Source: Candidatus Latescibacterota bacterium (GTDB lineage: Bacteria > Latescibacterota > CBDEFO01). From it: DNA of 64,000 nucleotides. This document shows positions 1 through 64,000 of the stretch, piece after piece. Numbering within the stretch: the first letter of the stretch is position 1; every line of letters starts with the position of its first letter. The stretch spans positions 96,001 to 160,000 of the forward strand of contig CBDEFO010000003.1 in assembly GCA_965237525.1 (NCBI GenBank). Direction: 5' to 3'. The notes beneath the pieces were generated by a model. That model ran no database searches and was not told the DNA's origin. It worked only from the letters and a program-made list of their open reading frames with translations. The position numbers were made by a program, and so were the translations under genes.

Positions 1-2259
1 TCCGCCAGAGTCGATTTTGTGAAGGGAAGTCTAGAGGCGAAAATAGATGAGGCAAAAATCGATATGGGCAAGATCGCCTTTCAGATCCAAAAGTTGGGTT
101 ACGATGTGATTAAGGAGGGCGATTTTTCACAGAGTGGTAGCACCACAACTTCCGTATTTAAGGTGGAGGATATGGACTGTGCAGATGAGGCCTTTCTGAT
201 AGAGAGAAAATTGAAGTCTTTGGAAGGTGTAGAGGAATCTAGCTTCAATTTTGTGGCTCGGACGATGACGGTGAAGCACAAAATAGAGGATGAGGACATA
301 GAAAGGGCTTTAGCTGAAATAGGTTTCCAGGCGACAGTTCAAAGTGATAAGGAAGATGAAGGAGCGTTTTGGGAGAAGCATAAAAAGACGGTTTTAACAA
401 TCGGATCTGGGATATTTACCCTTTTGGGGTTTGCGCTTTGGTACTCCGGATTCGAAGAAAACATAGTTCTTCCGATATATGTCCTGGCTATGACTTTGGG
501 AGGACTGCAAATTGCAAAGAAGGGATTGGCTGCGGTGAGGAATCTTTCATTGGATATGAACTTCCTTATGACAATTGCCGTGATAGGAGCCGCTGCATTA
601 GGGGAATGGCTTGAGGGTGCGATGATTATATTCTTGTTCTCTTTAGCTCAGCTGCTTGAGAGTCTCAGCATGGACAAAGCAAGAAATGCCATCGGTTCGC
701 TGATGGACCTGTCGCCGGCTGAGGCTACGGTCAAGAGAAACGGCGAACAGATGAAGCTTGCGGTTGAGGACGTGCAGATAGAAGATGTAATGGTGCTAAA
801 GCCCGGTGAGAAGATAGCCCTGGATGGAGTTGTTCTGTCTGGAACTTCGGCTGTGAATCAGGCACCGATGACGGGGGAGTCGATCCCTGTCGAGAAGTCA
901 AAGGGACATGAAGTCTATGCGGGGACCATAAATGAGGGAGGATCCCTTGATGTTAAGGTGACTAAGCTATCGAAGGATACTACCCTAAAAAGGATTATTC
1001 ATATGGTGGAGGAGGCGCAGAGCAGAAGGGCTCCATCTCAGAACTTCGTGGATAAGTTCACAAAGTATTACACTCCGACTGTGATAGCGGGGGCCGTAGG
1101 AGTGGCAACAGTGCCTTGGCTCTTTTTCGAAGCACCTTTTGGCCACTGGTTTTACAGGGCCTTGGTGCTTCTGGTTATATCGTGTCCGTGTGCCTTGGTG
1201 ATCTCGACTCCGGTGTCAATAGTCTCAGGCATTATGAGCGCGGCAAAAAGAGGCGTGCTGATCAAGGGAGGGCTACATTTAGAGAACACAGGAACAATAA
1301 GGGCTTTAGCCTTTGACAAGACAGGTACGCTGACCGAAGGAAGACCGTACGTAGACGAGATCATTTCGATAAATTCTTTCTCCCACGAGGAGATAATAGA
1401 GATCGCGGCTTCTGTGGAGTCGAGGTCTGAGCATCACCTAGCACAGGCTATCGTAGAGAAGGGTAAAGAAATAGGCATAGACATTAAGGAGGGCGAAGAT
1501 CTCCAGATCATATCGGGTATGGGGGTTCAAGCCGAAGTTAAGGGATGGGATAAAAAGGGGGGATTCTTCATTGGAAATCACCGTCTCGTAGAGGAAAAAG
1601 GACTATGCAACCCCGAGGTAGAGGCTCATTTGAATCGGTTGGAATCGGAGGGTAAGACGGCTGTGATTTTGGGAGATGAGGAGGGAGTGATAGGGATTAT
1701 GTCTATTTCTGATAGGGTCAGAAAGGGGATTAAGGAGGTTATAGAGGAACTCCACAAGAGCGGAATCCAAAAGATTATCATGCTAACTGGAGATAACAAA
1801 GGGACCGCTGATGCCATCGCCAAAGAATTGGGGATAGATGAATATAAAGCTGAGCTTCTGCCGCAGGACAAGGTTGATGCAGTTGAACAGCTAAGAGTTA
1901 AGTACAGTAATGTGGCCATGGTCGGGGACGGCGTGAACGACGCTCCTGCTTTAGCGGCCTCGACCGTAGGGATAGCTATGGGAGCAATAGGGACAGATAC
2001 GGCCTTAGAGACGGCTGATATAGCGCTCATGTCGGACGATCTTTCCAAACTGCCTTACACTGTGGAACTTTCAAGGAAGACAGTCACCACTATAAAGGAG
2101 AACATATTCCTTTCGATTCTGATCAAAGCCCTCTTCTTGGCTCTTGCAATAGGCGGGATGGCGACCTTGTGGATGGCTGTAGCTGCGGATATGGGTGCGT
2201 CGCTCTTGGTGATCTTCAACGGCTTGAAAGTGCTTAGGTTTCGGGCTAAACAAGAGTAG
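1..2259 (+). CDS. Heavy-metal (Zn/Cd/Pb) translocating P1B-type ATPase, ZntA/CadA family; 5'-truncated by the window
   Basis: HMA-like MDCADEA, TGES, CPC, DKTGTLT, SEHHLA and GDGVNDAP motifs. The frame is open from base 1 (SARVDFVKG...), so the gene probably starts upstream. Confidence 0.93.
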   Translation, partial: SARVDFVKGSLEAKIDEAKIDMGKIAFQIQKLGYDVIKEGDFSQSGSTTTSVFKVEDMDCADEAFLIERKLKSLEGVEESSFNFVARTMTVKHKIEDEDIERALAEIGFQATVQSDKEDEGAFWEKHKKTVLTIGSGIFTLLGFALWYSGFEENIVLPIYVLAMTLGGLQIAKKGLAAVRNLSLDMNFLMTIAVIGAAALGEWLEGAMIIFLFSLAQLLESLSMDKARNAIGSLMDLSPAEATVKRNGEQMKLAVEDVQIEDVMVLKPGEKIALDGVVLSGTSAVNQAPMTGESIPVEKSKGHEVYAGTINEGGSLDVKVTKLSKDTTLKRIIHMVEEAQSRRAPSQNFVDKFTKYYTPTVIAGAVGVATVPWLFFEAPFGHWFYRALVLLVISCPCALVISTPVSIVSGIMSAAKRGVLIKGGLHLENTGTIRALAFDKTGTLTEGRPYVDEIISINSFSHEEIIEIAASVESRSEHHLAQAIVEKGKEIGIDIKEGEDLQIISGMGVQAEVKGWDKKGGFFIGNHRLVEEKGLCNPEVEAHLNRLESEGKTAVILGDEEGVIGIMSISDRVRKGIKEVIEELHKSGIQKIIMLTGDNKGTADAIAKELGIDEYKAELLPQDKVDAVEQLRVKYSNVAMVGDGVNDAPALAASTVGIAMGAIGTDTALETADIALMSDDLSKLPYTVELSRKTVTTIKENIFLSILIKALFLALAIGGMATLWMAVAADMGASLLVIFNGLKVLRFRAKQE

Positions 2260-2726
2260 GAATTCTTTTTTGTTCGGCAAAGAAAGACTATGTTTTTGGC
2301 TTAAGTAGTATTCGGAGCAAGGTGCTTGAAATGAAAGCAGAGAAGTAGATTTCAACATCTGGTAAGTTCACTTAATCCACGAGACCTGAACCACCATCAC
2401 TGATCAAGATCGATCCCAGCGATCTGTTGTCCGCTACGCCTCCTGCCTACACTCCGACCTATACACTCACTGTCCATCGAGGAATACACGGCATCTGCCC
2501 ATGCGCGGCAGAGTAGTCACGAGCCACGTTTTGAACCCCTTCTGTGTCGTTGTGACGCAAAAGGCGATCGATACGCTGAATCCGTTTGGGAAGTCGATCT
2601 CTGCAAGTCTGCGCGTCGCGCCGAATGTGTTATATGATGTTACCAAAACTTGATAGCCGAGTTGACTTATGACTGGCGAAAATTTCGATCTTGGACTTCA
2701 GATATCCTTAACCTACGGAGCGAGTA

Positions 2727-3764
2727 ATGAAAGCCTTAGTCCTCGAAAGAGACCTGAAGTTGAACCTGAGGGATATTGAACTGGACCAACCGCTTGGGCC
2801 GCGCGATGTGCGGATCAAGGTCCATACCGTCGGCATCTGCGGTTCGGACATACACTACTACCAGCACGGTCGGATCGGGCCATTCGTGGTCAACGCCCCG
2901 ATGGTGCTTGGTCACGAGGCATCGGGTGTGGTGGTCGAGGTCGGATCAGAGGTGACCAACCTCCAGGTCGGAGATCGGGTGACCATGGAACCGGGCATCC
3001 CCGATCCCAACTCCAGAGCTTCGCGTTTAGGTATGTACAACCTCGACCCGGCTGTGCGCTTTTGGGCAACACCGCCGGTCCATGGGGTCATTCGACCGAC
3101 AGTTGTACACCCTGCGGATTTCACGTTCAAGATTCCGGATAACATCAGCATGGGTGAAGCGGCTATGGTCGAACCGCTGGCCGTGGGCATGCATGCGGCG
3201 GAGGTGGCCCGGATCAATCCCGGCGACGTGGCGGTGGTGGTCGGGGCCGGTCCAATCGGCATGGTTACTGCTATGTCGGCTCTGGCCGGTGGATGCAGCA
3301 GGGTCATCATGTCTGACATAAAGCAGCCCAGGCTGGATCTGGCCGCAAGACTCGGTCCCATCACGCCGGTCAATGCTATACAAAAGAATCTGGGCGAGGT
3401 GGTGCTGGACACAACCGAAGGTTGGGGCGCCGATATCGTGTTTGAGTGCAGCGGTAGTTCGGAGGTTGCTGCGGGCATTTTCGAACTGCTATGCCCCGGT
3501 GGATGCCTGGTGTACGTGGGCATGCCAGTCGAACCGATCCGGATAGATATGGTCGCTGCTCAGGTCAAAGAGGCACACATCCAGACGATCTTTCGCTACG
3601 CCCACGTCTACCCGCGCGCCTTGGCTTTGATGGGGAGTGGTCAGATAGATGTGAAGCCGTTGATTACAGACAAATTCAAGTTTGAACAGTCAATCGAGGC
3701 ATTTGGTTTTTCATGCGATATGCGCGTAACTTCTATCAAGACGCAAATAGAAATGGCAGGATAA
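2727..3764 (+). CDS. Zn-dependent polyol dehydrogenase (xylitol/sorbitol dehydrogenase, D-xylulose reductase type)
   Basis: GICGSD, GHE and GAGPIG motifs; [10 protein letters not shown]; the structural-Zn cysteines are replaced ([21 protein letters not shown]); GGAG RBS upstream. Confidence 0.88.
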
Positions 3765-3855
3765 AGACAACTACATGGAGTGGGCGGCACGTCCGCTTTG
3801 CTTGGGGCGCCGTGGGCGCTTTTCTGGGGAGTGGAGGCATCAAAGCACAAAGTGC

Positions 3856-3915
3856 CAACAAGCCACGCAGTGGGCGGAGCGGAGGATGCGTCCGCAACAA
3901 GCCACGAGGTGGGCG
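3856..3915. repeat. Two 21-bp direct repeats (caacaagccacgNNgtgggcg), REP-like
   Basis: 3856-3876 and 3895-3915 differ at 2 positions. A related gtgggcggcacgtccgc hairpin lies at about 3780-3796. Confidence 0.6.
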
Positions 3916-3952
3916 CACCACCTATATTCAAAAATAATCTTGGAGGCAGTCA

Positions 3953-4702
3953 TTGGAAATAAACTTAAATAATAAGCGTGCATTGGTCACCGGTGCGGGC
4001 AAAGGGATCGGCCGAGTCGTCTCAAAGATGTTGATCGAAAGCGGCGCTTCGGTGGTCGCAATCAGTCGCACATCTGCAGATCTGGAATCGTTGAAAGATG
4101 AAATCGGCTGCCAGACCATCCAGGCCGATTTATCGGATGCCGACCAGGCAAAATCCGCAGCAAAGAAGGCTGGAGCGATCGATCTGTTGGTGAACAATGC
4201 CGGGATCTCCATCCCGCAGCCATTTCTTGAAACCACAGTCGAGGTGTTCGATCAGACTTTGGCCGTCAACGTGCGCGCGGCGATGATTGTTTCACAGGTG
4301 GTATCACGAGGCATGATTAAACGAGGAAGGGGCGGTGCAATTGTGAATATCTCCAGCCAAGCATCTAAGGCCGCGCTGCCCGACCACACGACCTACTGTA
4401 CCTCAAAGGGCGCATTAGACCAGCTGACACGCATGATGGCTTTGGAACTTGGAAAGCACAACATCCGTGTCAACGCGGTAAATCCGACTGTGACGATGAC
4501 ACCGATGGCCAAGATAGCTTGGGGTGATCCGGCCAAATCGAAGGATATGCTCGCCAAAATTCCCCTGGGGCGCTTTGCACAACCGCAAGATGTGGCACAT
4601 ACAGTAGTCTATTTGCTGAGCGATAAGGCAGACATGATCCACGGCGCTACGCTTCTGATCGACGGTGGGATTCCTGTCCAGCTAACTCCGCACTGCCGTT
4701 GA
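3953..4702 (+). CDS. Short-chain dehydrogenase/reductase, L-xylulose reductase (DCXR)-like
   Basis: TGAGKGIG, NNAG and YCTSK motifs; C-terminal half NAVNPTVTMTPMAKIAWGDPAK...IPLGRFA closely parallels dicarbonyl/L-xylulose reductase; TTG start after GGAGG. Confidence 0.82.
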   Translation: MEINLNNKRALVTGAGKGIGRVVSKMLIESGASVVAISRTSADLESLKDEIGCQTIQADLSDADQAKSAAKKAGAIDLLVNNAGISIPQPFLETTVEVFDQTLAVNVRAAMIVSQVVSRGMIKRGRGGAIVNISSQASKAALPDHTTYCTSKGALDQLTRMMALELGKHNIRVNAVNPTVTMTPMAKIAWGDPAKSKDMLAKIPLGRFAQPQDVAHTVVYLLSDKADMIHGATLLIDGGIPVQLTPHCR

Positions 4703-4961
4703 TCCGCATCAGATACATAGGCAGTCGAACCTGGCGACACCTCCTTCCATTAACTCATCCACTCGTCATGCTGGTACCGCTCGAGGTGCAGGCCCCGGGG
4801 CATGTATTTGTGGATGCAAACGACAATAACTAGTTTGATTCCGGCGAACGCTGTCTTGGTGGTGCGCCTGTCAACGAGGTGAGAGGGTCTGTCGAACGAA
4901 GATAGATTGACGAGGGTCGTTGATGGGTTCGCGGAACGACCCAGTTCGCTAGAAATCCGCA

Positions 4962-5750
4962 TCAGTCATCCTTTGCAGGCATATAATCTCTCTTGCGAAT
5001 CATCCGTAAAACCCAATATACGGCTGCAGCAGCAAAGAGATGCTTTGCAGTATGACCGCTGACTATCTCCTCTAAAGCGAAGATCTGCCTATCCAGTATC
5101 TCACCTGTCTTTGCTAACGCGTAACATGCCAATACTCCCCAAATATCTCCACCCCTGGTGTATTTAGGGGAGAAAAAGAATAAGAGTAAGGGAATAAGCA
5201 GCAAAGGATAGAATTGGACTAGGATGTAGGGACGCAGATCGCCGGCACCTGTTTGCTCGCTCATATGCCAATAAATCACACTGGAGGTGCCTAAAATCAA
5301 CAGAGGGAGGAGTGAGAACAAGCCGGTTTTTAGGCTAATCCTTTCGGCTATGATTGACGTTAGGAAAGACATAAAGATAATGGCCATCGGCAGGCGGTCC
5401 CAGACCAGTCGTCCGTTGTTTGGCAACAGATGATAATAGGCCGATCCAAAGCCGGTGAGAAATGCCCCGAAGAAAAACCCCACATAGGGCCAGTATACCC
5501 ATCTATCGGCGGAGGTTTTGCGATCACTCGATAGAATTCGCCCCCATACAAAACATAAACCGAGCCCGCCGACTAAAACAAAGGGAGCATTGGAGACAAC
5601 GTTGAAGAAATTAGGAAGGCCCAAAAAGGTACGTCGGTCGGCAAATTGGTGATATTCCGGGTCTTGAGGAATACGCGGCAGAGCTGCAACGCTCACTACA
5701 ACTGCTAAACTCAGACCCCCTACCAACAGCAGGCCTGTGCGACGATTCAT
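4962..5750 (-). CDS. Alkaline ceramidase-like (CREST superfamily) membrane hydrolase
   Basis: Multi-TM protein with NVVSN, GSAYYH, WDRLPM and SGHTAKH motifs. Confidence 0.75.
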   Translation of the reverse strand: MNRRTGLLLVGGLSLAVVVSVAALPRIPQDPEYHQFADRRTFLGLPNFFNVVSNAPFVLVGGLGLCFVWGRILSSDRKTSADRWVYWPYVGFFFGAFLTGFGSAYYHLLPNNGRLVWDRLPMAIIFMSFLTSIIAERISLKTGLFSLLPLLILGTSSVIYWHMSEQTGAGDLRPYILVQFYPLLLIPLLLFFFSPKYTRGGDIWGVLACYALAKTGEILDRQIFALEEIVSGHTAKHLFAAAAVYWVLRMIRKRDYMPAKDD

Positions 5751-5802
5751 GCTTATTCATCTCCCTTTAAGACCTCAGCCAAGCCTCAGCGGAAAATTAA
5801 GA

Positions 5803-7509
5803 TTAGCCGGACAATTCGTGTGCTTCACCGGCACCTCGGGGAATGCGAATCTCCTCTACAAGCTCCTGTATCTCTTTAGGCGGCGCGTGCGATGCCAGAG
5901 ATACAACACCCGCCACCAGGAAGTTCAGCACCATGCCGAGTGTCCCGATACCCTCGGGTGATATGCCCAACCACCAGTGTTCTTTTGAGTTAAGTTCAGG
6001 ACTTATAAACTTGAAAGTGATGATGTAACCTGCCGTAAACGTAATCCCGGCGATCATCCCACTGATGGCGCCGTATTTGTTAATGCGTTTCGAGAAGATG
6101 CCCATTACGATCACCGGGAAGAATGAAGAAGCAGCCAGACCGAATGCAAACGCAACCACCTCTGCGACGAAGCCGGGTGGGTTCATACCGAAGTAACCGG
6201 CAATGCACACAGCAATCCCTGCTGATATTCGTGCAGTAATCAACTCCCCCCTCTCGCTAATCTGTTGATAAATCTCCTTTTTGAACAGGTCGTGCGCGAT
6301 AGATGTGGCAATCACCAGCAGTAATCCTGCAGCTGTCGAGAGCGCTGCAGCCAGTCCTCCCGCTGCAACAAGACCCACAACCCAGTTCGGGAGCTTGGCG
6401 ATCTCGGGATTTGCAAGCACCATGATGTCTCGATCTATCGTCAGTTCATTTTCGACATCCGATCCGGGACCACGATATTGGATAACATTGTCCCCGTTCT
6501 TATCATCGAATCGGATTAGACCGGTCTTCTCCCAATTTTCAAACCAGTCCGGAACCTCCTCATAGTGTATATTTGAGATCGTTGTGAGCAGATTAGTCCG
6601 GACAAATGCAGCCACTGCAGGTGCCGTCGTATACAAAAGCGCGATGAACACCAATGCCCAACCGGCAGAACTGCGCGCCTGAGCGACCTTCGGCACGGTG
6701 TAGAAACGTACAATTACGTGTGGCAATCCGGCTGTTCCGACCATCAGTGCCGCAGTAATGAAGAAGATGTCGATCGTGCCCTTGCGACCATCCGTGTACG
6801 CGTTGAAGCCGAGCTCGCGACTGAGTCCATCGAGCCTGTCGAGCAGGTATTGACCCGAGCCGTCAGCCAACCTCCCACCGAAACCGATCTGCGGGACGAT
6901 TTCTCCTGTCATCAGAAGGGAAATAAAGATTGCCGGCACAAGGTAGGCAAAGATCAATACGCAGTACTGTGCAACCTGCGTGTAAGTTATGCCCTTCATT
7001 CCTCCCAGCACAGCGTAGAAGAACACAATCCCCATTCCGATCAGCACACCCGAGGCAATATCAACGTCCAGAAACCGCGAAAATACGATCCCCACCCCGC
7101 GCATCTGTCCCGCAACATACGTGAACGACACAAAGATAGCGCAGACGATCGCAACCAAGCGAGCCGCTCGAGAGTAATACCGGTCGCCGACAAAATCCGG
7201 CACGGTATATTTGCCGAATTTGCGCAGATACGGTGCTAACAGCAGCGCCAGCAATACATAACCGCCAGTCCAACCCATAAGATAGACGGATCCATCCCGG
7301 CCCATAAACGAGATGAGGCCGGCCATCGAAATAAACGAGGCAGCGCTCATCCAGTCCGCTGCTGTCGCCATGCCGTTCATAACCGGAGGTACGTTGCTGC
7401 CTGCGATGTAGAACTCGCTTGTGGATCTGGCCTTTGACCAGATCGCAACACCGATATAGAGCGCAAACGACAAACTAACCAACAAGAATGTCCAGGCCTG
7501 TACGTTCAT
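5803..7509 (-). CDS. Sodium:solute symporter, ActP/cation-acetate symporter-like
   Basis: NGMATAADWMSAASF, GGMKGITYTQVAQY and GLPHVIVRFYT motifs; coupled to an upstream DUF4212 gene. Confidence 0.9.
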   Translation of the reverse strand: MNVQAWTFLLVSLSFALYIGVAIWSKARSTSEFYIAGSNVPPVMNGMATAADWMSAASFISMAGLISFMGRDGSVYLMGWTGGYVLLALLLAPYLRKFGKYTVPDFVGDRYYSRAARLVAIVCAIFVSFTYVAGQMRGVGIVFSRFLDVDIASGVLIGMGIVFFYAVLGGMKGITYTQVAQYCVLIFAYLVPAIFISLLMTGEIVPQIGFGGRLADGSGQYLLDRLDGLSRELGFNAYTDGRKGTIDIFFITAALMVGTAGLPHVIVRFYTVPKVAQARSSAGWALVFIALLYTTAPAVAAFVRTNLLTTISNIHYEEVPDWFENWEKTGLIRFDDKNGDNVIQYRGPGSDVENELTIDRDIMVLANPEIAKLPNWVVGLVAAGGLAAALSTAAGLLLVIATSIAHDLFKKEIYQQISERGELITARISAGIAVCIAGYFGMNPPGFVAEVVAFAFGLAASSFFPVIVMGIFSKRINKYGAISGMIAGITFTAGYIITFKFISPELNSKEHWWLGISPEGIGTLGMVLNFLVAGVVSLASHAPPKEIQELVEEIRIPRGAGEAHELSG

Positions 7510-7781
7510 GATTCATTAGGCTCCTGCTCGTCCACGCTGTACTTTCTATCCAGGCGATTCATCAGTTGAACATAGATGAAAATCAGCACGACGAAGACAT
7601 AAATCGAACCCTGTTGCGCAAACCAAAAGCCGAGATGAAAACCGCCAATTCTAATTCGATCGAGGTGTTCAACAAAGAGTATCCCGCATCCGTAAGACAC
7701 GATAAACCACACAGCTAAAAGGATACCCAGATAATGGAGATTCTTCCTCCAATATGCCGCTTTCTTATCATTTGTCGCCAT
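7506..7781 (-). CDS. DUF4212 small membrane subunit of the SSS transporter
   Basis: AYWRKN...GFWFAQQGSI motif; ATGA overlap with the symporter. Confidence 0.88.
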   Translation of the reverse strand: MATNDKKAAYWRKNLHYLGILLAVWFIVSYGCGILFVEHLDRIRIGGFHLGFWFAQQGSIYVFVVLIFIYVQLMNRLDRKYSVDEQEPNES

Positions 7782-7850
7782 GCTGTTCCTCCACTATACT
7801 CTTGTTGCATGCAGATGTGTTCTGCGTGCTGATGTGATTAAGCAAGTGTC

Positions 7851-7879
7851 TTGACAAAATTTATGGTATATATTAAATT
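7851..7879 (+). promoter_or_regulatory. Putative sigma70 promoter for pfkB-hxlA-hxlB
   Basis: TTGACA-17 bp-TAAATT. Confidence 0.55.
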
Positions 7880-8002
7880 TGTGGTGAATCCCTGGAAAGG
7901 GAGTGAACACAGATCATAAAGACAATATATGAAACTCATATTACGAAAGTCAACGTTTATTTTAACAGATTAAAATGGAGGAAAGGAGCGAATTCTTCGC
8001 AC

Positions 8003-8926
8003 ATGATGGACATACAAGCCGTTGCCTTTGGAGAGATCGTCTTCGACTGTTTCGAGGACAGCAGCTGTATAGGAGGTGCTCCGCTGAACTTTGCCTGGTA
8101 TCTTCGCCAGTTTGGCATTTCAGTGGCCATAGTGAGTGCAGTCGGCCGGGATAAGCTCGGAAATACCGCGCTGCGCCTGCTGCATGAGGCGGATATCGAC
8201 CCATCCTGGGTCTCTCGTAGATCAGAGCCCACAGGTACCGTGGATATCCAGCTGTTGGATGGCCAGCCAAGATACACGATCAACGAAGGTACAGCTTGGG
8301 AATACATAGAGCTTCCGAGTGACCTGGGAAAGATTCAGCCAACGCTGCTCTATTTTGGTACGGCAGCGCAGAAGACCCAGGTGAATCGTTCTACCCTTAG
8401 AAGACTGTGGACGCTCAAACCCCGCCATTCTTTCTTCGACGTCAATCTGCGCCAGGACCACTATTCTGGTGAAATCGTCCTGGACGGGCTCAGAGCGGCC
8501 ACCATTTTGAAACTCAACCACAAGGAGTGGAGAGTAATCCAACAGCTTACCTCTCTGGAGGCGCCGGACCAGATCTTGGAGACCTTCGGTCTGGAGATCA
8601 TAGCCCTGACCCGGGGCAGCCAAGGGGCGGTTCTGTATGTACCCGGCAAAGGGTACGAGGCGGAAAGTACCCAGGTAGATGTGGTGGACACTGTCGGCGC
8701 CGGAGATGCTTTCAGCGCAGCTCTGGCTTCCGGGGTGATCTTGGGCGCCGATCTGAAGTATACCTTGCAGGTCGCCTGTAAAGTGGGCACCTATGTGGTG
8801 CAGCGCCGGGGAGCGCAAATCCAGCTAGCGAAAGAGTTGCACGGTGCTTTCAAGCACAAATCTCCTCCTTTGGATAGAAGAAAACATCAGAGTCCGCCAA
8901 GAAGGCCCAAAGTTCCGAGAGAGTAG
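8003..8926 (+). CDS. PfkB-family carbohydrate kinase (fructokinase-like)
   Basis: GGAPLNFA, FDVNLR and DTVGAGDAF motifs. Confidence 0.88.
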   Translation: MMDIQAVAFGEIVFDCFEDSSCIGGAPLNFAWYLRQFGISVAIVSAVGRDKLGNTALRLLHEADIDPSWVSRRSEPTGTVDIQLLDGQPRYTINEGTAWEYIELPSDLGKIQPTLLYFGTAAQKTQVNRSTLRRLWTLKPRHSFFDVNLRQDHYSGEIVLDGLRAATILKLNHKEWRVIQQLTSLEAPDQILETFGLEIIALTRGSQGAVLYVPGKGYEAESTQVDVVDTVGAGDAFSAALASGVILGADLKYTLQVACKVGTYVVQRRGAQIQLAKELHGAFKHKSPPLDRRKHQSPPRRPKVPRE

Positions 8927-9013
8927 ATTCTTTTCGATCTTAGCCCCTCCTTTGTGCCCTTTGCGGTTCAAGTAATAGCCCGGTCAAGACGAAATTGGGA
9001 AGGAGAGAACGCA

Positions 9014-9640
9014 GTGAAGCTACAACTTGCTTTAGATCTTGTCGATATCCAGGGGGCAAGATCCCTGCTTGAAAAGGTCGCTGATCTGATAGACATAGCT
9101 GAAATAGGGACCCCCTTCGTTATAAACGAGGGCGTGAACGCTGTTACGGAGATCAAGAAGGCCTATCCTGAACTTGAAGTGCTGGCCGACCTCAAAATCA
9201 TGGATGAAGGAGCGCTTGAGTCAAAGATAGCGTTTGAAGCCGGAGCCGATATCGTAACCGTGCTTGGTGTGACTAATGACGTCACGATTCAGGGCGCCGT
9301 AAATCAGGCCCGCGCATATGATAAAAAGGTGATGGTGGATATGATGGCGGTCATTGATTTACCCGAGCGCGCCCGTCAAATAGACGCTATGGGAGCCGAT
9401 TATGTCTGTGTCCACACCTCCACCGATGTTCAGAAACTGGGCCTGAACCCTTTGCACGAACTTGAACTTGTGCATCCGCTCTTGGAGCATGCTGGGTTGG
9501 CGGTAGCTGGTGGAGTAAAACCAGAGATACTATCTCAGATTGTGACTTTTCGTCCGGAAATCGTAGTTGTGGGTAGTTTCATAACCGGTCATCCGGATCC
9601 ACGCGAGGCCGCCCTTGCAATAAGGGAAGGGCTGAACTAG
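9014..9640 (+). CDS. hxlA: 3-hexulose-6-phosphate synthase
   Basis: KLQLALD, EIGTP, ADLKIMD and AVAGGV motifs; GTG start at 9014 after GAAGGAG; directly followed by hxlB. Confidence 0.9.
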   Translation: MKLQLALDLVDIQGARSLLEKVADLIDIAEIGTPFVINEGVNAVTEIKKAYPELEVLADLKIMDEGALESKIAFEAGADIVTVLGVTNDVTIQGAVNQARAYDKKVMVDMMAVIDLPERARQIDAMGADYVCVHTSTDVQKLGLNPLHELELVHPLLEHAGLAVAGGVKPEILSQIVTFRPEIVVVGSFITGHPDPREAALAIREGLN

Positions 9641-9653
9641 AGAGGAAGATGCG

Positions 9654-10214
9654 GTGAGCATACAAACATACATCGATCAGATACTCGACGAGCTAAGAAG
9701 AACCCTGGCTCACGTATCCAACGATCAGGGGGAAAAACTTGCCAGGGCTATCGTAGATGCCGGGACTGTCTTTGTTGCAGGGGCAGGCCGGTCGGGTCTG
9801 GCGATGAAGAGTTTTTCTATGCGTTTGATGCACCTGGGTTTTGACAGCTATGTGGTGGGAGAAACCATAACACCTAATATAACGGACAAAGATCTGCTGT
9901 TGATCGGCTCAGGTTCCGGTGCAACTGAAAGCATAGTAGTAAATGCCGACAAAGCCCATAGAATTGGCGCTACAGTTGGCCTCATAACTATTCAGGAGGA
10001 CTCACCTATCGGTCGGGTGGCAGATCTGATCCTCACTATACCCGCCCCTACGCCCAAGATAGATAGAGACCTCGGCTTTATGTCGCTCCAACCCATGGGG
10101 TCTCTGTTTGAACAGAGCCTCCTGTTGACCCTGGATGCGATCATCCTTATGCTGATGGACAAAACCCGGAGAGACAAGGATGCCATGTTCGAAAGACACG
10201 CCAATCTGGAATAA
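9654..10214 (+). CDS. hxlB: 6-phospho-3-hexuloisomerase
   Basis: SIS domain with GAGRSG, MRLMHLG, SGSG and QPMGSLFEQ; C-terminal RHANLE. Confidence 0.92.
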   Translation: MSIQTYIDQILDELRRTLAHVSNDQGEKLARAIVDAGTVFVAGAGRSGLAMKSFSMRLMHLGFDSYVVGETITPNITDKDLLLIGSGSGATESIVVNADKAHRIGATVGLITIQEDSPIGRVADLILTIPAPTPKIDRDLGFMSLQPMGSLFEQSLLLTLDAIILMLMDKTRRDKDAMFERHANLE

Positions 10215-10595
10215 CGGAGTATGAACATAGCGCGTATTCTGGTCGTCTGCATGAACAGAACAGCAAGATTCACATTTTAGATTACGGGCATGCGACCGCG
10301 ATAGGGAATCCAGGCGGTGCGGAAAACAGATTAATCAGTGCAACTTTAGCTATGCATTACAATATGAAAAAATCATATTCGTAAAGCCAACGTCTATCGT
10401 AACAGAACAAAAATAAGGAAAGTCCGGAATCGTTCCAGCAGAAACGCAGCAGACAATAGTCAGTCAGTAGAGGTTGAATGCCAAATGAAATGAGAGCGCT
10501 AGACAGTTGTTCAGTTGTGATTCGGAAAGGTTGCTCTTCTCAAGAATTTGTCACACGTTGGACGACCTTCTTGCCCTTACAACCTGAAATTAAAT

Positions 10596-10644
10596 GTAGG
10601 GGCGCGGTTGACTCGCCCCAAGAGCAGGGTTACCCTGCCCCTAC
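10596..10644. repeat. GTAG-type REP-like palindrome
   Basis: gtaggggcg...cgcccc...gcccctac; shares the taaatgtaggggcg prefix with 33038-33064. Confidence 0.65.
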
Positions 10645-10685
10645 GAATACGCATGTGGGGGGCAAAGCGTTCCTGGAAAAACTGA

Positions 10686-10983
10686 GACCAAAATGTTTTG
10701 CCTTTCCGAATCACAGCTAAGATCTATTTTATCAGGCAAGTTAAAGAGGACACACAACAAGCAGATAAAGCCGTGATCCCCGATTGATTCTATCGGGGAT
10801 GTCTTAAATGACAAAGTGTTTCTTCCCTCCTTTTACATCAACTACTTTGTCCTGGCTGAATGGAACCTAAAAGAAGAACAATTATACATCCATTTTGAAA
10901 AGGAGCAAAAACCAAAGGTTATCAGAAAGCTATCATTCAAGATTAATCAAAGATCCAAAGAGAAGTGTTCTCATTTCATATGA
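10686..10983 (+). pseudogene. Degraded ORF fragment, possibly a transposase/integrase C-terminus, interrupted by a 19-bp palindromic insert
   Basis: KIYFIRQVKEDTQQADKAVI and DVLNDKVFLPSFYINYFVLAEWNLKEEQLYIHFE...* join in frame if 10779-10797 is removed. The family assignment is by recollection only. Confidence 0.35.
10776..10800. repeat. Family-A micro-palindrome
   Basis: atccccgat-tgattct-atcggggat. Confidence 0.85.
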
Positions 10984-11045
10984 CCAATAACCAGTAGATA
11001 CTGCACCTCCTTCTACTTTAGCCGTCCTTGCAGGGCGACGCAGGA

Positions 11046-11079
11046 GCAAGCCCCCCATAGATTCAATCGAGGGCAAGCC
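11046..11079. repeat. Family-A micro-palindrome (reverse orientation) flanked by a 7-bp direct repeat
   Basis: gcaagcc-ccccatagattcaatcgagg-gcaagcc. Confidence 0.75.
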
Positions 11080-11167
11080 ACGAAGTAGGGTAAGCAATCT
11101 GCGTTATACTGCCTCCACCTTTGTGCTGTCCAATGTGTGCTGACTGCTTGTCCTACGACTATAGCTT

Positions 11168-12211
11168 CTATGTTACAGGAAGTTCGACTTCCGCCTCCCT
11201 TAAGTACCTTGCGGCGTCTTCAGGCAGAGTGGGATTGATGTAAAATCCGGTTCCCCACTCAAAGCCTGCTACCTTTGTCAGCCTCGGGATGATCTCAATA
11301 TGCCAGTGGAAATCGAACTCCAGAGTTCCCCAGTAGCCGGGTCTTCTGGGTCCTGCCTCCGTGTTCGGAGCCGTATGCAGCATAAAATTATACGGCGGAT
11401 CTGAAAGACTTACCTTCAATTTGGCTAACACATCCTTCAGACTCTCACATAGTGCCCCTATTTGGTCCTCTTGTATATCCCCAAAATCGTGAGAATGCCG
11501 GGTTGGAGCTAAAAAGACCTCAAAGGGGAACCTGGACGCGTAAGGGGCTATCGCCACAAAGTCGCCGTTTTCGAAGATAAGCCTCTCTCCTGACGAGATC
11601 TCCTGATCTATCACATCGCAGAAGAGACATCTTTCCTTTAACATGTAGTGATTCTTTGCCGAATCGAGCTCTTGAGCAACAATCTTAGGAGTAACTGGAG
11701 TTGCTATCAGTTGAGTGTGAGGGTGAGAAAGCGACGCTCCGGCAACTTCCCCGTAGTTTTTGAATATCAGGATATACCTGAACCTTGGATCCTTCTTGAG
11801 GTCGTTCAATCGGAGCTTGTAAGCTTTCACCACAAGTTCTAGATCCTCTACAGGCATATCTGCCATATTCACAGTGTGGTCAGGCGTCTCGATCACCACC
11901 TCATGTGCACCAACGCCGTTCATAACATCGAATATACCGACGCCCCTTCGGTCCAGATCTCCTTCGATTCTCAAAGCTGCAAACTTATTGGGAACTACCC
12001 TCACCTTCCACCCCGGAGAGTTAGGTTCTGTCCCTTTATCCCTGAAGGCGAATATCTCGGGAGGCGTCTTATCCTCATTTCCACCGCAGAATGGACAGAA
12101 ATCCGGTATCGGTTCCTCGGCGGTTATATTGAAGTCTGAGGGTCTCCTTGCCCTTTCTGTAGATATTATAACCCATCTTCTCTGTATGGGGTCGTGCCTC
12201 AATTCTGGCAT
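11168..12211 (-). CDS. galT: Galactose-1-phosphate uridylyltransferase family (GalT)
   Basis: MPELRHDP start, CPFC, VVPNKF and GASLSHPHTQ (HxH) motifs; WHIEIIPRL...AGFEWGTG. Confidence 0.9.
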   Translation of the reverse strand: MPELRHDPIQRRWVIISTERARRPSDFNITAEEPIPDFCPFCGGNEDKTPPEIFAFRDKGTEPNSPGWKVRVVPNKFAALRIEGDLDRRGVGIFDVMNGVGAHEVVIETPDHTVNMADMPVEDLELVVKAYKLRLNDLKKDPRFRYILIFKNYGEVAGASLSHPHTQLIATPVTPKIVAQELDSAKNHYMLKERCLFCDVIDQEISSGERLIFENGDFVAIAPYASRFPFEVFLAPTRHSHDFGDIQEDQIGALCESLKDVLAKLKVSLSDPPYNFMLHTAPNTEAGPRRPGYWGTLEFDFHWHIEIIPRLTKVAGFEWGTGFYINPTLPEDAARYLREAEVELPVT

Positions 12212-12220
12212 ATTAACACC

Positions 12221-12250
12221 TCTGATCCCCGACCCCTGATTTAATCGAGG
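12221..12250. repeat. Family-A element overlapping the stop codon of the GH57 4-alpha-glucanotransferase
   Basis: tctgatccccgacccctgatttaatcgagg, near-identical to 25740-25769. Confidence 0.75.
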
Positions 12251-14403
12251 ACCAAAACACAAAACTCAAAGTTGCATTCCCATCTATCTTTAGGACCTAT
12301 CCCTATCTTCCAATTGGGAAACACAACGGAGCTTTGATATGTCCTTTCAAAGCCTTTTTCCGATTGCGAAACTGTCTCCACAGGAAAACGCCATACGTCT
12401 GTCTTTCTATCGAATTTTAACGACACAGTCAAATTCCGATCATCGTCGTCTAAATCTATCCTATCTATTCCTTCAACAGCTCCTGTGCTCCCTAAACTGC
12501 AATCCTTTAAGTCCACTTGTAAATTTCGACTACGGATCTCGTAGTGCCTTGCTGGTCCCTCTCCTGATAGAAATGAAAAATTAAACTCCACGCCGAACCA
12601 GAGTTCTACGTCCGCATCCAGAGGGTTTTCAATAACGTAGCGCACATCCACTTGGGCGTTAGATTTAGACATCTTAAGCTTCTTGGACACCGTCAAAGGT
12701 TGTTTCTTTTGTCCGTATATCCCCCCATCTCTTCGCATTGATACCTCTTTGCCACCATTTTGATCCTTAATATCGTACAAATAAGGCTGATTCACAAAAT
12801 CTCCCAACTCCCGGTACTCGCACGCCTTGAATCCTTCAAGTGAGGTCCCTTCTCCCAGGAAATGATCCAGAAAGCACACTCTGTTGTACCAGTCATATTT
12901 GAGATAACGCTCGATTCCCTCCTCCGTCACCTTAGCCAGGTCGTGAATACTGCCAGGCCCTTCATACTGTTTGCCCTCCACTTCTACCTCATACCTGCCC
13001 TCTATGATATCCCTGTGATAGCTTTCAGGCCTCCTTGACAGAGTGTTCACCAGATTGAAATCTCTCGGCTTGTAGTCCAATTCAAAGAGTGACCCGCCGT
13101 AGGAAGGATCAAGATACAGATTCAGCAGGCCGTTGCTCAAGATAATCTCATCTTTTCCGTCCCCGTCAAAATCCAACTCCTCGGACTCAATCCAATCTCC
13201 TGAACCTTTTTCCTCTTCATCGGAGATCCTTTCGGCCCTTATAAGGTGTCTGTAAACGGTGTCCCTTAGATGAGGCAGATAGAGACCTCCGAACACGCCG
13301 TGCCAGTAAGCACAGTTACACTGTCCTTTCCATAGCTCGCTTATAGCTTCTCCCTCCCCTTTTAAATCGACTTTCCTGCTCACAGAGAGCATCTTTTTGT
13401 GCATATTGTTGCTCTCATCATACTTGGCCAGGAACCCCCTCCAGAATCCGCCCTTTAAGAACACCTTATACTTTTCTATCTCTCCTTTGTCCTTCAAATC
13501 CTCCACAATATCCTCAAGCTCCGCTCCCTTTTGAGATGGGAGAGTCCATTGGCTCATCTCAAAATAAGAGGCTGTCGGGAGGTATGCCCTGCCTGAAGCC
13601 GGGTGCTTATCGGTGAAGTCCGAAAAGGTAGTGGTATTAATCCAATCGCTGTTCTCCTCCAGAGCACAGAAGAACTTCTCCAGCCACTTCTCCTTATAGA
13701 CCCAATCGTAAGTCTTGGGCCATAGGCCGAACTTCTCTCCGTCGTCAACGATCACCGATAACCTGTCTCGATTCAGAGAGGTCGGATCGTTCTCAGTGCC
13801 CATGTCTCGTAGATAATCGATTGTAAATTCTGGTAACTTGAACGGAATTCCGTATCTCAGCCTTTCGCTTATCGGAAAGATAGAGAGCACATACCCCTGT
13901 TCTTCAGTATTGAAATATCCGTAGAGTTCCTCTTCGTTGAATCCGGCGCTTTTGAAGTGATAATCGTCGAGGGCTACATACTTTATCCCCGCCTCAGCCA
14001 GCGGCTTGGGTAGGTGAGGCTCCCATACCCTTTCAGGCAGCCACATCCCCCTTGCCTCGTACCCGAATCTATCCTTGATGTAATCTGTCAACATCTCTAT
14101 TTGACCTATCTTATCCCTGTCGGGGATAATAGGCATAATAGGCTCGTAGAATCCCCCGGTCATCATCTCGACCTGTCCTCTATCTACTAACTCTTTCAGC
14201 ATAGCGATAAACTCAGGTCTCTTTTGCTCTATCCATTCCAGAAGACAGCCGGAATAGTGCAGAACCATCTTTATAGAGGGGTGCCTTGAAAGGATCTGGA
14301 TAAAGGGCAGATACGACTTTTTGTAGGCCATTTGAAAGACAGAGTCAAAATTCCCCACTGGTTGATGGCAGTGTATCCCGAATATAAGATTTATCCTCTT
14401 CAT
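12241..14403 (-). CDS. GH57 4-alpha-glucanotransferase / alpha-amylase
   Basis: HCHQPVGN, GMWLPERVW, DDGEKFG and AYWHGVFGGLY motifs; ATG at 14403 overlaps the upstream stop. Confidence 0.92.
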   Translation of the reverse strand: MKRINLIFGIHCHQPVGNFDSVFQMAYKKSYLPFIQILSRHPSIKMVLHYSGCLLEWIEQKRPEFIAMLKELVDRGQVEMMTGGFYEPIMPIIPDRDKIGQIEMLTDYIKDRFGYEARGMWLPERVWEPHLPKPLAEAGIKYVALDDYHFKSAGFNEEELYGYFNTEEQGYVLSIFPISERLRYGIPFKLPEFTIDYLRDMGTENDPTSLNRDRLSVIVDDGEKFGLWPKTYDWVYKEKWLEKFFCALEENSDWINTTTFSDFTDKHPASGRAYLPTASYFEMSQWTLPSQKGAELEDIVEDLKDKGEIEKYKVFLKGGFWRGFLAKYDESNNMHKKMLSVSRKVDLKGEGEAISELWKGQCNCAYWHGVFGGLYLPHLRDTVYRHLIRAERISDEEEKGSGDWIESEELDFDGDGKDEIILSNGLLNLYLDPSYGGSLFELDYKPRDFNLVNTLSRRPESYHRDIIEGRYEVEVEGKQYEGPGSIHDLAKVTEEGIERYLKYDWYNRVCFLDHFLGEGTSLEGFKACEYRELGDFVNQPYLYDIKDQNGGKEVSMRRDGGIYGQKKQPLTVSKKLKMSKSNAQVDVRYVIENPLDADVELWFGVEFNFSFLSGEGPARHYEIRSRNLQVDLKDCSLGSTGAVEGIDRIDLDDDDRNLTVSLKFDRKTDVWRFPVETVSQSEKGFERTYQSSVVFPNWKIGIGPKDRWECNFEFCVLVLD

Positions 14404-15105
14404 ACGTACCACATCCTCTCCAGAAAATCCTTCCCGGGGACCTCTACTGTCATGGCTCCGTGCAGAGGCCACACCTCCATCTGTGAACCACCCTTCACAA
14501 CGTATATCCTTACCCCAACGCTCTCTCCCTTCGACGCTCCCAGGGTGTCAAACGGCACTTTTACCTCGAACACCTTATCTACTCCTACTTCGATATCTGG
14601 GAAGTTCTTATTGTTGTTCTCAAGGGACATATCGAGTCCCAATCTATCTTTTCCCACAACCTCTATCGCGACAGAGATGCCTTCATCTCTCATCTGGTCG
14701 GGACTTATTGTCGTATCCGCTCTCAGATAGAGATTCTCTAGATCGAAGCCGTAATGCACGTTCTTTAAGATCGTTCCTCCTCGATGCGTCGAACCCCTTT
14801 CGCCACCCATGCTGTGGCATCCTGCGCTCAACCACTCATAGTACCCTGTCACCTTTCCATCTATAACGGGGCATATGAAATCCACAGGCTCCTTGAAAGG
14901 CAGTCGCTTCTCCACCTTTGTAAGAGGAACATCCAGATATCCCGGCGGTTCTTTGCCTATCAACTGGTAGAAATTCTTCAGATGACCTCTGAAGAGACTG
15001 TCGAACTGCTCATCGTGTGATGACGAATGATCTGCCCCGTACCACCAGAACCAGTCGCTTCCCTGGGCCATATAGATCTCATCTTGCGCTCTTCTTACTG
15101 CAGGA

Positions 15106-15134
15106 GATCCCACCCGATTTAATCGGGAGGGATC
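15106..15134. repeat. Family-A palindrome in frame inside the GH57 CDS
   Basis: gatcccacccgatttaatcgggagggatc; encodes DPSRLNRVGS on the minus strand. Confidence 0.8.
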
Positions 15135-15564
15135 CTCTTTTAGACTGTCCAGTTCATCACCAGCCATCTTTAGATACTCCCAGCCCCTATTCTCCTCTTC
15201 GTCGCCTATCCAGGTCCCGAAATTGGCGTCTATCCACGAACCCGGAAAGATCCTCTTCAAACGCGTCCCTTCAGGGTGCATCTTTAGAAAAGAATTAAAA
15301 GTTATAGTCTTTAATCCTTTGGTGTTACTCAACTTCTTGTACAGCGCCCTTAGAAACTCGGCTCCATTTTCCCTGTAATTCTCCCAGGCGTTCTCACCAT
15401 CCAATATTATCGAAACTATGTGCGCTCCACTGTCTGCCTCAATGCCGTCTCTTATATTCAAAAGGCGCCCCACGAAGTCCTCCGCCGCTTTTTTGGCATC
15501 CCATGTTTGATACACAAACCCTATAAGGTCGGACAATCTGTGGTCTCTGAAGAAGAGCTTTATG

Positions 15565-15606
15565 TCCCCGATTGAACCCCCCCCCGATTAAATCGGGGGG
15601 GGGGGA
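15565..15606. repeat. Nested family-A palindromes with homopolymer arms
   Basis: tccccgattgaa-C9-gattaaatc-G11-a. Confidence 0.85.
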
Positions 15607-16594
15607 TTTGTCTCCATCTCCGAAGCTGTACATCCGAAAGGGCGTTCCACTTTTTCCGCTTAGCTTGAGAGACTCCCTCAAAACTCCGTCGTCGCTTGCC
15701 ATCCAATCTATCCCCAAACCGGCGGCGATATTCCCAACTTCCTGGCTTATCGAACCTTCAGATGGCCACATTCCAGAAGGAGTTTTTCCAAGAATCCTAT
15801 TGTGAAACTCTAAAGCTTCCACAATCTGAGCCCTGGCATCCCCTGGCCTTTTTAACTTCAAGCGGGGGAGATTAGCTTGCGGAAGACCCTCCCTTGCTGA
15901 ATCAGTATCGCACAAAAGCGGCAATATGGGATGATGAAAGGGACTAGTAGATATTTCGATCCTTTCTTCATCCCACAATCTTCTGTAAATCTGGGTTATC
16001 TTGCCTATAATCTCTCTTTCCAACTCAAGGAGGACCCTCTTATTGTCCTCAGAATAGCCCCTTCCCTTCCTCAAAAGTTCCACTATCTGATCTTTCTCTT
16101 TCAGACTATTCCCGCACCACGCCAGATTGAAGCAGACCTGAAGGTCCAGAAAATCCTCCTTCTTAAACCTCTGTACTGCCCTTTCCAGATTATCCCCGTC
16201 TCTACGTCTCATCGCGTAGAGTTCATAATATCTCTTAAAGGGTTTTATCATATTTTCAAAATTTGCGTGGAAGAAATTTTCCAAGATAAAGACCTTATCA
16301 TCCAAAGAGAGTTCTTCGGCTTCCTTTTTCGTCAGCTCCCAGAATTTATCGCTGGCCTTTCCCTCAGCGTAATCCTTCAACTGGACTAAAAGCGATGGGA
16401 CCAAATTAAACGTCACCCTCACCTCCTCGCATTCATCCACGATAGCTGCCATATCGTAATAATCCTTAATACCGTGCAGATACACCCATGGCAGAATGTA
16501 CTCCCCTGAGGAAAGGTCCTTATAAAATGGCTGGTGCATGTGCCACAAAAACGCCACATAGAGCGGATGCCCCGATTTTGTCGAAGCATCCACG

Positions 16595-17827
16595 CTATTT
16601 CCCCCTCCTGACTTCCACCTTCAAAACCCTCCTGTCGGTCGCATCCACAACCCTGAACCATACGCCCTCTTGTGACATAATCTCCCCTACCTTGGGTAGC
16701 CTTCCGAAAAACGAGATGAGCATTCCGCCTATCGTCTCGTAATCCTCCTTTTCAATCTTCAAGCCAAGTTTTTCGTTCAATTCATCTATCTCCATCCTAC
16801 CTTCTACGACTACTGCATCCCTTGTGAGCTCAATTCCACTTGATCTATCGTATTCATCCTCTATTTCTCCCACGACTTCCTCTACAATATCTTCCAAGGT
16901 TACTATCCCGGAGATTCCCCCATACTCATCCACGACCGTGCCCACATGCTTCCCGTTGGCCCTGAGATCGGCCAGTACTTCCTCGGCGCTTTTCGTCTCA
17001 GGCACGATATAGACATCGTCCATGACCTCTTCAACAGGGGCATTTTCGTCCAACCCAATTAGATCGACGGCGTGAACCATGCCCACCACATTATCCACTC
17101 TGTCTCTATAGACCGGAATCCTCGAATGTCCTGTCTGGATCATCAGTTTTGCAGTATGACCAACATTTTCAGACACAGACACAGCCACAATATCTATCAG
17201 GGGGACCATAATCTCCCTAGTTCTGAGCTCCCCAAAGTGGAATATATGGTGGATCATTCTTCTTTCATCTCTGTGCAGAGCTCCGTGCCTTTCACCCTCC
17301 CTTACGAGTATCTGAATCTCATCTCTGGTGACAAAGGGGCTTTCATTTTTGACATCGCCGCCAACTATCTTGGCAATAAGATTTGAAATAGAAGTAACAA
17401 TCGCCACAATGGGGAGCATCGCAAAATACGACACCTTCAGAGGAAAGATTGTTACGAGGACCAACCTGTCGGCATACTGCCTTGCCAGGGACATCGGCAC
17501 TATCTCGCCGAAGATAAGGATCAGAGGCCACATAATCGCCGCAGAGACTATAGCCACAAGGTCCTTGCTCACCCATTCGACCGCCAGGCTCGCAGCGACT
17601 GCAGACCCTGCGACAATAGGCAAGTTCACTCCCACCATCGTAGCTGCCAAGAATTTCTGTGGCTCATCCAAAAAATCCACGGCAACCTTTGCCAGCTTGT
17701 TACCGCTTTCGGACAGATGGCGCAATTTTAGCCTGTTGCAGGAGAGCATAACCATTTCAACTCCGCTAAAAAACGCCTGTGCTCCCAGGCACATAAGGAT
17801 GATGATTATTCCTGTAAGTTCACTCAA
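16595..17827 (-). CDS. CNNM/hemolysin-family protein (DUF21-CBS-CorC)
   Basis: AFFSGVE, FGEIVP, HSRIPVY and VDEYGG...TLEDIVEEVVGEI motifs; TTG start after AAGGAG. The longer ORF start at 17932 runs through a repeat. Confidence 0.88.
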   Translation of the reverse strand: MSELTGIIIILMCLGAQAFFSGVEMVMLSCNRLKLRHLSESGNKLAKVAVDFLDEPQKFLAATMVGVNLPIVAGSAVAASLAVEWVSKDLVAIVSAAIMWPLILIFGEIVPMSLARQYADRLVLVTIFPLKVSYFAMLPIVAIVTSISNLIAKIVGGDVKNESPFVTRDEIQILVREGERHGALHRDERRMIHHIFHFGELRTREIMVPLIDIVAVSVSENVGHTAKLMIQTGHSRIPVYRDRVDNVVGMVHAVDLIGLDENAPVEEVMDDVYIVPETKSAEEVLADLRANGKHVGTVVDEYGGISGIVTLEDIVEEVVGEIEDEYDRSSGIELTRDAVVVEGRMEIDELNEKLGLKIEKEDYETIGGMLISFFGRLPKVGEIMSQEGVWFRVVDATDRRVLKVEVRRGK

Positions 17828-17883
17828 AGTATCCGGCGCTCTCCTTTTTAACAAGTAAGTGGACAGGCGTGCCCCCGCCGCTA

Positions 17884-17965
17884 AGATTGCTTGGGTCTTA
17901 GGTCCCCTCGCAATGACCCAAGTGAAAGCCAAACGATGTCATTGCGAGCAACAGCTAAGCTATTT
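17884..17965. repeat. Family-B repeat (agattgc...ctcgcaatgac / gtcattgcgag...)
   Basis: 11-bp perfect inverted repeat at 17907-17917 and 17938-17948; related copies at about 24301-24364, 27477-27558, 57094-57243 and 11021-11100. Confidence 0.75.
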
Positions 17966-18006
17966 CTTAAACAGGACATCACCATCCCTGCGTACTGTCT
18001 ACTTGT

Positions 18007-19281
18007 TCAATCTGTGTCCTCTGAAGAAAGTTCCCCCTGATCTTTTAGCTTTCTGACTTCAACCACATGTATCCTGTTTGCCTCTGCCTCTGTAACCACA
18101 AACTCCATATTATCGTGCACTAACTTATACCCTACATCAGGTATCTTTCCCAGGCGACCAATTATAAATCCTCCAATTGTCTTATGAGCCTCGTCCTGAA
18201 GATTCGTTCCAAATACCTCGTTGAAGGCGTCAAGCTCTATTTGGCCGGCTACCCTCACGGTCATCGAATCAATCCTTTCAAACAAAGTATCCGTTTCCTC
18301 TTTATCAGCTACCTTGCCGAATATTTCCTCCAAAAGGTCCTCCATAGTGACTAAACCCGACACAGAGCCGTACTCATCCACCGCCAAGGCGATGTGGATT
18401 CTATCCCGCCTGAATTCCCTCAGAATCTCTCCTGCCCGCTTTTGCTCAGGCACGAACGACACAGAGCGCAGTCTCCTGCTCATATCAAAGTCATCTTTGC
18501 CCTTAGCTCCTAAAAGATCCTTAGCGTACAGGATCCCGACCACATTGTCAAAATCACCCTTGTAGACCGGTATCCTGGAATATCTTTTCTCCCTTATCGA
18601 ACTTATAACTTCATCTATAGGGGAGTCTATATCCAGCGTGAACATCTGAGCCTTGGGACTCATCACGTCCGCGGCCCTTTTTTTTCCCAGGTCTATCACC
18701 CGTTGCATCATCTCTTTTTCCTTTAGATCGAGCACACCTTCCTGCCCTCCCGCCTCAAGAGCAACCTTCAATTCCTCCTCCGTAATTCCCGATTCAGGGG
18801 GAGGTTCCCCCATGCTTGCCAGCCAGATTATAAGGTCCACAATCGCTCTTACCAATCTCCTCACCGGAAATATGACTTTCGACACTGTGCTTATGATGGG
18901 TGCCACTATAAAAGAAATTCGCTCGGCATTATGAATTGCTATTGTCTTGGGGGCGATCTCGCCGAACACTAATATCAAAAAGCCCATAACGACGATAGAT
19001 ATTTCCAGCCCCATCTCGCCTAAAACCCGCTCAGCTATACGCTCGGCTATAGTTGCAGAATAGATATTTACAAACATGTTCACCGACAAGATAGAGATCA
19101 AGAGTCTCCGTGGGTTCTTTAAAAGTTCCACTATGAGCTTACCCTTCTTATCCTCCTCCTGTTCGAACCTTTCCAATCTCACCTGGCTCAAAGAGAAAAG
19201 CGCTGTCTCAGAACATGAGAAGAACGCTGACAAAAAAAGCAGGATTACCAACATCAATAATGGAAGCCATAGATATTCCAT
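18007..19281 (-). CDS. CNNM/hemolysin-family protein (DUF21-CBS-CorC)
   Basis: SAFFSCSETA, FGEIAPK, YSRIPVY and VDEYGSVSGLVTMED motifs. Confidence 0.9.
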   Translation of the reverse strand: MEYLWLPLLMLVILLFLSAFFSCSETALFSLSQVRLERFEQEEDKKGKLIVELLKNPRRLLISILSVNMFVNIYSATIAERIAERVLGEMGLEISIVVMGFLILVFGEIAPKTIAIHNAERISFIVAPIISTVSKVIFPVRRLVRAIVDLIIWLASMGEPPPESGITEEELKVALEAGGQEGVLDLKEKEMMQRVIDLGKKRAADVMSPKAQMFTLDIDSPIDEVISSIREKRYSRIPVYKGDFDNVVGILYAKDLLGAKGKDDFDMSRRLRSVSFVPEQKRAGEILREFRRDRIHIALAVDEYGSVSGLVTMEDLLEEIFGKVADKEETDTLFERIDSMTVRVAGQIELDAFNEVFGTNLQDEAHKTIGGFIIGRLGKIPDVGYKLVHDNMEFVVTEAEANRIHVVEVRKLKDQGELSSEDTD

Positions 19282-19381
19282 CTTCGGAACCTATGATAAA
19301 AAAAGGCGTTAAAAGGCCGACGGACTCTGTCAAAGATTATATCGACTCTTCAAACACCTCCACCAACAAGAGTTCAGCCCT

Positions 19382-20497
19382 TTAGAAAAATACGTGAAGT
19401 TCAAAGGTTAACCGATCTTCACTTTCCCGGGGTCTCTGAGGGACACTATCGTTGATGTGGTAAAACACGCTCAACTGAAGAAACTGGGTTATGAAGGGTT
19501 CCAAGCCAATAGTTACCCTTTCGCTTTCGTCCTCATCAACTTGGGGATCGGCATCGAAAAATCGGTCCCAGAAATCGTAAGTCACCTTGAGGTTGATACC
19601 CTTTGTAATCAAAAAGTCAAGTTCCCCCAAAAAGGCAAGTTCCTTTCCAAAACGGTCGTCCCTGTCACTATCTATAAAGTCTAACTCGCTTAAAAGAGTC
19701 AATCTTCCGAAATTTGCTCCTGCAAAGTGTCCATATACCTTCCTGGTCGTTCCGGGAAACTTGTTCCTTGAAAACGATCCTCCGAACCTGAAATGTCTGA
19801 AAACAACATAACCTATCAAGGACACCTGCTTACTCCTGTTGTCATCAGATAATCCCCGTCCGGACCCGTTGCTTAGAGCTACGCTAAAAGAAAAAGGCCC
19901 GGGCTCTATGCCGCCTTCTATACCGAAGTCTTGTATATTGTAGTTAAACCCCGTCTTCTCCCTTATAAATGCAGCATTGTCCAGGAGTCTTAATCCGAAC
20001 GGGAGCAGCATCCTTCCCGCCTTGAAATAGCCCCTCAAGGGCAGATTGTATAAGATCCCGTATGCCTCCCTGTTGCTTGCCCCAGACGGACCTAAGTTCT
20101 CATCAACATACAAAGTTAGCAAATCCTTTATGAGCTCCATCTCCACATAAGCGTTCGCGGTTCTGATCTCTATGCTGTTATCGTTTTCTCTATCCACTCC
20201 GAATATCGTCTGGTTATTAACCCTCAAATCCGCGCCTAGAGATATATAATCGTTTAGCCTGTTGTCAAAAAGGGCTTCGTTAGAACGTTTGACGAATCTG
20301 TGGGGGAGACGCGTGTAGCTGTACATCAGGCCGAAATCGGTCCTTTTTCCTCCTCCCGTCGGATTCACATGGCACTGGCTGCACTTGTATCCCGTCCTCG
20401 CTGCCAGATAAGGCTCAGCGCGGCAGAACTTTGGAAGAACTACAGCTCCTGAAACTAGTATCCAGATCAGACACACAGCCTTTAACTTTTTTTTCAC
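19382..20497 (-). CDS. Outer-membrane beta-barrel (porin-like) protein with an N-terminal c-type heme motif
   Basis: Signal peptide, then EPYLAARTGYKCSQCHVNPTGGG (CxxCH); amphipathic beta-strands; C-terminal Phe (ELHVFF). Confidence 0.75.
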   Translation of the reverse strand: MKKKLKAVCLIWILVSGAVVLPKFCRAEPYLAARTGYKCSQCHVNPTGGGKRTDFGLMYSYTRLPHRFVKRSNEALFDNRLNDYISLGADLRVNNQTIFGVDRENDNSIEIRTANAYVEMELIKDLLTLYVDENLGPSGASNREAYGILYNLPLRGYFKAGRMLLPFGLRLLDNAAFIREKTGFNYNIQDFGIEGGIEPGPFSFSVALSNGSGRGLSDDNRSKQVSLIGYVVFRHFRFGGSFSRNKFPGTTRKVYGHFAGANFGRLTLLSELDFIDSDRDDRFGKELAFLGELDFLITKGINLKVTYDFWDRFFDADPQVDEDESERVTIGLEPFITQFLQLSVFYHINDSVPQRPRESEDRLTFELHVFF

Positions 20498-20524
20498 CTT
20501 CCCGCCTGTGACTCGTAGAAGAGT

Positions 20525-21628
20525 TCAATCGTTATTGGCTCCCCTTAATATCCACTCCTTTATCACATCTATTTGCTCCTGGGGCAGGGGTGGCTCACCG
20601 GAAAAGAAAGGCGGCATCTGGTCTCCCACGATTCCGTTCCTGCCTTCCAACTTCCAGATCATATAGCTGTTCTCAGGGTCGCCCGGATCTACTCTCGGGA
20701 TTCCTATCGAACTGTCGACCCCGACCAAATTATCGAAGGACTCGCCCTCCTCAAGGGTGAAAGGCCCTGTCCCTCCTGGGACGTGGCAATTTATACATAT
20801 TGCGCTAAATACATTTTCCTGAATAGCTGACAGCGTGGGCGGGAAGGGTCCGGACATCTGGACGCTGACCATGATATTGACCACCACACTCGACTCGTCG
20901 CTGTCATTGCTTATAATCTCTACCGCACCCTCAGCTGAGGTGGCTTGGAGGAGGGATGTGTTGATCAGCAGCTTAAGGAACACTGACCCACCCGGTGGCA
21001 CTGTTTCATCAGATAGCGCCAGGGGGGTGATCCAGTCGACAGTTGAGACCAGACTGCTCAACGCCAGATCGGCGCTTCCCAGGTTCTGGATAGTCACAGT
21101 AAGAGTGTCCGACTCTCCCTCCACTATCTCTGCGCTGAGATCAAGGGGGGTAACATTTATCTCCGGCAGCGGCATCTCTGTGACGGTCAGGACGATTGCG
21201 ATTGTCTCAGATGGACTCTCTGCGTCGTCGCTCAGGATCGTAAGCGTCCCCTCTGATGAGCCAAGAGGGATATCGGTTGCATCAATCCTAATGAGGATCT
21301 CCAGCGACTCGTCTTGGCCCAGAGCTTTGGAGGCCACAAGCGTCGTGGCCCACGGCACGTCCGAGCTGACACTCAAGACAGTCAGCGGAAACCCTCCCAC
21401 GTTTGTGACCGTCACCGAGACTGTGTCGACCGTTTCCTGAGTCAGCGAAAGGCTGACCTGCCCAGGCGCCACCTGGATCTGAGGCGGACCGAGGGGATTC
21501 CCCTGCGGATCCAAAGTGCTGCCGTCTCCGGCGCAGGACAGAACAGAAATAGCGAACCCCAACAAAAGACATAAAATCCAAACTACCCTATTTTCCGCCT
21601 TGATAGTCCCCGTCCTTCGTCTTCTCAT
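20525..21628 (-). CDS. Putative lipoprotein with two Ig-like repeats and a C-terminal monoheme cytochrome c domain
   Basis: Lipobox-like VLSC; two repeats of about 100 aa (PQIQVAP...VTNVG / PEINVTP...IQNLG); CINCH, PGDPENSYM and QMPP...IKEWI motifs. Confidence 0.72.
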   Translation of the reverse strand: MRRRRTGTIKAENRVVWILCLLLGFAISVLSCAGDGSTLDPQGNPLGPPQIQVAPGQVSLSLTQETVDTVSVTVTNVGGFPLTVLSVSSDVPWATTLVASKALGQDESLEILIRIDATDIPLGSSEGTLTILSDDAESPSETIAIVLTVTEMPLPEINVTPLDLSAEIVEGESDTLTVTIQNLGSADLALSSLVSTVDWITPLALSDETVPPGGSVFLKLLINTSLLQATSAEGAVEIISNDSDESSVVVNIMVSVQMSGPFPPTLSAIQENVFSAICINCHVPGGTGPFTLEEGESFDNLVGVDSSIGIPRVDPGDPENSYMIWKLEGRNGIVGDQMPPFFSGEPPLPQEQIDVIKEWILRGANND

Positions 21629-22556
21629 TATCCTCCCAGAACAGCTTGTAAAAGAATCCCTTTTTCTCTGTAAGAGACTGAACGTAGTGAACCAAAGACC
21701 ACTTCCTACTCACCTCTATAGCGGTCTTCTCCTCATCTGACATAGTGTCCCTTTCCTGCCTTGTAATCAGACTCTTTATGTAATCCTTAACCCCTTTGAT
21801 TTCATCATCAGAGTAATAACCCTCAAAGGTCACAAGGTCCTGATAGCTTTCTCTCGTAAAGAGAAAACTCCTGGCGTAGGAGGGCATGGGAGTTCCGCTC
21901 AAGCCCGTATTAAACACCCTGTAGATGTCCTTATTCGCCCGACCGCCTTTGTACTCTCCCTTTGTAAAATCATAAGCCTCTATCGGATTTCCCCAGCTGT
22001 CTTTGAGATTATCGGAAGAGGGGCCATCGCCTTTTCCCCTCTTGCCGTGACATTTCCAGCACTGCATGAGCATGTATATCTTTTCACCCTGGGCTATCGT
22101 CTCCTGGGTGACCGGCATCTCCTGTGGTATATCTATCGGCGCTTTAGGCCTTCTTTTTTCAAACTTACTTGAAAAGGTCTTGATGTACTGAATTACAAAC
22201 ATCCGCTCGTCCTCCGAGAGAATATCTCCCCAGGCGGGCATGGAAGTACCCGGAATTCCCCTGGATATAGTCCTGAATATATCCTCATCTGCAGGAAGAG
22301 ATCCCGATGGCGTAGAGCGGAACTTGTAAGCCCCCTTGGTAAAGTCTCTCGGCTTGGGATCAAGATACTTCGCAGCGGGTCCACTTCCGTTCCCGCTCTG
22401 GCTGTGACACGCTGCGCACGCCTTATTGTATATCCTCTCTCCCCTGAGGGCTGAGACGCTCCATTCCTTGCTTGATTGGCTGTCAGAGGAAAAGGCGCAG
22501 CCAGGAACGCAGAGCCACAAGACGTTGACAGTCCAGAAAATAGGAATTGACCTCAT
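21588..22556 (-). CDS. Diheme c-type cytochrome
   Basis: CAACH...KPRDFTKG...GTSMPAW and CWKCH...GTPMPSY, indicating two His/Met hemes; N-terminal signal-like segment. Confidence 0.85.
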   Translation of the reverse strand: MRSIPIFWTVNVLWLCVPGCAFSSDSQSSKEWSVSALRGERIYNKACAACHSQSGNGSGPAAKYLDPKPRDFTKGAYKFRSTPSGSLPADEDIFRTISRGIPGTSMPAWGDILSEDERMFVIQYIKTFSSKFEKRRPKAPIDIPQEMPVTQETIAQGEKIYMLMQCWKCHGKRGKGDGPSSDNLKDSWGNPIEAYDFTKGEYKGGRANKDIYRVFNTGLSGTPMPSYARSFLFTRESYQDLVTFEGYYSDDEIKGVKDYIKSLITRQERDTMSDEEKTAIEVSRKWSLVHYVQSLTEKKGFFYKLFWEDNEKTKDGDYQGGK

Positions 22557-22653
22557 TCTTAGCTCCCGTAATCATCCTTCTCAAATAAAAAGCGACAGAT
22601 GCTGTAACCCATCGCCTGAAGGTCTACTCTTTCGCCCCCTCGATAACACAAGC

Positions 22654-22682
22654 AATTTAATACATAAAATATCAAATGTCAA
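22654..22682 (-). promoter_or_regulatory. Putative sigma70 promoter for the cytochrome-porin operon
   Basis: Minus strand TTGACA-17 bp-TAAATT. Confidence 0.55.
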
Positions 22683-22734
22683 GGAAGATTTGACGCACAT
22701 ATAGATAGCCCTACGCATAAGCTTAAGTTTATAG

Positions 22735-22763
22735 TTGACAATCATCTTTTGCTGTTTTATCTT
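22735..22763 (+). promoter_or_regulatory. Putative sigma70 promoter for amrB-amrA
   Basis: TTGACA-17 bp-TATCTT. Confidence 0.55.
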
Positions 22764-22848
22764 TCGTGATGAGTAGAACCTTGGCTATAGGCACTGCAAA
22801 TCGCAGATTAAACTATTTTATGCGATAACCCTAAAGAAGGTGATAAGA

Positions 22849-23697
22849 ATGAAAGTATCAAAAGATAAAATCAGGAGGCCTGCAGTTGCGGGTCAGTTCT
22901 ACTCTGGCGACCCTGAGGTCCTAAAAAGAGAGGTTGTGGAACTTTTAGAGCACGCCGATGACGCCGATGTCAAGGGACAAATCACTGCCCTTATGTGTCC
23001 ACACGCGGGATACCCCTACTCAGGCAGGATAGCCGCATCAGCCTACAAACAGATCCAGGGACAGGACATAGACACAGTCGTAGTCACAGCGCCAAGCCAC
23101 AGGGATGTCTTCCAGGGGGCCTCCATCTACAACGGAGGAGCCTACCAGACCCCATTGGGGACTATTCCTGTGGATGTGGAACTTGCTTGTGCCATGGCCC
23201 AGCAAGATCCTGACATATTCCGTCTCGGAGACGACGGGCACAAGGATGAACACTCCTTAGAAGTTCAACTTCCCTTTTTGCAGGAAACCCTAAAAAACTT
23301 CAGGATCGTCCCCATAGTCCTTTGCGAGCTTTCTCTTGATCTTGTAAAACGCCTCGCCGACGCTGTTGCCTCCGCTATAAAGGGCAGGAAACTCCTCATC
23401 GTCGCAAGCTCTGACCTCTATCACGGTTACTCATATAAAGAGTGCTTACGATCCGATTCTAAGACCCTCTCCAAGATCGAAGAGTTCGACCCTGAGGGCT
23501 TTTTTGAAGGAATCCAGAAAGAGGACTACCAGGCCTGTGGAGCAGGGCCTATAACCACAGCCCTTTTAACCTCCCGGAAGATAGGAGCTGACAAGGCCCA
23601 AATAATCGCAAGGACTAACTCCAATGACGTGACGGGTCAAAGGTTCGGATACGTCGTTGGCTACGGGGCCTCTGTCATCTATAAGTCCGATCTGTAA
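22849..23697 (+). CDS. amrB: AmmeMemoRadiSam system protein B (MEMO1 family)
   Basis: IRRPAVAGQFY, PHAGYPYSG, EHSLEVQLPFLQ, ASSDLYH, CGAGP and VVGY motifs. Confidence 0.9.
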   Translation: MKVSKDKIRRPAVAGQFYSGDPEVLKREVVELLEHADDADVKGQITALMCPHAGYPYSGRIAASAYKQIQGQDIDTVVVTAPSHRDVFQGASIYNGGAYQTPLGTIPVDVELACAMAQQDPDIFRLGDDGHKDEHSLEVQLPFLQETLKNFRIVPIVLCELSLDLVKRLADAVASAIKGRKLLIVASSDLYHGYSYKECLRSDSKTLSKIEEFDPEGFFEGIQKEDYQACGAGPITTALLTSRKIGADKAQIIARTNSNDVTGQRFGYVVGYGASVIYKSDL

Positions 23698-23718
23698 GCG
23701 AAAACCGGTGGAAAGAAA

Positions 23719-24264
23719 ATGGGATTTTCCGAAGATGAGAAGGAAAAACTCCTCAAAATCGCCAGAACCACTGTAGAGCAGGTCGCAAAGGGGAAAGGAA
23801 TCCCTGACTTTGAAGTCGAATCGGAGGCGCTGAAAAAGGAGTGCGGCGCCTTCGTCAGCATCCACAAGGGCAAAGACTTAAGAGGATGCGTAGGCTTCAT
23901 ACGCGCCTGTGATCCCCTGTACATCACAGTCCGAAACGCCGCCGAAGCCGCAGCGGCACGAGACCACAGATTCTCCCCCCTAAAAAAGGGAGAACTTGGC
24001 AGAATAAAACTCGAAATCTCCGTCCTCTCTCCCCTAAAGAAGATAGAAAATGTAGACGAGATCCAAGTCGGAAGAGACGGGATAGTGATAAGAAAAGGAG
24101 TAAACCAGGGGCTTCTTCTTCCTCAAGTTGCGACTGAGTTCGACTGGGATCGCACGACGTTCCTCGAACACACGTGCCTTAAAGCCAATCTCCCGAAAGA
24201 TTCCTGGAAAGACCCCGAAGCAGAAATATGGATCTTTTCAGCCGATGTATTTCAAGAGGAGTAG
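23719..24264 (+). CDS. amrA: AmmeMemoRadiSam system protein A (AMMECR1 family)
   Basis: GAFVS, LRGCVG, DHRF, EISVLS and GLLLPQVA motifs. Confidence 0.92.
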   Translation: MGFSEDEKEKLLKIARTTVEQVAKGKGIPDFEVESEALKKECGAFVSIHKGKDLRGCVGFIRACDPLYITVRNAAEAAAARDHRFSPLKKGELGRIKLEISVLSPLKKIENVDEIQVGRDGIVIRKGVNQGLLLPQVATEFDWDRTTFLEHTCLKANLPKDSWKDPEAEIWIFSADVFQEE

Positions 24265-24300
24265 CATACATAAAGTATTCAGCAGACATCAAAAAAGGAC

Positions 24301-24385
24301 ATTGTTTCGGTGCTTTGCCCCTCGCAATGACTAGGGGGCCCCAAGCCAAACAATGTCATTGTGATCCCCAACTTAATCGGGGGCC
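24301..24385. repeat. Family-B repeat with a family-A element at its right end
   Basis: ctcgcaatgac...aagccaaacaatgtcattg followed by tgatccccaacttaatcggggg; lies between convergent genes. Confidence 0.7.
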
Positions 24386-24392
24386 TGTCTAC

Positions 24393-25814
24393 TTAAAATT
24401 TATAGCTTCCGGAGAAGAATAACCTCCTTGTCTCCTCGTCCCGGTCGACTTCAGATCTTATCTGTCTGAAGACTGCACGCGACCACGCAAAGTCCAACTG
24501 AAGCGACTGATCTATCAGGACTCCTGCTCCTAATGTGATAAAGTCCCGGTCGTCCTTTATATCGACAGGAAGCTCTCCGAGCACGGTCAAGGTCGGACCT
24601 ACGAAAGATAGCGGGTCTCTGTAGAATCCTCCCCGCAGTTTGACCTCAACTAAAGGAAGTGAATATTCGGCTCCTATGTGGAATCTGGTGACTCCTTTGT
24701 ACTGCTTATCGAAGTCAGCTTTTCCGTCCCCATCTATGTCCTCTACAAAGGAGATCTCTTCACGGAACTCATCCTGGAAGGTAAAGATAGGGTCCTCTTT
24801 GAACTCGGTCTCATCCCAGGATGCGAAGCTCATATCGGCGCTTAGAATGAAGCTCGGAAAGGACAGCGAACCTCCAATTCCGAACTCGAAGGGGATACGG
24901 ATTTTATACTCTCCTAAAAAGGGCGTAGGGTCCCTGAAATCTATGGTTACGCTGTCTGGTTCTTCCTCGAACCAAAGGGTATCCGCAAATTCACTCCGAC
25001 CTTCCACCTTTATCTTATAGGTAACGGGGCTGGAAACGGCAGCTCCAAGGCGAAAATGTTTCCCTCCTTTAATAAGTATCCCCAGCCTGGCGTTGAATCC
25101 GCTGTATTCATCGGATCGGGATATTGCGTTAAAGAGACCGATTATGTCTGGATTGGTGTCAGGGTCATTGACGAATGATTTGGCGGAAATATCGGCTATT
25201 TGTGAAAATTCGTCGCCGCCGTCCCATATATTCAGGGCTAGTCCCAAAGAGACAGACGGCGAAATGTCCGTCGCGCCTGCTATGGAAAAGACCCCCAATC
25301 CTCCTTCATCTCTTTGCTGGACATCGTTCTCATATTCAAATATGGTGTCATCCACACCTTTATATCGGATCTTCGAATCGAAATCTTTGATCCTGTTATA
25401 GCCTATAGCGAAGACCAGGCTCCCCTGATATACGGGGACAGGATAGACAAACCCCAAAGACCCGAGGGGCGTGTTGGAGATGTCATCCGATCTTTTGGTC
25501 CCAAAGAAGGTCGTTTCCGTTTCGTGTCTGGCTTGGATGATAGCGCCATAGATTTCGGCTCTTTTTATCTGAGCCAATCCGGCGGGGTTCCAGTAGGTGG
25601 CGGAAAAGTCATCTGCGACTCCGATATAGGCTCCTCCCATCCCCATAGCCCTCGCCCCCACACCCGAGAAATTGTCTATAGACACCTCCTGTCCCGACGC
25701 ACTTCCTGAAGCTAAAAAGAATATAACCGCCAAGAGAGTTCTGATCCCGGACCCCCGATTTAATCGGCGCTTTACTCGGGGGCAGGGTTGATCAATAGAA
25801 CGATCCATCTCCAT
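24393..25814 (-). CDS. OmpP1/FadL-like outer-membrane beta-barrel
   Basis: GARAMGMGGAYIGVADDFSATYWNPAGLA hatch motif; C-terminal YKF. The start is uncertain because a repeat lies in the 5' end. Confidence 0.8.
   Translation of the reverse strand: MEMDRSIDQPCPRVKRRLNRGSGIRTLLAVIFFLASGSASGQEVSIDNFSGVGARAMGMGGAYIGVADDFSATYWNPAGLAQIKRAEIYGAIIQARHETETTFFGTKRSDDISNTPLGSLGFVYPVPVYQGSLVFAIGYNRIKDFDSKIRYKGVDDTIFEYENDVQQRDEGGLGVFSIAGATDISPSVSLGLALNIWDGGDEFSQIADISAKSFVNDPDTNPDIIGLFNAISRSDEYSGFNARLGILIKGGKHFRLGAAVSSPVTYKIKVEGRSEFADTLWFEEEPDSVTIDFRDPTPFLGEYKIRIPFEFGIGGSLSFPSFILSADMSFASWDETEFKEDPIFTFQDEFREEISFVEDIDGDGKADFDKQYKGVTRFHIGAEYSLPLVEVKLRGGFYRDPLSFVGPTLTVLGELPVDIKDDRDFITLGAGVLIDQSLQLDFAWSRAVFRQIRSEVDRDEETRRLFFSGSYKF
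25742..25794. repeat. Extended family-A element in the 5' end of the FadL-like gene
   Basis: tgatcccggacccccgatttaatcggcgctttactcgggggcagggttgatca. Confidence 0.75.
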
Positions 25815-25915
25815 TCCTTTCTATCCGTTGGTAGCTCAGACGACTTCGTGTGCTTATCGCTTTCTTGCCACATCCTGCCTCCTGCAGAAGAGGGATAGCA
25901 GCAATGCACGGAGTG

Positions 25916-25953
25916 CCCTGCCCCTGATTGAATCTATTGGGAGTCAGGGATCA
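25916..25953. repeat. Extended family-A element
   Basis: ccctgcccctgattgaatctattgggagtcagggatca. Confidence 0.75.
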
Positions 25954-26100
25954 ATATGTTTGCAAGTCGTCTGTTTGCCTTATTTTATGAACTAATGGAA
26001 GCCTTAAGTTAGACTAATCAGGCCTCGTTTGGTTTCTGAACTTTTTGAAGTGCATAGAACACAAGTACTTGAAATCGTCCCGCGATGGCAACGAGGAACT

Positions 26101-26592
26101 CTACTCTTTACCGTCTCTATGTATAATACTATGTATAATATGCTCTGTCACCTCAGGGATCGAATTGAGGGATTCTTGCAGGAATGTCGGGCATAGTGGG
26201 ATCTTGTCAAGTTCGGAAGGTTGAAACCACTTAAAGATCAGTACCACTCCTTCTTCATCTCCTGGAAACGGTTCATCTGTCATATACAGATGGGGATCGT
26301 CTGGAAAGGTCATCAATAAATAGAACCCTAACTCGTGATTGGATTTGCCGTCATGTTCAAAGAAGTTTTGACAACCCAGACCAATCTCTCAACCTGGATC
26401 TCAACACCGAGTTCCTCTCGCATCTCCCTTCTCAGTGCATCTCTTGCGGGCTCCAGTAGCTCACATCTCCCTCCCAGCAGGCACCCAGGAGTCATCTATT
26501 CTTGTTCAGTGAAGCAGAACTCGACCGCCATTCAGGACGATCCCGGCTACTCGATAAGTGAACTTTATTTTATCTTTTTCAAATCTGATCAT
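26101..26592 (-). pseudogene. NUDIX hydrolase pseudogene
   Basis: MIRFEKDKIKFTYRVAGIVLNGGRVLLH* then a frameshift, GGRCELLEPARDALRREMREELG (Nudix box), a second frameshift, and NFFEHDGKSNHELGFYLLMTFP... Confidence 0.82.
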
Positions 26593-26624
26593 TTTCCTGG
26601 AGCACGATTTCATTTACCATCTAC

Positions 26625-27359
26625 CTATCGCGAGGCCACCACCACACCGACCGGCTTTATATTGTCAACCACCACTTCCACAGTCACCGCCTTGGGGGAC
26701 TGCACAGCCAAAAAGACAGCCGCATGGGCTATATCTTCAGGGTCCATCCACTTGGACCAATCCTCATCGGGGAAACCGGCTTTGGACATCTCAGTCGCCA
26801 CCACTGCCGGACAGATCACGTTGACTTTTATATCAAACTCTTTGACCTCCTCAGATAGGGAATGTGTAAATCCTACAACGGCGAACTTGGAGGCACAGTA
26901 CGCCGTCCGCTTCGGGAAACCTATTTTTCCAGCCAAAGACGAGATGTTAATTATATGTCCGCTCTTCTGCTCCATCATAGCCTCTATCACAGCCTTTGAG
27001 CAGAGAAACGTCCCTCGTACATTCACAGCCATAGTTTTGTCCCACTGACTGACTGTAGTGTCCTTGAGGGTCTCCCTGAAGATCGCTCCAGCGCTGTTTA
27101 CAAGGACGTCAATCCTGCCGAAGACATCCCTCGTCCTTTCGACCATACCGTAAACGTCGCTTTCTTCCGACACATCGGCTGTCAACGGGAGTGCCTCGAC
27201 TCCTAATGACTGCGCTTCCACTGCCACCTTCTCTATTTCTGACTCGGTCCTTGCCACAGGGACAATATTTGCACCTTCTCTGGCAAAAGCCAAGGCTATG
27301 GCTCTCCCGATTCCCCTTCCTCCTCCCGTTATAATAGCTGTTTTGTCTTTCATCTGCAT
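26625..27359 (-). CDS. Short-chain dehydrogenase/reductase
   Basis: TGGGRGIG, NSAG and YCASK motifs; start MQMKDKT. The upstream in-frame extension is repeat-derived. Confidence 0.9.
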   Translation of the reverse strand: MQMKDKTAIITGGGRGIGRAIALAFAREGANIVPVARTESEIEKVAVEAQSLGVEALPLTADVSEESDVYGMVERTRDVFGRIDVLVNSAGAIFRETLKDTTVSQWDKTMAVNVRGTFLCSKAVIEAMMEQKSGHIINISSLAGKIGFPKRTAYCASKFAVVGFTHSLSEEVKEFDIKVNVICPAVVATEMSKAGFPDEDWSKWMDPEDIAHAAVFLAVQSPKAVTVEVVVDNIKPVGVVVASR

Positions 27360-27386
27360 GTGATATCTCCCCACAAAGGCAGTAGA

Positions 27387-27468
27387 CCCTCGATTGAATC
27401 TATCGGGCGTACACAGGGCACCGCCTCCCATCCCTTGAGTCCCCGATTGAATCTATCGGGGACTCAAG
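27387..27468. repeat. Two family-A copies
   Basis: ccctcgattgaatctatcggg (27387-27407) and cttgagtccccgat-tgaatct-atcggggactcaag (27434-27468, 14-bp perfect arms). Confidence 0.88.
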
Positions 27469-27604
27469 CCGGGTGTCCCTCGCAACGACGTTAAAGAATA
27501 AGCAACGCCATTACGAGCCGAAGCCCAGAGCGAAGCGAAGGGTCAGCGAAGTGATCTCGGAAGGAGGAAGATGTGCTCCCCGTATGCTATCTATTGTTTG
27601 GTGT

Positions 27605-28621
27605 CTACTTAATCTTGACCTCTTTTCCCATCTTAGATGAGCGATAAATCCCGTCGAGCATCCGCATCAGCATAATCCCCTGCTCGGCTGACGGCATAGG
27701 TTCTTTACCCTTGGTGACGCAATCTATAAAGTGCTCAATCTCCAAGGCAAATGGGTTTAAGTCCTTCACATTGGGAGTGATGTCCATCAAAGTGCCCTTC
27801 CGCTCTGTGTATATCACAAGCGGGTCTAACTGCGCTCCACCTTTGGTTCCAGCGATAGTATTAAACGATCCGCTTTCATAGTTGACCGCCCAGGTAGCCT
27901 CTACATAGAGCGTGGCGCCATTCTCGAACTTAATGAGTCCAAACGCCGAATCGTCCACGTCAAATTTGACCTTCTTGGGGAGGGTATTTCCGAACTCTGA
28001 ATAGACCGATCCCGACACAGATACTGGCCTGGGATTTCCCATCATATACCATGCCCTGTCGAGCGCATGAACCCCGATGTCAATCAGTGCTCCCCCTCCC
28101 GCTCTCAACTTGTCCAGAAACCAGCCTCCTGAACCTAAGGGGATATCTCTCCTTCTGACATAACCTGGCCTGGCGAAATATATCTTGCCTAAATCTCCCG
28201 ACTCCACAAAATCCTTGACTATCTGGACGTCGGGCCTGAAGCGCTGCATCAGGGCATACATGAGGATCTTGCCGTTTCCCAATGCCACATCTGCCATCTT
28301 TTGTGCCTCTCTGGCGTTCAGTGCGGGAGGCTTTTCACATAAAACGTGCTTGCTGGCTTTCAGGGCGTCAATAGTAACCGGGCTGTGGAGGTAGTTCGGA
28401 AGGCAGACGCTCACAGCATCGATCTTCTCATTTCTCAACAGATCCTCGTGGTCGCTATAAGCTTCCTTCACATCATTTTCCGAAGCTATCCGTTGGGCAA
28501 GCACTGCGTCAATATCGCACAGCGCCTCCACCTTAACTTTCTTTATAGCCTTATAGTGCCTCAGGTGTTCTTGTCCAAGCCAACCTAAACCTATGACCCC
28601 TATCCCCACCTTCCGGGGCAT
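27605..28621 (-). CDS. Gfo/Idh/MocA-family oxidoreductase
   Basis: GVIGLGWLG, HVLCEKP and GGGALIDIGVH motifs. Confidence 0.92.
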   Translation of the reverse strand: MPRKVGIGVIGLGWLGQEHLRHYKAIKKVKVEALCDIDAVLAQRIASENDVKEAYSDHEDLLRNEKIDAVSVCLPNYLHSPVTIDALKASKHVLCEKPPALNAREAQKMADVALGNGKILMYALMQRFRPDVQIVKDFVESGDLGKIYFARPGYVRRRDIPLGSGGWFLDKLRAGGGALIDIGVHALDRAWYMMGNPRPVSVSGSVYSEFGNTLPKKVKFDVDDSAFGLIKFENGATLYVEATWAVNYESGSFNTIAGTKGGAQLDPLVIYTERKGTLMDITPNVKDLNPFALEIEHFIDCVTKGKEPMPSAEQGIMLMRMLDGIYRSSKMGKEVKIK

Positions 28622-28751
28622 TTTCAAGTCCTCCGCAGCATACGTAGCTACATCGCGATAAAATAAGCGACTCGGCACCATCGGAATAGAAGACGGAGTC
28701 TATCTGAACACAATAAGCACGCATCACAGATCGCTCGGCAGAAGAAGCAGT

Positions 28752-28901
28752 TCAGGCACATACACCCTCCAGCTCTTTTGGGCTCCGAGCAGCCAGCTCC
28801 AACTTCGCCTCTTCTTCTGCAACAGTTAAGGCGATAGCTTTGCCTACACCGATCCTGCTTCCCACGATAATCGCAGTTTTTCCTTCTGGCAGCTTGCCCA
28901 A
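28752..28901 (-). pseudogene. SDR N-terminal fragment (pseudogene)
   Basis: LGKLPEGKTAIIVGSRIGVGKAIALTVAEEEAKLELAARSPKELEGVCA*: a degenerate Rossmann motif resembling the neighbouring SDR. Confidence 0.7.
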
Positions 28902-29184
28902 ACGACATGCTTTCCTATCATAACTCTACATTGCTATTTACGTCCAAACGATACATGGGCCAATATAGCCAAGATCGATTTCAAAGTCAACCCCCGATTC
29001 AATCCATTTGGAGGAGAAGTTTCTCACAATTGAGTATAGCGTTCATAGAGCTGTGTTTCCCCTTGCGTATTCTGTTGCAATGTCCTATTTTATCTTACAT
29101 CGGATCAAATGAGCACAAAAGGTACCATAGAGAAAAAGATAGCTTGAAACTTGTCCTCACGAAAGTGGGGAACGGAGGGAGATA

Positions 29185-29394
29185 ATGGCGAACGATACAA
29201 CTTATGAAGATTTGGCTGTGCAGAGGGAACAGGCCGTTCAGATCGTCCTTGTCTCCATAAACAACGGAGCGCTATCTATCGGCTCGTTTCCCAAGGGACA
29301 CCAAGCCAGACGCAATGAGATATGCAGATACATCGAGGCTATAGCTAAATCAGCGTACGAATCGGTCAGGAACATGAGGCCGGAGGGTGAATAG
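29185..29394 (+). CDS. Small hypothetical protein
   Basis: 69 aa with a strong GGAGGGAG RBS; no recognisable motif. Confidence 0.45.
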   Translation: MANDTTYEDLAVQREQAVQIVLVSINNGALSIGSFPKGHQARRNEICRYIEAIAKSAYESVRNMRPEGE

Positions 29395-29434
29395 CCTTAA
29401 AGCTGAGTTCAGCAAGTGCAAGGACACGTTAGCA

Positions 29435-30109
29435 TTAACCCGGTCTCAAGACACACCTAAACCCTATAGTATCGAGCCAGAAGGCAGGATTAAGACTGTG
29501 ACGGTGATAGCACAGACAGTCGTCCTTGTAGCTTCCCCACGAGCTGCCCCTTAAGATATAGACGCCAGTTCCCGGCTCCTCTTCGCTTGAAGTCCATTCC
29601 AGAACATTTCCGATCATATCGTAACATCCGTACGGGCTAACGCCTTCTGGAAACTGATCTACTGGAGTAGTATCCCCTGTTCCACGCTCCCAGGTGTTGC
29701 ACTTGTACATGTCAAATTCATCACCCCAGGGATAAGTCCTTCCATCAGTTCCGCGCGCTGCCTTTTCCCATTCCTCCTCAGTGGGAAGTTCTTTGCCAGC
29801 CCAATCGGCGTAAGCCGAGGCGTCCTCCCATCTGATGTGCGTGACCGGATGATTTTCCCTTTGGCTTGGATATGCCCCCCCTTCCCAATTGTCAGGCGCA
29901 GGGTGCCCGGTGAAGTCAACGAATTTCCTATACTTCAGGTTTATCACGGGATACTTATCTACATAAAAAACGCATTCTATATTTAACCCCTTCTTATCCT
30001 TGCCATAGAAGAACGCTCCCGAAGAAACCAAGACCATCTCCGCCTCATCTACAGAGGAAAATATCCTTTCAGGAGTCTCTTTTTCGCGGGACATCCTGTA
30101 ATCCTTCAT
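29435..30109 (-). CDS. Formylglycine-generating enzyme (SUMF1/FGE-sulfatase) domain protein
   Basis: HPVTHIRWEDA, LPTEEEWEKAARG, YDMIGNVLEW and IGFRC motifs. Confidence 0.88.
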   Translation of the reverse strand: MKDYRMSREKETPERIFSSVDEAEMVLVSSGAFFYGKDKKGLNIECVFYVDKYPVINLKYRKFVDFTGHPAPDNWEGGAYPSQRENHPVTHIRWEDASAYADWAGKELPTEEEWEKAARGTDGRTYPWGDEFDMYKCNTWERGTGDTTPVDQFPEGVSPYGCYDMIGNVLEWTSSEEEPGTGVYILRGSSWGSYKDDCLCYHRHSLNPAFWLDTIGFRCVLRPG

Positions 30110-30288
30110 CTTAATCTAACAATCCGCTCTTCTTCTCAATCTTGCTCTACTGGCAGATGATTGCAAATAACCGAACCTAAAGGAAAATCTCCAGGATATC
30201 GAAGTGGTGTCAAATCTGTGCGGGATCGAGATTGATCTGATGCAGTAGCGCGGGAGGAATTGAAAAGGGATAGAGGCTAGGTAGCCCC

Positions 30289-32307
30289 TCAAAGCAAATT
30301 ACAATCTTTAACAATTGATGACACTTCCTGCTGAGAAAGACCTTCACACCGCAGTGTGAATGTACCACCCAAGTCAGTAGCAAAGCGAGACGGCGCGTTC
30401 CGTACAAGCTTGCCGTACGTGAATCGGCTACGTGCGTAACTCAAGATGCACGCGGCCCTAGCTCGCGACAACGACATGTAAACCAACCTTGCAGCTTCAA
30501 GAACAAGGCCAGGATATGGTCGCCTCCATTTGCCGGGACAAATTTCCTCCTCAAGACCAGGGATAAAGACAACCTGTGCAGACAGTCCCTTTGCACTGTG
30601 CATCGTCATTATCTGAACCCGCTGGGGATGAACCCCTTCATCTGGTGGAGACTGGCCGAGCCGTTGGTAGACAGTATTCAGAACCTCCGCTTTTTGTTCA
30701 GCAGTATCAGCCCATAGATAGTCTCGTATTTCCTCCAACGTAGTATCTCTTGGCAAATGAGACGTGTTTTCCATCCAACTCTGTCGGGCGACATCTCCCA
30801 AGATTCCGCCAAGAAGGTTTTCTATATCGTCACTGCGTTGAGCCAAACTTTCGTTTGGTTGCCATTCTGATAGCTCCGCTAAAGCGTTCCGAGCAGCTTC
30901 GAGAGCTTTAAGTTCCCGTCCCTGAAATACATCGGCTGGCAAGGGTCGGAAGAACATATCTCTGAAATTAAGATTGTTATGCATGACGGCAGCAGCGATT
31001 TTATGGCAGGTACCAGGGCCTACACCTGGGTGAAGTCCAAGCACTATCCGATGGGCCACATAATCATTTTCCTTGCAAATAATTCGCAGACACGCAAGTG
31101 CTAATCTGCCTTCCGGTGAGTTGATGTAGCCATCGGACTTGTATTCGTATAGAATTTCAGCTTTATCAAGAGCTCCTGTCAGTTCCCGTCCTATCACTTT
31201 TGTATCACTGGCAAGGATGATGATTTCACTTGAGGGAATTCCTGCTTGGATAAGGTCACAGCAGGATTCTGCGATGGCACGGGCTTCCGCGGCTCCGCTG
31301 GGAAAAATCCATCGGTAGACTCGTCCTTGCAACGGAGGCTCTGCGGATACGTAAAGGGATTTCAACATCTTAGGAATCCGTTTGGGAAGCGGATGCGCTT
31401 CGATAACTGATCTTGCGGGGTCAAGAATATCAGGCGTGCATCTGAAGCAATCTTTGAGGACGTGTTTGCCAGCATTGGGATATTTCTCTGTAAAACTTTG
31501 TATGCCCTCAGGGAACGCAGAGCGGAAAGAGTAGATGCTCTGGTCATCATCCCCGGCCACGAAGGTAATAACTCTGTTCTGGATAAACTGATCGACGAAC
31601 TCCAAGTCACAAGGGTTCAAATCCTGAAACTCGTCAACTATTAGGTGTTCTGTGCGAAGTTGGTTTACCGGATCGAGCGTTCCGGCGCGAATGTGCTTTA
31701 CACACTGACGAACAATTTCACCGGGTAATACGCAGGAGTAAACCTGTGTCCTATGTCCGTGAAACTCATTGAAACATGTCAGTTCATCTTCGGTAATTGG
31801 CGGATCAGGAGGGATATAGTTTGGAGGTATCCGTTTCCCCGTGCTCCAGAATGCCTCATGCGCCTTTCTGATCTCTTTGCATCTACCGAGGCGAAAACCG
31901 GAATTCTGAGCAAACTCCGAATCAAAGATTTCCTCAAGTTCCCATTTATCCATCACCATCGGATCAGTTGGGTAAGCGCTCAGCATGCTAGCCGATTGCA
32001 AAACGCGCAACGCAAGTGAATGGAGAGTGGTTACACTTACCCGTGCACCTTTGGGAACACCCTCATTAGAGCAGTATTTTTGAATTCGATCTCGAAGGTG
32101 ACGAGCCGAGGCTCGGGTAAACGATACCACGAAAACGGAATCAGCATTGACATCTTTGTCAGCGATAAGACATCGTACTCTTTCTTCAATTGAGTAAGAC
32201 TTTCCCGTTCCGGGACCTGCGACAAGTCGCACTTGATTATGCGTGTCATGGGCAGCTGCGTGTTGGAAGGATTGAGCAACTTCAATCTGTTCTGGGGTGA
32301 TCGGCAT
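30289..32307 (-). CDS. UvrD/Rep-like superfamily 1 helicase
   Basis: AGPGTGKS, SFTRAS, TTLHS, DEFQD, GDDDQSIYSFR, MTMHSAKGL and RLVYMSLSRAR motifs. Confidence 0.9.
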   Translation of the reverse strand: MPITPEQIEVAQSFQHAAAHDTHNQVRLVAGPGTGKSYSIEERVRCLIADKDVNADSVFVVSFTRASARHLRDRIQKYCSNEGVPKGARVSVTTLHSLALRVLQSASMLSAYPTDPMVMDKWELEEIFDSEFAQNSGFRLGRCKEIRKAHEAFWSTGKRIPPNYIPPDPPITEDELTCFNEFHGHRTQVYSCVLPGEIVRQCVKHIRAGTLDPVNQLRTEHLIVDEFQDLNPCDLEFVDQFIQNRVITFVAGDDDQSIYSFRSAFPEGIQSFTEKYPNAGKHVLKDCFRCTPDILDPARSVIEAHPLPKRIPKMLKSLYVSAEPPLQGRVYRWIFPSGAAEARAIAESCCDLIQAGIPSSEIIILASDTKVIGRELTGALDKAEILYEYKSDGYINSPEGRLALACLRIICKENDYVAHRIVLGLHPGVGPGTCHKIAAAVMHNNLNFRDMFFRPLPADVFQGRELKALEAARNALAELSEWQPNESLAQRSDDIENLLGGILGDVARQSWMENTSHLPRDTTLEEIRDYLWADTAEQKAEVLNTVYQRLGQSPPDEGVHPQRVQIMTMHSAKGLSAQVVFIPGLEEEICPGKWRRPYPGLVLEAARLVYMSLSRARAACILSYARSRFTYGKLVRNAPSRFATDLGGTFTLRCEGLSQQEVSSIVKDCNLL

Positions 32308-32323
32308 ATTTTCGTATAAACAT

Positions 32324-32412
32324 TGGTGCCGAAGCCGGGAGTCGAACCCGGATGGACGTTAAAGCCCGCGGGATTTTGAGCCCCGTGTGTCTACCAGTTT
32401 CACCACTTCGGC
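32324..32412 (-). tRNA. tRNA-Leu (anticodon CAA)
   Basis: GCCGAAG acceptor stem, D-loop GGTA, anticodon arm cgggg-ctCAAaa-tcccg, long variable arm, GTTCGA T-loop and encoded CCA. Confidence 0.95.
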
Positions 32413-32488
32413 ACCTGTATTCAGATTGTCCAAATATGCGGGTAAGCAGCCAGCGCCAGACTGGAATGTCTGACGCGACACCCTTGAA

Positions 32489-32980
32489 TCAAAAACTATC
32501 AGCCCGATCAAATCCAGGGGCGTTTGCCTTGCACGGTCCTATGATCTCTGAGAAGACGACCGCTTGTACGACAGATTTAGAGTTAAATCGAATCGGCAGA
32601 CGCACAGGAGCTTTATATTCTGCTTTTTGAGCAACCTTCTTTTCAGGAGACTTGGCAGGTTTTGAAGGTGCAACGTGCACAGCGGGTGGAACGACCACTT
32701 CGGATTGTCCACTCGATTCTGGCTGAACATACCTTAAAGCCTCTAACATTTCAGTCCTTTTCCGCGCTAAAGTCTCCCGCTTGTGTATCTGATCTTCAGC
32801 TTCAAAATCGTATTCTTCTTCCATTTCATCCGCCGGCATTATATCCCGCAGTGCCCTGGGAATAGGAACAGCAGGCGGCCCAGCTGTGGAATCTTCCTTC
32901 GCCTTTCTCTCCGCCTGCCGGATCTTGCTGAATATATAGGATATTACGATGAGAATGATGACAAACCAGAAACTATCCAT
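32489..32980 (-). CDS. Membrane-anchored hypothetical protein (YqfB-like third gene of the nfeD-floA operon)
   Basis: N-terminal TM helix; C-terminal VVQAVVFSEIIGP motif; downstream of floA. Confidence 0.65.
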   Translation of the reverse strand: MDSFWFVIILIVISYIFSKIRQAERKAKEDSTAGPPAVPIPRALRDIMPADEMEEEYDFEAEDQIHKRETLARKRTEMLEALRYVQPESSGQSEVVVPPAVHVAPSKPAKSPEKKVAQKAEYKAPVRLPIRFNSKSVVQAVVFSEIIGPCKANAPGFDRADSF

Positions 32981-33037
32981 TACACGATCTTTCTTTTTTG
33001 AACTGCTTGTTACAGAGTCAACATGTTTTCCCTAAAT

Positions 33038-33064
33038 GTAGGGGCGAGATAATCTCGCCCCTAC
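33038..33064. repeat. GTAG-type REP-like perfect palindrome
   Basis: gtaggggcgagat-a-atctcgcccctac. Confidence 0.75.
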
Positions 33065-33094
33065 TTCGATACCCCATATCGCAACTATAGAACT

Positions 33095-34108
33095 CTATGA
33101 GGAACCGTCCTGATCTCCGCCAGGAGGAGTTGAATCAGACGCGCTCTCAGATATAGAGGTCCTCATATCTGAGTCCGACTCGATATTCCTCATACGATAG
33201 TAGTCCATAATTCCCAGGTTGCCGCTCCTGAATGCCTCTGCCATAGCGAGAGGAACCTGGGCTTCGGCCTCCACCACCTTTGCTCTCATTTCCTGGACTC
33301 TCGCCAGCATCTCCTGTTCCTGGGCTACGGCAAGGGCGCGCCTTTCTTCTGCTTTGGCTCTGGCTATTTTAAGGTCCGCCTCCGCCTGATCCGTCTGAAG
33401 TTTGGCGCCGATATTCTCTCCAACATCCACATCCGCGATGTCTATGGAGAGTATATCGTAAGCCGTCCCCGAATCGAGCCCCTTCTCAAGCACTGTCCTG
33501 GAGATGCGATCTGGATTCTCCAGGACTTGCTTGTGGGTCTGAGACGATCCTATAGTCGTGACTATCCCCTCTCCGACTCTGGCTACTATGGTCTCCTCCC
33601 CCGCTCCACCTACCAGCCGGTCTATATTGGCTCTGACAGTTACCTTTGAAGTGGCTACAACCTGGATCCCGTCAACAGCCACCGCGGCCACTCTGGGGGT
33701 AGTTATCACCTTGGGATTCACGCTTACCTTGACAGCCTCAAGCACGTCTCTGCCTGCAAGGTCTATGGCAGCGGCCCTTTCGAAGTTCAAGGCTATATTC
33801 GCTTTGTCAGCGGATATGAGGGCGTTGATTACGGCATGAACGTTACCGCCTGCCAGATAGTGCGCCTCCATCTTGTCTATATCCACACTTAATCCGGCCT
33901 TCGTGGCGCTGATCTTGGGTCTGATGATACCCTGAGGGGGAACCTTGCGCAACCTCATACCAAAAAGATCTCCAAAGATCTTGACCTTCACGCCGGAAAA
34001 ATAGGCTGTGATCCACAATCCTATCGGAACATAATGTAGAAAGATAAGCACAAATGTTATGAGAACCGCTATTACTATCAATATGACTGTCGAACCTAAT
34101 TCTGCCAT
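33095..34108 (-). CDS. floA: Flotillin-like protein FloA (YqfA)
   Basis: [29 protein letters not shown] and GNLGIMDYY motifs. Confidence 0.93.
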
Positions 34109-34179
34109 CAGTTCCACCTCCTGGGGTTTAGTCCTACAGATAATGGCAAGTCCCCCGATTTAAGAAGGAGACCTGCAAT

Positions 34180-35535
34180 TTACGCTTGTCTTACGACTAT
34201 TTTGCTTCCCTCCACAGCTATGATCTTTATCACCTTGTGTTTCTCTATGTAGTCACCCTCGGAAACTACGTCGAGCCGTCTTCCGCTGAAGGTCCCTGTT
34301 CCCGCCGGTCGAAGCATTGTTAAGGCGAGGCCTGTAGCCCCCACCAAATGCTCGTACTCGGACGGAGAGGATCTAAAACCTTCCTCTGTCTTCTCCGCAG
34401 CCTGAAGTATAAGCTTGTTCCAGAAGCTGATTCTGGGAAGAGACCTGAGTACTAAGATAGAAACGAGTATCGAAAGGATAAATGCAAGCCCCATAGAGGT
34501 TACGGCTCTTGACACTTCCTTCATTGTCCAAAAGGTCATGTACTCGACTCCGCCCATTAAACTTGCAAAGAGTCCCGCCATTATAGACACGATTCCTGCA
34601 AGCCCCACCAGTCCAAAGCCCGGAATATACAGAACCTCGATAAGGAGCATTATAGCTCCCGCTGCGAACAGCAAAGGTCCTTCCCACCCTGCCAGATGGA
34701 CGAGATAATGGCTCCAGAAGAAGAGTCCCAAAGAGATGAGACCTACACTCCCGCCGACCCCCCAACCTGGAGTTCTCAACTCGAACAGGAGTCCCAAGAA
34801 ACCCAAACTCATCAGGAGCGAACTGACTATAGGGTGGGTAAAAAAGCGCGCTAAAACTTCCGCCCAGTTTGTTTCGACCCTGATTATCCTTGCCCCCGAC
34901 AGGTCATATAGACCCAGAACCTCCTGGAGTTTTTCGTCCCTGTCCAACTTTTCAACTTTGTGGTCAGCTATTTTATACTGTAGTGCCTCCTCTGTGGTAA
35001 GGGTTAAGAGCTTTCCTTTCGGGGCAAGATCAGGAATATCCACATCTTCGTCCACCATCGCCTCAGCCAGGTCGGTAGGACGGCCGGTCTTTTCGGCCGT
35101 GGCCTTCATCTCACTTCTGAAATAGGAGATGACCTTCTCGCTGGCTTTCTTGCCTTGAAGATCAACAGCAGTCGCCGCCCCTATGGTGCCTCCCTCGGAC
35201 ATAACTATGTGATCTGCAGCTAACGATATTAGAGCGCCGGCGGAGATGGCTCTCGGATTGATGAAGGCGATGGTCTTAGTCTCTGTATATAAAATAGCGT
35301 CCCTAATTATTAAGGCCGCATCTACTCTGCCTCCGGGCGTATCTATTTCGAAAATGATGGCATCAACGCCCAGTTTCTCAGCTTCTTTGATCGCTCTTTC
35401 CACAAAGGCGGCCAAGCCCCTGTCAACTACATCCTTGATGGGAACTACAGAAACGCTCTTCCCCAAGGCATGAACGGGCAGAAGGAGCATAAGACTCAGG
35501 GCCAAAAAGGTGGCATATTTGGCTGCTGCTTTCAT
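34180..35535 (-). CDS. nfeD: NfeD-family membrane-bound serine protease (YqeZ-like)
   Basis: IDTPGG and AISAGALI ClpP-like domain, TM region, and C-terminal LRPAG OB domain. Confidence 0.9.
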   Translation of the reverse strand: MKAAAKYATFLALSLMLLLPVHALGKSVSVVPIKDVVDRGLAAFVERAIKEAEKLGVDAIIFEIDTPGGRVDAALIIRDAILYTETKTIAFINPRAISAGALISLAADHIVMSEGGTIGAATAVDLQGKKASEKVISYFRSEMKATAEKTGRPTDLAEAMVDEDVDIPDLAPKGKLLTLTTEEALQYKIADHKVEKLDRDEKLQEVLGLYDLSGARIIRVETNWAEVLARFFTHPIVSSLLMSLGFLGLLFELRTPGWGVGGSVGLISLGLFFWSHYLVHLAGWEGPLLFAAGAIMLLIEVLYIPGFGLVGLAGIVSIMAGLFASLMGGVEYMTFWTMKEVSRAVTSMGLAFILSILVSILVLRSLPRISFWNKLILQAAEKTEEGFRSSPSEYEHLVGATGLALTMLRPAGTGTFSGRRLDVVSEGDYIEKHKVIKIIAVEGSKIVVRQA

Positions 35536-35577
35536 TTGATCTTATCCAGGATTAAGTTATTATTATTCTCCACCGTA

Positions 35578-35606
35578 ATTTTACTACAATCCTTTTCATT
35601 TGTCAA
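35578..35606 (-). promoter_or_regulatory. Putative sigma70 promoter for nfeD-floA
   Basis: Minus strand TTGACA-17 bp-TAAAAT. Confidence 0.6.
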
Positions 35607-35630
35607 CACCTTTTTCAAAAGCAGGAAGCA

Positions 35631-36236
35631 CTACTGATTCCTCCGGATAAAATCTCGGATAGCCACCTTGCCGTCTTCCAGTATGGACGCGCCATCAGCC
35701 GCTAAGACCGACCCATATTCGTACTCTAAAAGCACCTTTATGCCCTCCTTGGTCTTCTCTATGTCCTTATATTTCTCGGGTGGAAGGAGATTAAGTTGAC
35801 CTTGCGGCTTTCCTATCAGAGCATCTCCCAATATCAGGACCGGTTCTTCTCTCTCCAAAAGCAGGGCGGATTCCCCCGGGGATTTGTTGCCCTGAACATG
35901 GATAACCACCAAGCCTCCGGGGAGTTTAGCTTTATCTTTGAAGGTTTTGTCTGCCTCCACTTCCTCCATTAGTGGAGCGTCCAATTCGTTTATGTAGACC
36001 TGGGCGTCGTACTTGAGCTTCAAGTGGGCCGCCTCCCTTTCGTGATCCCTGTTGGTAATGATGATATACTTCGGCGCGCCTATCTTATCTATCTCCTCCT
36101 CATCCGAAGGTGTCATCTCAGTCGGATCTATCATAACGTTTCCGCCCTCAGACTTTATAAGGAAGCCGTTGAAATCCATCCCCTTTTCCTGGGAATACCA
36201 CGACCATGTATATATGTCTTTAAGTATCTCTTTCAT
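35631..36236 (-). CDS. Metallo-beta-lactamase-fold protein (degenerate metal motif)
   Basis: VMIDP, ITNRDHER, KSPGE and LGDAL motifs. Confidence 0.7.
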   Translation of the reverse strand: MKEILKDIYTWSWYSQEKGMDFNGFLIKSEGGNVMIDPTEMTPSDEEEIDKIGAPKYIIITNRDHEREAAHLKLKYDAQVYINELDAPLMEEVEADKTFKDKAKLPGGLVVIHVQGNKSPGESALLLEREEPVLILGDALIGKPQGQLNLLPPEKYKDIEKTKEGIKVLLEYEYGSVLAADGASILEDGKVAIRDFIRRNQ

Positions 36237-36414
36237 GCTCAGACTCCTCCCGCATCTATATTAATGCATAGTTAAGTAACATTTCCGTGTTTTATGAAGC
36301 TTTTCAGCATATTTTGATCTGAGCTGTATAGTATGGCTCATAGGCTTCAAACTCCCGCTCCGACTGCTGGACTGTCTCCTTTAAATGATGTCCTCACCTA
36401 TCAGTTTGTAGTCA

Positions 36415-37143
36415 TCACCGACCCTTTGAAATGCTCTGTTTCCCCTTTCTCTTCCACTCTTCATATTCCCTTAAGGTCGCCTCATCGGGAGGATATGTCT
36501 CGAAGATCTTCCGATGCCCGTCCTCCTTGAGCTTGGCTTTCAGGAAACTCTCCGTGTGTTCTAACGCAAGGGCCTCTTGGGCCACTTGGGACGACAATTC
36601 TTGAGGAATTACAATCACTCCCTGCGCATCGCCCAACAGCACATCCCCGGGAACTACCGCGACTCCTCCGCAGCTTACGGTCACGTTCATCTCTATCCCC
36701 ACTATTCTTCTGGCGCTTCCAGACGCATGTGCTCCTTTGATGTACAGGGGAAGATCCATTTTGCTGAGCGCAGAAAGATCCCTGATTGCTCCATTCACGA
36801 CTAACCCTCCGCCGCCTCTTACTACAAATCGCGTCATGATTACGTCTCCCACAAATCCAGCCTCCGTGCAGCCATCGGCGTCCACAACTAAAATATCACC
36901 TGGGTTAGCTGCCTCCACAGCCTGTTGATGGACGGGATAGCCTTTTTTCTGCAACTGTTCCTGGATGTCCTTACGCACAGGGACGTATCTGACAGTTGTC
37001 GCCTGTCCGACCATCATCAGCTCGGGACGTATTACTTCAAGCCCAGTCATAAACGTGTCCGGGTAACCCAGACGGTCTAAGATGCTCCATAGAGAGTCCG
37101 TGCTGACTTTCTTCAGATCTTCCAATATCTTTTTGTCTACCAC
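36415..37143 (-). CDS. RraA-family / HMG-CHA aldolase-like protein
   Basis: GDILVVDA, GDVI, GAIRD and PGDVLLGDAQGV motifs. Confidence 0.85.
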   Translation of the reverse strand: MVDKKILEDLKKVSTDSLWSILDRLGYPDTFMTGLEVIRPELMMVGQATTVRYVPVRKDIQEQLQKKGYPVHQQAVEAANPGDILVVDADGCTEAGFVGDVIMTRFVVRGGGGLVVNGAIRDLSALSKMDLPLYIKGAHASGSARRIVGIEMNVTVSCGGVAVVPGDVLLGDAQGVIVIPQELSSQVAQEALALEHTESFLKAKLKEDGHRKIFETYPPDEATLREYEEWKRKGKQSISKGR

Positions 37144-38309
37144 GTATCTCCGGCCATAGATATAAGGTTCATCTCTGTTAGATAACTGCCTATAAGCTCC
37201 GCCGCCAGTTTGTGTCCCTCCGGGCTCCAGTGAGTGTCTCGGGGATAGAAGAGATGCTTTCCATCCCTGACTTGTTCTACGAATTCTGGAAGGAGGTCCA
37301 GAATCGGTATACCAGCCTTCTGACAGTAGTCGGAGATCATTCTGTTAGGTCTATATAGATCGTATTGCCCTTCCATTTCCAACTCTCGCTTTCTCTTTTC
37401 CCATTCGTCCGTGTGAACCTGCATTTTAGCCGGGACAGTCACCACAAGCATCTTCCCCCCTCTGCTTTCCACCTCATCGGAGAGCTTACCTATAAGAGCC
37501 TTGGTCAGCATCCAAGTATAATTTAATTTAGGATGATACACATCCGAATACAGACGGACATAGTATCTTACGGACAAATCTCTTATTCTCTGTTCAGTGA
37601 ACTGTGAGCGTACCAGGTTATAAAGATGGGAGCTGTCCCAGAAGATCAGGTCGATTCGTCGCACTATCTCCTGAGGCTTCGGCCGATCTTCATCCCAGAA
37701 GAGGGACCTCGGAACAGGAACACCCTTTAAGACGAGCTTACCATTTCTCAATTGGAAATAAGGCTTGAATCCCTTCTCAGTGCCTATCCCGATCTTTGAA
37801 GCGTTGTTCCCCACGTCATTTAGGTAGAAGAATACGATCACCAGATCGGGCGAATACTTTACGCCCTCTCTTTGAAAGAACAAAAGCTCCTGATCTGTCC
37901 CGTATCCCGCCACACTGCAGTTTACAACTTCGTACTTTTTATCGCCTCCTTGAAGATTTAATATCTCTTCGAGCCTCCTTGTCACAGAATCCTCAAGTTC
38001 CACTCCCCATCCCTCGACAAAGGAATCTCCAAAGGCTAAGATGCGAAATGTATTATCTTTCTTGGCGTAGTCCCTCTCGACGTCCCTTAGTCCCTTGGAG
38101 TTGATCTTGATACTCACATCAAAGTCCCTGTGAAGCCATCTATCTTCGGCTCCCGGAATGTGCTCCCATCCCAGATTCGCCTCGTATCTCCAGACCTTCG
38201 GATTGGGGAATATCTGAGGGGCCACAATCCTCGTTCCGATCTCTAACCCGCCTAAGCCCAATAGAATTCCGACAAGCATAATAACTACTTTTGAAAGAAA
38301 CTTTTTCAT
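37137..38309 (-). CDS. SGNH/GDSL hydrolase (AlgX/AlgJ-like acetyltransferase/esterase)
   Basis: N-terminal TM; INSKGLRD, GDSF, GYGTDQ, LND and DTHW (DxH) motifs. Confidence 0.82.
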   Translation of the reverse strand: MKKFLSKVVIMLVGILLGLGGLEIGTRIVAPQIFPNPKVWRYEANLGWEHIPGAEDRWLHRDFDVSIKINSKGLRDVERDYAKKDNTFRILAFGDSFVEGWGVELEDSVTRRLEEILNLQGGDKKYEVVNCSVAGYGTDQELLFFQREGVKYSPDLVIVFFYLNDVGNNASKIGIGTEKGFKPYFQLRNGKLVLKGVPVPRSLFWDEDRPKPQEIVRRIDLIFWDSSHLYNLVRSQFTEQRIRDLSVRYYVRLYSDVYHPKLNYTWMLTKALIGKLSDEVESRGGKMLVVTVPAKMQVHTDEWEKRKRELEMEGQYDLYRPNRMISDYCQKAGIPILDLLPEFVEQVRDGKHLFYPRDTHWSPEGHKLAAELIGSYLTEMNLISMAGDTW

Positions 38310-39727
38310 CTGTAAGCACTTTTTGAAAGATACACCTTATTAAGATAATGACGCCCTTGTTCGTTTTCTGGATCCCACTCTAGAAGATCTCTCAGAACTC
38401 TTTCAGCGTCGTCCGATCTATTTTCCTCCATATAGGCGTTAGCCAGGAAAAGATACACCTTCTTATCCTGCCTGGGATAGATATTTATCCCCTTAGATAG
38501 GTGTTCAATTGCCTTTTTATAGTCCTCTTTCACGAGAAAATATTTTCCAGAATCTCTATACTGTACACCCTCTAAAGTCTTTAATCTTGAAAAGCTCGAT
38601 ACTCCTATGAGCACAACTAAAACTGCCGTCAGTGCTTTCAGAGACACTCTTTCCCTGTTCCACATCCACAATAAAAGAAATGATAGGAGAATGGAACTTC
38701 CCAGAGCCGGAAGATAGTTGTATCTCGGAACGTTGTAGCCTCTGTTCCAAAGCGCATAGGGAAACACACAGACAAGTATCCACACTATCCAGAACGACAC
38801 TTTGGGTTTTGCCTTCCACAAGAAGAAGATCGAAACCCCTAAAAGAACGTAGCCCAACTTCCACACCCAGTATAAAGAGCTCTTCAATTCGATCAGATTC
38901 CAGTGAGCCTCCGTTAAGAGCCAAAAGAGATAACTTGAGTAGTTTTGGAGGACATGGAGTCCCATTTCGTACGTCTCATTGCTCGAGAAGGGGCTATTGT
39001 ACACAAATCTATCGACCGACCAGAAAACAACTGCTGACAGTATAAAGGGGAGGACGGACTTGAAGAACCTAATCCCCCTCAATTTGCCTATCCAGAAAAG
39101 ATAAGCAAACAGAGGAACTATCGCTATCCCCATAGACTGATGCATGAACATCGAGACCAAAAATGAGATCCCAGAAAGGACAATCCAGCCCGTTTTCTTT
39201 TGATTTACATAATACTGTGCAAATATAAACGATGTGAGGACAAAGGTGGTTCCCAAAAGTATCGACACTGCTGAAATCCAATAGGTCGCCCTGTAGTGAG
39301 AGCAGTTAAGGAGAAAGAGGAATCCCGACAGTAATCCCATCTGGGTGCCGCACGGGTAGGACCTCGCTGGCAGGCCACTACGTGGGTGGTTGAAGAAGAC
39401 ACTCACAAGATATGCAAAAACGAGGGCGTTGACTGTATGCACAAAGACGTTGAAGAGGTGGTACGACTTCGCGTCTTCCTTGAAGGATTTGTAGAGAAAA
39501 TAAAATAGCGTGTGGACTCCGAGCCTGCTCGCCCAGGGTTTGGAGAAAGATGGAGAGAATATATACTTGGGATCGCTCTGGGCCAGCCGGGCATTTTTTA
39601 CGTAGTCTTCATCATCGAATGTAAACGAGTGAAACCCCATATTGTAGAACGTCGCCGACGATACGAAGACCGTAAAAAGGGCATAAATCGCCCATAGTTT
39701 CACATTCGCGGCTGCACTACGGCCCAT
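38306..39727 (-). CDS. GT-C type multi-TM glycosyltransferase-like protein with C-terminal TPR
   Basis: DD motif after the first TM, YHLFNVFVH and RYNYLP motifs, TPR-like tail. Confidence 0.72.
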   Translation of the reverse strand: MGRSAAANVKLWAIYALFTVFVSSATFYNMGFHSFTFDDEDYVKNARLAQSDPKYIFSPSFSKPWASRLGVHTLFYFLYKSFKEDAKSYHLFNVFVHTVNALVFAYLVSVFFNHPRSGLPARSYPCGTQMGLLSGFLFLLNCSHYRATYWISAVSILLGTTFVLTSFIFAQYYVNQKKTGWIVLSGISFLVSMFMHQSMGIAIVPLFAYLFWIGKLRGIRFFKSVLPFILSAVVFWSVDRFVYNSPFSSNETYEMGLHVLQNYSSYLFWLLTEAHWNLIELKSSLYWVWKLGYVLLGVSIFFLWKAKPKVSFWIVWILVCVFPYALWNRGYNVPRYNYLPALGSSILLSFLLLWMWNRERVSLKALTAVLVVLIGVSSFSRLKTLEGVQYRDSGKYFLVKEDYKKAIEHLSKGINIYPRQDKKVYLFLANAYMEENRSDDAERVLRDLLEWDPENEQGRHYLNKVYLSKSAYR

Positions 39728-39790
39728 ATCGGCGCTGTCTCGGTTAAGTGTGTCATTTGACAGTCCTTGTCTAAAACTCTTCGCTCTGTC

Positions 39791-40736
39791 TCAGGCCTGT
39801 TTTCTCTTTGCTCCTTTCAAATCCTTATCATCAAAAGGAATGGTAAGTTGCTGTTCGTATTCCTTTATTCTCTGCTCTGCCAACTTCACATACTCCTCTT
39901 TGATGTCGTAGCCTATGTAGCGTCTCTTTGCCTTTATCGCAGCAATACAGGAAGACCCGCTCCCGCAGAAAGGATCTAACACAACTTCATCTTTGAAGGT
40001 GTAAAGTTGAATCAGCCGATGTGGAAGCTCAACCGGAAAAGGGGCGGGATGTCCGATCTTTTGCGCAGATTCGGCGGAGAATGTCCACACGCTCTTTGTC
40101 AACTCCAGGAATTCTGCCTTATTGATTGTATCTTCCCTACCTTTCTTCTTTCGGCTGAAGGAATCCTTTGAAAAAACTAGGATATACTCATGAATATCCC
40201 TTAAAGTCGGATTCGCTGCCGATTGCCAGCTTCCCCATGCCGTTGATGGGCTGGAACTTGTCGCCTTGTTCCAGATCATTTCACCCCGCATCAGGAAGCC
40301 AATCTCGTGCATATCCTGAATAATATAACTGTGAAGAGGAATGTAAGGCTTTCGTCCCAGGTTCGCTATGCTCACACATGCCCTGCCTCCAGTGACAAGA
40401 ACGCGATAGGTCTCTCTGAAGACCCGTTTGAGCAGATCCCTGCATTCATCCAGTGACAGATCTTCGTCGTACTCTTTCGTTACGTTATAGGGCGGCGATG
40501 TCACCATAAGGTGTATGCTGTAGTCAGGGATCTCCTCCATCGCCTCACTGCTTTTACAATATACCTTGTCTAGAACAGACGCATCTATGGGGTTTTCAAC
40601 GTATTTTACATCTGTAGGGACTATTTGCCCTTTATATAATCTACTGCTGTAAAACTTAGTGGAGTCATGACCGATTCTACCGGGTGAGCCAAAGGAACTC
40701 GTTGAAGTACTGTTCTTTCTACTATATAGGCTTCAA
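39791..40736 (-). CDS. Site-specific DNA methyltransferase (N4/N6, beta order); 5' end disrupted
   Basis: TSPPY, HPAPFP and VLDPFCGSG motifs. The frame stays open upstream of 40540 (TSSFGSPGRIGHDSTKFY) to a TGA at 40733-40735 with no ATG/GTG/TTG in that stretch. Confidence 0.85.
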
Positions 40737-40976
40737 AATTTAATTCCTTTCATATCCATCTCTGGCTCGGTAGACCGGCACGGGAAATCTCTCAACATCA
40801 ATAAAATATGAAAAAGATGGCCTAAAGTAAAGGGATTTTTGCCGATTGCAAGTCGGTCTTTCTGCGCTCCTATCCCTAACCTGTTCGGCTATCCTTCCGG
40901 ATTGACGTCCGCTGTATTTTAGGTCTGTTCCTTGGCTGTAGCCTCATCCTGAAGCTGTACCTACTCCTCAAAAGAA

Positions 40977-41351
40977 CTATTTGAACTTTATAGCTGTTCC
41001 GGTGGCCCTCGATTCGGTGGACCAATTGAAGAAGTTCGGATGATCCAGGGAATATCTGACGGTGATTATCCCGTCTGCTCCAAGCTTGCGCGCCTCGGCG
41101 ATAAGCTGCTTGTTCAGAAGATCGATAAGGAGTTCATCAGAAGCCGGCGAGTTGATATCCACAACCCCGAAAAGATAGAACCCCACCCTGTAAGGGTTGA
41201 TCATCCCGATAGGTTCGTAGGGCAGGTCAATGTCCTCAGACGTCACTAACATATCGTCAGTCTCCGGCAATCTTATCGACTGCACAGAGCCACATCCGAC
41301 CAGAAGAAGCATCGTCAAAATAAGAGTGCTTGCCGGAATGAAACTTCTCAT
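40977..41351 (-). CDS. Small lipoprotein, YbjQ/heavy-metal-binding-like fold
   Basis: Lipobox LVGC; EARKLGADGII and ATGTAIK motifs. Confidence 0.7.
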   Translation of the reverse strand: MRSFIPASTLILTMLLLVGCGSVQSIRLPETDDMLVTSEDIDLPYEPIGMINPYRVGFYLFGVVDINSPASDELLIDLLNKQLIAEARKLGADGIITVRYSLDHPNFFNWSTESRATGTAIKFK

Positions 41352-41636
41352 TTCTGTTTTCCCTCCTATAGATATGTACTGTCCTCAACGATGTACAAGG
41401 ATCCTTCCCTGACACAAGGCACATTATGCTTGTGGGCTCTTTCGTAGCTCGGGCTCGTTCAGACGTTTGAAACTAACACTAAGATAGACAGGTAAATATA
41501 AGAAACCTGCAAAGCAGGGACAACGAAAAAAATCGTCATATCACAAAAAAGGAATTTACCATTTAAGAGATCGATCCATTCATCTGCGAATTCCTCCTAT
41601 TCTTAACGCAAAAAATACTTATCTGTAAAATTATCC

Positions 41637-41665
41637 TTTACATTCGAGGATCTTTTTTGTATCTT
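41637..41665 (+). promoter_or_regulatory. Putative sigma70 promoter
   Basis: TTTACA-17 bp-TATCTT upstream of the lipoprotein pair. Confidence 0.45.
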
Positions 41666-41845
41666 GTGTTAGCAATAGATATTTACAAGATCAGGCAATG
41701 TAAGAAATTAGGTAGGTGATGTCTATGTACTTCTGATGAGAGGCTCCAGAAACTCTCTTTCAAAAGAGAGACTACAAAGGCGTGGTCACAGCAGCAGCTT
41801 GCATCTGTCAGCAGGACGGTTTTCCTGCATAAGGGGGGATAAGCA

Positions 41846-42337
41846 ATGAAAGGAATGAAAACAGCAATAGTTCTTGTTGGTATTTTGTCCCTGTACGGGT
41901 GCGGGGTAAGTGAAAAAGACGACCTGATCGAGTATATGGATCAGGTGACTAAGTTGGATGAGTACAACGGAAAGCTTCAGCAGTATGCTGAACTCCTTGA
42001 GGCTCAGAAGGATACGATCACTATAGAGAGTTTAGAACCGATATATAAACTGTTCAAGGATTACAAGGAGGCTCTCTTGCAGATAACGGTTCCCAAAACT
42101 ACCAAGATCAGGTCAATTCACAACAGTTATGAGAGGTTCCTATCGGACGCCCAAAAGTCCTTTATGCCATCTCCTGAACCGACCGAGAATAACATCTATA
42201 AAGCGGGAATCGCACTATCGCGAGCCAGAAAGAGCGTAGAAGGTAGGATACATCTTCAGCTTCAAACGCTCTTGGGGGTGCACGGTCTTCAGGATCAGTA
42301 TCCGCTCAAATGGCCGTCCTCACAAATAGAGGGATAA
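41846..42337 (+). CDS. Hypothetical alpha-helical lipoprotein
   Basis: Lipobox LYGC; GGGGG RBS; paralogous to the next gene. Confidence 0.75.
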   Translation: MKGMKTAIVLVGILSLYGCGVSEKDDLIEYMDQVTKLDEYNGKLQQYAELLEAQKDTITIESLEPIYKLFKDYKEALLQITVPKTTKIRSIHNSYERFLSDAQKSFMPSPEPTENNIYKAGIALSRARKSVEGRIHLQLQTLLGVHGLQDQYPLKWPSSQIEG

Positions 42338-42387
42338 CTTCAATTTCAAGTTATACCAAAATTGCTAAGTTTTCAGGGGGATCAGAT

Positions 42388-42912
42388 ATGACAGGAAACA
42401 AATTTTTGACGTTCGGTCTGCTCGTTCTGGCCCTGGCAGGAGGCATCATTACAGGCTGTAGCAAGGGTGAGGACATAGACCTTATAGCTTATCTGGAAGA
42501 GCTTTCCAGGATAGAAAAATATCCCAGGCAGTTGGAGGAGTACGATAAGATGTTGAAGGAGATGCCTGACTCTATAGCCACTTTGGAGCCGATGTACAAA
42601 TTTATTGACGAGTACGAAACGGCCGTAAAGAGCATAGTGTCCCCCCAGACCAACAGAGTAAGAGCCATCAACGGCCTATATGAACGGTGCTTTAAAGAGG
42701 CTAAAAGACAGCTTACAAATGCCACAAAGCCGGATCAATACAGCATTTTAAGGACGGGAGACGCCTTCAGTAAAATAAGGGACGTGGTGGTTGAAAAGGT
42801 CTATCCTAATATCAGGGTAATGCTGGAGGAGTTTAATCTTCAGGTTAAGTATTCAGTGGAGTGGCCCAAGATAGAAAAGGAGGTTATAGCCGACATTCAG
42901 GAGGAACTATAA
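42388..42912 (+). CDS. Hypothetical alpha-helical lipoprotein (paralog)
   Basis: MTGNKF start; lipobox ITGC; shares DLIxY, PxTxxxRxIxxxYER and YxxxWP with the previous gene. Confidence 0.75.
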   Translation: MTGNKFLTFGLLVLALAGGIITGCSKGEDIDLIAYLEELSRIEKYPRQLEEYDKMLKEMPDSIATLEPMYKFIDEYETAVKSIVSPQTNRVRAINGLYERCFKEAKRQLTNATKPDQYSILRTGDAFSKIRDVVVEKVYPNIRVMLEEFNLQVKYSVEWPKIEKEVIADIQEEL

Positions 42913-43172
42913 TGAGAGTGGATGTAAGGCTTTTCTCTTACTTTAGGGACTATCTTCCACAGGGAAGTAATGGGGGAAAAGCAAGGTTAGATCTGCCCGA
43001 TAACTCAGATGTAAGGGGTATCTTCAAAAAACTGAGCTTGCCCGTTCCACTGATAGATAACGATACGAATCTCCCGTTTATCATACTCATAAACGGCCAG
43101 AAGGCTTCTTTGGATCACACGCTCGAAGAGGGGGACGCGGTGAGTTTGTACCCTCCCATAGCGGGGGGCTAG
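42912..43172 (+). CDS. MoaD/ThiS-family ubiquitin-like sulfur carrier protein
   Basis: MRVDVRLFS...ILING...LEEGDAVSLYPPIAGG ending in a C-terminal GG; TAATG overlap with the previous gene. Confidence 0.88.
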   Translation: MRVDVRLFSYFRDYLPQGSNGGKARLDLPDNSDVRGIFKKLSLPVPLIDNDTNLPFIILINGQKASLDHTLEEGDAVSLYPPIAGG

Positions 43173-43389
43173 AAGTGGCTCTTAGCACTGAATTTCCCTC
43201 TCTTCTGGTCTTGGATTTAGGCTGGAGATCAGGAAAGGGCAAGAATCTCTTGCCGCTAGAGTTGTCTTCTAAAAAGGGAGCGGATCAGCTCCTATGAATG
43301 GCAACGCGGGTTGCGTCAGGCGAACCGATGGCTCAGGGACCAACCTTAGCCCTTCCCAATTTCCCCACACGCTACAACATGATATCCAT

Positions 43390-44736
43390 CTAAACCCGTA
43401 CAAGTTTCGCTACTACTTCAATGTGCGGTGTGTGGGGAAACATATCCACAGGCTGAAGGACTTCAACTTTATAACCTGAAAAACTGAGTATCCTCAAGTC
43501 GGCAGCTAGGGATTCTGGGTTGCAGGAAACACAGACGATCCTGGCGGGAGACAGTCTCGAAAGTGCCCTGCACGCCTTCTTATGCATCCCTTCTCTGGGA
43601 GGGTCAACTACTGCCACATCGAAGAACTCTCCCGTCTGCAAAAATCGGGGCAGAATCTCCTTAACGTCGCCATATATGAACTCGCAATTAGAGATTTCGT
43701 TCTGCGTTGCATTCTGACTTGCATCCTCAACAGCACTTTCTACAAGTTCCACTCCGACCACACTCTTTGCCTTCCTCGAAAGGAATAGGGAGATAGCCCC
43801 AGTCCCGCAATAAAGGTCCAATACATCCTCGTCCCCCTTCAAATCGGCGAATTCCAGAACGATATCGTATAACTCTTCAGACTGAAACGAGTTGGTCTGG
43901 AAGAAAGAGTTCGCTGAAATCTGGAACGATAGTCCCCCGATATTTTCGACGATATAACCTCGTCCGTCCAAGATCTCCTCCCTTAATCCCACAGCGATCT
44001 GCGACTTCTCAGGATTGACGTTCCAAAGCAGGCTCTTTACGTCGTGTCGCTTTGTAATGTAACGCGCCAAATCTTCCTTATCCTTGAATTCCTCATCAGA
44101 CGTTACGAGATTTACCATCACCTCGCCTGACCCCTTTCCCTCCCTTATAGTCACAAATCTTAGAAGGCCTTCGTGGCTCTTAAGGTCATATATGGAAAGT
44201 TTCTTGCTTTCGACAAAATTTCTTATGTCTTCGACTATAGAGTTCGATTCCTCCGACTGGAGATAGCATTTATCCAGATTAAAGACCAAGTCGTACCTTC
44301 CCTGGACGTGCAGTCCTAAAACAGGTCGGTTCTCCTTGTCTGACCCGAACGAGAATTCCATCTTATTGCGGTAGAAAAATATATTCTTGCTTCCTATAGG
44401 CTCGGCCACATCCAACCCATCGAAACCTGCTCTCTTCAGGGCGTTCTTCACTACCCTGCTTTTGAGCTTTAACTGCTCCTTGTATTCAATATCCTGCCAC
44501 TTACATCCGCCGCATTCATGGAAATGTCCGCATCTGGGCTCTATACGGGGGATGCCCTCCTTCAATATGGTTACAGTCTCAGCCTCTACAAAGCCCTTTC
44601 TTCTCCTTTTGATTTTAGCTCTTACCACGTCCCCCGGCAGAGCCCCTTTCACCCTGAAGATCTGCGAATCTATACTTCCTATTCCATCGCCCTTTGTAGA
44701 AATATCCTCGATTGTAAGTTCTACCAGTCTTTTCAT
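43390..44736 (-). CDS. rlmD: 23S rRNA (uracil-5)-methyltransferase
   Basis: TRAM domain, CGHFHECGGC, SFFQTN, DLYCGTG, DPPR, VSCNP and DMFPHTPHIE motifs. Confidence 0.93.
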   Translation of the reverse strand: MKRLVELTIEDISTKGDGIGSIDSQIFRVKGALPGDVVRAKIKRRRKGFVEAETVTILKEGIPRIEPRCGHFHECGGCKWQDIEYKEQLKLKSRVVKNALKRAGFDGLDVAEPIGSKNIFFYRNKMEFSFGSDKENRPVLGLHVQGRYDLVFNLDKCYLQSEESNSIVEDIRNFVESKKLSIYDLKSHEGLLRFVTIREGKGSGEVMVNLVTSDEEFKDKEDLARYITKRHDVKSLLWNVNPEKSQIAVGLREEILDGRGYIVENIGGLSFQISANSFFQTNSFQSEELYDIVLEFADLKGDEDVLDLYCGTGAISLFLSRKAKSVVGVELVESAVEDASQNATQNEISNCEFIYGDVKEILPRFLQTGEFFDVAVVDPPREGMHKKACRALSRLSPARIVCVSCNPESLAADLRILSFSGYKVEVLQPVDMFPHTPHIEVVAKLVRV

Positions 44737-44842
44737 ATGGCATCAAATGTAGAAGGGCAACTCGAACGATGTCCGCTTTGCCCTTCTTTGCTAACTTTAG
44801 AAATGTTGCGCCCTTAGCATATTTTCTTCTTGAAGAACCGAC

Positions 44843-45529
44843 CTAATCTTTGTCAGAAGTTTTATCGGCATCACCCTTAGTAGTGGACGTTCTACTCCCG
44901 GTAGATTTTCTTCCGCTCGAAATGGATGCTCTATCCTGCTTTTTCTTCGCCTCGGCTTCAACTGGAGCTTTCTTCTTGCTGTCCTCTACTTTCTCTATTT
45001 CATCGGTTTCCTGTTCTTGGGTCTCCTCTTGGACAGCGGCTACTTTACTCTCCTTTTCTTCCCCCTCTACCGTCTCGACATCCCCTTTTTCCGTCTCCTT
45101 TTTAACCTGTTCGACTGTTTCAACTTCCTCCACTGCTTCGGTTTTCTGGACTGCCTCCTCTCCATCTCCCGCCTTGCTCTCTACGAACTCTATTATTGAG
45201 AGCTTTGCCCCATCGCCCTTCCGCTGACCTAATTTAACAATCCTGAGATACCCTCCGTTTCGATCGTCAAATCTTGTGGCTATGTCATCGAACAGTTTTG
45301 CCACCAAAGATTTGTCCTTGATGACCTTTAGAACTTGTCTTCTGGCGTGCAGATCACCTCTTTTTGCCAAGGTTATCAATCGCTCCACAACCCGCCTTAG
45401 TTCCTTTGCTTTGGCGTCCGTAGTCCTTATCGACTCTTTGTTCACCAAAGACGTGGCCGTATTTGATAACATAGCCTTCTTATGACTGGCGGTCCTATTC
45501 AGTCTATTTCCTCTATTACGATGTCTCAT
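44843..45529 (-). CDS. rplQ: 50S ribosomal protein L17 with a long C-terminal extension
   Basis: MRHR...ITLAK...RNGGYLRI core followed by an E/K-rich tail. Confidence 0.96.
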
Positions 45530-45557
45530 CTATAGTTTACCAGGTCTGTATATCGTG

Positions 45558-46550
45558 TCAATCTGCCTTGTCTGTTGACTCCAGTTGGTACTTGGACACA
45601 TCCATGCCGAGGCTCAGACTCAACTCGTCCAGAGTGGAGACCAGCTCGTTGAGAGATTTCCTGCCGAAGTTCGTGTATTTGAGCATGTCCTCTTCTGACT
45701 TGTGGACCAGATCCCCTAAAGTCTCTATCCCCGCAGCTCTCAGACAGTTAGCCGACCGAACCGAAAGTTCCAGTTCATCTACAGACATCCGCAAAAGATT
45801 CCGTATCTTTTCTTCCTCTTCGTCTATTTCTTCCTCTTCTATCTCCTCCGGTTCCTCCTCAAAATTGATGAACAGTTCCAGATGATCTTTCAATATCTTG
45901 GCCGCGAACGCTAAAGCGTCGTCCGGCTGCATGGTTCCATTCGTCCAGATCTCCAAGATCAGCTTATCGTAATCTGTCCTTTGGCCTACCCTTGCATTTT
46001 CCACATGGTAGTTGACCTTCTGTATCGGGGAGAAGAGAGAGTCCACGGTTATAGTTCCTACGGGATCATCTTCAATTTTGTTCTCCTCTGCAAAGACGTA
46101 CCCTCTACCGCTTCCTATCACGATCTCCGCCTCGAAGTAAGCGTCCTTCCCCAACGTTGCTATATGAAGGTCGGGATTTAATATCTCTACTTCGGGATCT
46201 ACCTGAAGATCTACGGCTTTAAGGTCGTCCGGACCGCCCTTTTCGACTATTATCGCCTTATCCTCGTCTGAGTGTAGCTTAACGTTTACTTGTTTCAGGT
46301 TCAATATGATCTCAGGTACATCTTCAACGATGTTCTGCATAACGGAGAATTCGTGTTGAACGCTATCTAATCTCACGGACTTGATTGCGGCTCCCTGGAT
46401 CGATGAAAGCAGAGCGCGCCTAAGGGCGTTTCCCAGAGTAATTCCGAATCCTCTTTCGAGCGGCTGAACCACGAACTTGCCGTAATTATTGGAAAAATCG
46501 GACTCATCAAACTCAACTGCCTTGGGCATCTGAATACTTTTCAATTTCAT
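45558..46550 (-). CDS. rpoA: RNA polymerase alpha subunit
   Basis: PLERGFGITLGNALRR and LELSVRSANCL motifs. Confidence 0.98.
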   Translation of the reverse strand: MKLKSIQMPKAVEFDESDFSNNYGKFVVQPLERGFGITLGNALRRALLSSIQGAAIKSVRLDSVQHEFSVMQNIVEDVPEIILNLKQVNVKLHSDEDKAIIVEKGGPDDLKAVDLQVDPEVEILNPDLHIATLGKDAYFEAEIVIGSGRGYVFAEENKIEDDPVGTITVDSLFSPIQKVNYHVENARVGQRTDYDKLILEIWTNGTMQPDDALAFAAKILKDHLELFINFEEEPEEIEEEEIDEEEEKIRNLLRMSVDELELSVRSANCLRAAGIETLGDLVHKSEEDMLKYTNFGRKSLNELVSTLDELSLSLGMDVSKYQLESTDKAD

Positions 46551-46728
46551 ACGGATCTATCTCCCGGAAATTCAGTACCTCTATCTAGCATCGATGCTTT
46601 GTGCAAAAACGCTGCATCCACTCAACCTTTGTAGTTTAGTTCTGCAGCTTTTCGCGCCTCTGTGGTCGATGTGGTAAGATTCTGTTACATCTATGATATT
46701 AAAGTCGAGGATTCCCGATCAAAGATCG

Positions 46729-47358
46729 CTACCTTGAGTAGAACTCCACAATCAGCTGTTCTTCGGCCGGAGTTGGGATGTCCTCCCTGGTGGGGATCGC
46801 AAGCAAAGTGCCTGTCAGATTCGCCTTGTCTACAGAAAACCATGAAAGTTCCTGTTCCGGAACCATCCTACTCAAAGAGGCATGGATCATCTCCATCTGT
46901 CTGCTTTTCTGTTGTACCTTGATCGTATCCTCTACACAGACCAGATAAGATGGAATGTCAACCAACTTGTCGTTTACCAGAATATGCCTGTGTCTCACTA
47001 ATTGCCTGGCCGCCTTCCGGGAAGGCGCGAATCCAACTCTATAGACGATGTTATCCAGACGTCTCTCAAGCAGTCTCAACAGATTCTCTCCCGACTCTCC
47101 CTTCTGTCTGGACGCCTTTTGGAAATACTTCTTGAATTGCTTCTCCAATATCCCGTAGGTTCTTTTGACCTTCTGCTTTTCCCTCAGTCTGATTCCGTAT
47201 TCGGAAAGTTTTCTTCCGTGACGTTGACCATGCTGGCCCGGACTGTAGGCTCTCTTTTGGATAGCGCACTTGTCCGAGAAACATCGCTCTCCCTTCAAGA
47301 AGAGCTTGGCTCCCTCACGTCTGCACAACTTGCAGTTGGCATCAGTGTATCTTGCCAT
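46729..47358 (-). CDS. rpsD: 30S ribosomal protein S4
   Basis: MARYT...CKLCRRE, LERRLDN and IVEFYSR motifs. Confidence 0.98.
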
Positions 47359-47375
47359 TTAAGATCCCCTAATTA

Positions 47376-47434
47376 AGTAGACAGTAGTCAGTAGACAGCA
47401 TACAGGAACTACCCCTATCTCTGACTGCCTACTG
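47376..47434. repeat. Heptamer tandem repeats in inverted arrangement
   Basis: agtagac-agtagtc-agtagac-agcatac followed by ctgactgcctactg. Confidence 0.65.
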
Positions 47435-47519
47435 GGCTAACACTCCGGTCGCCCCTGCTAAACTTTTCGTGGGTGGGTAGATGGGCCCCGTCAACTGTTT
47501 GCTGTCTCCTTGTTATATG

Positions 47520-47906
47520 TTACACCCTCCGTCTTTTGGGGGGACGACATCCGTTATGAGGAATAGGTGTTACGTCCCTTATTGCTGTGATTTCAAGTCC
47601 GGCGGTCTGAAGCGCTCTAACTGCCGATTCTCTGCCTACACCTGGACCCTTTACCCAGACCTCTACTCTCCTTAAGCCTAAGGCCATAGCTTCCTTAGCA
47701 GAAGCATCCGCTGCCAGTGAAGCTGCGTAAGGTGTGCTCTTCCTTGAGCCCTTAAATCCCACCTTACCGGTGGATGCCCACGCTATCACATGGCCGTCCC
47801 GGTCTGTTAGAGTGACTATGGTATTGTTAAAGGTCGCCTTTATGTGAGCGATCCCATCGGCATCCACCTTCTTGGCTTTCTTTGATCTCCTCTCAGGCGG
47901 TGACAA
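47520..47906 (-). CDS. rpsK: 30S ribosomal protein S11
   Basis: FNNTIV and [15 protein letters not shown] motifs. Confidence 0.98.
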
Positions 47907-47918
47907 ATCTCATTCTCC

Positions 47919-48287
47919 TCATCTTTTTCCCTTTATAATCGGGCGTCTTGGACCCTTGCGCGTCCTGGCATTTGTATGTGTCCTTTGACCTCTGGCCGGC
48001 AATCCCCTGCGGTGCCGCAAACCCCGATAGGTACCGATGTCCATAAGCCTCTTTACATCCATGTCCACATCGGCCCGCAGGCTCCCTTCGACCTTATAAT
48101 TGGACTCAATAGCCGTCCTGAGCTTATTAATCTCCTCCTCCGTAAGGTTTACGATTCGGGTATCTGGATTTAAACCTGCCTGGCCTAAAATCTTATTGGA
48201 ACTGGATCTGCCTATACCGTATATATAGGTCAAAGCTATCTCCACCCTCTTATCCCTGGGCAAATCAACGCCAGCTATCCTTGCCAA
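47919..48287 (-). CDS. rpsM: 30S ribosomal protein S13
   Basis: [10 protein letters not shown] and [14 protein letters not shown] motifs. Confidence 0.98.
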
Positions 48288-48443
48288 GATGAATCCCCTC
48301 CTTAAAGTTGAAGTTCAACCTGCTTTATAACCCGCTGCAAAGTTGCCAATCGCTCTATAACCTGGCGGGCTATTCAGTTTCCGCAAAAGCGTCTCTACGC
48401 CTACGCTTCGACAGGATCAATGTGGTGTTTAAACGACACTCAC

Positions 48444-48593
48444 TTACTTCTTTCTCTGCGCAGAGCTGAATGACCCTGGGCCCTGTCTCTGCTTATGCCT
48501 TGGATTGGCGCTGCATATAACCCTTAAGACACCTTTCCTTTTTATTATTTTGCAGGAGGTACATCTCCTCCTTATAGACGCCTTAACCTTCAT
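48444..48593 (-). CDS. rpmJ: 50S ribosomal protein L36 (49 aa, C-terminally extended; missing from the ORF track)
   Basis: Hand translation: [49 protein letters not shown]. Confidence 0.95.
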
Positions 48594-48613
48594 AGATTCT
48601 TATCTTTCCTATA

Positions 48614-48759
48614 GGACCCCAAAGAGGCGGCATACGCACTGCAGAGGCAGCGTAGGCACTGCGTGAATTCCTCCATTCGTCCTTGCACGGAGCACGAAGT
48701 ACCAGCAACATTGTCAACAGCCCACGAAATGGAGAAGTGGTCGGAGAACTTTTTCGGGA
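48614..48759. repeat. Family-C intergenic element
   Basis: Shares cccca..., gcgtrggcactgcgtg, cggagc..acgaagt and agaacttt..ggg with 53245-53366. Confidence 0.6.
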
Positions 48760-48775
48760 AAACTTGTCATAGACG

Positions 48776-48994
48776 TCACTTGTAGCGATACACAATCCTG
48801 CCTCTGTCCAGGTCGTAAGGAGACAGTTCTACAGTCACCTTGTCCCCTGGAAGGACACGGATAAACTTTATTTTCATCTTCCCGGATGTGTATGCCAGGA
48901 CGGTGTGTCCGTTTTCTAACTCCACCTTGAACATATCGTTTGGGAGCGCCTCGATAGCTGTTCCTTCAACCTTGATTGCCTCTTCCTTTGGCAT
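48776..48994 (-). CDS. infA: Translation initiation factor IF-1
   Basis: EALPN, SGKM and [13 protein letters not shown] motifs. Confidence 0.97.
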
Positions 48995-49018
48995 CAAAAA
49001 CGCCTCCGTTATCGAACG

Positions 49019-49660
49019 TTATCGAACAGAAAGACTCTTTAAGATCCTATCGTGAACCTGTTCTATCGTGCCTTCACCATCAATGTCCAGAAGATTCCCC
49101 CTGTCTCTGTAGAACACATTTAAAGGCTCAGTTTTCTCGTGATAGACCTTGAGTCTGGTTACCACCGCTTCTTTTATGTCATCCGTTCTGGACGTCACCT
49201 TTCCCCCGCATAGATCGCATACATCGGTAGATATAGGATCTTTGACGGTGTAATCTTGGCGGCAGACCTCGCACTGCCTGCGACATTCAAGCCTCTCTAC
49301 CAGAATATCCTCAGCGACAGAGATATTGAGAACGAACTCTATTTTCGACCCCAAATCATTTAAGATACGCTCCAGACCCTGGGCTTGATTGATGGTTCTG
49401 GGGAAGCCATCTAACACAAATCCATCCTTACAGCCAGCGTTCAGGAGCCTTTCTCTTACAATATCCAGCATAACATCGTCGGGAACCAGTTCCCCTTTAT
49501 CTGCGTAAAAACGTGCTTTAAGACCCAATTTTGTCCCTATTCTGGCAGCTTCCCTTAGAATATCTCCTGTGGATATCTGGGGTATACCCAGAACCTTGCA
49601 CACTTTCTTAACCTGAGTTCCCTTTCCGGAGCCAGGCGGTCCCAATAGAACAAGAATCAA
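49019..49660 (-). CDS. adk: Adenylate kinase (Zn-type LID)
   Basis: GPPGSGKGTQ, LDGFPRT and CxxC...CxxC motifs. Confidence 0.96.
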   Translation of the reverse strand: MILVLLGPPGSGKGTQVKKVCKVLGIPQISTGDILREAARIGTKLGLKARFYADKGELVPDDVMLDIVRERLLNAGCKDGFVLDGFPRTINQAQGLERILNDLGSKIEFVLNISVAEDILVERLECRRQCEVCRQDYTVKDPISTDVCDLCGGKVTSRTDDIKEAVVTRLKVYHEKTEPLNVFYRDRGNLLDIDGEGTIEQVHDRILKSLSVR

Positions 49661-49663
49661 ACC

Positions 49664-50971
49664 CTATCTCCTGCCCTTCAGTCTGCCCTTTTTCATAAAG
49701 CCGTCGTAGTGGCGCATAAGCAGATGAGATTCCACCTGCTGAAGGGTGTCCAGCGCCACTCCCACTATGATCAAAAGACCCGTACCGCCGAAAAACTGTG
49801 CAAATTTTTGGGCGACATTCATAGACTTTGTTACAAAGAATGGGAATATGGCTATAGCGGCTAAAAAGAGCGCCCCTGGTAGCGTAATCCTCGTTAAAAT
49901 TTGGTCTATGTACTCGGCTGTCCTCTTGCCGGGTCTTATGCCCGGAATAAAACCGCTCCGGCTTTTCAGGTTGTCCGCCGTATCCACAGGATTAAAGACG
50001 ATAGCGGCGTAAAAATAGGTGAAAAAGACTATCATAAGTCCGTAGAGGAACCAGTAGAAGGGCGAATCAGTCTCAAAAAATTCCATCAGCCAGCTTATAA
50101 ATTCGTTTCCCTGGAAGAAGGTTCCGACAGTAGAAGGTAAGAACATAATAGCCTGGGTAAAGATTATGGGTATAACCCCGGCTACATTTATCTTCATAGG
50201 AAGATGCGTGCTCTGTCCGCCATATATTCTTCTCCCCACGATCTTCTTGGCGAACTGGATCGGGATTCTCCTTTGACCCTGGGTTAGCAGCACCACCATG
50301 CCTACTACGCCTACCAACAAAGCGCAAAGAAGTAGCTCAGGGATAATGCCCTTATCGTTTATTCGGAAATAGTTGAATTCCTCCTTCAGCGCATAGGGAA
50401 AATCTGCCACGATACCTATGAATATGATCAGAGATATGCCGTTTCCTATGCCTCTTTCTGTGATCTGCTCTCCCAACCACATGATAAGTACGGTCCCTGC
50501 CGTGATAGTCAACATCGTCAAAAGCGTAAACACGGGGCCCGAATGCGGTACTACCCGTCCTTCTCCAATATTCTGCCAGTAGACAGCCAGTCCCAGAGAC
50601 TGCGCCGCCGCCAACAGCACTGTGCCGTATCTGCTGTACTGATTTATCTTATTTTGTCCCTCTCTTCCCTCCTTCTGAAGCCTCTGGAAATAGGGCATCA
50701 CGGAACCTAAAAGTTGCAATATAATCTGAGCGCTGATATAGGGCATGATCCCGAGGGCAAATATAGTCGCCTTGGAGAAATTTCCCCCTGCGAACATGTC
50801 GTAAAGCCCGAATATCCCCGACGTTGGCGCAAACTCCAAAAGAGCACCAGAATCGATCCCCGGAATTATCACTAATCCCCCGGACCTATATATTACCAGT
50901 ATAGCTAGGGTAAACAGGATCCTCTTTCTCAACTCTGGGATTTTGAAGCTATTTTGAAAGCTCTTCAGCAA
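49664..50971 (-). CDS. secY: Preprotein translocase SecY
   Basis: LGIMPYISA, GIGNGISL and FIPGIRPG motifs. Confidence 0.98.
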   Translation of the reverse strand: MLKSFQNSFKIPELRKRILFTLAILVIYRSGGLVIIPGIDSGALLEFAPTSGIFGLYDMFAGGNFSKATIFALGIMPYISAQIILQLLGSVMPYFQRLQKEGREGQNKINQYSRYGTVLLAAAQSLGLAVYWQNIGEGRVVPHSGPVFTLLTMLTITAGTVLIMWLGEQITERGIGNGISLIIFIGIVADFPYALKEEFNYFRINDKGIIPELLLCALLVGVVGMVVLLTQGQRRIPIQFAKKIVGRRIYGGQSTHLPMKINVAGVIPIIFTQAIMFLPSTVGTFFQGNEFISWLMEFFETDSPFYWFLYGLMIVFFTYFYAAIVFNPVDTADNLKSRSGFIPGIRPGKRTAEYIDQILTRITLPGALFLAAIAIFPFFVTKSMNVAQKFAQFFGGTGLLIIVGVALDTLQQVESHLLMRHYDGFMKKGRLKGRR

Positions 50972-51406
50972 CTATATCACCTCAATGCTTCCGCCAGCTT
51001 GGGTTATCTTCTTCTGAGCTGACTCTGAAAAGGCATTGGCTTTGACGTTTAAGGCCTTATCTATCTTTCCGTCTCCCAGTATCTTGACGGGTTTGTTGAG
51101 ACTGCGTATCAGCCCTGCCATCTTCATAGTCTGGGGAGTAACGTCCCCGTCCAGGCGCGACATATCCTGCACGTTGACTATCTGAAAAACCACCTTAAAT
51201 CTGTTGTTAAAGCCCCTCCTGGGCAGTCGCCTTTGCAGTGGCATCTGGCCACCTTCAAACCAATTTCTTGATTTGGCTCCAGACCGGGATTTTTGGCCTT
51301 TTTCACCTCTTCCAGCAGTTTTTCCGTGACCCGACCCTACTCCCCTTCCGACCCTTTTTCTATTCTTGACTGCACCTTTGGGTGGCTTCAGACTGTCCAA
51401 TTTCAT
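50972..51406 (-). CDS. rplO: 50S ribosomal protein L15
   Basis: GRGVGSGHGKT and FEGGQMPL motifs. Confidence 0.97.
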   Translation of the reverse strand: MKLDSLKPPKGAVKNRKRVGRGVGSGHGKTAGRGEKGQKSRSGAKSRNWFEGGQMPLQRRLPRRGFNNRFKVVFQIVNVQDMSRLDGDVTPQTMKMAGLIRSLNKPVKILGDGKIDKALNVKANAFSESAQKKITQAGGSIEVI

Positions 51407-51414
51407 TTTTGGCT

Positions 51415-51597
51415 TTATCCTTTGACTTCTAGGACTTCGACTAGATGGGACACCTTACTTATCATTCCCCTTATCTGGGGAGTATCTTCTTTGAGTACCG
51501 TTCCCCTCAACCTCTTTATCCCCAGAGCCCGCATCGTTCGCTTTTGGGTCTGATTCCTTCCGATTGTGCTTCTTTCCTGTGTTATTCTTAATTTCAA
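51415..51597 (-). CDS. rpmD: 50S ribosomal protein L30
   Basis: RSTIG...ALG...[12 protein letters not shown]; conserved gene position. Confidence 0.95.
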
Positions 51598-51609
51598 GGG
51601 CTACGTTCC

Positions 51610-52125
51610 TTATGCTCTATGATGCAATGTCCTCAGGTCAATGTCGCGCTCAAGGGCAACGCTTTCCGGGTCTCTGAGCACCTTCAATGCCTCCATAGTT
51701 GCTTTGGCTGCGTTGTGCGGATTCTTCGACCCCAAAGATTTGCTCAGCACGTTTTGAATCCCTGCAGCTTCCAGGACAGCTCTTATTGATCCTCCTGCTA
51801 TCACACCCGTACCTGGGGAAGCTGGCTTCAAAAACACCTTTCCGGCTCCGAACTTCCCAACGATCCAGTGTGGAATAGTACCGTTCACCAGGGGTATGAT
51901 GTACATATTCTTCTTTGCCGCCTCTGTACCTTTTCTGATCGCCTCTGAAACCTCACCTGCTTTTCCCAATCCCAAGCCTATGTGTCCGTTCTTATCCCCT
52001 ACGACAATTAAAGTGTTGAAGCAGAACCTGCGTCCCCCCTTCCTTACGTGAGCCACCCTATGGATAGGAGGAACTACAGCCTCAACCAATTCTCCCAAAT
52101 CATCTGATTTTACGCGACGCGCCAA
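51610..52125 (-). CDS. rpsE: 30S ribosomal protein S5
   Basis: KGGRRF and [12 protein letters not shown] motifs. Confidence 0.97.
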
Positions 52126-52257
52126 AACTATTCTCCTTTAGAAGAAAATGAAGTGTTGGGTCAAGATAGTATGGACAAGATTATACACGGCAGAAAGGGA
52201 GAAGGCGTCCTGCTCACTGTCTGACTAGAAAGAATAACTGTTCTAGCGTCTACCTCT

Positions 52258-52632
52258 TTAGAACTCCAAACCGCCTTCCTTTGCACCTTCTGCCAACTCC
52301 TTGATCCTGCCGTGATACAGATATCCACCCCTGTCAAACACAACTTGGGTGATTTTTTGTTCTTGGGCCTTTTCGGCCAGAAGTCTTCCTACTTCTTTAC
52401 TTATTCCACATTTTCCGTTCTCTATTTTATTCATATTCCTGATCTGGGCACACAGGCTCGACACTCCCAAAATCGATCTTCCTTTTGTATCATCTATTAA
52501 CTGAGCCTGGATATTCTTCAGGCTCCTGCTGACTGAGAGCCTCGGCCTTTCAGTTGTTCCGGAAACCTTCCTTCTGATGCGCTTGTGCCTCTTTAGTCTT
52601 GCGAGCGTCCTTTTGATATTCTTATCCTTCAA
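52258..52632 (-). CDS. rplR: 50S ribosomal protein L18
   Basis: RPRLSV and VFDRGGYLYHGR motifs. Confidence 0.97.
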   Translation of the reverse strand: MKDKNIKRTLARLKRHKRIRRKVSGTTERPRLSVSRSLKNIQAQLIDDTKGRSILGVSSLCAQIRNMNKIENGKCGISKEVGRLLAEKAQEQKITQVVFDRGGYLYHGRIKELAEGAKEGGLEF

Positions 52633-52643
52633 TCCTATCTCCT

Positions 52644-53228
52644 TTATATTGCAGTCTTGCCAGCTTTCCGTCGTACGAACTCACCGTCGTACCTGATTCC
52701 CTTCCCTTTGTATGGCTCAGGTGGTCTCAAGAATCGGATATTCGCTGCCGTTTGACCTACTACCTCTTTGTCTATGCCACGGACGGTGATAATTGTGACT
52801 GTGCCCTCCACCTCACCACCTACTATATTCAGCTGACTGGGACTTGCTGTTTGGACCTCAAATTCGATGTCGTCAGGGGCGAGAACTGTGACCGGGTGGG
52901 AAAACCCTAATAGGAGCCTCAAGTTTTTTCCCTCTACGTCGGCTCTATATCCTATTCCTATCACATGGAGTTTCCTTTCAAATCCCTGAGTGACCCCAAA
53001 GACAGCGTTTGCCACCAAGGAGCGAGTCAGTCCCTGGAGCGCCTTCCCTGCTCTATCGTCAGAACGAGGGTAAACCTCGACTCGACCGTCCTTAAGCTTA
53101 AGCTCCACTTTGCTGTTCAACTTTACGGTCAACTCACCCTTTGGTCCCCTGACCATAGCCCGATCTTTGTCTACGTTTAAACTCACTCCCTGGGGAATAT
53201 CGACAGGTTTTTTGCCTATCCGCGACAC
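52644..53228 (-). CDS. rplF: 50S ribosomal protein L6
   Basis: GTG start SRIGKKP after an AAGGA RBS; RPPEPYKGKGIRY motif. Confidence 0.97.
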   Translation of the reverse strand: MSRIGKKPVDIPQGVSLNVDKDRAMVRGPKGELTVKLNSKVELKLKDGRVEVYPRSDDRAGKALQGLTRSLVANAVFGVTQGFERKLHVIGIGYRADVEGKNLRLLLGFSHPVTVLAPDDIEFEVQTASPSQLNIVGGEVEGTVTIITVRGIDKEVVGQTAANIRFLRPPEPYKGKGIRYDGEFVRRKAGKTAI

Positions 53229-53244
53229 TGAAATATCCTTTCTC

Positions 53245-53366
53245 GGGGTCCCCAAAAAGTCGGCGTGGGCACTGCGTGCATTTCTACTACCCCTTTCCGT
53301 GTGTAGTGACGAGTACGCGATGACAAAGCGCGGAGCGCACGAAGTGAGCGAAGAACTTTCTGGGGC
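53245..53366. repeat. Family-C intergenic element
   Basis: ggggtccccaaaaagt...gaactttctggggc with imperfectly inverted ends; similar to 48614-48759. Confidence 0.6.
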
Positions 53367-53377
53367 GAAAAGTAATA

Positions 53378-53776
53378 TCACCAGACAAAGCAGAGGACCT
53401 CCCCCCCCACTTTGGCCAATCTCGCCTCCCTGTCCGTCATCAGACCCTTAGAAGTGGACAGAATAGCTATTCCCAGTCCGTCTAAGACTCTGGGTATCTC
53501 TCTCCTTGTGACGTACTTTCTCAGCCCCGGCTTGCTAATCCTTTCAATTCCTCTTATTATGCTTTCGCCCTCGGAGTTGTACCTAAGATATATCCTCAAA
53601 ACGCCCTGCTTCTTGTCCTCAGCGTAGATGTAATTTTCGATAAACTTATTATCTTTTAGTGTCCTGGCTATCTCTCTTTTCAGCTTGGACGCAGGCATGT
53701 CCACCCTCTTGTATCCAGCTCTCCAAGCGTTCCTTATGCGGGTCAACATATCGGCGATAGGGTCGGTCATAGACAT
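53378..53776 (-). CDS. rpsH: 30S ribosomal protein S8
   Basis: DPIADMLTRIRNA and SKPGLR motifs. Confidence 0.98.
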   Translation of the reverse strand: MSMTDPIADMLTRIRNAWRAGYKRVDMPASKLKREIARTLKDNKFIENYIYAEDKKQGVLRIYLRYNSEGESIIRGIERISKPGLRKYVTRREIPRVLDGLGIAILSTSKGLMTDREARLAKVGGEVLCFVW

Positions 53777-53854
53777 AGAGATCGTCCTCTATTTGAGAAG
53801 TTCCGTTTAAGCTTAACTACCATGTTGACTATTTCTGAATCTGTCTACATAAAC

Positions 53855-54040
53855 TTACCAGCTTGCTTTGGTAACTCCAGGGATTTCCCCCTCCAGGGCG
53901 AGTTCCCTGAAGCATATGCGGCATATCCTAAACTTCCTCATATAGCCCCTTGGCCTGCCGCATCTTATGCATCTGTTTCGATGCCGCGTGCTGAACTTGG
54001 GCTTTCTTTTTGCTTTGACCATGAAAGCCTTACTTGCCAT
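53855..54040 (-). CDS. rpsN: 30S ribosomal protein S14, type Z (Zn-binding)
   Basis: CIRCGR...CRICFRE...KASW. Confidence 0.97.
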
Positions 54041-54055
54041 AAGAAACCCTCTATT

Positions 54056-54598
54056 TTAAGCCCTAAAGGGCATTTTGAATTCTCTTAAGAGCTCGAACGC
54101 TTCCTCATCGATCCGAGCCGTGGTCACAATAGTAATATCCATACCGCGGATCTTATCTATCTTATCGTAGTCTATTTCGGGAAAGATGATCTGCTCTAAT
54201 ATTCCTATGGAGTAGTTTCCTCTTCCGTCTAAAGAGCCAGAAGACACACCTCTAAAGTCCCTTATCCTCGGCATAGTGAAAGTCAAAAGACGGTCCAGGA
54301 ACTCATACATCCTATCTCCCCTTAAAGTCACTTTACATCCTATGTTCATGCCTTTTCTCAGCTTGAAATTGGATACTGACTTTTTGGATTTCCGTAGAAT
54401 AGGCTTCTGACCGCTGATGATCGTCATATCTGCCACTGCTTTTTCTAAGGCTTTTGAATTTCCAATTGCCTCTCCCACGCCCATATTCAAGACAATCTTC
54501 TCTATACGGGGAACTTGCATTCTATTCTTGAAACCGAACCTTTCCATCAGAGCTGGAACTATCTTATTATCATAGAACTCTTTCAATCTTACTGACAC
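54056..54598 (-). CDS. rplE: 50S ribosomal protein L5
   Basis: [18 protein letters not shown] and RGMDITIVT motifs. Confidence 0.98.
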
Positions 54599-54615
54599 AG
54601 TCTATACCCTCTCCT

Positions 54616-54933
54616 TTAGGCTGAACTGATCATCTCATCGCACTTTCTGCATACCCTTGCCCTCTTTCCACTGCTCAAAACCGAAACTCCGGGACTTACC
54701 CTACTGTCACACTTGGGGCACACCAACATCAGATTTGATACCTGCACAGATGCCTCTTTTTCCAATATTCCTCCCTGCTGAGTCCCTCTGGCTTTGGTGT
54801 GCCGCTTTATAAAGTTTACTCCTTCAACTATAGCTCTTCCTTTTTTGGGAAAGACCTTAAGGATAGTTCCTCTTTTACCTATATCTTCCCCTGCTATCAC
54901 TTCGACCCTGTCGTCTTTTCTGATCTTAATCAC
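54616..54933 (-). CDS. rplX: 50S ribosomal protein L24
   Basis: KOW motif, VEGVN and SNLMLVCPKC. Confidence 0.97.
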   Translation of the reverse strand: MIKIRKDDRVEVIAGEDIGKRGTILKVFPKKGRAIVEGVNFIKRHTKARGTQQGGILEKEASVQVSNLMLVCPKCDSRVSPGVSVLSSGKRARVCRKCDEMISSA

Positions 54934-54954
54934 CTTTGAAGACCTCCAGAATCC

Positions 54955-55323
54955 TTAGATGACCTCCGACGCCAAAGATATGATCCTCATATAGCGCTTC
55001 TCCCTGAGCTCTCTTGCAACAGGTCCAAATATTCTTGTTCCTCTCGGTTCCCCCTGACCGTCTATCAAAACAGCGGCGTTGTCGTCGAACCTTATATACG
55101 ATCCGTCGTTCCTTCTTGTCTCTTTTCGGGTTCTAACCACCACAGCCCTCCCGACTTCTCCACTTTTGACTGTCCCGTCTGGTATGGCGTCCTTGACTAC
55201 CACTACAACGACGTCTCCGACACGCGCATAGCGCTTTTTAGATCCTCCCAATACCCTTATGCACATGGCTGTCCTTGCACCGGTGTTATCCGCAATCCTT
55301 AATCTTGTGTACTCACGTATCAT
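54955..55323 (-). CDS. rplN: 50S ribosomal protein L14
   Basis: ADNTGA, FDDNAAV and [12 protein letters not shown] motifs. Confidence 0.98.
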
Positions 55324-55350
55324 TCTTTGGGGCCCCGACAAAAAGACGCG

Positions 55351-55605
55351 CTATTTCGACTTTACGACAATATCTAGCAAGCGCCACCTTTTAGTCTTGC
55401 TCAAAGGTCGCGTTTCCATTACGCGTACAGTATCTCCAACTTTCGCTGAGTTTTCCTCATCGTGCACGTTCAGCTTTTTGCGACGCCTTATGACTTTCTC
55501 ATAGACAGGATGCCTTATGGTCCTTTCTACCTCAACCATAATTGTCTTATCGGCTTTGTCGCCCAGTACTTTTCCTACTGCAGTTTTCCTGTGTCCTCGC
55601 TCCAA
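55351..55605 (-). CDS. rpsQ: 30S ribosomal protein S17
   Basis: HPVYEK and [11 protein letters not shown] motifs. Confidence 0.97.
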
Positions 55606-55608
55606 ACT

Positions 55609-55857
55609 TTAGCCCTCCTCTCCCACGACAGGTTCAGATTCGGAGGATGAAGATGCAAGTTTCCTTATTCCCAGCTTATGCTCGTGGATAATAGTCGTAA
55701 GCCTTGCCACATCGCGTCTGACCTGTCTAATCCTTAAGGGGTTGTCCAGCTGTTTCGTCACTAACTGAAACTTCAAATTGGTAAGCTCCTCCTGAGAGTC
55801 TTGGAGTTGTCTTTCTGCCTCCTCCAAGGTCATATCTCTGATTTGGGAAGCTTTCAT
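55609..55857 (-). CDS. rpmC: 50S ribosomal protein L29
   Basis: LKFQ...QLDNP...RRDVAR; conserved gene position. Confidence 0.95.
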   Translation of the reverse strand: MKASQIRDMTLEEAERQLQDSQEELTNLKFQLVTKQLDNPLRIRQVRRDVARLTTIIHEHKLGIRKLASSSSESEPVVGEEG

Positions 55858-56273
55858 CAGTCCCATTCACCTCTTTCAACGAACTTAGTCTTAATAGGGA
55901 GCTTGTGGCCGGCAAGTCTTACTGCTTCTTTAGCTAATTCTCTGTCGACTCCTTCGATCTCAAACATAATTCTTCCGGGCTTTACCACGGCCACCCAGTG
56001 ATCAGGCGATCCTTTGCCTTTTCCCATTCTTGTCTCAGCTGGCTTGACCGTCACAGGCTTATCGGGGAATATCCTTCTCCACACCTTGCCGCCCCTGCTC
56101 ATATGCCTTGTTATGGCTACCCTTGCCGCCTCTATCTGGCGGTTGGTGACCCACCCCGGTTCTATGGCCTGGATCCCGTACTCTCCGAAGGAGATATTTA
56201 CACCCCTTGACTCTTTACCCTTCATCCTGCCCCTTTGCTGCTTTCTCCATTTCACTCTTTTAGGCATTAACAT
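55857..56273 (-). CDS. rplP: 50S ribosomal protein L16
   Basis: [11 protein letters not shown] and RMGKGKG motifs. Confidence 0.98.
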
Positions 56274-56337
56274 ATTTTAGTCCTTAAAGAATCACGAAGT
56301 GCCAAAGATCACTTCCAACAGAACTGATCTTAAAGCA

Positions 56338-57003
56338 TTAAGAATCCCCGCTGCTTTCGGGAACTGGGGAGGGTTTTAAGATCTCACCGTGACATATCCA
56401 TACCTTCACACCGGTGGTTCCCGATTTTGTAAATGCCGTGGATCTGGAGAAATCTATATCTGCCCTCAGCGTGTGGAGAGGGACCCTTCCCTCCAATTCC
56501 TGTTCCCTACGCGCTATCTCTATGTTCCCCAAACGCCCAGCGCATTCGATCCTGATCCCTTCGGCTCCCATACGCATAGCTGATAGAACAGCCCTTTTCA
56601 TAGCCCTTTTCACAGACACCCTCTGTTCGAGCTGACGGGCTATGTTGTCTGCTACCAACTTTGCGTCTAACTCAGGCGACTTTATCTCCTGAATGGCTAT
56701 ATATATATCTTTGTCTGTGATGTGCCTAAGCTCATCCCGCAGCTTGTCCACCTCAGCCCCTTTCCTGCCTATCACGATCCCCGGCCTTGCGGTGTGAATG
56801 TTTATTGTGACTCTTTTAGGTGCCCTTTCGATCTCGATAGTCGAAATCCCCGCCCTTTGAAGTCTGCTCTGTACGTACTTTCTGAGCATTATATCTTCCT
56901 CAAGAAGATCTGCAAAGTTCCCCTCTTCTGACGGAAACCATCTGGACTTCCAGTCCTTAACTATCCCGAGTCTTAATCCTATAGGATTTGTCTTTTGTCC
57001 CAA
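56338..57003 (-). CDS. rpsC: 30S ribosomal protein S3
   Basis: [12 protein letters not shown] and [13 protein letters not shown] motifs. Confidence 0.98.
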
Positions 57004-57056
57004 TGTGCATCTCCTTATAAAGCTAGTAGACAGGCCATCTCATCCCCTCCCCTATG

Positions 57057-57243
57057 CCCGACCCCAATAGATTTAATTGTGGGCTCAATCGGGGATTACT
57101 TCGGTTTTCCCTCCTAGCAATGAAATGACAAAAGGCAAGAGCAGGTCATAACTGAAGGTCTCACCAGTGAGCAGACTGTCAGTTTGAACCAAGGCCCAGA
57201 GTCTTCATCCCAGAGTGCAGCCAAGGGTCTGCGAAGCAATCTC
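57057..57243. repeat. Composite family-A and family-B repeat in the rplV-rpsC gap
   Basis: cccgaccccaatagatttaattgtgggctcaatcgggga, then gattacttcgg...ctagcaatga...cgaagcaatctc. Confidence 0.7.
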
Positions 57244-57322
57244 ACTATAGACTGCATTGGCCTGTATGTTATCTTCTTTTTTGGATTTCTATAATTTTGT
57301 CCAGACGATTTTGATCCGATAC

Positions 57323-57673
57323 TTAATCAGCAACCTTATCTGATATTACCACAGTAATATGACTAGATCTTTTCCTTATTCTTGTTGACATTCCTCTGGC
57401 CCTTGGGCGTATCCTTTTGAGCGTTACGCCTGCGTCCACGTATGCTTCTTTAATTACAAGGTCTTCCAGATTCACGTCAACCTCCCTGTCGCTTTGCATG
57501 GCGTTTCCTATAGCACTCCTTATTACCTTCTCTATTAGTTTTGCTGCGCGTTTAGGTGAAAAGTGAAGGATGTTTAAAGCGTCCTCGACTCTTTCCCCGT
57601 GGACTAAGTCCATCACCTGTCTGACTTTTCTTGGTGATATGCGTATAAATCTTTCCTTGGCCTTTGCCTCCAT
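57323..57673 (-). CDS. rplV: 50S ribosomal protein L22
   Basis: ISPRKVR and RPRARG...RSSHITV motifs. Confidence 0.97.
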   Translation of the reverse strand: MEAKAKERFIRISPRKVRQVMDLVHGERVEDALNILHFSPKRAAKLIEKVIRSAIGNAMQSDREVDVNLEDLVIKEAYVDAGVTLKRIRPRARGMSTRIRKRSSHITVVISDKVAD

Positions 57674-57776
57674 CTGATATACCCTCACCGCCTAAACTGC
57701 AGTAGAAGGAGGCGTTGCCTCTCGTCCTTGTGTGTCGTCTACTTGCAGTTGCCTTTCGCTTTTGTTGTCCACTTGT

Positions 57777-58064
57777 TTATTTGAGGGACGTGGACCTTTC
57801 GGTTATTCTCCCTGTATGTCCCCGGTAGGTCCTTGTGGGAGCAAATTCCCCCAACTTATATCCAACCATACTCTCGGTTATATAAACAGGCATAAACTTA
57901 TTACCATTGTACACTCCAAGGGTATGTCCCACAAAGTCAGGAGATATAGTGGATCTTCTGGACCACGTTTTGATAACTCTTTTTGCTCCTGTCCTGTTCA
58001 TTTCATCTATCTTCTTTTTCAGGCTGTCATCTATAAAGGGACCCTTTTTAACCGATCTGGGCAT
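57777..58064 (-). CDS. rpsS: 30S ribosomal protein S19
   Basis: [15 protein letters not shown] and KLGEFAPTR motifs. Confidence 0.98.
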
Positions 58065-58067
58065 AAT

Positions 58068-58892
58068 CTATTTCCTTCTCCTAACGATAAGATCATCTGA
58101 CTTCTTGTTAGGTTTTCTTGTTTTATAACCCTTGGTAGGTTTACCCCACGGCGTCATCGGAGGACGCCCTCCTTTGCTCTTACCTTCGCCTCCTCCTTGG
58201 GGATGATCTATGGGGTTCATGGCCGCACCCCTGACTTTGGGCCGCTTTCCGAGCCAGCGCGACCTTCCAGCCTTGCCAACGGTAATAATCTCGTGATCTA
58301 GGTTGCCGACCTGTCCCACAGTTGCATAGCACGTTACATCCACCACCCTTATTTCTCCGGAAGGCAGCTTCAGGTGCGCCCATCTTCCCTCTTTAGCCAT
58401 CAATTGAACCTGTGACCCTGCCCCCCTTGCTATCTGTCCTCCTTTGCCCCTTGCTAGTTCAATGTTGTGAAGTGCCATTCCCAGGGGGATGTTCTGTAGA
58501 GGTAGGGCGTTTCCCGGGCTTAGTGGAGCGTCAGGGCCCGACATTATCCTATCTCCTACCTTCAACCCTAAGGGGGCCAGGATATATCTTTTCTCTCCAT
58601 CAGCATACGCTAAGAGGGCTATCCTTGCCGAGCGATTCGGATCGTATTCAATCGCCTGCACACAAGCAGGAACTCCGTCCTTATCCCTTTTGAAATCTAT
58701 AATCCGATAGTGCCTTTTGTGGCCTCCTCCTCTCCTCCTCATAGTTATCTTGCCCCTGTTGTTCCTGCCTGCTGAACTCTTCAAGGGCGAACATAGCCGT
58801 CTTTCTGGATTAGTCTTTGTGATTTCCTCAAAGGAAGATACAGTTGCCCACCTCTGTGTCGGTGTTGTTGGCCTTAAAGTTTTGATTGCCAA
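58068..58892 (-). CDS. rplB: 50S ribosomal protein L2
   Basis: EYDPNRSA and [13 protein letters not shown] motifs; TTG start. Confidence 0.98.
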
Positions 58893-58893
58893 T

Positions 58894-59187
58894 TTATACT
58901 CCTCCAAAAATTTCTATAGTATTTCCGCCTTGGAGCGTCACTATGGCCTTTTTCCAATTCGGTCTCCTGCCTTCGGACCTCATCCCTAACCTCTTCAACT
59001 TCCCTCTCATAGACATAGTCCTGACTCTTGTCACTTTCACATCGAATATCTCTTCCACCGCCTGTTTGATCTGTAGCTTATTTGCTTTTTTGTCCACTTC
59101 GAACAGATATTTATTCTCTTCCGTCCTCAGCGCCGTCCCCTTCTCTGTTATCAGAGGGCGACGAATTACCCATCTCAGATCGTTCAT
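58894..59187 (-). CDS. rplW: 50S ribosomal protein L23
   Basis: [17 protein letters not shown] and WKKAIVTL motifs. Confidence 0.97.
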
Positions 59188-59815
59188 CAGATAGGATCTC
59201 CCGTAGCTTTTCAAGTCCCTTTTGTGTAAATACTACTAAATCGGCCTGTAAGACATCCCACGTGCAGAGGCTATCTGCCTGTTTTAGTTTCAAGCCCTGT
59301 ATGTTCCTGCAGGACTTTACCAACTCAGAAGAGGCCATATCCTCCAGGAGGAGCACCTTTTGACGCTCAGAAAGCCCCATAGCATTCAACAACCCTATCA
59401 CTATCTTCGTCTTGGGCCCGGAAAGCACAATATCCTCTATGATCGAGATCTTGTCCTCCTGGACTTTCAGCGACAGGGCTGACTTGAGGGCCAGCCTTCT
59501 GACCTTCTTTGGTACTCTTTGTCTGTATGACCGTGGGCCAGGCCCGAAGATAGTCCCTCCGCCTACACGGATCGGAGACCTTGCGCTGCCTGTCCTTGCC
59601 CTTCCTGTGCCTTTCTGTTTGTAGAGCTTCCTGCCTGAAGCGGTTACTCTTGCCCTGTTCTTCGTGGACGCTGTCCCCTGCCTTTGATTGGCAAGATAGG
59701 CTACCACAGACTGATAGATAGCTGGCTCTGAGGCCTTTATGTTAAAGATGCCATCTGAGACCTCGGCGGTTCCCGAAAGAGTCCCGTCTTTAGTGTAAGT
59801 TTTTATTTCTGCCAT
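59111..59815 (-). CDS. rplD: 50S ribosomal protein L4 (reads through into rplW)
   Basis: [16 protein letters not shown] and GGGTIFGP motifs. Confidence 0.96.
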
Positions 59816-59834
59816 GTCGGCTCTCGATCTAACT

Positions 59835-60452
59835 CTATTTCCTTATAGAGACGTAACTGTTTCTGGCCCCCGGCACAGCGCCAGAAAGAAAGAGCAGATT
59901 CGTCCCTTCATCCACCCCAATAACCTCTAAATTCTTCACAGTCACCTTTTGGTTTCCCATTCTCCCGGGCATCCTTGTGCCTTTAAAAACTCTCGCCGGG
60001 AAGGAACTTCCGCCTACAGATCCTGGCGCCCTCCATCTGTCCGATTGACCGTGAGTTTTAGGACCTCCTTTGAATCCATGTCTCTTGACAACTCCTGCAA
60101 ATCCCTTGCCCTTGGAAGTCCCTGTCACCTTTACCTTATCTCCAGCCTTGAAGATGTCCACCTTCAGTTCTCCTCCGACATCGTACTTATCCCCGTCCTC
60201 AATCGGGAACTCCTGAAGGACTCTCAAAGGATCAAGACGAGCTGCACGGAAGATGCCGTTCAAAGGCTTATTTACCTTCCTTTCGGGTATCTTCTCAAAA
60301 CCCAGTTGTACAGCATCATATCCATCCCTTTTTGCATTCTTGACCTGAACCACATAGCAGGGACCCGCCCGGATAACGGTTATGGGCACGAGGTTACCCT
60401 TTAAATCGAATATCTGAGTCATCCCGATCTTTTTCCCTATGATGCCGTTCAT
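59835..60452 (-). CDS. rplC: 50S ribosomal protein L3
   Basis: GKKIGMTQIF, SKGKGFAG and GAVPG motifs. Confidence 0.98.
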   Translation of the reverse strand: MNGIIGKKIGMTQIFDLKGNLVPITVIRAGPCYVVQVKNAKRDGYDAVQLGFEKIPERKVNKPLNGIFRAARLDPLRVLQEFPIEDGDKYDVGGELKVDIFKAGDKVKVTGTSKGKGFAGVVKRHGFKGGPKTHGQSDRWRAPGSVGGSSFPARVFKGTRMPGRMGNQKVTVKNLEVIGVDEGTNLLFLSGAVPGARNSYVSIRK

Positions 60453-60467
60453 TCATCCTCCGTAATA

Positions 60468-60782
60468 TCAGTTGATCACCTTAATACCTATGTCCACACC
60501 TGCAGGAAGGTCCAGCTTCATCAAGGCATCCACAGTCTGAGGTGTGGAGTCGTAGATGTCGATCAATCTTTTGTGCACCTTGATCTCAAACTGCTCGCGG
60601 GACTTTTTATCTATATGAGGACTCCTTAGTACGGTGTAAAGGGTCCTCTTTGTGGGAAGCGGAATGGGGCCCGCAAGCGTAGAACCGCTCCTTTTTACCG
60701 TCCTTGCTATCTCATCAGCCGAACGATCCAGGGTCACATGATCGTAAGCCTTAAGCCTTATCCGTATCTTCTGAGTGGGCAC
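60468..60782 (-). CDS. rpsJ: 30S ribosomal protein S10
   Basis: [16 protein letters not shown] and [14 protein letters not shown] motifs. Confidence 0.98.
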
Positions 60783-60792
60783 TCGGATCTCC

Positions 60793-61986
60793 TTACTCTA
60801 AAACCTTTGTTACCACGCCTGCGCCTATGGTTCTCCCGCCCTCGCGGATAGCAAACCTGAGTTCCTGCTCCATAGCGATGGGCTTCTCCTCCAGATCCAC
60901 AGACATCGTGACGTCGTCTCCGGGCATGATCATCTCAACACCCTCAGGGAGCTGGACAACTCCTGTCACATCGGTTGTTCTGAAGTAGAACTGCGGGCGG
61001 TATCCGGAAAAGAAGGGCTTTTCCCTTCCACCTTCTTTTGCGTTCAATATGTACACCGAAGCTTCGAAACTCGTGTGAGGTGTTATGCTTCCCGGATCCG
61101 CGATCACCATACCTCTTTCTAGTTCTTCCTTATCCACGCCCCTTAAAAGGAGACCGACGTTATCTCCGGCGATGCCTTGATCCAGAATCTTTCTGAACAT
61201 CTCTACACCCGTCACTACCGATTTTCTCGTCTCCCTCAGCCCTACAATTTCCACCTCATCTTGAACATTAATCGTGCCTCTTTCTACCCTCCCTGTTCCG
61301 ACAGTTCCCCTACCTGTGATGCTGAAGACATCCTCAACAGGCATCAAGAATGGTAGATCCACGTCCCTTTCTGGAACCGGGATATATTCATCCACAGCAG
61401 CCAACAGCTCGTCTATACACTGTGTATTCTCGTTGTCCTCTTCCGCCTCCACGGCCAAAAGCGCAGAGCCTCTTATCACGGGGATCTCGTCTCCTGGAAA
61501 CTCGTACTCGCTCAAAAGTTCCCTTGTCTCCAGTTCCACCAGCTCTAAAAGGTCAGGATCATCGACCATATCTACCTTATTGAGGAACACTACGATATAC
61601 GGCACGTTCACCTGGCGTGCCAGAAGGATATGCTCCCTTGTCTGAATCATGGGCCCATCTGCTGCTGATACGACCACGACAGCTCCGTCCATTTGAGCGG
61701 CACCCGTGATCATGTTCTTGATATAATCCCTGTGGCCAGGACAGTCAACGTGGGCATAGTGCCTCTTTTCTGTCTGGTACTCCACGTGGGAAATCGCGAT
61801 AGTGATGCCTCTTTCCTTCTCCTCCGGAGCCTTGTCAATCTCTTCGAAGGGGGTGTAATCGGCAAGTCCCTTTCTGGCCAAGACCTTCGTTATAGCAGCC
61901 GTTAAGGTCGTCTTTCCGTGGTCTATGTGGCCGATTGTGCCGATGTTCAGATGGGGCTTTGTCCTTTCAAACGTTTCCTTTGCCAT
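60793..61986 (-). CDS. tuf: Elongation factor Tu
   Basis: [18 protein letters not shown] and FAIREGG motifs. Confidence 0.99.
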
Positions 61987-62005
61987 CCTTAACCCTCCTT
62001 AAGGA

Positions 62006-62182
62006 AGTAGCCAATAGTCAGCAGACTGGGACACCAGGTCTCCTCCCTGCATGCTGTCTACCTGTCTTTACCTTCGCTTAGCCTGCTTGCTGTCTACTGT
62101 TCTGTTTCCTTGTCCTTTATTGTTTTCAAACTTCTGTTCTAGTCGCCGACAGATTCCACGATTGAATCTATCGGGGATCGGG
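62006..62182. repeat. Heptamer repeats plus a family-A element in the fusA-tuf gap
   Basis: agtagcc-aatagtc-agcagac ... tgctgtctac (twice), and gattccacgattgaatctatcggggatcggg (62152-62182). Confidence 0.7.
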
Positions 62183-62184
62183 TA

Positions 62185-64000
62185 CTATACTGCTACACCG
62201 TGAATTGTGGCTATGATTTCCTCTGCTATATCTTTGGGAACTTCCTGATACTTTGAAAATTCCATAGAATAGATAGCCCGTCCCTGTGTGAGTGATCTGA
62301 GACTGGTGGTATAGCCAAACATCTCGGATAGCGGAACAACAGCGCTTATGATCTGAGCATCTTGTCTCGGTATTATACCTAGGATGTTGCCTCTCCTTGA
62401 ATTTAAGTCCCCCAGGACCCCACCCAGGTACTGTTCAGGCACTACCACTTCCACATCCATTACGGGCTCTAAAAGATACGGATCTGCCCGTTTGACAGCA
62501 TCTTTAAAAGCCATGCTCGCCGCTATCTTGAACGCCACCTCTGACGAATCCACCTCATGATAGGAGCCATCGTGCAGCGTAACCCTGACATCCTCCACCG
62601 GGTACCCCGCAAGCACACCTCCTGTCATCGCCTCTCTGACGCCCTCTCTAACAGGCGGGATATATTCCTTAGGAATAGTACCCCCTCTGATCTTATTTTC
62701 GAATATCAAACCGCTTCCCGATTCGACCGGACCCACCTCAAGATGTACGTGCCCGTATTGGCCTCTTCCACCCGTCTGACGGACGAACCTGCCCTCGCTT
62801 TTAACAGTTTCTCTTATAGATTCCTTATATGCAACTTGAGGTTTTCCTATGTTGGCTCCCACCTTGAACTCTCTTAGGAGGCGATCTACGATAATTTCTA
62901 ATTGCAGCTCGCCCATCCCTCGGATGATGGTCTGTCCTGTTTCTTCATCTAACTCTACCTTCAGAGCCGGATCTTCAGCCGTAAACTTGGCCAGGGAAAC
63001 CCCCATTTGATCCTGATCCGCCCTGGTCTTCGGTTCTATTGCCACAGACACAAGAGGCTCGGCAAATTGTATGGATTCCAATATGATAGGGTGATCCTCA
63101 GAGCACAGGGTCTCGCCTGTGCTTGTGTTCTTAAGACCTACAGCTGCAACTATGTCCCCCACGTGAATCTCTTCTATGGCCTTTCTCTTATTGGCGTGCA
63201 TCTGAAGCACCCGTCCGATCCTCTCCTTTTTCCCTGTATTGGCATTGAGTACCGAAGATCTTGCCTTCAAGAGGCCAGAGTAGACTCTAAAAAACGTCAA
63301 AGTACCCACATGTGGATCCGTTTGAACCTTGAAAGCCAGAGCAGAGAAAGGTTCTTCTTCAGATGGACCTCTGACCTCCTGCTGACCTGTATAGGGATTA
63401 AGCCCCTTAACAGATGGTATATCCGAAGGCGAGGGAAGGTAGTCCAGCACGGCGTCTAGGAGCCTGTGCATTCCCTTGTTCCTTTTGGCCGAGCCGCATA
63501 AGACGGGAACAACCCGAATCTCTATAGTGGCCCTCCTCAGGGCCTCTCTTATCTCTCTGGGGTTTATTTCGTCTCCATCAAGAAACTTTTCCAGAAGGTG
63601 ATCGTCGCATTCTGCTACTGTCTCCATGAGCCTTGCGCGGTAGAAGAGCGCTTCATCCATAAGATCGGAGGGGATCTCGTTTTCCGTATAGACAGCGTCC
63701 AGGTTCTCTTCATTGTAAGTTATGGCTTTCATCGTCACAAGATCTAAAAGCCCCGTAAACATATCCCCTGCGCCTATCGGGACCTGAACCGGAACGAACT
63801 TTGCTCCCAACCTTTGGCTCATCATATCCGTAACTCTGAAGAAATCAGCTCCTGTCCGATCCATCTTATTCACAAAAGCGATCCTCGGAACGCTGTACTT
63901 ATCTGCCTGGCGCCACACTGTCTCAGACTGCGGCTCAACGCCTCCCACGGCGCAGAATATCGCTATAGCTCCGTCCAGCACCCTAAGAGAACGCTCCACC
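62185..64000 (-). CDS. fusA: Elongation factor G; 5'-truncated by the window
   Basis: [26 protein letters not shown] and [11 protein letters not shown] motifs. Confidence 0.98.

Follow-up and report, generated by a model that had tools for sequence, protein, structure and literature searches.

Hairpin copies in the analysed window

The window, i.e., the whole 64-kb stretch of DNA analysed here, belongs to a 4.58-Mb host genome (G000, 96.6% complete), which was compared with its ~95%-identical congener (G001) over 2.8 of the 4.54 Mb of the latter. An earlier note on this DNA had described about 15 dispersed copies of a minute palindrome. The copies are real: 12 of the 15 listed places match the consensus (21-nt form with at most 4 mismatches, or 17-nt form with at most 2), while windows simulated 100 times with an order-2 Markov model had 0.01 matches on average and 1 at most; the exceptions are 13762, 28992 and 34151.

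Several copies reside in other repeats. The 21-nt copy at 10778..10798 (+ strand) entered a decayed IS481-like relic (10719..10992, + strand) at TTATC^GATG with a net gain of 19 nt; the relic is 81% identical to the 3' part of its IS family. This IS site is empty in 52 matches in G000 and filled in two G000 copies and one G001 copy, and the stretch 10719..10992 as such is missing from the orthologous place in G001. A 21-nt copy on the - strand (11052..11072) lies in a CGTC-type repeat and is bordered by a GCAAGCC direct repeat; the latter does not qualify as a target duplication, since G001 has the copy there without the repeat. GCAAG resembles the ACARG tail of the hairpin family. A remnant of a CGTC-type repeat holds a 17-nt copy (24362..24382, + strand) not present in the diverged G001 orthologue, and the loop of a host hairpin (27434..27468, + strand) holds the exact 21-nt consensus (27441-27461), where G001 has no intact copy.

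Other copies lie in or beside glucanotransferase and GH57 genes. A nested 17-nt copy (12221..12250, + strand) occupies the junction between the stop of a 4-alpha-glucanotransferase gene and the start of GalT, a place 12 nt longer in G001. The degenerate probable copy with a CCTGT leader at 13762..13781 (+ strand) corresponds to an insert of approximately PTSLNR before the DDGEK motif of a GH57 4-alpha-glucanotransferase; it coincides with a 6-residue insertion common to G001 and missing from all eight outgroup orthologues, and with at least 8 mismatches to either consensus it is a probable family member at most. The GH57 gene at 14400..16593 (- strand) carries a 17-nt copy in frame (15106..15134, + strand), which adds ~6 residues where all ten outgroup orthologues show a gap, as well as a nested copy with long C and G runs (15565..15606, no strand assigned). 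The gene is frameshifted and split at the nested copy in G000, while in G001 the copy is in frame within a single open frame of 743 codons; the sequencing runs X2 and X4 have one C fewer there.

The remaining copies are mostly common to G001: a nested 17-nt copy at the 5' end of a FadL-like ORF with an uncertain start (25742..25787, + strand), an intergenic 21-nt copy with a CCTGC leader (25916..25952, + strand), a 21-nt copy upstream of the probable start of an SDR gene (27388..27408, + strand), a half site only (34151..34162, + strand), a nested copy between rpsC and rplV (57057..57094, - strand) and a 21-nt copy (62156-62176 within 62152..62180, + strand) between tufA and fusA. The degenerate copy at 28991..29012 (+ strand), which fits at 5 mismatches only, is identical in G001.

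Sequence, structure and copy number of the hairpin

Genome-wide, the 21-nt hairpin CCCCGATTGAATCTATCGGGG occurs in 552 copies in G000 (at most 3 mismatches), which fall into 465 flank clusters, i.e., distinct sites; the Markov control gave one, so that the count is far above the expectation from base composition. The loop is conserved and asymmetric and the unit length is narrow. The stem changes mostly on both sides at once, a double GC-to-AT change being found in 52 copies versus 22 and 22 for the single ones (G000 and G001 pooled, hence non-independent). The GAT(C)/G(A)TC borders reported previously do exist, but are partly the element's own, since the bases at -1 and +1 pair in 81% of copies versus 48% with shuffled partners. 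Later hairpin correction was rejected as the source of these paired flanks: there is no pairing further out, and the -1 base is almost always a pyrimidine.

Under loose context rules, 65 of the 552 copies lie in heptamer tracts and 148 in other hairpin copies. Other hairpins often serve as hosts, CGTC REPs among them (88 of 305 matches carry a hairpin insertion), and 21 of the 552 copies are in or near a GTAG REP. The same letters recur in distant phyla, but only in 2 of 41 genomes of the host's own phylum; the named carrier genomes are not cyanobacteria. A literature search of article texts returned no published description of the hairpin, and only PMC11893778 surfaced.

Hairpin insertions and their junctions

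Empty orthologous sites, sought in the related genome, were found: G000 and G001 yielded 41 clean filled/empty pairs with net differences of +18 (7), +19 (10), +20 (7), +27 (9) or other lengths (8). The hairpin is thus a non-coding DNA unit of 21-23 nt that inserts as a whole at new sites. The direction, insertion, is given by IS copies with and without the hairpin, the window copy at 10778 included; among 138 IS1182-like copies, two carry the hairpin at two different positions. Polymorphic copies, moreover, deviate less from the consensus than shared ones (1.03 mismatches, n = 36, vs 1.68, n = 321; p = 9e-4). Aligning sequencing runs on one locus (L102) gave no polarisation of sites, and run X8 is not independent there, as it matches G001 letter for letter.

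The commonest event places a 23-mer (T-21-A or C-21-G) in the place of 3-5 target bases, with a net gain of 18, 19 or 20 nt; such replacement accounts for 24 of the 41 pairs, and the commonest self-nesting obeys the same arithmetic, 23 for 4. At the junctions, purine-[3-5 nt]-pyrimidine becomes purine-Y-21-R-pyrimidine, the target C or G being retained as an element end. In the second form a CYTGT leader is added (net +27). On one strand, the second position of each of the ten net +19 targets is C (chance 2e-4). In 26 events, the flanks of filled and empty alleles differ mainly at positions 1-2, mismatches being at background level beyond. A HIP1-like over-represented target was rejected (O/E of 0.94 for TCGA and 0.81 for ATCGAT), as was target duplication as a rule, there being no general excess of direct repeats and the target being usually overwritten. 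Duplication does occur in a minority of insertions: a direct repeat of 5-6 nt is present at ~2 of 9 of the +27 events and at 8 of 464 copies. No replication-strand bias was seen (153/149 in G000; 90/113 in G001, p = 0.12), local GC skew being a poor proxy for it.

These data bear on the possibility that the hairpin is a signal selected by the host (operator, uptake sequence or terminator) and accumulated by point mutation. The high copy number, the palindromic form and the mostly intergenic location (461 of 578 copies) speak for it, but whole units distinguish filled from empty sites and enter IS copies, and copies nest in one another. The promoter-only distribution expected of an operator was sought and not found, as divergent regions hold 13% of copies against 18% of intergenic length and orientation relative to neighbouring genes is unbiased (171 vs 169). 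Empty sites led us to reject operator, terminator or uptake signal as the origin of the hairpin, so this explanation is hardly tenable, while the host may have put the hairpin to secondary use. The view of a non-autonomous micro-element, on the other hand, agrees with the empty orthologous sites, the different IS positions, the insertion into repeats and into itself and the in-frame peptide inserts; it would presumably be mobilised in trans.

It is conceivable that no dedicated enzyme participates, and that template switching or microhomology-mediated repair copies the hairpin into stalled forks, hairpin loops and heptamer tracts. Indeed, junctions have rewritten flanks and microhomology of 1-3 nt, local duplications or losses of arms (5-25 nt) distinguish many shared loci, 315 of the 552 G000 copies have another repeat no more than 40 nt away, and no mobiliser is common to all carrier genomes examined. 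However, the other 237 copies are in unique sequence without homology to a donor, and neither the narrow unit length and conserved asymmetric loop nor the recurrence of the same letters in distant phyla, with so few carriers in the own phylum, favours such a process, which we consider rather unlikely.

Effects on genes and peptides

Predicted-gene interiors hold 58 of the 578 copies, ~10% versus 64% expected, so that the coding versus intergenic count confirms copies within genes only for this small part. Surviving in-frame insertions add 6-9 residues in several reading frames, with SPIESIGD, SPIDSIGD, PRLNLSG and PDRFNRG as recurrent peptides; the frame bias of in-gene copies has p = 0.17, or p = 0.03 once two IS-transposase cases are left out. 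As to the LNRG-type peptides that the earlier note had read from the window, copies 15112 and 15582 (GH57) do lie inside a gene, as probably does 13762 and possibly 25753. Copies 12234 and 27388/27441, in contrast, precede the probable starts of the GalT (MPELRHDP...) and SDR (MQMKDKTA...) genes, whose products match Pfam models from residues 19 and 30, respectively, and their peptides are therefore probably untranslated. Likewise, the element is a source of peptide insertions, as was suggested, whereas the break of the GH57 gene is due to a later 1-nt slip in the element's C-run and not to the insertion. To a measurable extent, the hairpin supplies conserved enzymes with small in-frame insertions, and it also yields homopolymer runs that later frameshift genes.

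Candidate mobilising enzymes

Neither G000 nor G001 has a Y1_Tnp match or an intact Y1 transposase gene, and no four-helix-bundle families were found in G000. The 52 genes with hairpin copies on both sides are, as judged by eye, housekeeping or IS genes; no recurrent nuclease or transposase appeared among 100 of the 140 ORFs adjoining foreign hairpin copies.

REPIN-like transposition by a Y1 (RAYT/IS200) transposase that once visited the genome and was since lost would account for insertion 3' of C without target duplication, as given for TnpA-REP in the extracts consulted of PMC3333891. Furthermore, GTAG-type REPs occur in G000 along with a RAYT relic (C8:1476322-1476606), and Y1 proteins are encoded in each of the four other carriers tested. 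The hairpin is nevertheless near none of 15 Y1 loci in other carriers, it is a singlet without a GTAG tag, target bases are lost, and the C is mostly followed by G, unlike the C^T cut of TnpA-REP (PMC3333891, same extracts). Together with the lack of an intact Y1 gene in both congeners, this makes the Y1 route improbable.

Still less probable, and in our opinion very unlikely, is a spread in which a hairpin transcript is reverse-transcribed and converts the target. The co-converted flanks resemble those of yeast mitochondrial GC clusters, for which an RNA route is considered in the portion consulted of PMC4478555, but G000, 96.6% complete, has no RVT_1 match, the orientation counts given above are unbiased, and the hairpin has no Rfam match (the window gave only one tRNA).

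Quite possibly, the mobile unit is the stem-loop of a recognition hairpin of the CGTC-REP/Ssn type that has lost its tag. A visiting Ssn-type GIY-YIG nuclease would release it as single-stranded DNA, and host repair would patch this DNA into nicks or gaps through 1-3 bases of microhomology, usually overwriting 3-5 target bases without duplication; the single-stranded intermediate, the identity of the nuclease and the joining by host enzymes are what we infer here. We know of no strand-joining activity of Ssn. SsnA cuts single-stranded DNA in the variable flank, a few bases to the 5' side of its hairpin, with cleavage governed by both the stem sequence and the bases preceding the palindrome (PMC11893778); the variable-length leaders of hairpin insertions fit such cutting.

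Nuclease genes flanked by the motif were sought, as the earlier note had proposed. G000 has one intact ssn gene (GIY-YIG, 95 residues, C4:479839-480123) in a hairpin-ssn-hairpin cassette, of which G001 has four stubs, but the hairpins framing it differ from the 21-nt hairpin. Elsewhere, 2 of 11 ssn loci read (another phylum and class) are framed by GTCAT-tagged hairpins whose cores are 3-4 places from the G000 19-nt core; one of these hairpins ends 14 nt upstream of the start codon of a gene ~70% identical to the G000 Ssn. Foreign hairpin contexts are tagged in 7 of 75 cases, one with a near-exact core. Against the Ssn reading, the GTCAT tag is on only 3 of the 552 G000 copies, and 9 of the 11 ssn loci are without the core, 7 of those 9 in element-carrying genomes. 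Searches of four other carriers and of G001 yielded no intact ssn, though G001 has private hairpin copies. The co-occurrence of hairpin and ssn is weak (9/19 vs 18/77 genomes, p = 0.048, the genomes being related), and the hairpins flanking ssn may owe their core to an insertion into the loop, an insert of this kind being present at locus L472. Ssn relatives were not found in viral contigs or in the metagenome and viral loci searched. A loose leader-plus-arms pattern gave mostly heterogeneous matches in viral contigs.

Possible, though doubtful, is a wider reading, in which the bare recognition hairpin of Ssn cassettes is an independent replicator of ~20 bases that moves by nick and overwrite, crosses phyla with visiting ssn cassettes and adds stretches of 6-9 residues to enzymes. 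If true, the mobilising enzymes so far missing for CGTC-type REPs and SDR-like micro-elements would be Ssn nucleases. The questions touched are how ~20 bases of DNA move and what spreads CGTC-type REPs. What is new is the replacement of 3-5 target bases by a 23-mer and the link to ssn cassettes: dozens of filled/empty junctions in the G000/G001 pair define the former as a testable rule, and the 95-residue Ssn is a candidate enzyme with matching substrates, testable by a one-protein oligonucleotide assay.

Comparison with known systems

The hairpin is unlike an IS-derived MITE, as target duplication is not general and its ends do not resemble those of the large IS families compared. With the Rickettsia palindromic elements, which measure ~150 bp in the part consulted of PMC10969869 and ~100-150 bp as a class and are largely intragenic and in frame, it shares in-frame insertion into unrelated genes with recurrent peptides, but measures 18-27 nt, is ~10% intragenic and uses several frames. 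Yeast mitochondrial GC clusters (PMC4478555, portion cited above) are likewise mobile GC-rich palindromes with stem constraint, flanking substitutions and mergers, yet they are organellar, 42 nt long and flanked by AG/ACT duplications. As with REP/REPIN sequences and their RAYTs (PMC3116915, PMC3333891), we deal with a short non-autonomous palindrome in hundreds of copies without duplication; unlike them, it has no conserved GTAG in its flank base frequencies, no doublet and no flanked or intact Y1 gene.

The SDRs of cyanobacteria are units of 21-27 nt that insert into heptamer tracts and themselves, and to our knowledge no enzyme is assigned to them. Small dispersed repeats SDR1-8 of Nostocaceae were reportedly described by Elhai et al. 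in 2008 (Genome Res 18:1484). In the extracts consulted, an SDR is a dispersed, possibly mobile unit of ~20 nt (PMC4390886, PMC5861425, PMC2884548, PMC3116915), SDR5 inserts precisely between bases 3 and 4 of HIP1 (PMC4390886), and no SDR outside Nostocaceae is given among HIP1-rich genomes (PMC5861425). By description, the hairpin may work like these repeats, being a dispersed unit of similar size with filled/empty sites that inserts into heptamer tracts and into itself; it differs in its non-cyanobacterial host, its loose target with 3-5 bases overwritten, its occurrence in several phyla and its link to ssn cassettes.

Compared with CGTC REPs and SRMs (PMC3733652; PMC11893778), the G000 hairpins are without the 5' (C/T)GTC tag and the CCA-type tail (3/552 tagged), are singlets and not head-to-head dimers, and have a loop of 7 nt versus 4-5. 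None of the 552 copies lies within a match to the degenerate SRM search string (PMC11893778), which is too strict to decide, as it also misses the hairpins of the G000 ssn and of loci L469 (genome G186) and L470. CGTC-type REPs have no dedicated transposase (PMC3733652), and SRM mobility has been hypothesised only (PMC11893778). The hairpin nonetheless shares with these sequences a GC-rich stem of 8-9 bp, a paired A-T at its base and some intragenic copies, and ssn genes of two genomes are framed by tagged versions of its core.

Copies, consensus and fold of the hairpin

Twelve of the 15 window copies listed in the earlier note fit either the 21-nt consensus CCCCGATTGAATCTATCGGGG (≤4 mismatches) or the 17-nt form CCCCGATTTAATCGGGG (≤2), at a chance level of 0.01 matches on average and 1 at most in 100 simulated windows. 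The remaining three are weaker: a degenerate copy at 28992, which fits the consensus only at 5 mismatches, a candidate at 13762, whose sequence is too degenerate for assignment, and a half site at 34151. The genome-wide scan of the source genome (G000, 4.58 Mb), a check proposed in that note, detected 117 exact copies of the 21-nt form and 552 at ≤3 mismatches, as well as 26 copies of the 17-nt form at ≤1 mismatch, against 1 and 0, respectively, in an order-5 Markov control.

With its flanking bases, the 21-nt hairpin folds under DNA parameters into an 8-bp stem with a 7-nt loop (about -7 kcal/mol), and it is under structural constraint: at one stem pair, the double GC-to-AT change occurs in 52 copies vs 22 and 22 with a single change (G000 and its congener G001 pooled, shared copies being counted twice). 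The two bases that border the 21-mer (T..A or C..G) pair in 81% of copies vs 48% after shuffling, so that the working unit is a 23-mer; no pairing excess was seen beyond the first outside base in the copies of G000. The 552 copies form 465 flank clusters, the largest of which (37, 10 and 10 copies) are passengers of larger repeats, the 37 because a whole composite repeat of ~250 bp, which includes a CGTC-type REP that itself holds the hairpin (e.g., at contig position C8:1099904), was amplified as a single unit.

Filled and empty sites

G001 is collinear with the window at about 95% identity, and its comparison covered 2.8 of 4.54 Mb. An orthologous G001 locus was available for 322 of the 638 G000 matches (254 shared, 42 empty and slightly different in length, 16 in larger indels, 10 one-arm), and an orthologous G000 locus for 295 of the 412 G001 matches (241, 22, 18 and 14, respectively). 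The alignment of orthologous loci proposed earlier did reveal empty sites: with redundant cases, poorly anchored cases and short-form copies taken out, there are 41 clean filled/empty pairs, with net gains of +18 (7 pairs), +19 (10), +20 (7) and +27 (9) and eight others. That the change is an insertion follows from the hairpins within insertion sequences, whose names denote best matches scoring below the curated cut-offs: two of the 138 IS1182-like copies contain the hairpin, at two different positions, and the window copy at 10778 lengthened an IS481-like relic by 19 nt at TTATC^GATG, a site that is empty in 52 matches. Polymorphic copies are nearer to the consensus than shared ones (1.03 vs 1.68 mismatches, p = 9e-4), as expected for recent gains. 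The hairpin is a real, recently active micro-element, which inserts as a unit.

The insertion sequences themselves differ in number between G000 and the 2.8 Mb of G001: 138 vs 5 copies of at least half length for the IS1182-like burst (e.g., C8:2014828-2016360 and C1:101580-102889), 53 vs 0 for the IS481-like element and, in reverse, 14 vs 47 for an IS3-like one.

Junctions and landing sites

Insertion overwrites 3-5 target bases. In the net +19 events, Y-21-R takes the place of four (bracketed in A[TCGA]C, C[TCGA]T, A[TCGT]C, G[ACGA]T, A[CTGT]C and C[GCGT]C), five being lost in +18 and three in +20 events. On one strand, position 2 of the target is C in each of the 10 net +19 events (chance 2e-4), and this C is retained as an element end; a purine mostly precedes and a pyrimidine follows the replaced bases, and filled-vs-empty mismatches cluster at the first two flanking positions. 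Short leaders of variable kind accompany insertion: a CYTGT-type leader, which reads as an ACARG-type tail on the opposite strand, is present in six of the nine +27 events; two of the other three resemble a duplication of 5-6 nt, the third being a nested product. CYTGY leads 77 G000 copies, in which the arm is frequently an AATG or GAGTG variant. Target direct repeats show no general excess around copies, except six-base ones (8 vs 1 among 464 copies). The GCAAGCC repeat at 11053, reported in the earlier note as flanking the copy, is not a target duplication, since the G001 orthologue holds the copy without it.

By loose context rules, CGTC-type REPs (160 of the 552 copies), further copies of the hairpin (148), heptamer tracts (65) and GTAG REPs (21) are the sites in or beside which copies lie, and 237 fall into none of these categories; the commonest self-nested class (22 same-orientation copies) shows the same 23-for-4 exchange as the net +19 events. 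GTAG-type REP hairpins, at 10591-10650 and 33033-33061 of the window, are a separate family that also hosts the hairpin. The window further contains a tRNA gene at 32327-32412 (-) (Rfam RF00005, 53 bits).

Copies and genes

Copies undergo purifying loss from genes, 58 of 578 being gene-interior in G000 vs 64% of random positions (dicodon gene calls made for this analysis, which copies causing frameshifts break, so that these are undercounted); 44 copies lie inside 41 well-supported genes. The empty allele is in a coding frame in 12 of the 41 pairs, with eight in-frame gains and four frameshifts (two IS transposases, two weak short ORFs); outside genes, 11 gains are in-frame and 18 out-of-frame. 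The frame bias gives p = 0.03 without and p = 0.17 with the IS cases.

The placement of window copies within ORFs, as described earlier, stands for 15112 and 15565, both in GH57; those at 12234 and 27388/27441 precede the probable gene starts. At 15112, the GH57 protein has gained about six residues relative to 10/10 outgroup orthologues, and the candidate at 13762 coincides with six additional residues ahead of DDGEK in a 4-alpha-glucanotransferase (vs 8/8 outgroup orthologues). The nested copy at 15565-15606 preserves the reading frame (743 codons) in G001, and the gene is split in G000; this break is a later slip in an element-made run, because near-identical strains in sequencing runs X2 and X4 are one C shorter, run X1 being identical to the window. 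The C and G runs born of this nested hairpin are a possible slippage switch in the GH57 gene.

Copies are oriented evenly relative to neighbouring genes (171 vs 169) and do not prefer divergent intergenic regions in G000, so that a role as operator, terminator or RNA is disfavoured; that the hairpin is a host signal is extremely improbable.

Distribution

Among 41 relatives, the hairpin is absent outside G000 and G001, and these two have 357 and 317 matches to a loose pattern of the arms alone, vs ≤45 in each of 149 other genomes of the phylum. The exact core recurs at at least 56 loci of named records (by record label, among the 56 listed: Latescibacterota 44, Deltaproteobacteria 10, Thermodesulfobacteriota 1, Nanoarchaeia 1) and in at least 120 metagenome stretches, and core variants in 7 viral stretches. 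Foreign copies have identical C..G or T..A ends within differing host sequences; core identity, judged from these record labels, spans phyla. The Nanoarchaeia-labelled locus (one exact copy, single in its bin, on a 3.5-kb contig) is possibly misbinned. In two other genomes of the phylum (G011 and G016), CCCCGA-N3-11-TCGGGG has 45 and 29 matches (reversed control: 0 and 4) that lack the hairpin's own loop; these are possibly sister micro-hairpin families.

Candidate mobilizing enzymes

A profile search of G000 gave zero matches to Y1_Tnp, RVT_1 and 23S_rRNA_IVP. RNA-templated conversion is very unlikely, given the absent RVT_1 match and the even orientation of copies. A Y1 transposase that moved the hairpin and was since lost is a rather improbable source: G000 holds only a RAYT-like C-terminal relic (C8:1476322-1476606), with GTAG REPs still common, and the hairpin lies near 0 of 15 Y1 loci in other carriers.

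The GIY-YIG content of G000 consists of UvrC and one intact 95-residue Ssn-type gene (ssn, for a single-strand nuclease; C4:479,790-480,170) framed by inverted CGTC-1-type hairpins, an arrangement that PMC11893778 gives as the architecture of Ssn cassettes. G001 has no intact ssn, and the orthologous place is without the cassette; four ssn stubs (hairpin plus first few codons) lie elsewhere. In the class of another carrier, core variants occur in 21 and Ssn relatives in 32 of 96 genomes, a weak association (9/19 vs 18/77, p = 0.048, the genomes being related). Of eleven ssn loci examined, nine belong to element carriers; two of the eleven (L469, L470) are framed by GTCAT-tagged hairpins with cores 3-4 differences from the 19-nt core of G000, one stopping 14 nt ahead of the start codon. 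Tagged contexts make up 7/75 foreign ones, including a near-exact core in a REP dimer, vs 3/552 in G000, and tagged relatives of the hairpin apparently sit on ssn cassettes. The search for motif-flanked RAYT/Y1 or GIY-YIG genes, advised in the earlier note, gave 0/15 Y1 loci in other carriers and, with core variants, 2/11 ssn loci. At a further locus (L472, genome G242), a different short hairpin is apparently inserted in an ssn-framing hairpin upstream of ssn.

We tentatively propose, with slightly less than even confidence in the whole, that an Ssn-type nuclease frees the hairpin and host repair inserts it. The nuclease would cut exposed ssDNA a few bases away from the hairpin, as SsnA does at its own according to PMC11893778, and repair would patch the fragment into nicks or gaps via 1-3-base microhomology. 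Against this stand the mobile copies without the tag that SsnA needs (same source), the fact that Ssn alone joins nothing, and the lack of intact ssn in most carriers tested; the core in ssn-flanking hairpins could also reflect insertion into them. Host-only template switching, spreading the hairpin without a dedicated enzyme, is an unlikely but serious alternative; no recurrent mobility gene was found among 100 of the 140 ORFs beside foreign copies.

Comparison with known systems

The kind to which the hairpin belongs is known but unexplained. Small dispersed repeats of cyanobacteria were reportedly treated by Elhai et al. in 2008. No description of the 21-nt hairpin was found in the open-access article texts searched. 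The hairpin fails the membership tests for REPINs (PMC3116915, PMC3333891) and Rickettsia palindromic elements (RPE, PMC10969869), as well as those for MITEs. Its sequence frame is related to CGTC REPs and Ssn-related motifs, although it fails the tag test (PMC3733652, PMC11893778), and yeast mitochondrial GC clusters (PMC4478555) offer a further comparison. Its mode of action resembles that of the cyanobacterial small dispersed repeats (PMC5861425, PMC2884548, PMC4390886 and PMC3116915).

Follow-up and report, generated by a model that had tools for sequence, protein, structure and literature searches.

The locus described here raises the question of whether a short run of genes in a Candidatus Latescibacterota bacterium, which combines a heme-bearing β-barrel with two further cytochromes, moves electrons at the outer membrane, in which direction it would do so, and how it relates to known conduits. 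The window (the whole stretch of DNA that was analyzed, 64,000 nucleotides) contains three open reading frames, referred to as genes A, B, and C (Table 1). All three lie on the minus strand, with a 41-nt overlap between genes A and B and a 27-nt gap between genes B and C, in agreement with the initial annotation, which had described three co-oriented, tightly spaced genes with four CxxCH motifs in total. These motifs are CAACH (residues 47–51; 22404–22418) and CWKCH (residues 166–170; 22047–22061) in gene A, CINCH (residues 278–282; 20783–20797) in gene B, and CSQCH (residues 39–43; 20369–20383) in gene C. Shuffling (20,000 trials per protein) produced CxxCH 19, 0, and 6 times for A, B, and C, respectively, so the motifs are not chance occurrences. 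Approximate dN/dS values relative to a same-genus locus (L001) are 0.37, 0.33, and 0.18 for A, B, and C.

Table 1. Features of the locus, in coordinates of the window
Feature	Position	Strand	Description
Gene A	21588..22556	-	322 aa; exported diheme class I cytochrome c
Gene B	20525..21628	-	367 aa; lipoprotein, two ASH/choice-of-anchor-D Ig repeats, PSCyt1-like monoheme domain
Gene C	19382..20497	-	371 aa; fused cytochrome-porin
Sigma-70-type promoter match TTGACA-17-TAAATT	22654..22682	-	~100 nt before the start of gene A; putative function
Terminator-like hairpin and U-run in leader	22590..22617	-	probably not significant

The consensus promoter proposed earlier is a real match (10 of 12 positions, with both hexamers identical in L001), but a scan returned nine sites of this kind against 5.4 ± 2.8 expected by chance, so its role is plausible only. 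A riboswitch or attenuator in the leader was considered and rejected, since no Rfam family matched and the folding z-score is 0.05. In L001, one stem pair of the leader hairpin is apparently broken, as read by eye.

Gene C starts with a signal peptide, the cleavage site of which was placed by the conserved A↓EP; the heme Cys is mature residue 12, and the protein ends in VFF, with a terminal Phe. Structure prediction, suggested in the initial annotation as a check, was carried out for genes B and C. The AlphaFold model of gene C (pLDDT 86.6) has 16 strands, and its best structural match is OprP (2o4v; Z 25.9, rmsd 3.0, 292 aligned); MtrB ranks 44th (Z 11.6, rmsd 9.9). The 371-aa protein is thus predicted to be an OprP-like porin, as had been supposed, and the expected conservation of its CxxCH was seen in every one of the 120 best homologues. 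Several of the highest-ranking structures matched are anion-selective porins. His43, within the heme motif, and His368 (19394–19396), on the last strand of the predicted barrel, are the only conserved His residues among homologues, and no Met is conserved. Conserved positions in strands and loops include both Arg/Lys and Asp/Glu, a mixture that does not clearly suggest a cation path.

These features resemble those of Cyc2. Cyc2, Cyc2PV-1, and Cyt572 likewise have a signal peptide followed by a lone N-terminal CxxCH, at mature residue 12, and OprP is the template family reported for Cyc2 (both according to sections of PMC8406198); a 16-strand OprP/OprO-like barrel is common to Cyc2 and the predicted gene C model. 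In a profile comparison, gene C matched Cyc2-motif porins over its full length (P 96%, E 4e-9, 319 columns), and the heme Cys residues aligned in register. Judged from this alignment of profiles, gene C is a full-length remote homologue of Cyc2-motif proteins. The idea of an architecture unlike the known conduits did not survive these comparisons, given both the Cyc2 design (heme Cys position, predicted strand number, and OprP-like fold) and the homology.

The family of gene C differs from Cyc2 in the motifs by which Cyc2 is recognized. In the definition given in part of PMC8406198, AxPxFAR[QK][TY] lies upstream of CxxCH and PxL just downstream; neither motif was found in any of the 248 family proteins that have CxxCH at the N-terminus (0/248 for each). 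The family instead has AEPYLAxRxG and NxxGGGxR at these places, and NxxGxGx[RK] follows the heme motif in 236 of the 248. Further differences are a shorter length (many homologues have 355–365 aa, gene C itself lying above the Cyc2 limit of at least 365 aa), the conserved His in the last strand, and a near-constant lipoprotein cytochrome partner. In a quick, unrooted tree built without any characterized Cyc2, the family (35 rows) and the Cyc2-motif set (30 rows) fell on separate sides, with an SH-aLRT of 100 each. A profile built from Cyc2-motif proteins had no match in the host genome. By these sequence comparisons, the barrel family appears to be its own branch, distinct from Cyc2-motif proteins and nameless in Pfam and NCBIfam; the gene C barrel gave no Pfam family and none in NCBIfam at E ≤ 1, a library from which the ExtI model is possibly absent. 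Because the Cyc2 motifs are absent, the substrate specificity of Cyc2 need not carry over; the function of Cluster 3 Cyc2 is called uncertain in a section of PMC8406198.

The family comprises 415 representatives at 50% identity (E ≤ 1e-30). Porin_4 was touched by 21 of 119 members, an ESM Atlas search returned hypothetical clusters only, and the barrel profile had no match among PDB sequences (E ≤ 10) or plasmids. A literature search, the coverage of which mostly excluded subscription journals, found no description of the family. What is new is a separate barrel family with a dedicated lipoprotein cytochrome.

Gene neighborhoods were compared in the closest 80 of 564 loci, to which all neighborhood counts given here refer; many are from one phylum and hence non-independent. 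Gene B lies directly upstream of gene C in 71 of the 80 loci, and the conserved core is the barrel plus the lipoprotein cytochrome. Gene A is adjacent as well in 29 loci from several phyla, 42 loci lack A and mostly have no redox context, and the barrel stands alone in eight loci with enough upstream sequence. L036 is a minimal B–C pair, and the cultured Thalassomonas sp. RHCl1 (L075) also carries B and C. The genes therefore recur together in other genomes, as anticipated.

Gene B is, as first described, a lipoprotein with two Ig-like repeats and a CINCH motif. The lipobox Cys is Cys32, which opens the conserved start C-x-G-D-G-x-x-L-D-x-x-G-N-P; the repeats span residues about 51–150 and 157–257, and the Foldseek matches of the model (pLDDT 92.6) are to ASH/SPD-2-type Ig domains, which fill the list. 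The heme domain, which is like Pfam PSCyt1 and for which the invariant Met338 is the predicted distal ligand, resembles both FoxE (5MAB) and the C-terminal heme domain of hydrazine synthase alpha (5C2V) in profile matches that are weak and domain-level (E 8e-6 and 4e-6, respectively). The hemes of FoxE are His/Met-ligated (PMC10654088, in part). FoxE is a diheme protein encoded in a foxEYZ operon, whereas gene B has one heme domain and a lipid anchor, and no foxY- or foxZ-like neighbor was recognized beside it. Homologues of gene B have 0, 1, 2, or 4 Ig copies (two in the window, four in P0272), and most mature B proteins have about 125–140 aa with a short linker only. This variation makes the stalk an accessory, and we rejected it as a defining feature in favor of a lineage-specific insert.

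We propose, with about even confidence, that the locus serves Cyc2-like electron uptake from a small dissolved reductant, running from C through B and A to a heme-copper oxidase. Gene C would be an outer-membrane porin with a single c-type heme plugging its periplasmic mouth, where the heme would oxidize a reductant entering the pore. Lipoprotein cytochrome B would accept the electron and hand it to diheme A, from which it would reach the host oxidase, by analogy with the chain from Cyc2 through a periplasmic carrier to the oxidase of iron oxidizers. The genes, their motifs, conservation, order, and neighbors are observed directly, folds and His/Met ligation are predicted, and we infer the localization, the contact between C and B, and the order and direction of electron flow. 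The host genome has cytochrome c maturation genes and, on another contig, an aa3-type oxidase whose subunit II lacks CxxCH. RuBisCO had no match in this genome, and electron uptake would then provide supplementary energy. Fe(II) is one candidate donor, albeit a doubtful one.

MtrCAB, MtoAB, and Pcc also cluster a barrel gene with lipoprotein and periplasmic cytochromes. Here, the barrel model has 16 strands, not 26, and there are four hemes overall, with partners carrying one and two motifs and no multiheme wire; the module contains no membrane-spanning heme chain. A true trans-membrane conduit, in which a surface-exposed B would extend its heme on the Ig stalk to particles or matrix and return electrons via the pore, seems very unlikely to us. 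Such a role would suit a lipoprotein with two or even four Ig repeats, and an Ig-bearing B-like gene also lies upstream of a more distant barrel (L096/L142), but the short linker of most B proteins offers no such reach, and a lone heme at the periplasmic end of a 16-strand pore is unable to bridge the membrane, as argued for Cyc2 in part of PMC8406198.

Gene A matches Pfam Cytochrom_C twice, and two His/Met hemes are predicted from its sequence, with Met106 (CAACH) and Met224 (CWKCH) as distal ligands; both are kept in 28 aligned sequences. A conserved distal Met usually marks a high-potential carrier, and its conservation in A and B was counted in favor of their being carriers of the uptake chain. 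The nearest solved match is chain B of PDB 6H5L (E 8e-66, both heme domains aligned), an entry that we take to be the Kuenenia Kustc0458/Kustc0457 complex. Gene A is a close relative of this Kustc0457-type diheme, with two alignable class I heme domains and an extra conserved C-terminal segment. Chain B partners an octaheme HAO (chain A is HAO-like), whereas gene A adjoins a heme porin. ExtS of NCBIfam matched gene A at no better than E 0.15. Relatives of gene A are fused to FixO/CcoO domains, and the Kuenenia gene of Kustc0457 type has a linked type-1 cupredoxin (PMC12053348, in part).

This relationship bears on an alternative in which electrons flow outward, A and B feeding the plug heme, which would in turn reduce a pore solute (nitrogen oxide, oxyanion, or metal) for respiration, detoxification, or uptake. 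The Kuenenia complex converts nitrite to NO (PMC8042395, in part), an HAO-like octaheme is encoded on C6 of the host genome, and, in single loci, the neighbors are a NarK transporter plus Rrf2 regulators (L010) and an ArrA-like reductase (L023). The sixth site of the plug heme may also be open or labile, as His368 is the only conserved His other than His43 and no Met is conserved. We nevertheless regard outward flow as unlikely, because the gene A family is a very large one of general carriers (7,519 matches), no HAO-like family is among the neighbor clusters present in at least 4 of the 80 loci, and the common neighbors are oxidases, cupredoxins, and Cyc2.

Other redox genes accompany 25 of the 29 three-gene loci compared with 5 of the 42 loci having only B and C, which was counted in favor of respiratory electron transfer and thus of the uptake reading. 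Near the three-gene loci are a type-1-copper-motif protein (20 of 29), rusticyanin-like cupredoxins (9), canonical Cyc2 (7), a bd-like oxidase (7), and Cox subunit I (4). In L148, canonical Cyc2 is followed by two gene A homologues, a member of the same cupredoxin-type family, and a ccoN-like gene, an arrangement indicating that both barrel types share partner families. The rus operon of Acidithiobacillus reads cyc2-cyc1-cup-coxBACD-rus (PMC10654088, in part), and four relatives (L003, L004, L010, and L041) likewise cluster a monoheme porin, a diheme, cupredoxins, and an aa3 oxidase. The present locus differs from rus in its additional lipoprotein cytochrome, in the separate location of the host oxidase and the missing RuBisCO match, and in gene A, for which no c4-type PDB entry was found at E ≤ 0.001. 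Counted against electron uptake were the missing Cyc2 motifs, the lack of redox neighbors in the window and in L001, the 42 of 80 loci without A, the eight with the barrel alone, the mixed conserved charges together with the anion-selective porin matches, and both the presence of the sequence in sponge libraries and the HAO-linked relative of gene A.

The loci with the barrel alone or with only B and C, which lie among housekeeping genes, would also fit a solute channel in which the heme plug serves for gating or sensing under redox or ligand control, with B setting its redox state and net flux being minor. Two-component genes, identified from sequences, occur in 33 of the 80 loci, and the plug motif is also found in soluble Temptin_C-domain proteins, making it a portable module. 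We consider a gate or sensor decidedly unlikely, since electron transfer better accounts for a dedicated heme partner that accompanies the barrel in 71 of 80 loci and for the respiratory genes around three-gene loci, two-component genes may merely regulate these operons, and gene C has no signaling domain. The barrel fold, the invariant heme motif, and synteny uphold the initial view of an outer-membrane redox module with few hemes; its redox-sensing variant is a minority reading.

A wider interpretation, which we put forward tentatively, is that the family is a fourth lineage of fused cytochrome-porins, invisible to motif searches and present in at least eight phylum-level groups, forming with FoxE-like B a two-part outer-membrane oxidase through which heterotrophs, a sponge-associated member of the Latescibacterota among them, obtain electrons for respiration from Fe(II) or a different inorganic reductant. 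In that case the system would be of the Cyc2 type, its electron acceptor would be genetically fixed, and the barrel might donate the sixth heme ligand (His368). Cyc2 serves as a marker of microbial iron oxidation, and screens in the literature demand the N-terminal motif that is missing from this family. If Fe(II) or another inorganic donor is oxidized, surveys overlook a mixed organic/inorganic energy route in Gemmatimonadota, KSB1, Marinimicrobia, Latescibacterota, and others. If not, the family reveals other roles of heme-plugged porins and narrows the case for reading iron oxidation from Cyc2-like genes. With B as a small, fixed partner, the electron step from porin heme to periplasm is easy to reconstitute.

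Two co-oriented CNNM/CorC genes start 100 nt downstream of the three genes, with no terminator match between them and gene C. A merely loose linkage of the three genes, or a tie to these metal-transport genes, is highly improbable and largely refuted by synteny: B–C adjacency holds in 71 of the 80 loci, whereas, of the loci inspected, the same-genus one alone has CNNM neighbors, which form no cluster in at least 4 of the 80. The CNNM tie was accordingly rejected as local.

Near-identical sequence was found in sponge metatranscriptome libraries, where contigs show neither strand nor level and none covers the barrel gene; we do not regard sponge as an obvious Fe(II) habitat. A sediment run (X16) contained pieces that are 90–99% identical.

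The three-gene module is real and conserved, and it is a variant of the Cyc2 design that the published Cyc2 definition does not cover. Genes A (exported diheme cytochrome c), B (lipoprotein monoheme cytochrome with Ig repeats), and C (barrel with an N-terminal heme plug) follow one another in this order on the minus strand, with a 41-nt overlap between A and B and a 27-nt gap between B and C. The four CxxCH motifs attributed to these co-oriented genes in the initial annotation are present, and such motifs seldom arise in shuffled sequence (19, 0, and 6 per 20,000 trials for A, B, and C, respectively). Comparison with L001, a locus of the same genus labeled Candidatus Latescibacterota whose barrel is 94% identical to C, gave approximate dN/dS values of 0.18–0.37 for all three genes. 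The proposed promoter has its match retained in L001, but as a pattern it does not rise above chance; a hairpin in the leader of gene A was not significant. Within the flank, a glycoside hydrolase-like gene (14400–16593, minus strand), presumably GH57, occupies two ORFs, and L001 has a single 734-aa ORF. The indels between the two concentrate around window positions 15575–15600, and the split may be either a true frameshift or an assembly error.

Genes of the operon and its flanks (window coordinates)
Feature	Position	Strand	Type
Gene A, 322 aa	21588–22556	−	ORF
Gene B, 367 aa	20525–21628	−	ORF
Gene C, 371 aa	19382–20497	−	ORF
Two tandem CNNM/CorC genes	16595–19281	−	flank of operon
Divergent Memo-AMMECR1 pair	22840–24264	+	flank of operon
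FadL-type outer-membrane protein gene	24393–25814	−	flank of operon
tRNA	32327–32412	−	flank of operon

Gene C was assigned to no family in Pfam or NCBIfam. Its family is widespread: 1,197 homologues were found, with 415 representatives (50% identity) at E ≤ 1e-30 and 1,182 at 1e-10. The heme motif is kept in 120/120 best matches, and 248 of 266 family proteins examined carry CxxCH within their 90 N-terminal residues; most of the remaining 18 (240–353 aa) appear N-terminally cut. The AlphaFold model (119 sequences; pLDDT 86.6) has a short plug followed by 16 barrel strands (residues 85–370). Foldseek matched it to general porins and OprP/OprO; in a wide structural search, OprP came first (Z 25.9, rmsd 3.0, 292 aligned) and MtrB only 44th (Z 11.6, rmsd 9.9). 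His43 and His368 are the only conserved histidines; the latter lies in the last strand and is kept in 99% of the 119 close sequences and 91% of the 116 distant ones. By strand alternation, the His368 side chain would face the lumen close to the periplasmic end, which makes it a candidate sixth heme ligand. Among the conserved polar residues, on strands as well as in the long loop, some are basic and others acidic. That this plugged barrel acts as a gated or sensing channel seems unlikely to us. The motif of the plug is similar to that of Temptin_C domains with a CxxCH in soluble proteins, and secreted proteins at L097, L100, and L102 combine such a domain with dockerin-like tails; these sequences suggest that Temptin_C may bind heme c in bacteria.

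Cyc2, according to Keffer et al. (PMC8406198), is an OprP/OprO-like porin of 16 strands that carries a heme domain at its N-terminus. When seven porins that bear the published Cyc2 motifs (AxPxFAR[QK][TY], PxL; alignment A2) and come from neighboring loci were compared with the C family profile, the match spanned 319 columns (P 96%, E 4e-9) and the heme Cys residues lined up. A small local search of 30 loci with the C family profile weakly reached three Cyc2-motif proteins (E 2e-4 to 9e-4). The C family and the Cyc2-motif set fall on separate sides (SH-aLRT 100 each) of a quick unrooted tree that sampled 73 sequences (35 C family, 30 Cyc2-motif, and 8 other heme porins; no characterized Cyc2). 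Both defining motifs are absent from all C family members checked (0/248), so C is Cyc2-like in design yet not a Cyc2 member by the published definition. Among 400 genomes sampled from the class of Thalassomonas (as a rule no more than 4 candidates in each were scored, and one genome had no score), the C family profile matched 5 and the Cyc2-motif profile 62; a single genome had both, at different loci. Cyc2 homologues, picked by canonical N-terminal features, are reported from heterotrophic Gemmatimonadota, KSB1, and Calditrichota (PMC9769843). No description of the C family was found in the article texts searched; further sources are PMC9040806, PMC13741234, 10.1101/2021.03.22.436458, PMC12442345, 10.1101/2022.05.06.490989, and PMC13647500. 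Two more heme-porin clades of the same phylum (L088–L096, L142, L143) have intermediate plug motifs. The L143 clade barrel carries a second CxxCH and is followed by genes resembling Rieske/cytochrome b, and the L142 clade barrel is preceded by a B-like Ig-cytochrome gene.

In B, Cys32 follows a hydrophobic stretch, and 59/71 homologues share a C-x(1-2)-G-x-G start. The model (pLDDT 92.6) consists of two Ig domains, of the ASH/choice-of-anchor-D type, and a helical C-terminal domain. Homologues have 0–4 Ig copies, the majority none, and we consider a surface-exposed, stalked conduit improbable. Cys, Cys-His, and Met of the heme domain are invariant in 52 aligned sequences, and motif spacing varies (n = 71: CxxCH 21, CX3CH 9, CX4CH 34, other or none 7). 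The heme-domain profile weakly matches the C-terminal heme domain of hydrazine synthase alpha (E 4e-6) and FoxE (E 8e-6). In Thalassomonas sp. RHCl1 (L075:5456-6889), the B-type lipoprotein encoded 5′ of the barrel is fused to two cytochrome P460 domains. A complete A-B-C unit is preceded by a pair of genes (L141:1944-6056) that encode tandem B-type heme domains, one with 4 CxxCH and the other with 2.

Gene A encodes two class I cytochrome domains, each with a conserved Met; its family counts at least 7,519 proteins, some of them fused to FixO/CcoO or EB_dh domains. Its best match among solved structures is the diheme chain B of 6H5L (6h5l_B, E 8e-66), chain A of which is HAO-like; we take this entry to be the Kustc0457-containing nitrite-reducing HAO complex. 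Kustc0457 is described as the diheme partner of a nitrite-reducing HAO (PMC8042395), and a gene for a cupredoxin is linked to its own (PMC12053348). At nine loci (L006, L014, L016, L029, L032, L036, L039, L043, and L049), proteins that combine a lipoprotein-like N-terminus with 2–4 tandem rusticyanin-like cupredoxin domains are encoded directly 5′ of A.

Among the closest 80 of 564 loci, 29 hold A+B+C (order A-B-C in 25, B-C-A in 4), 42 B+C, and 9 C alone, upstream sequence being cut short in 1/9 C-alone and several B+C loci. Record labels of three-gene loci include Latescibacterota, Calditrichaeota, Marinimicrobia/Fidelibacterota, Gemmatimonadota, KSB1, Myxococcota, and Bacteroidetes/Rhodothermales; L141 comes from a gammaproteobacterial genome sample. 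Other redox gene clusters lie ≤7 kb away at 25/29 A+B+C, 5/42 B+C, and 1/9 C-alone loci, counting recurring clusters only at loci that are not phylogenetically independent. These neighbors include Cys-His-Met copper-motif proteins, rusticyanin-like cupredoxins, canonical Cyc2, Cox subunits, a bd-like oxidase, and EB_dh-domain proteins; four three-gene loci, including the window's own genus, have none. Mere loose linkage of the genes seems to us very improbable. At L148, canonical Cyc2 is followed by A homologues, the cupredoxin-type family seen at three-gene loci, and a ccoN-like gene. The likeliest reading, at about even chances, is inward electron transfer with putative binding and direction: a solute would reduce the plug heme of C, which would pass electrons through a putative contact to B, then to A, and on to a cupredoxin or oxidase. 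Outward reduction by the same proteins is rather unlikely. Gene C occurs in 16/151 genomes sampled from the phylum of a Gemmatimonadales locus; in 61 genomes of the window's phylum, matches were strong in 5 and weak in 20 more.

The window's genome is 96.6% complete and encodes cytochrome c maturation genes; neither canonical Cyc2 nor RuBisCO, the one fixation route covered, had a match in it. The gene cluster for an aa3-type oxidase lies on contig C4 and also includes two cupredoxin-type genes, a diheme gene, and a cytochrome b/multiheme unit; contig C6 encodes an HAO-like octaheme cytochrome (L151:767-2011) related to 4qo5 and HAO structures. Contigs ≥99% identical to parts of B occur in two sponge metatranscriptome libraries of one study, one of which also has a contig for the start of A; these matches point to a sponge habitat of the host and would not in themselves prove transcription. 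The multiheme cytochrome adjoining cytochrome b and the aa3 cluster (G000:C4:225940-228611, in L152) is in several overlapping ORF pieces, and its relative at L057 is one 964-aa, 8-heme ORF.
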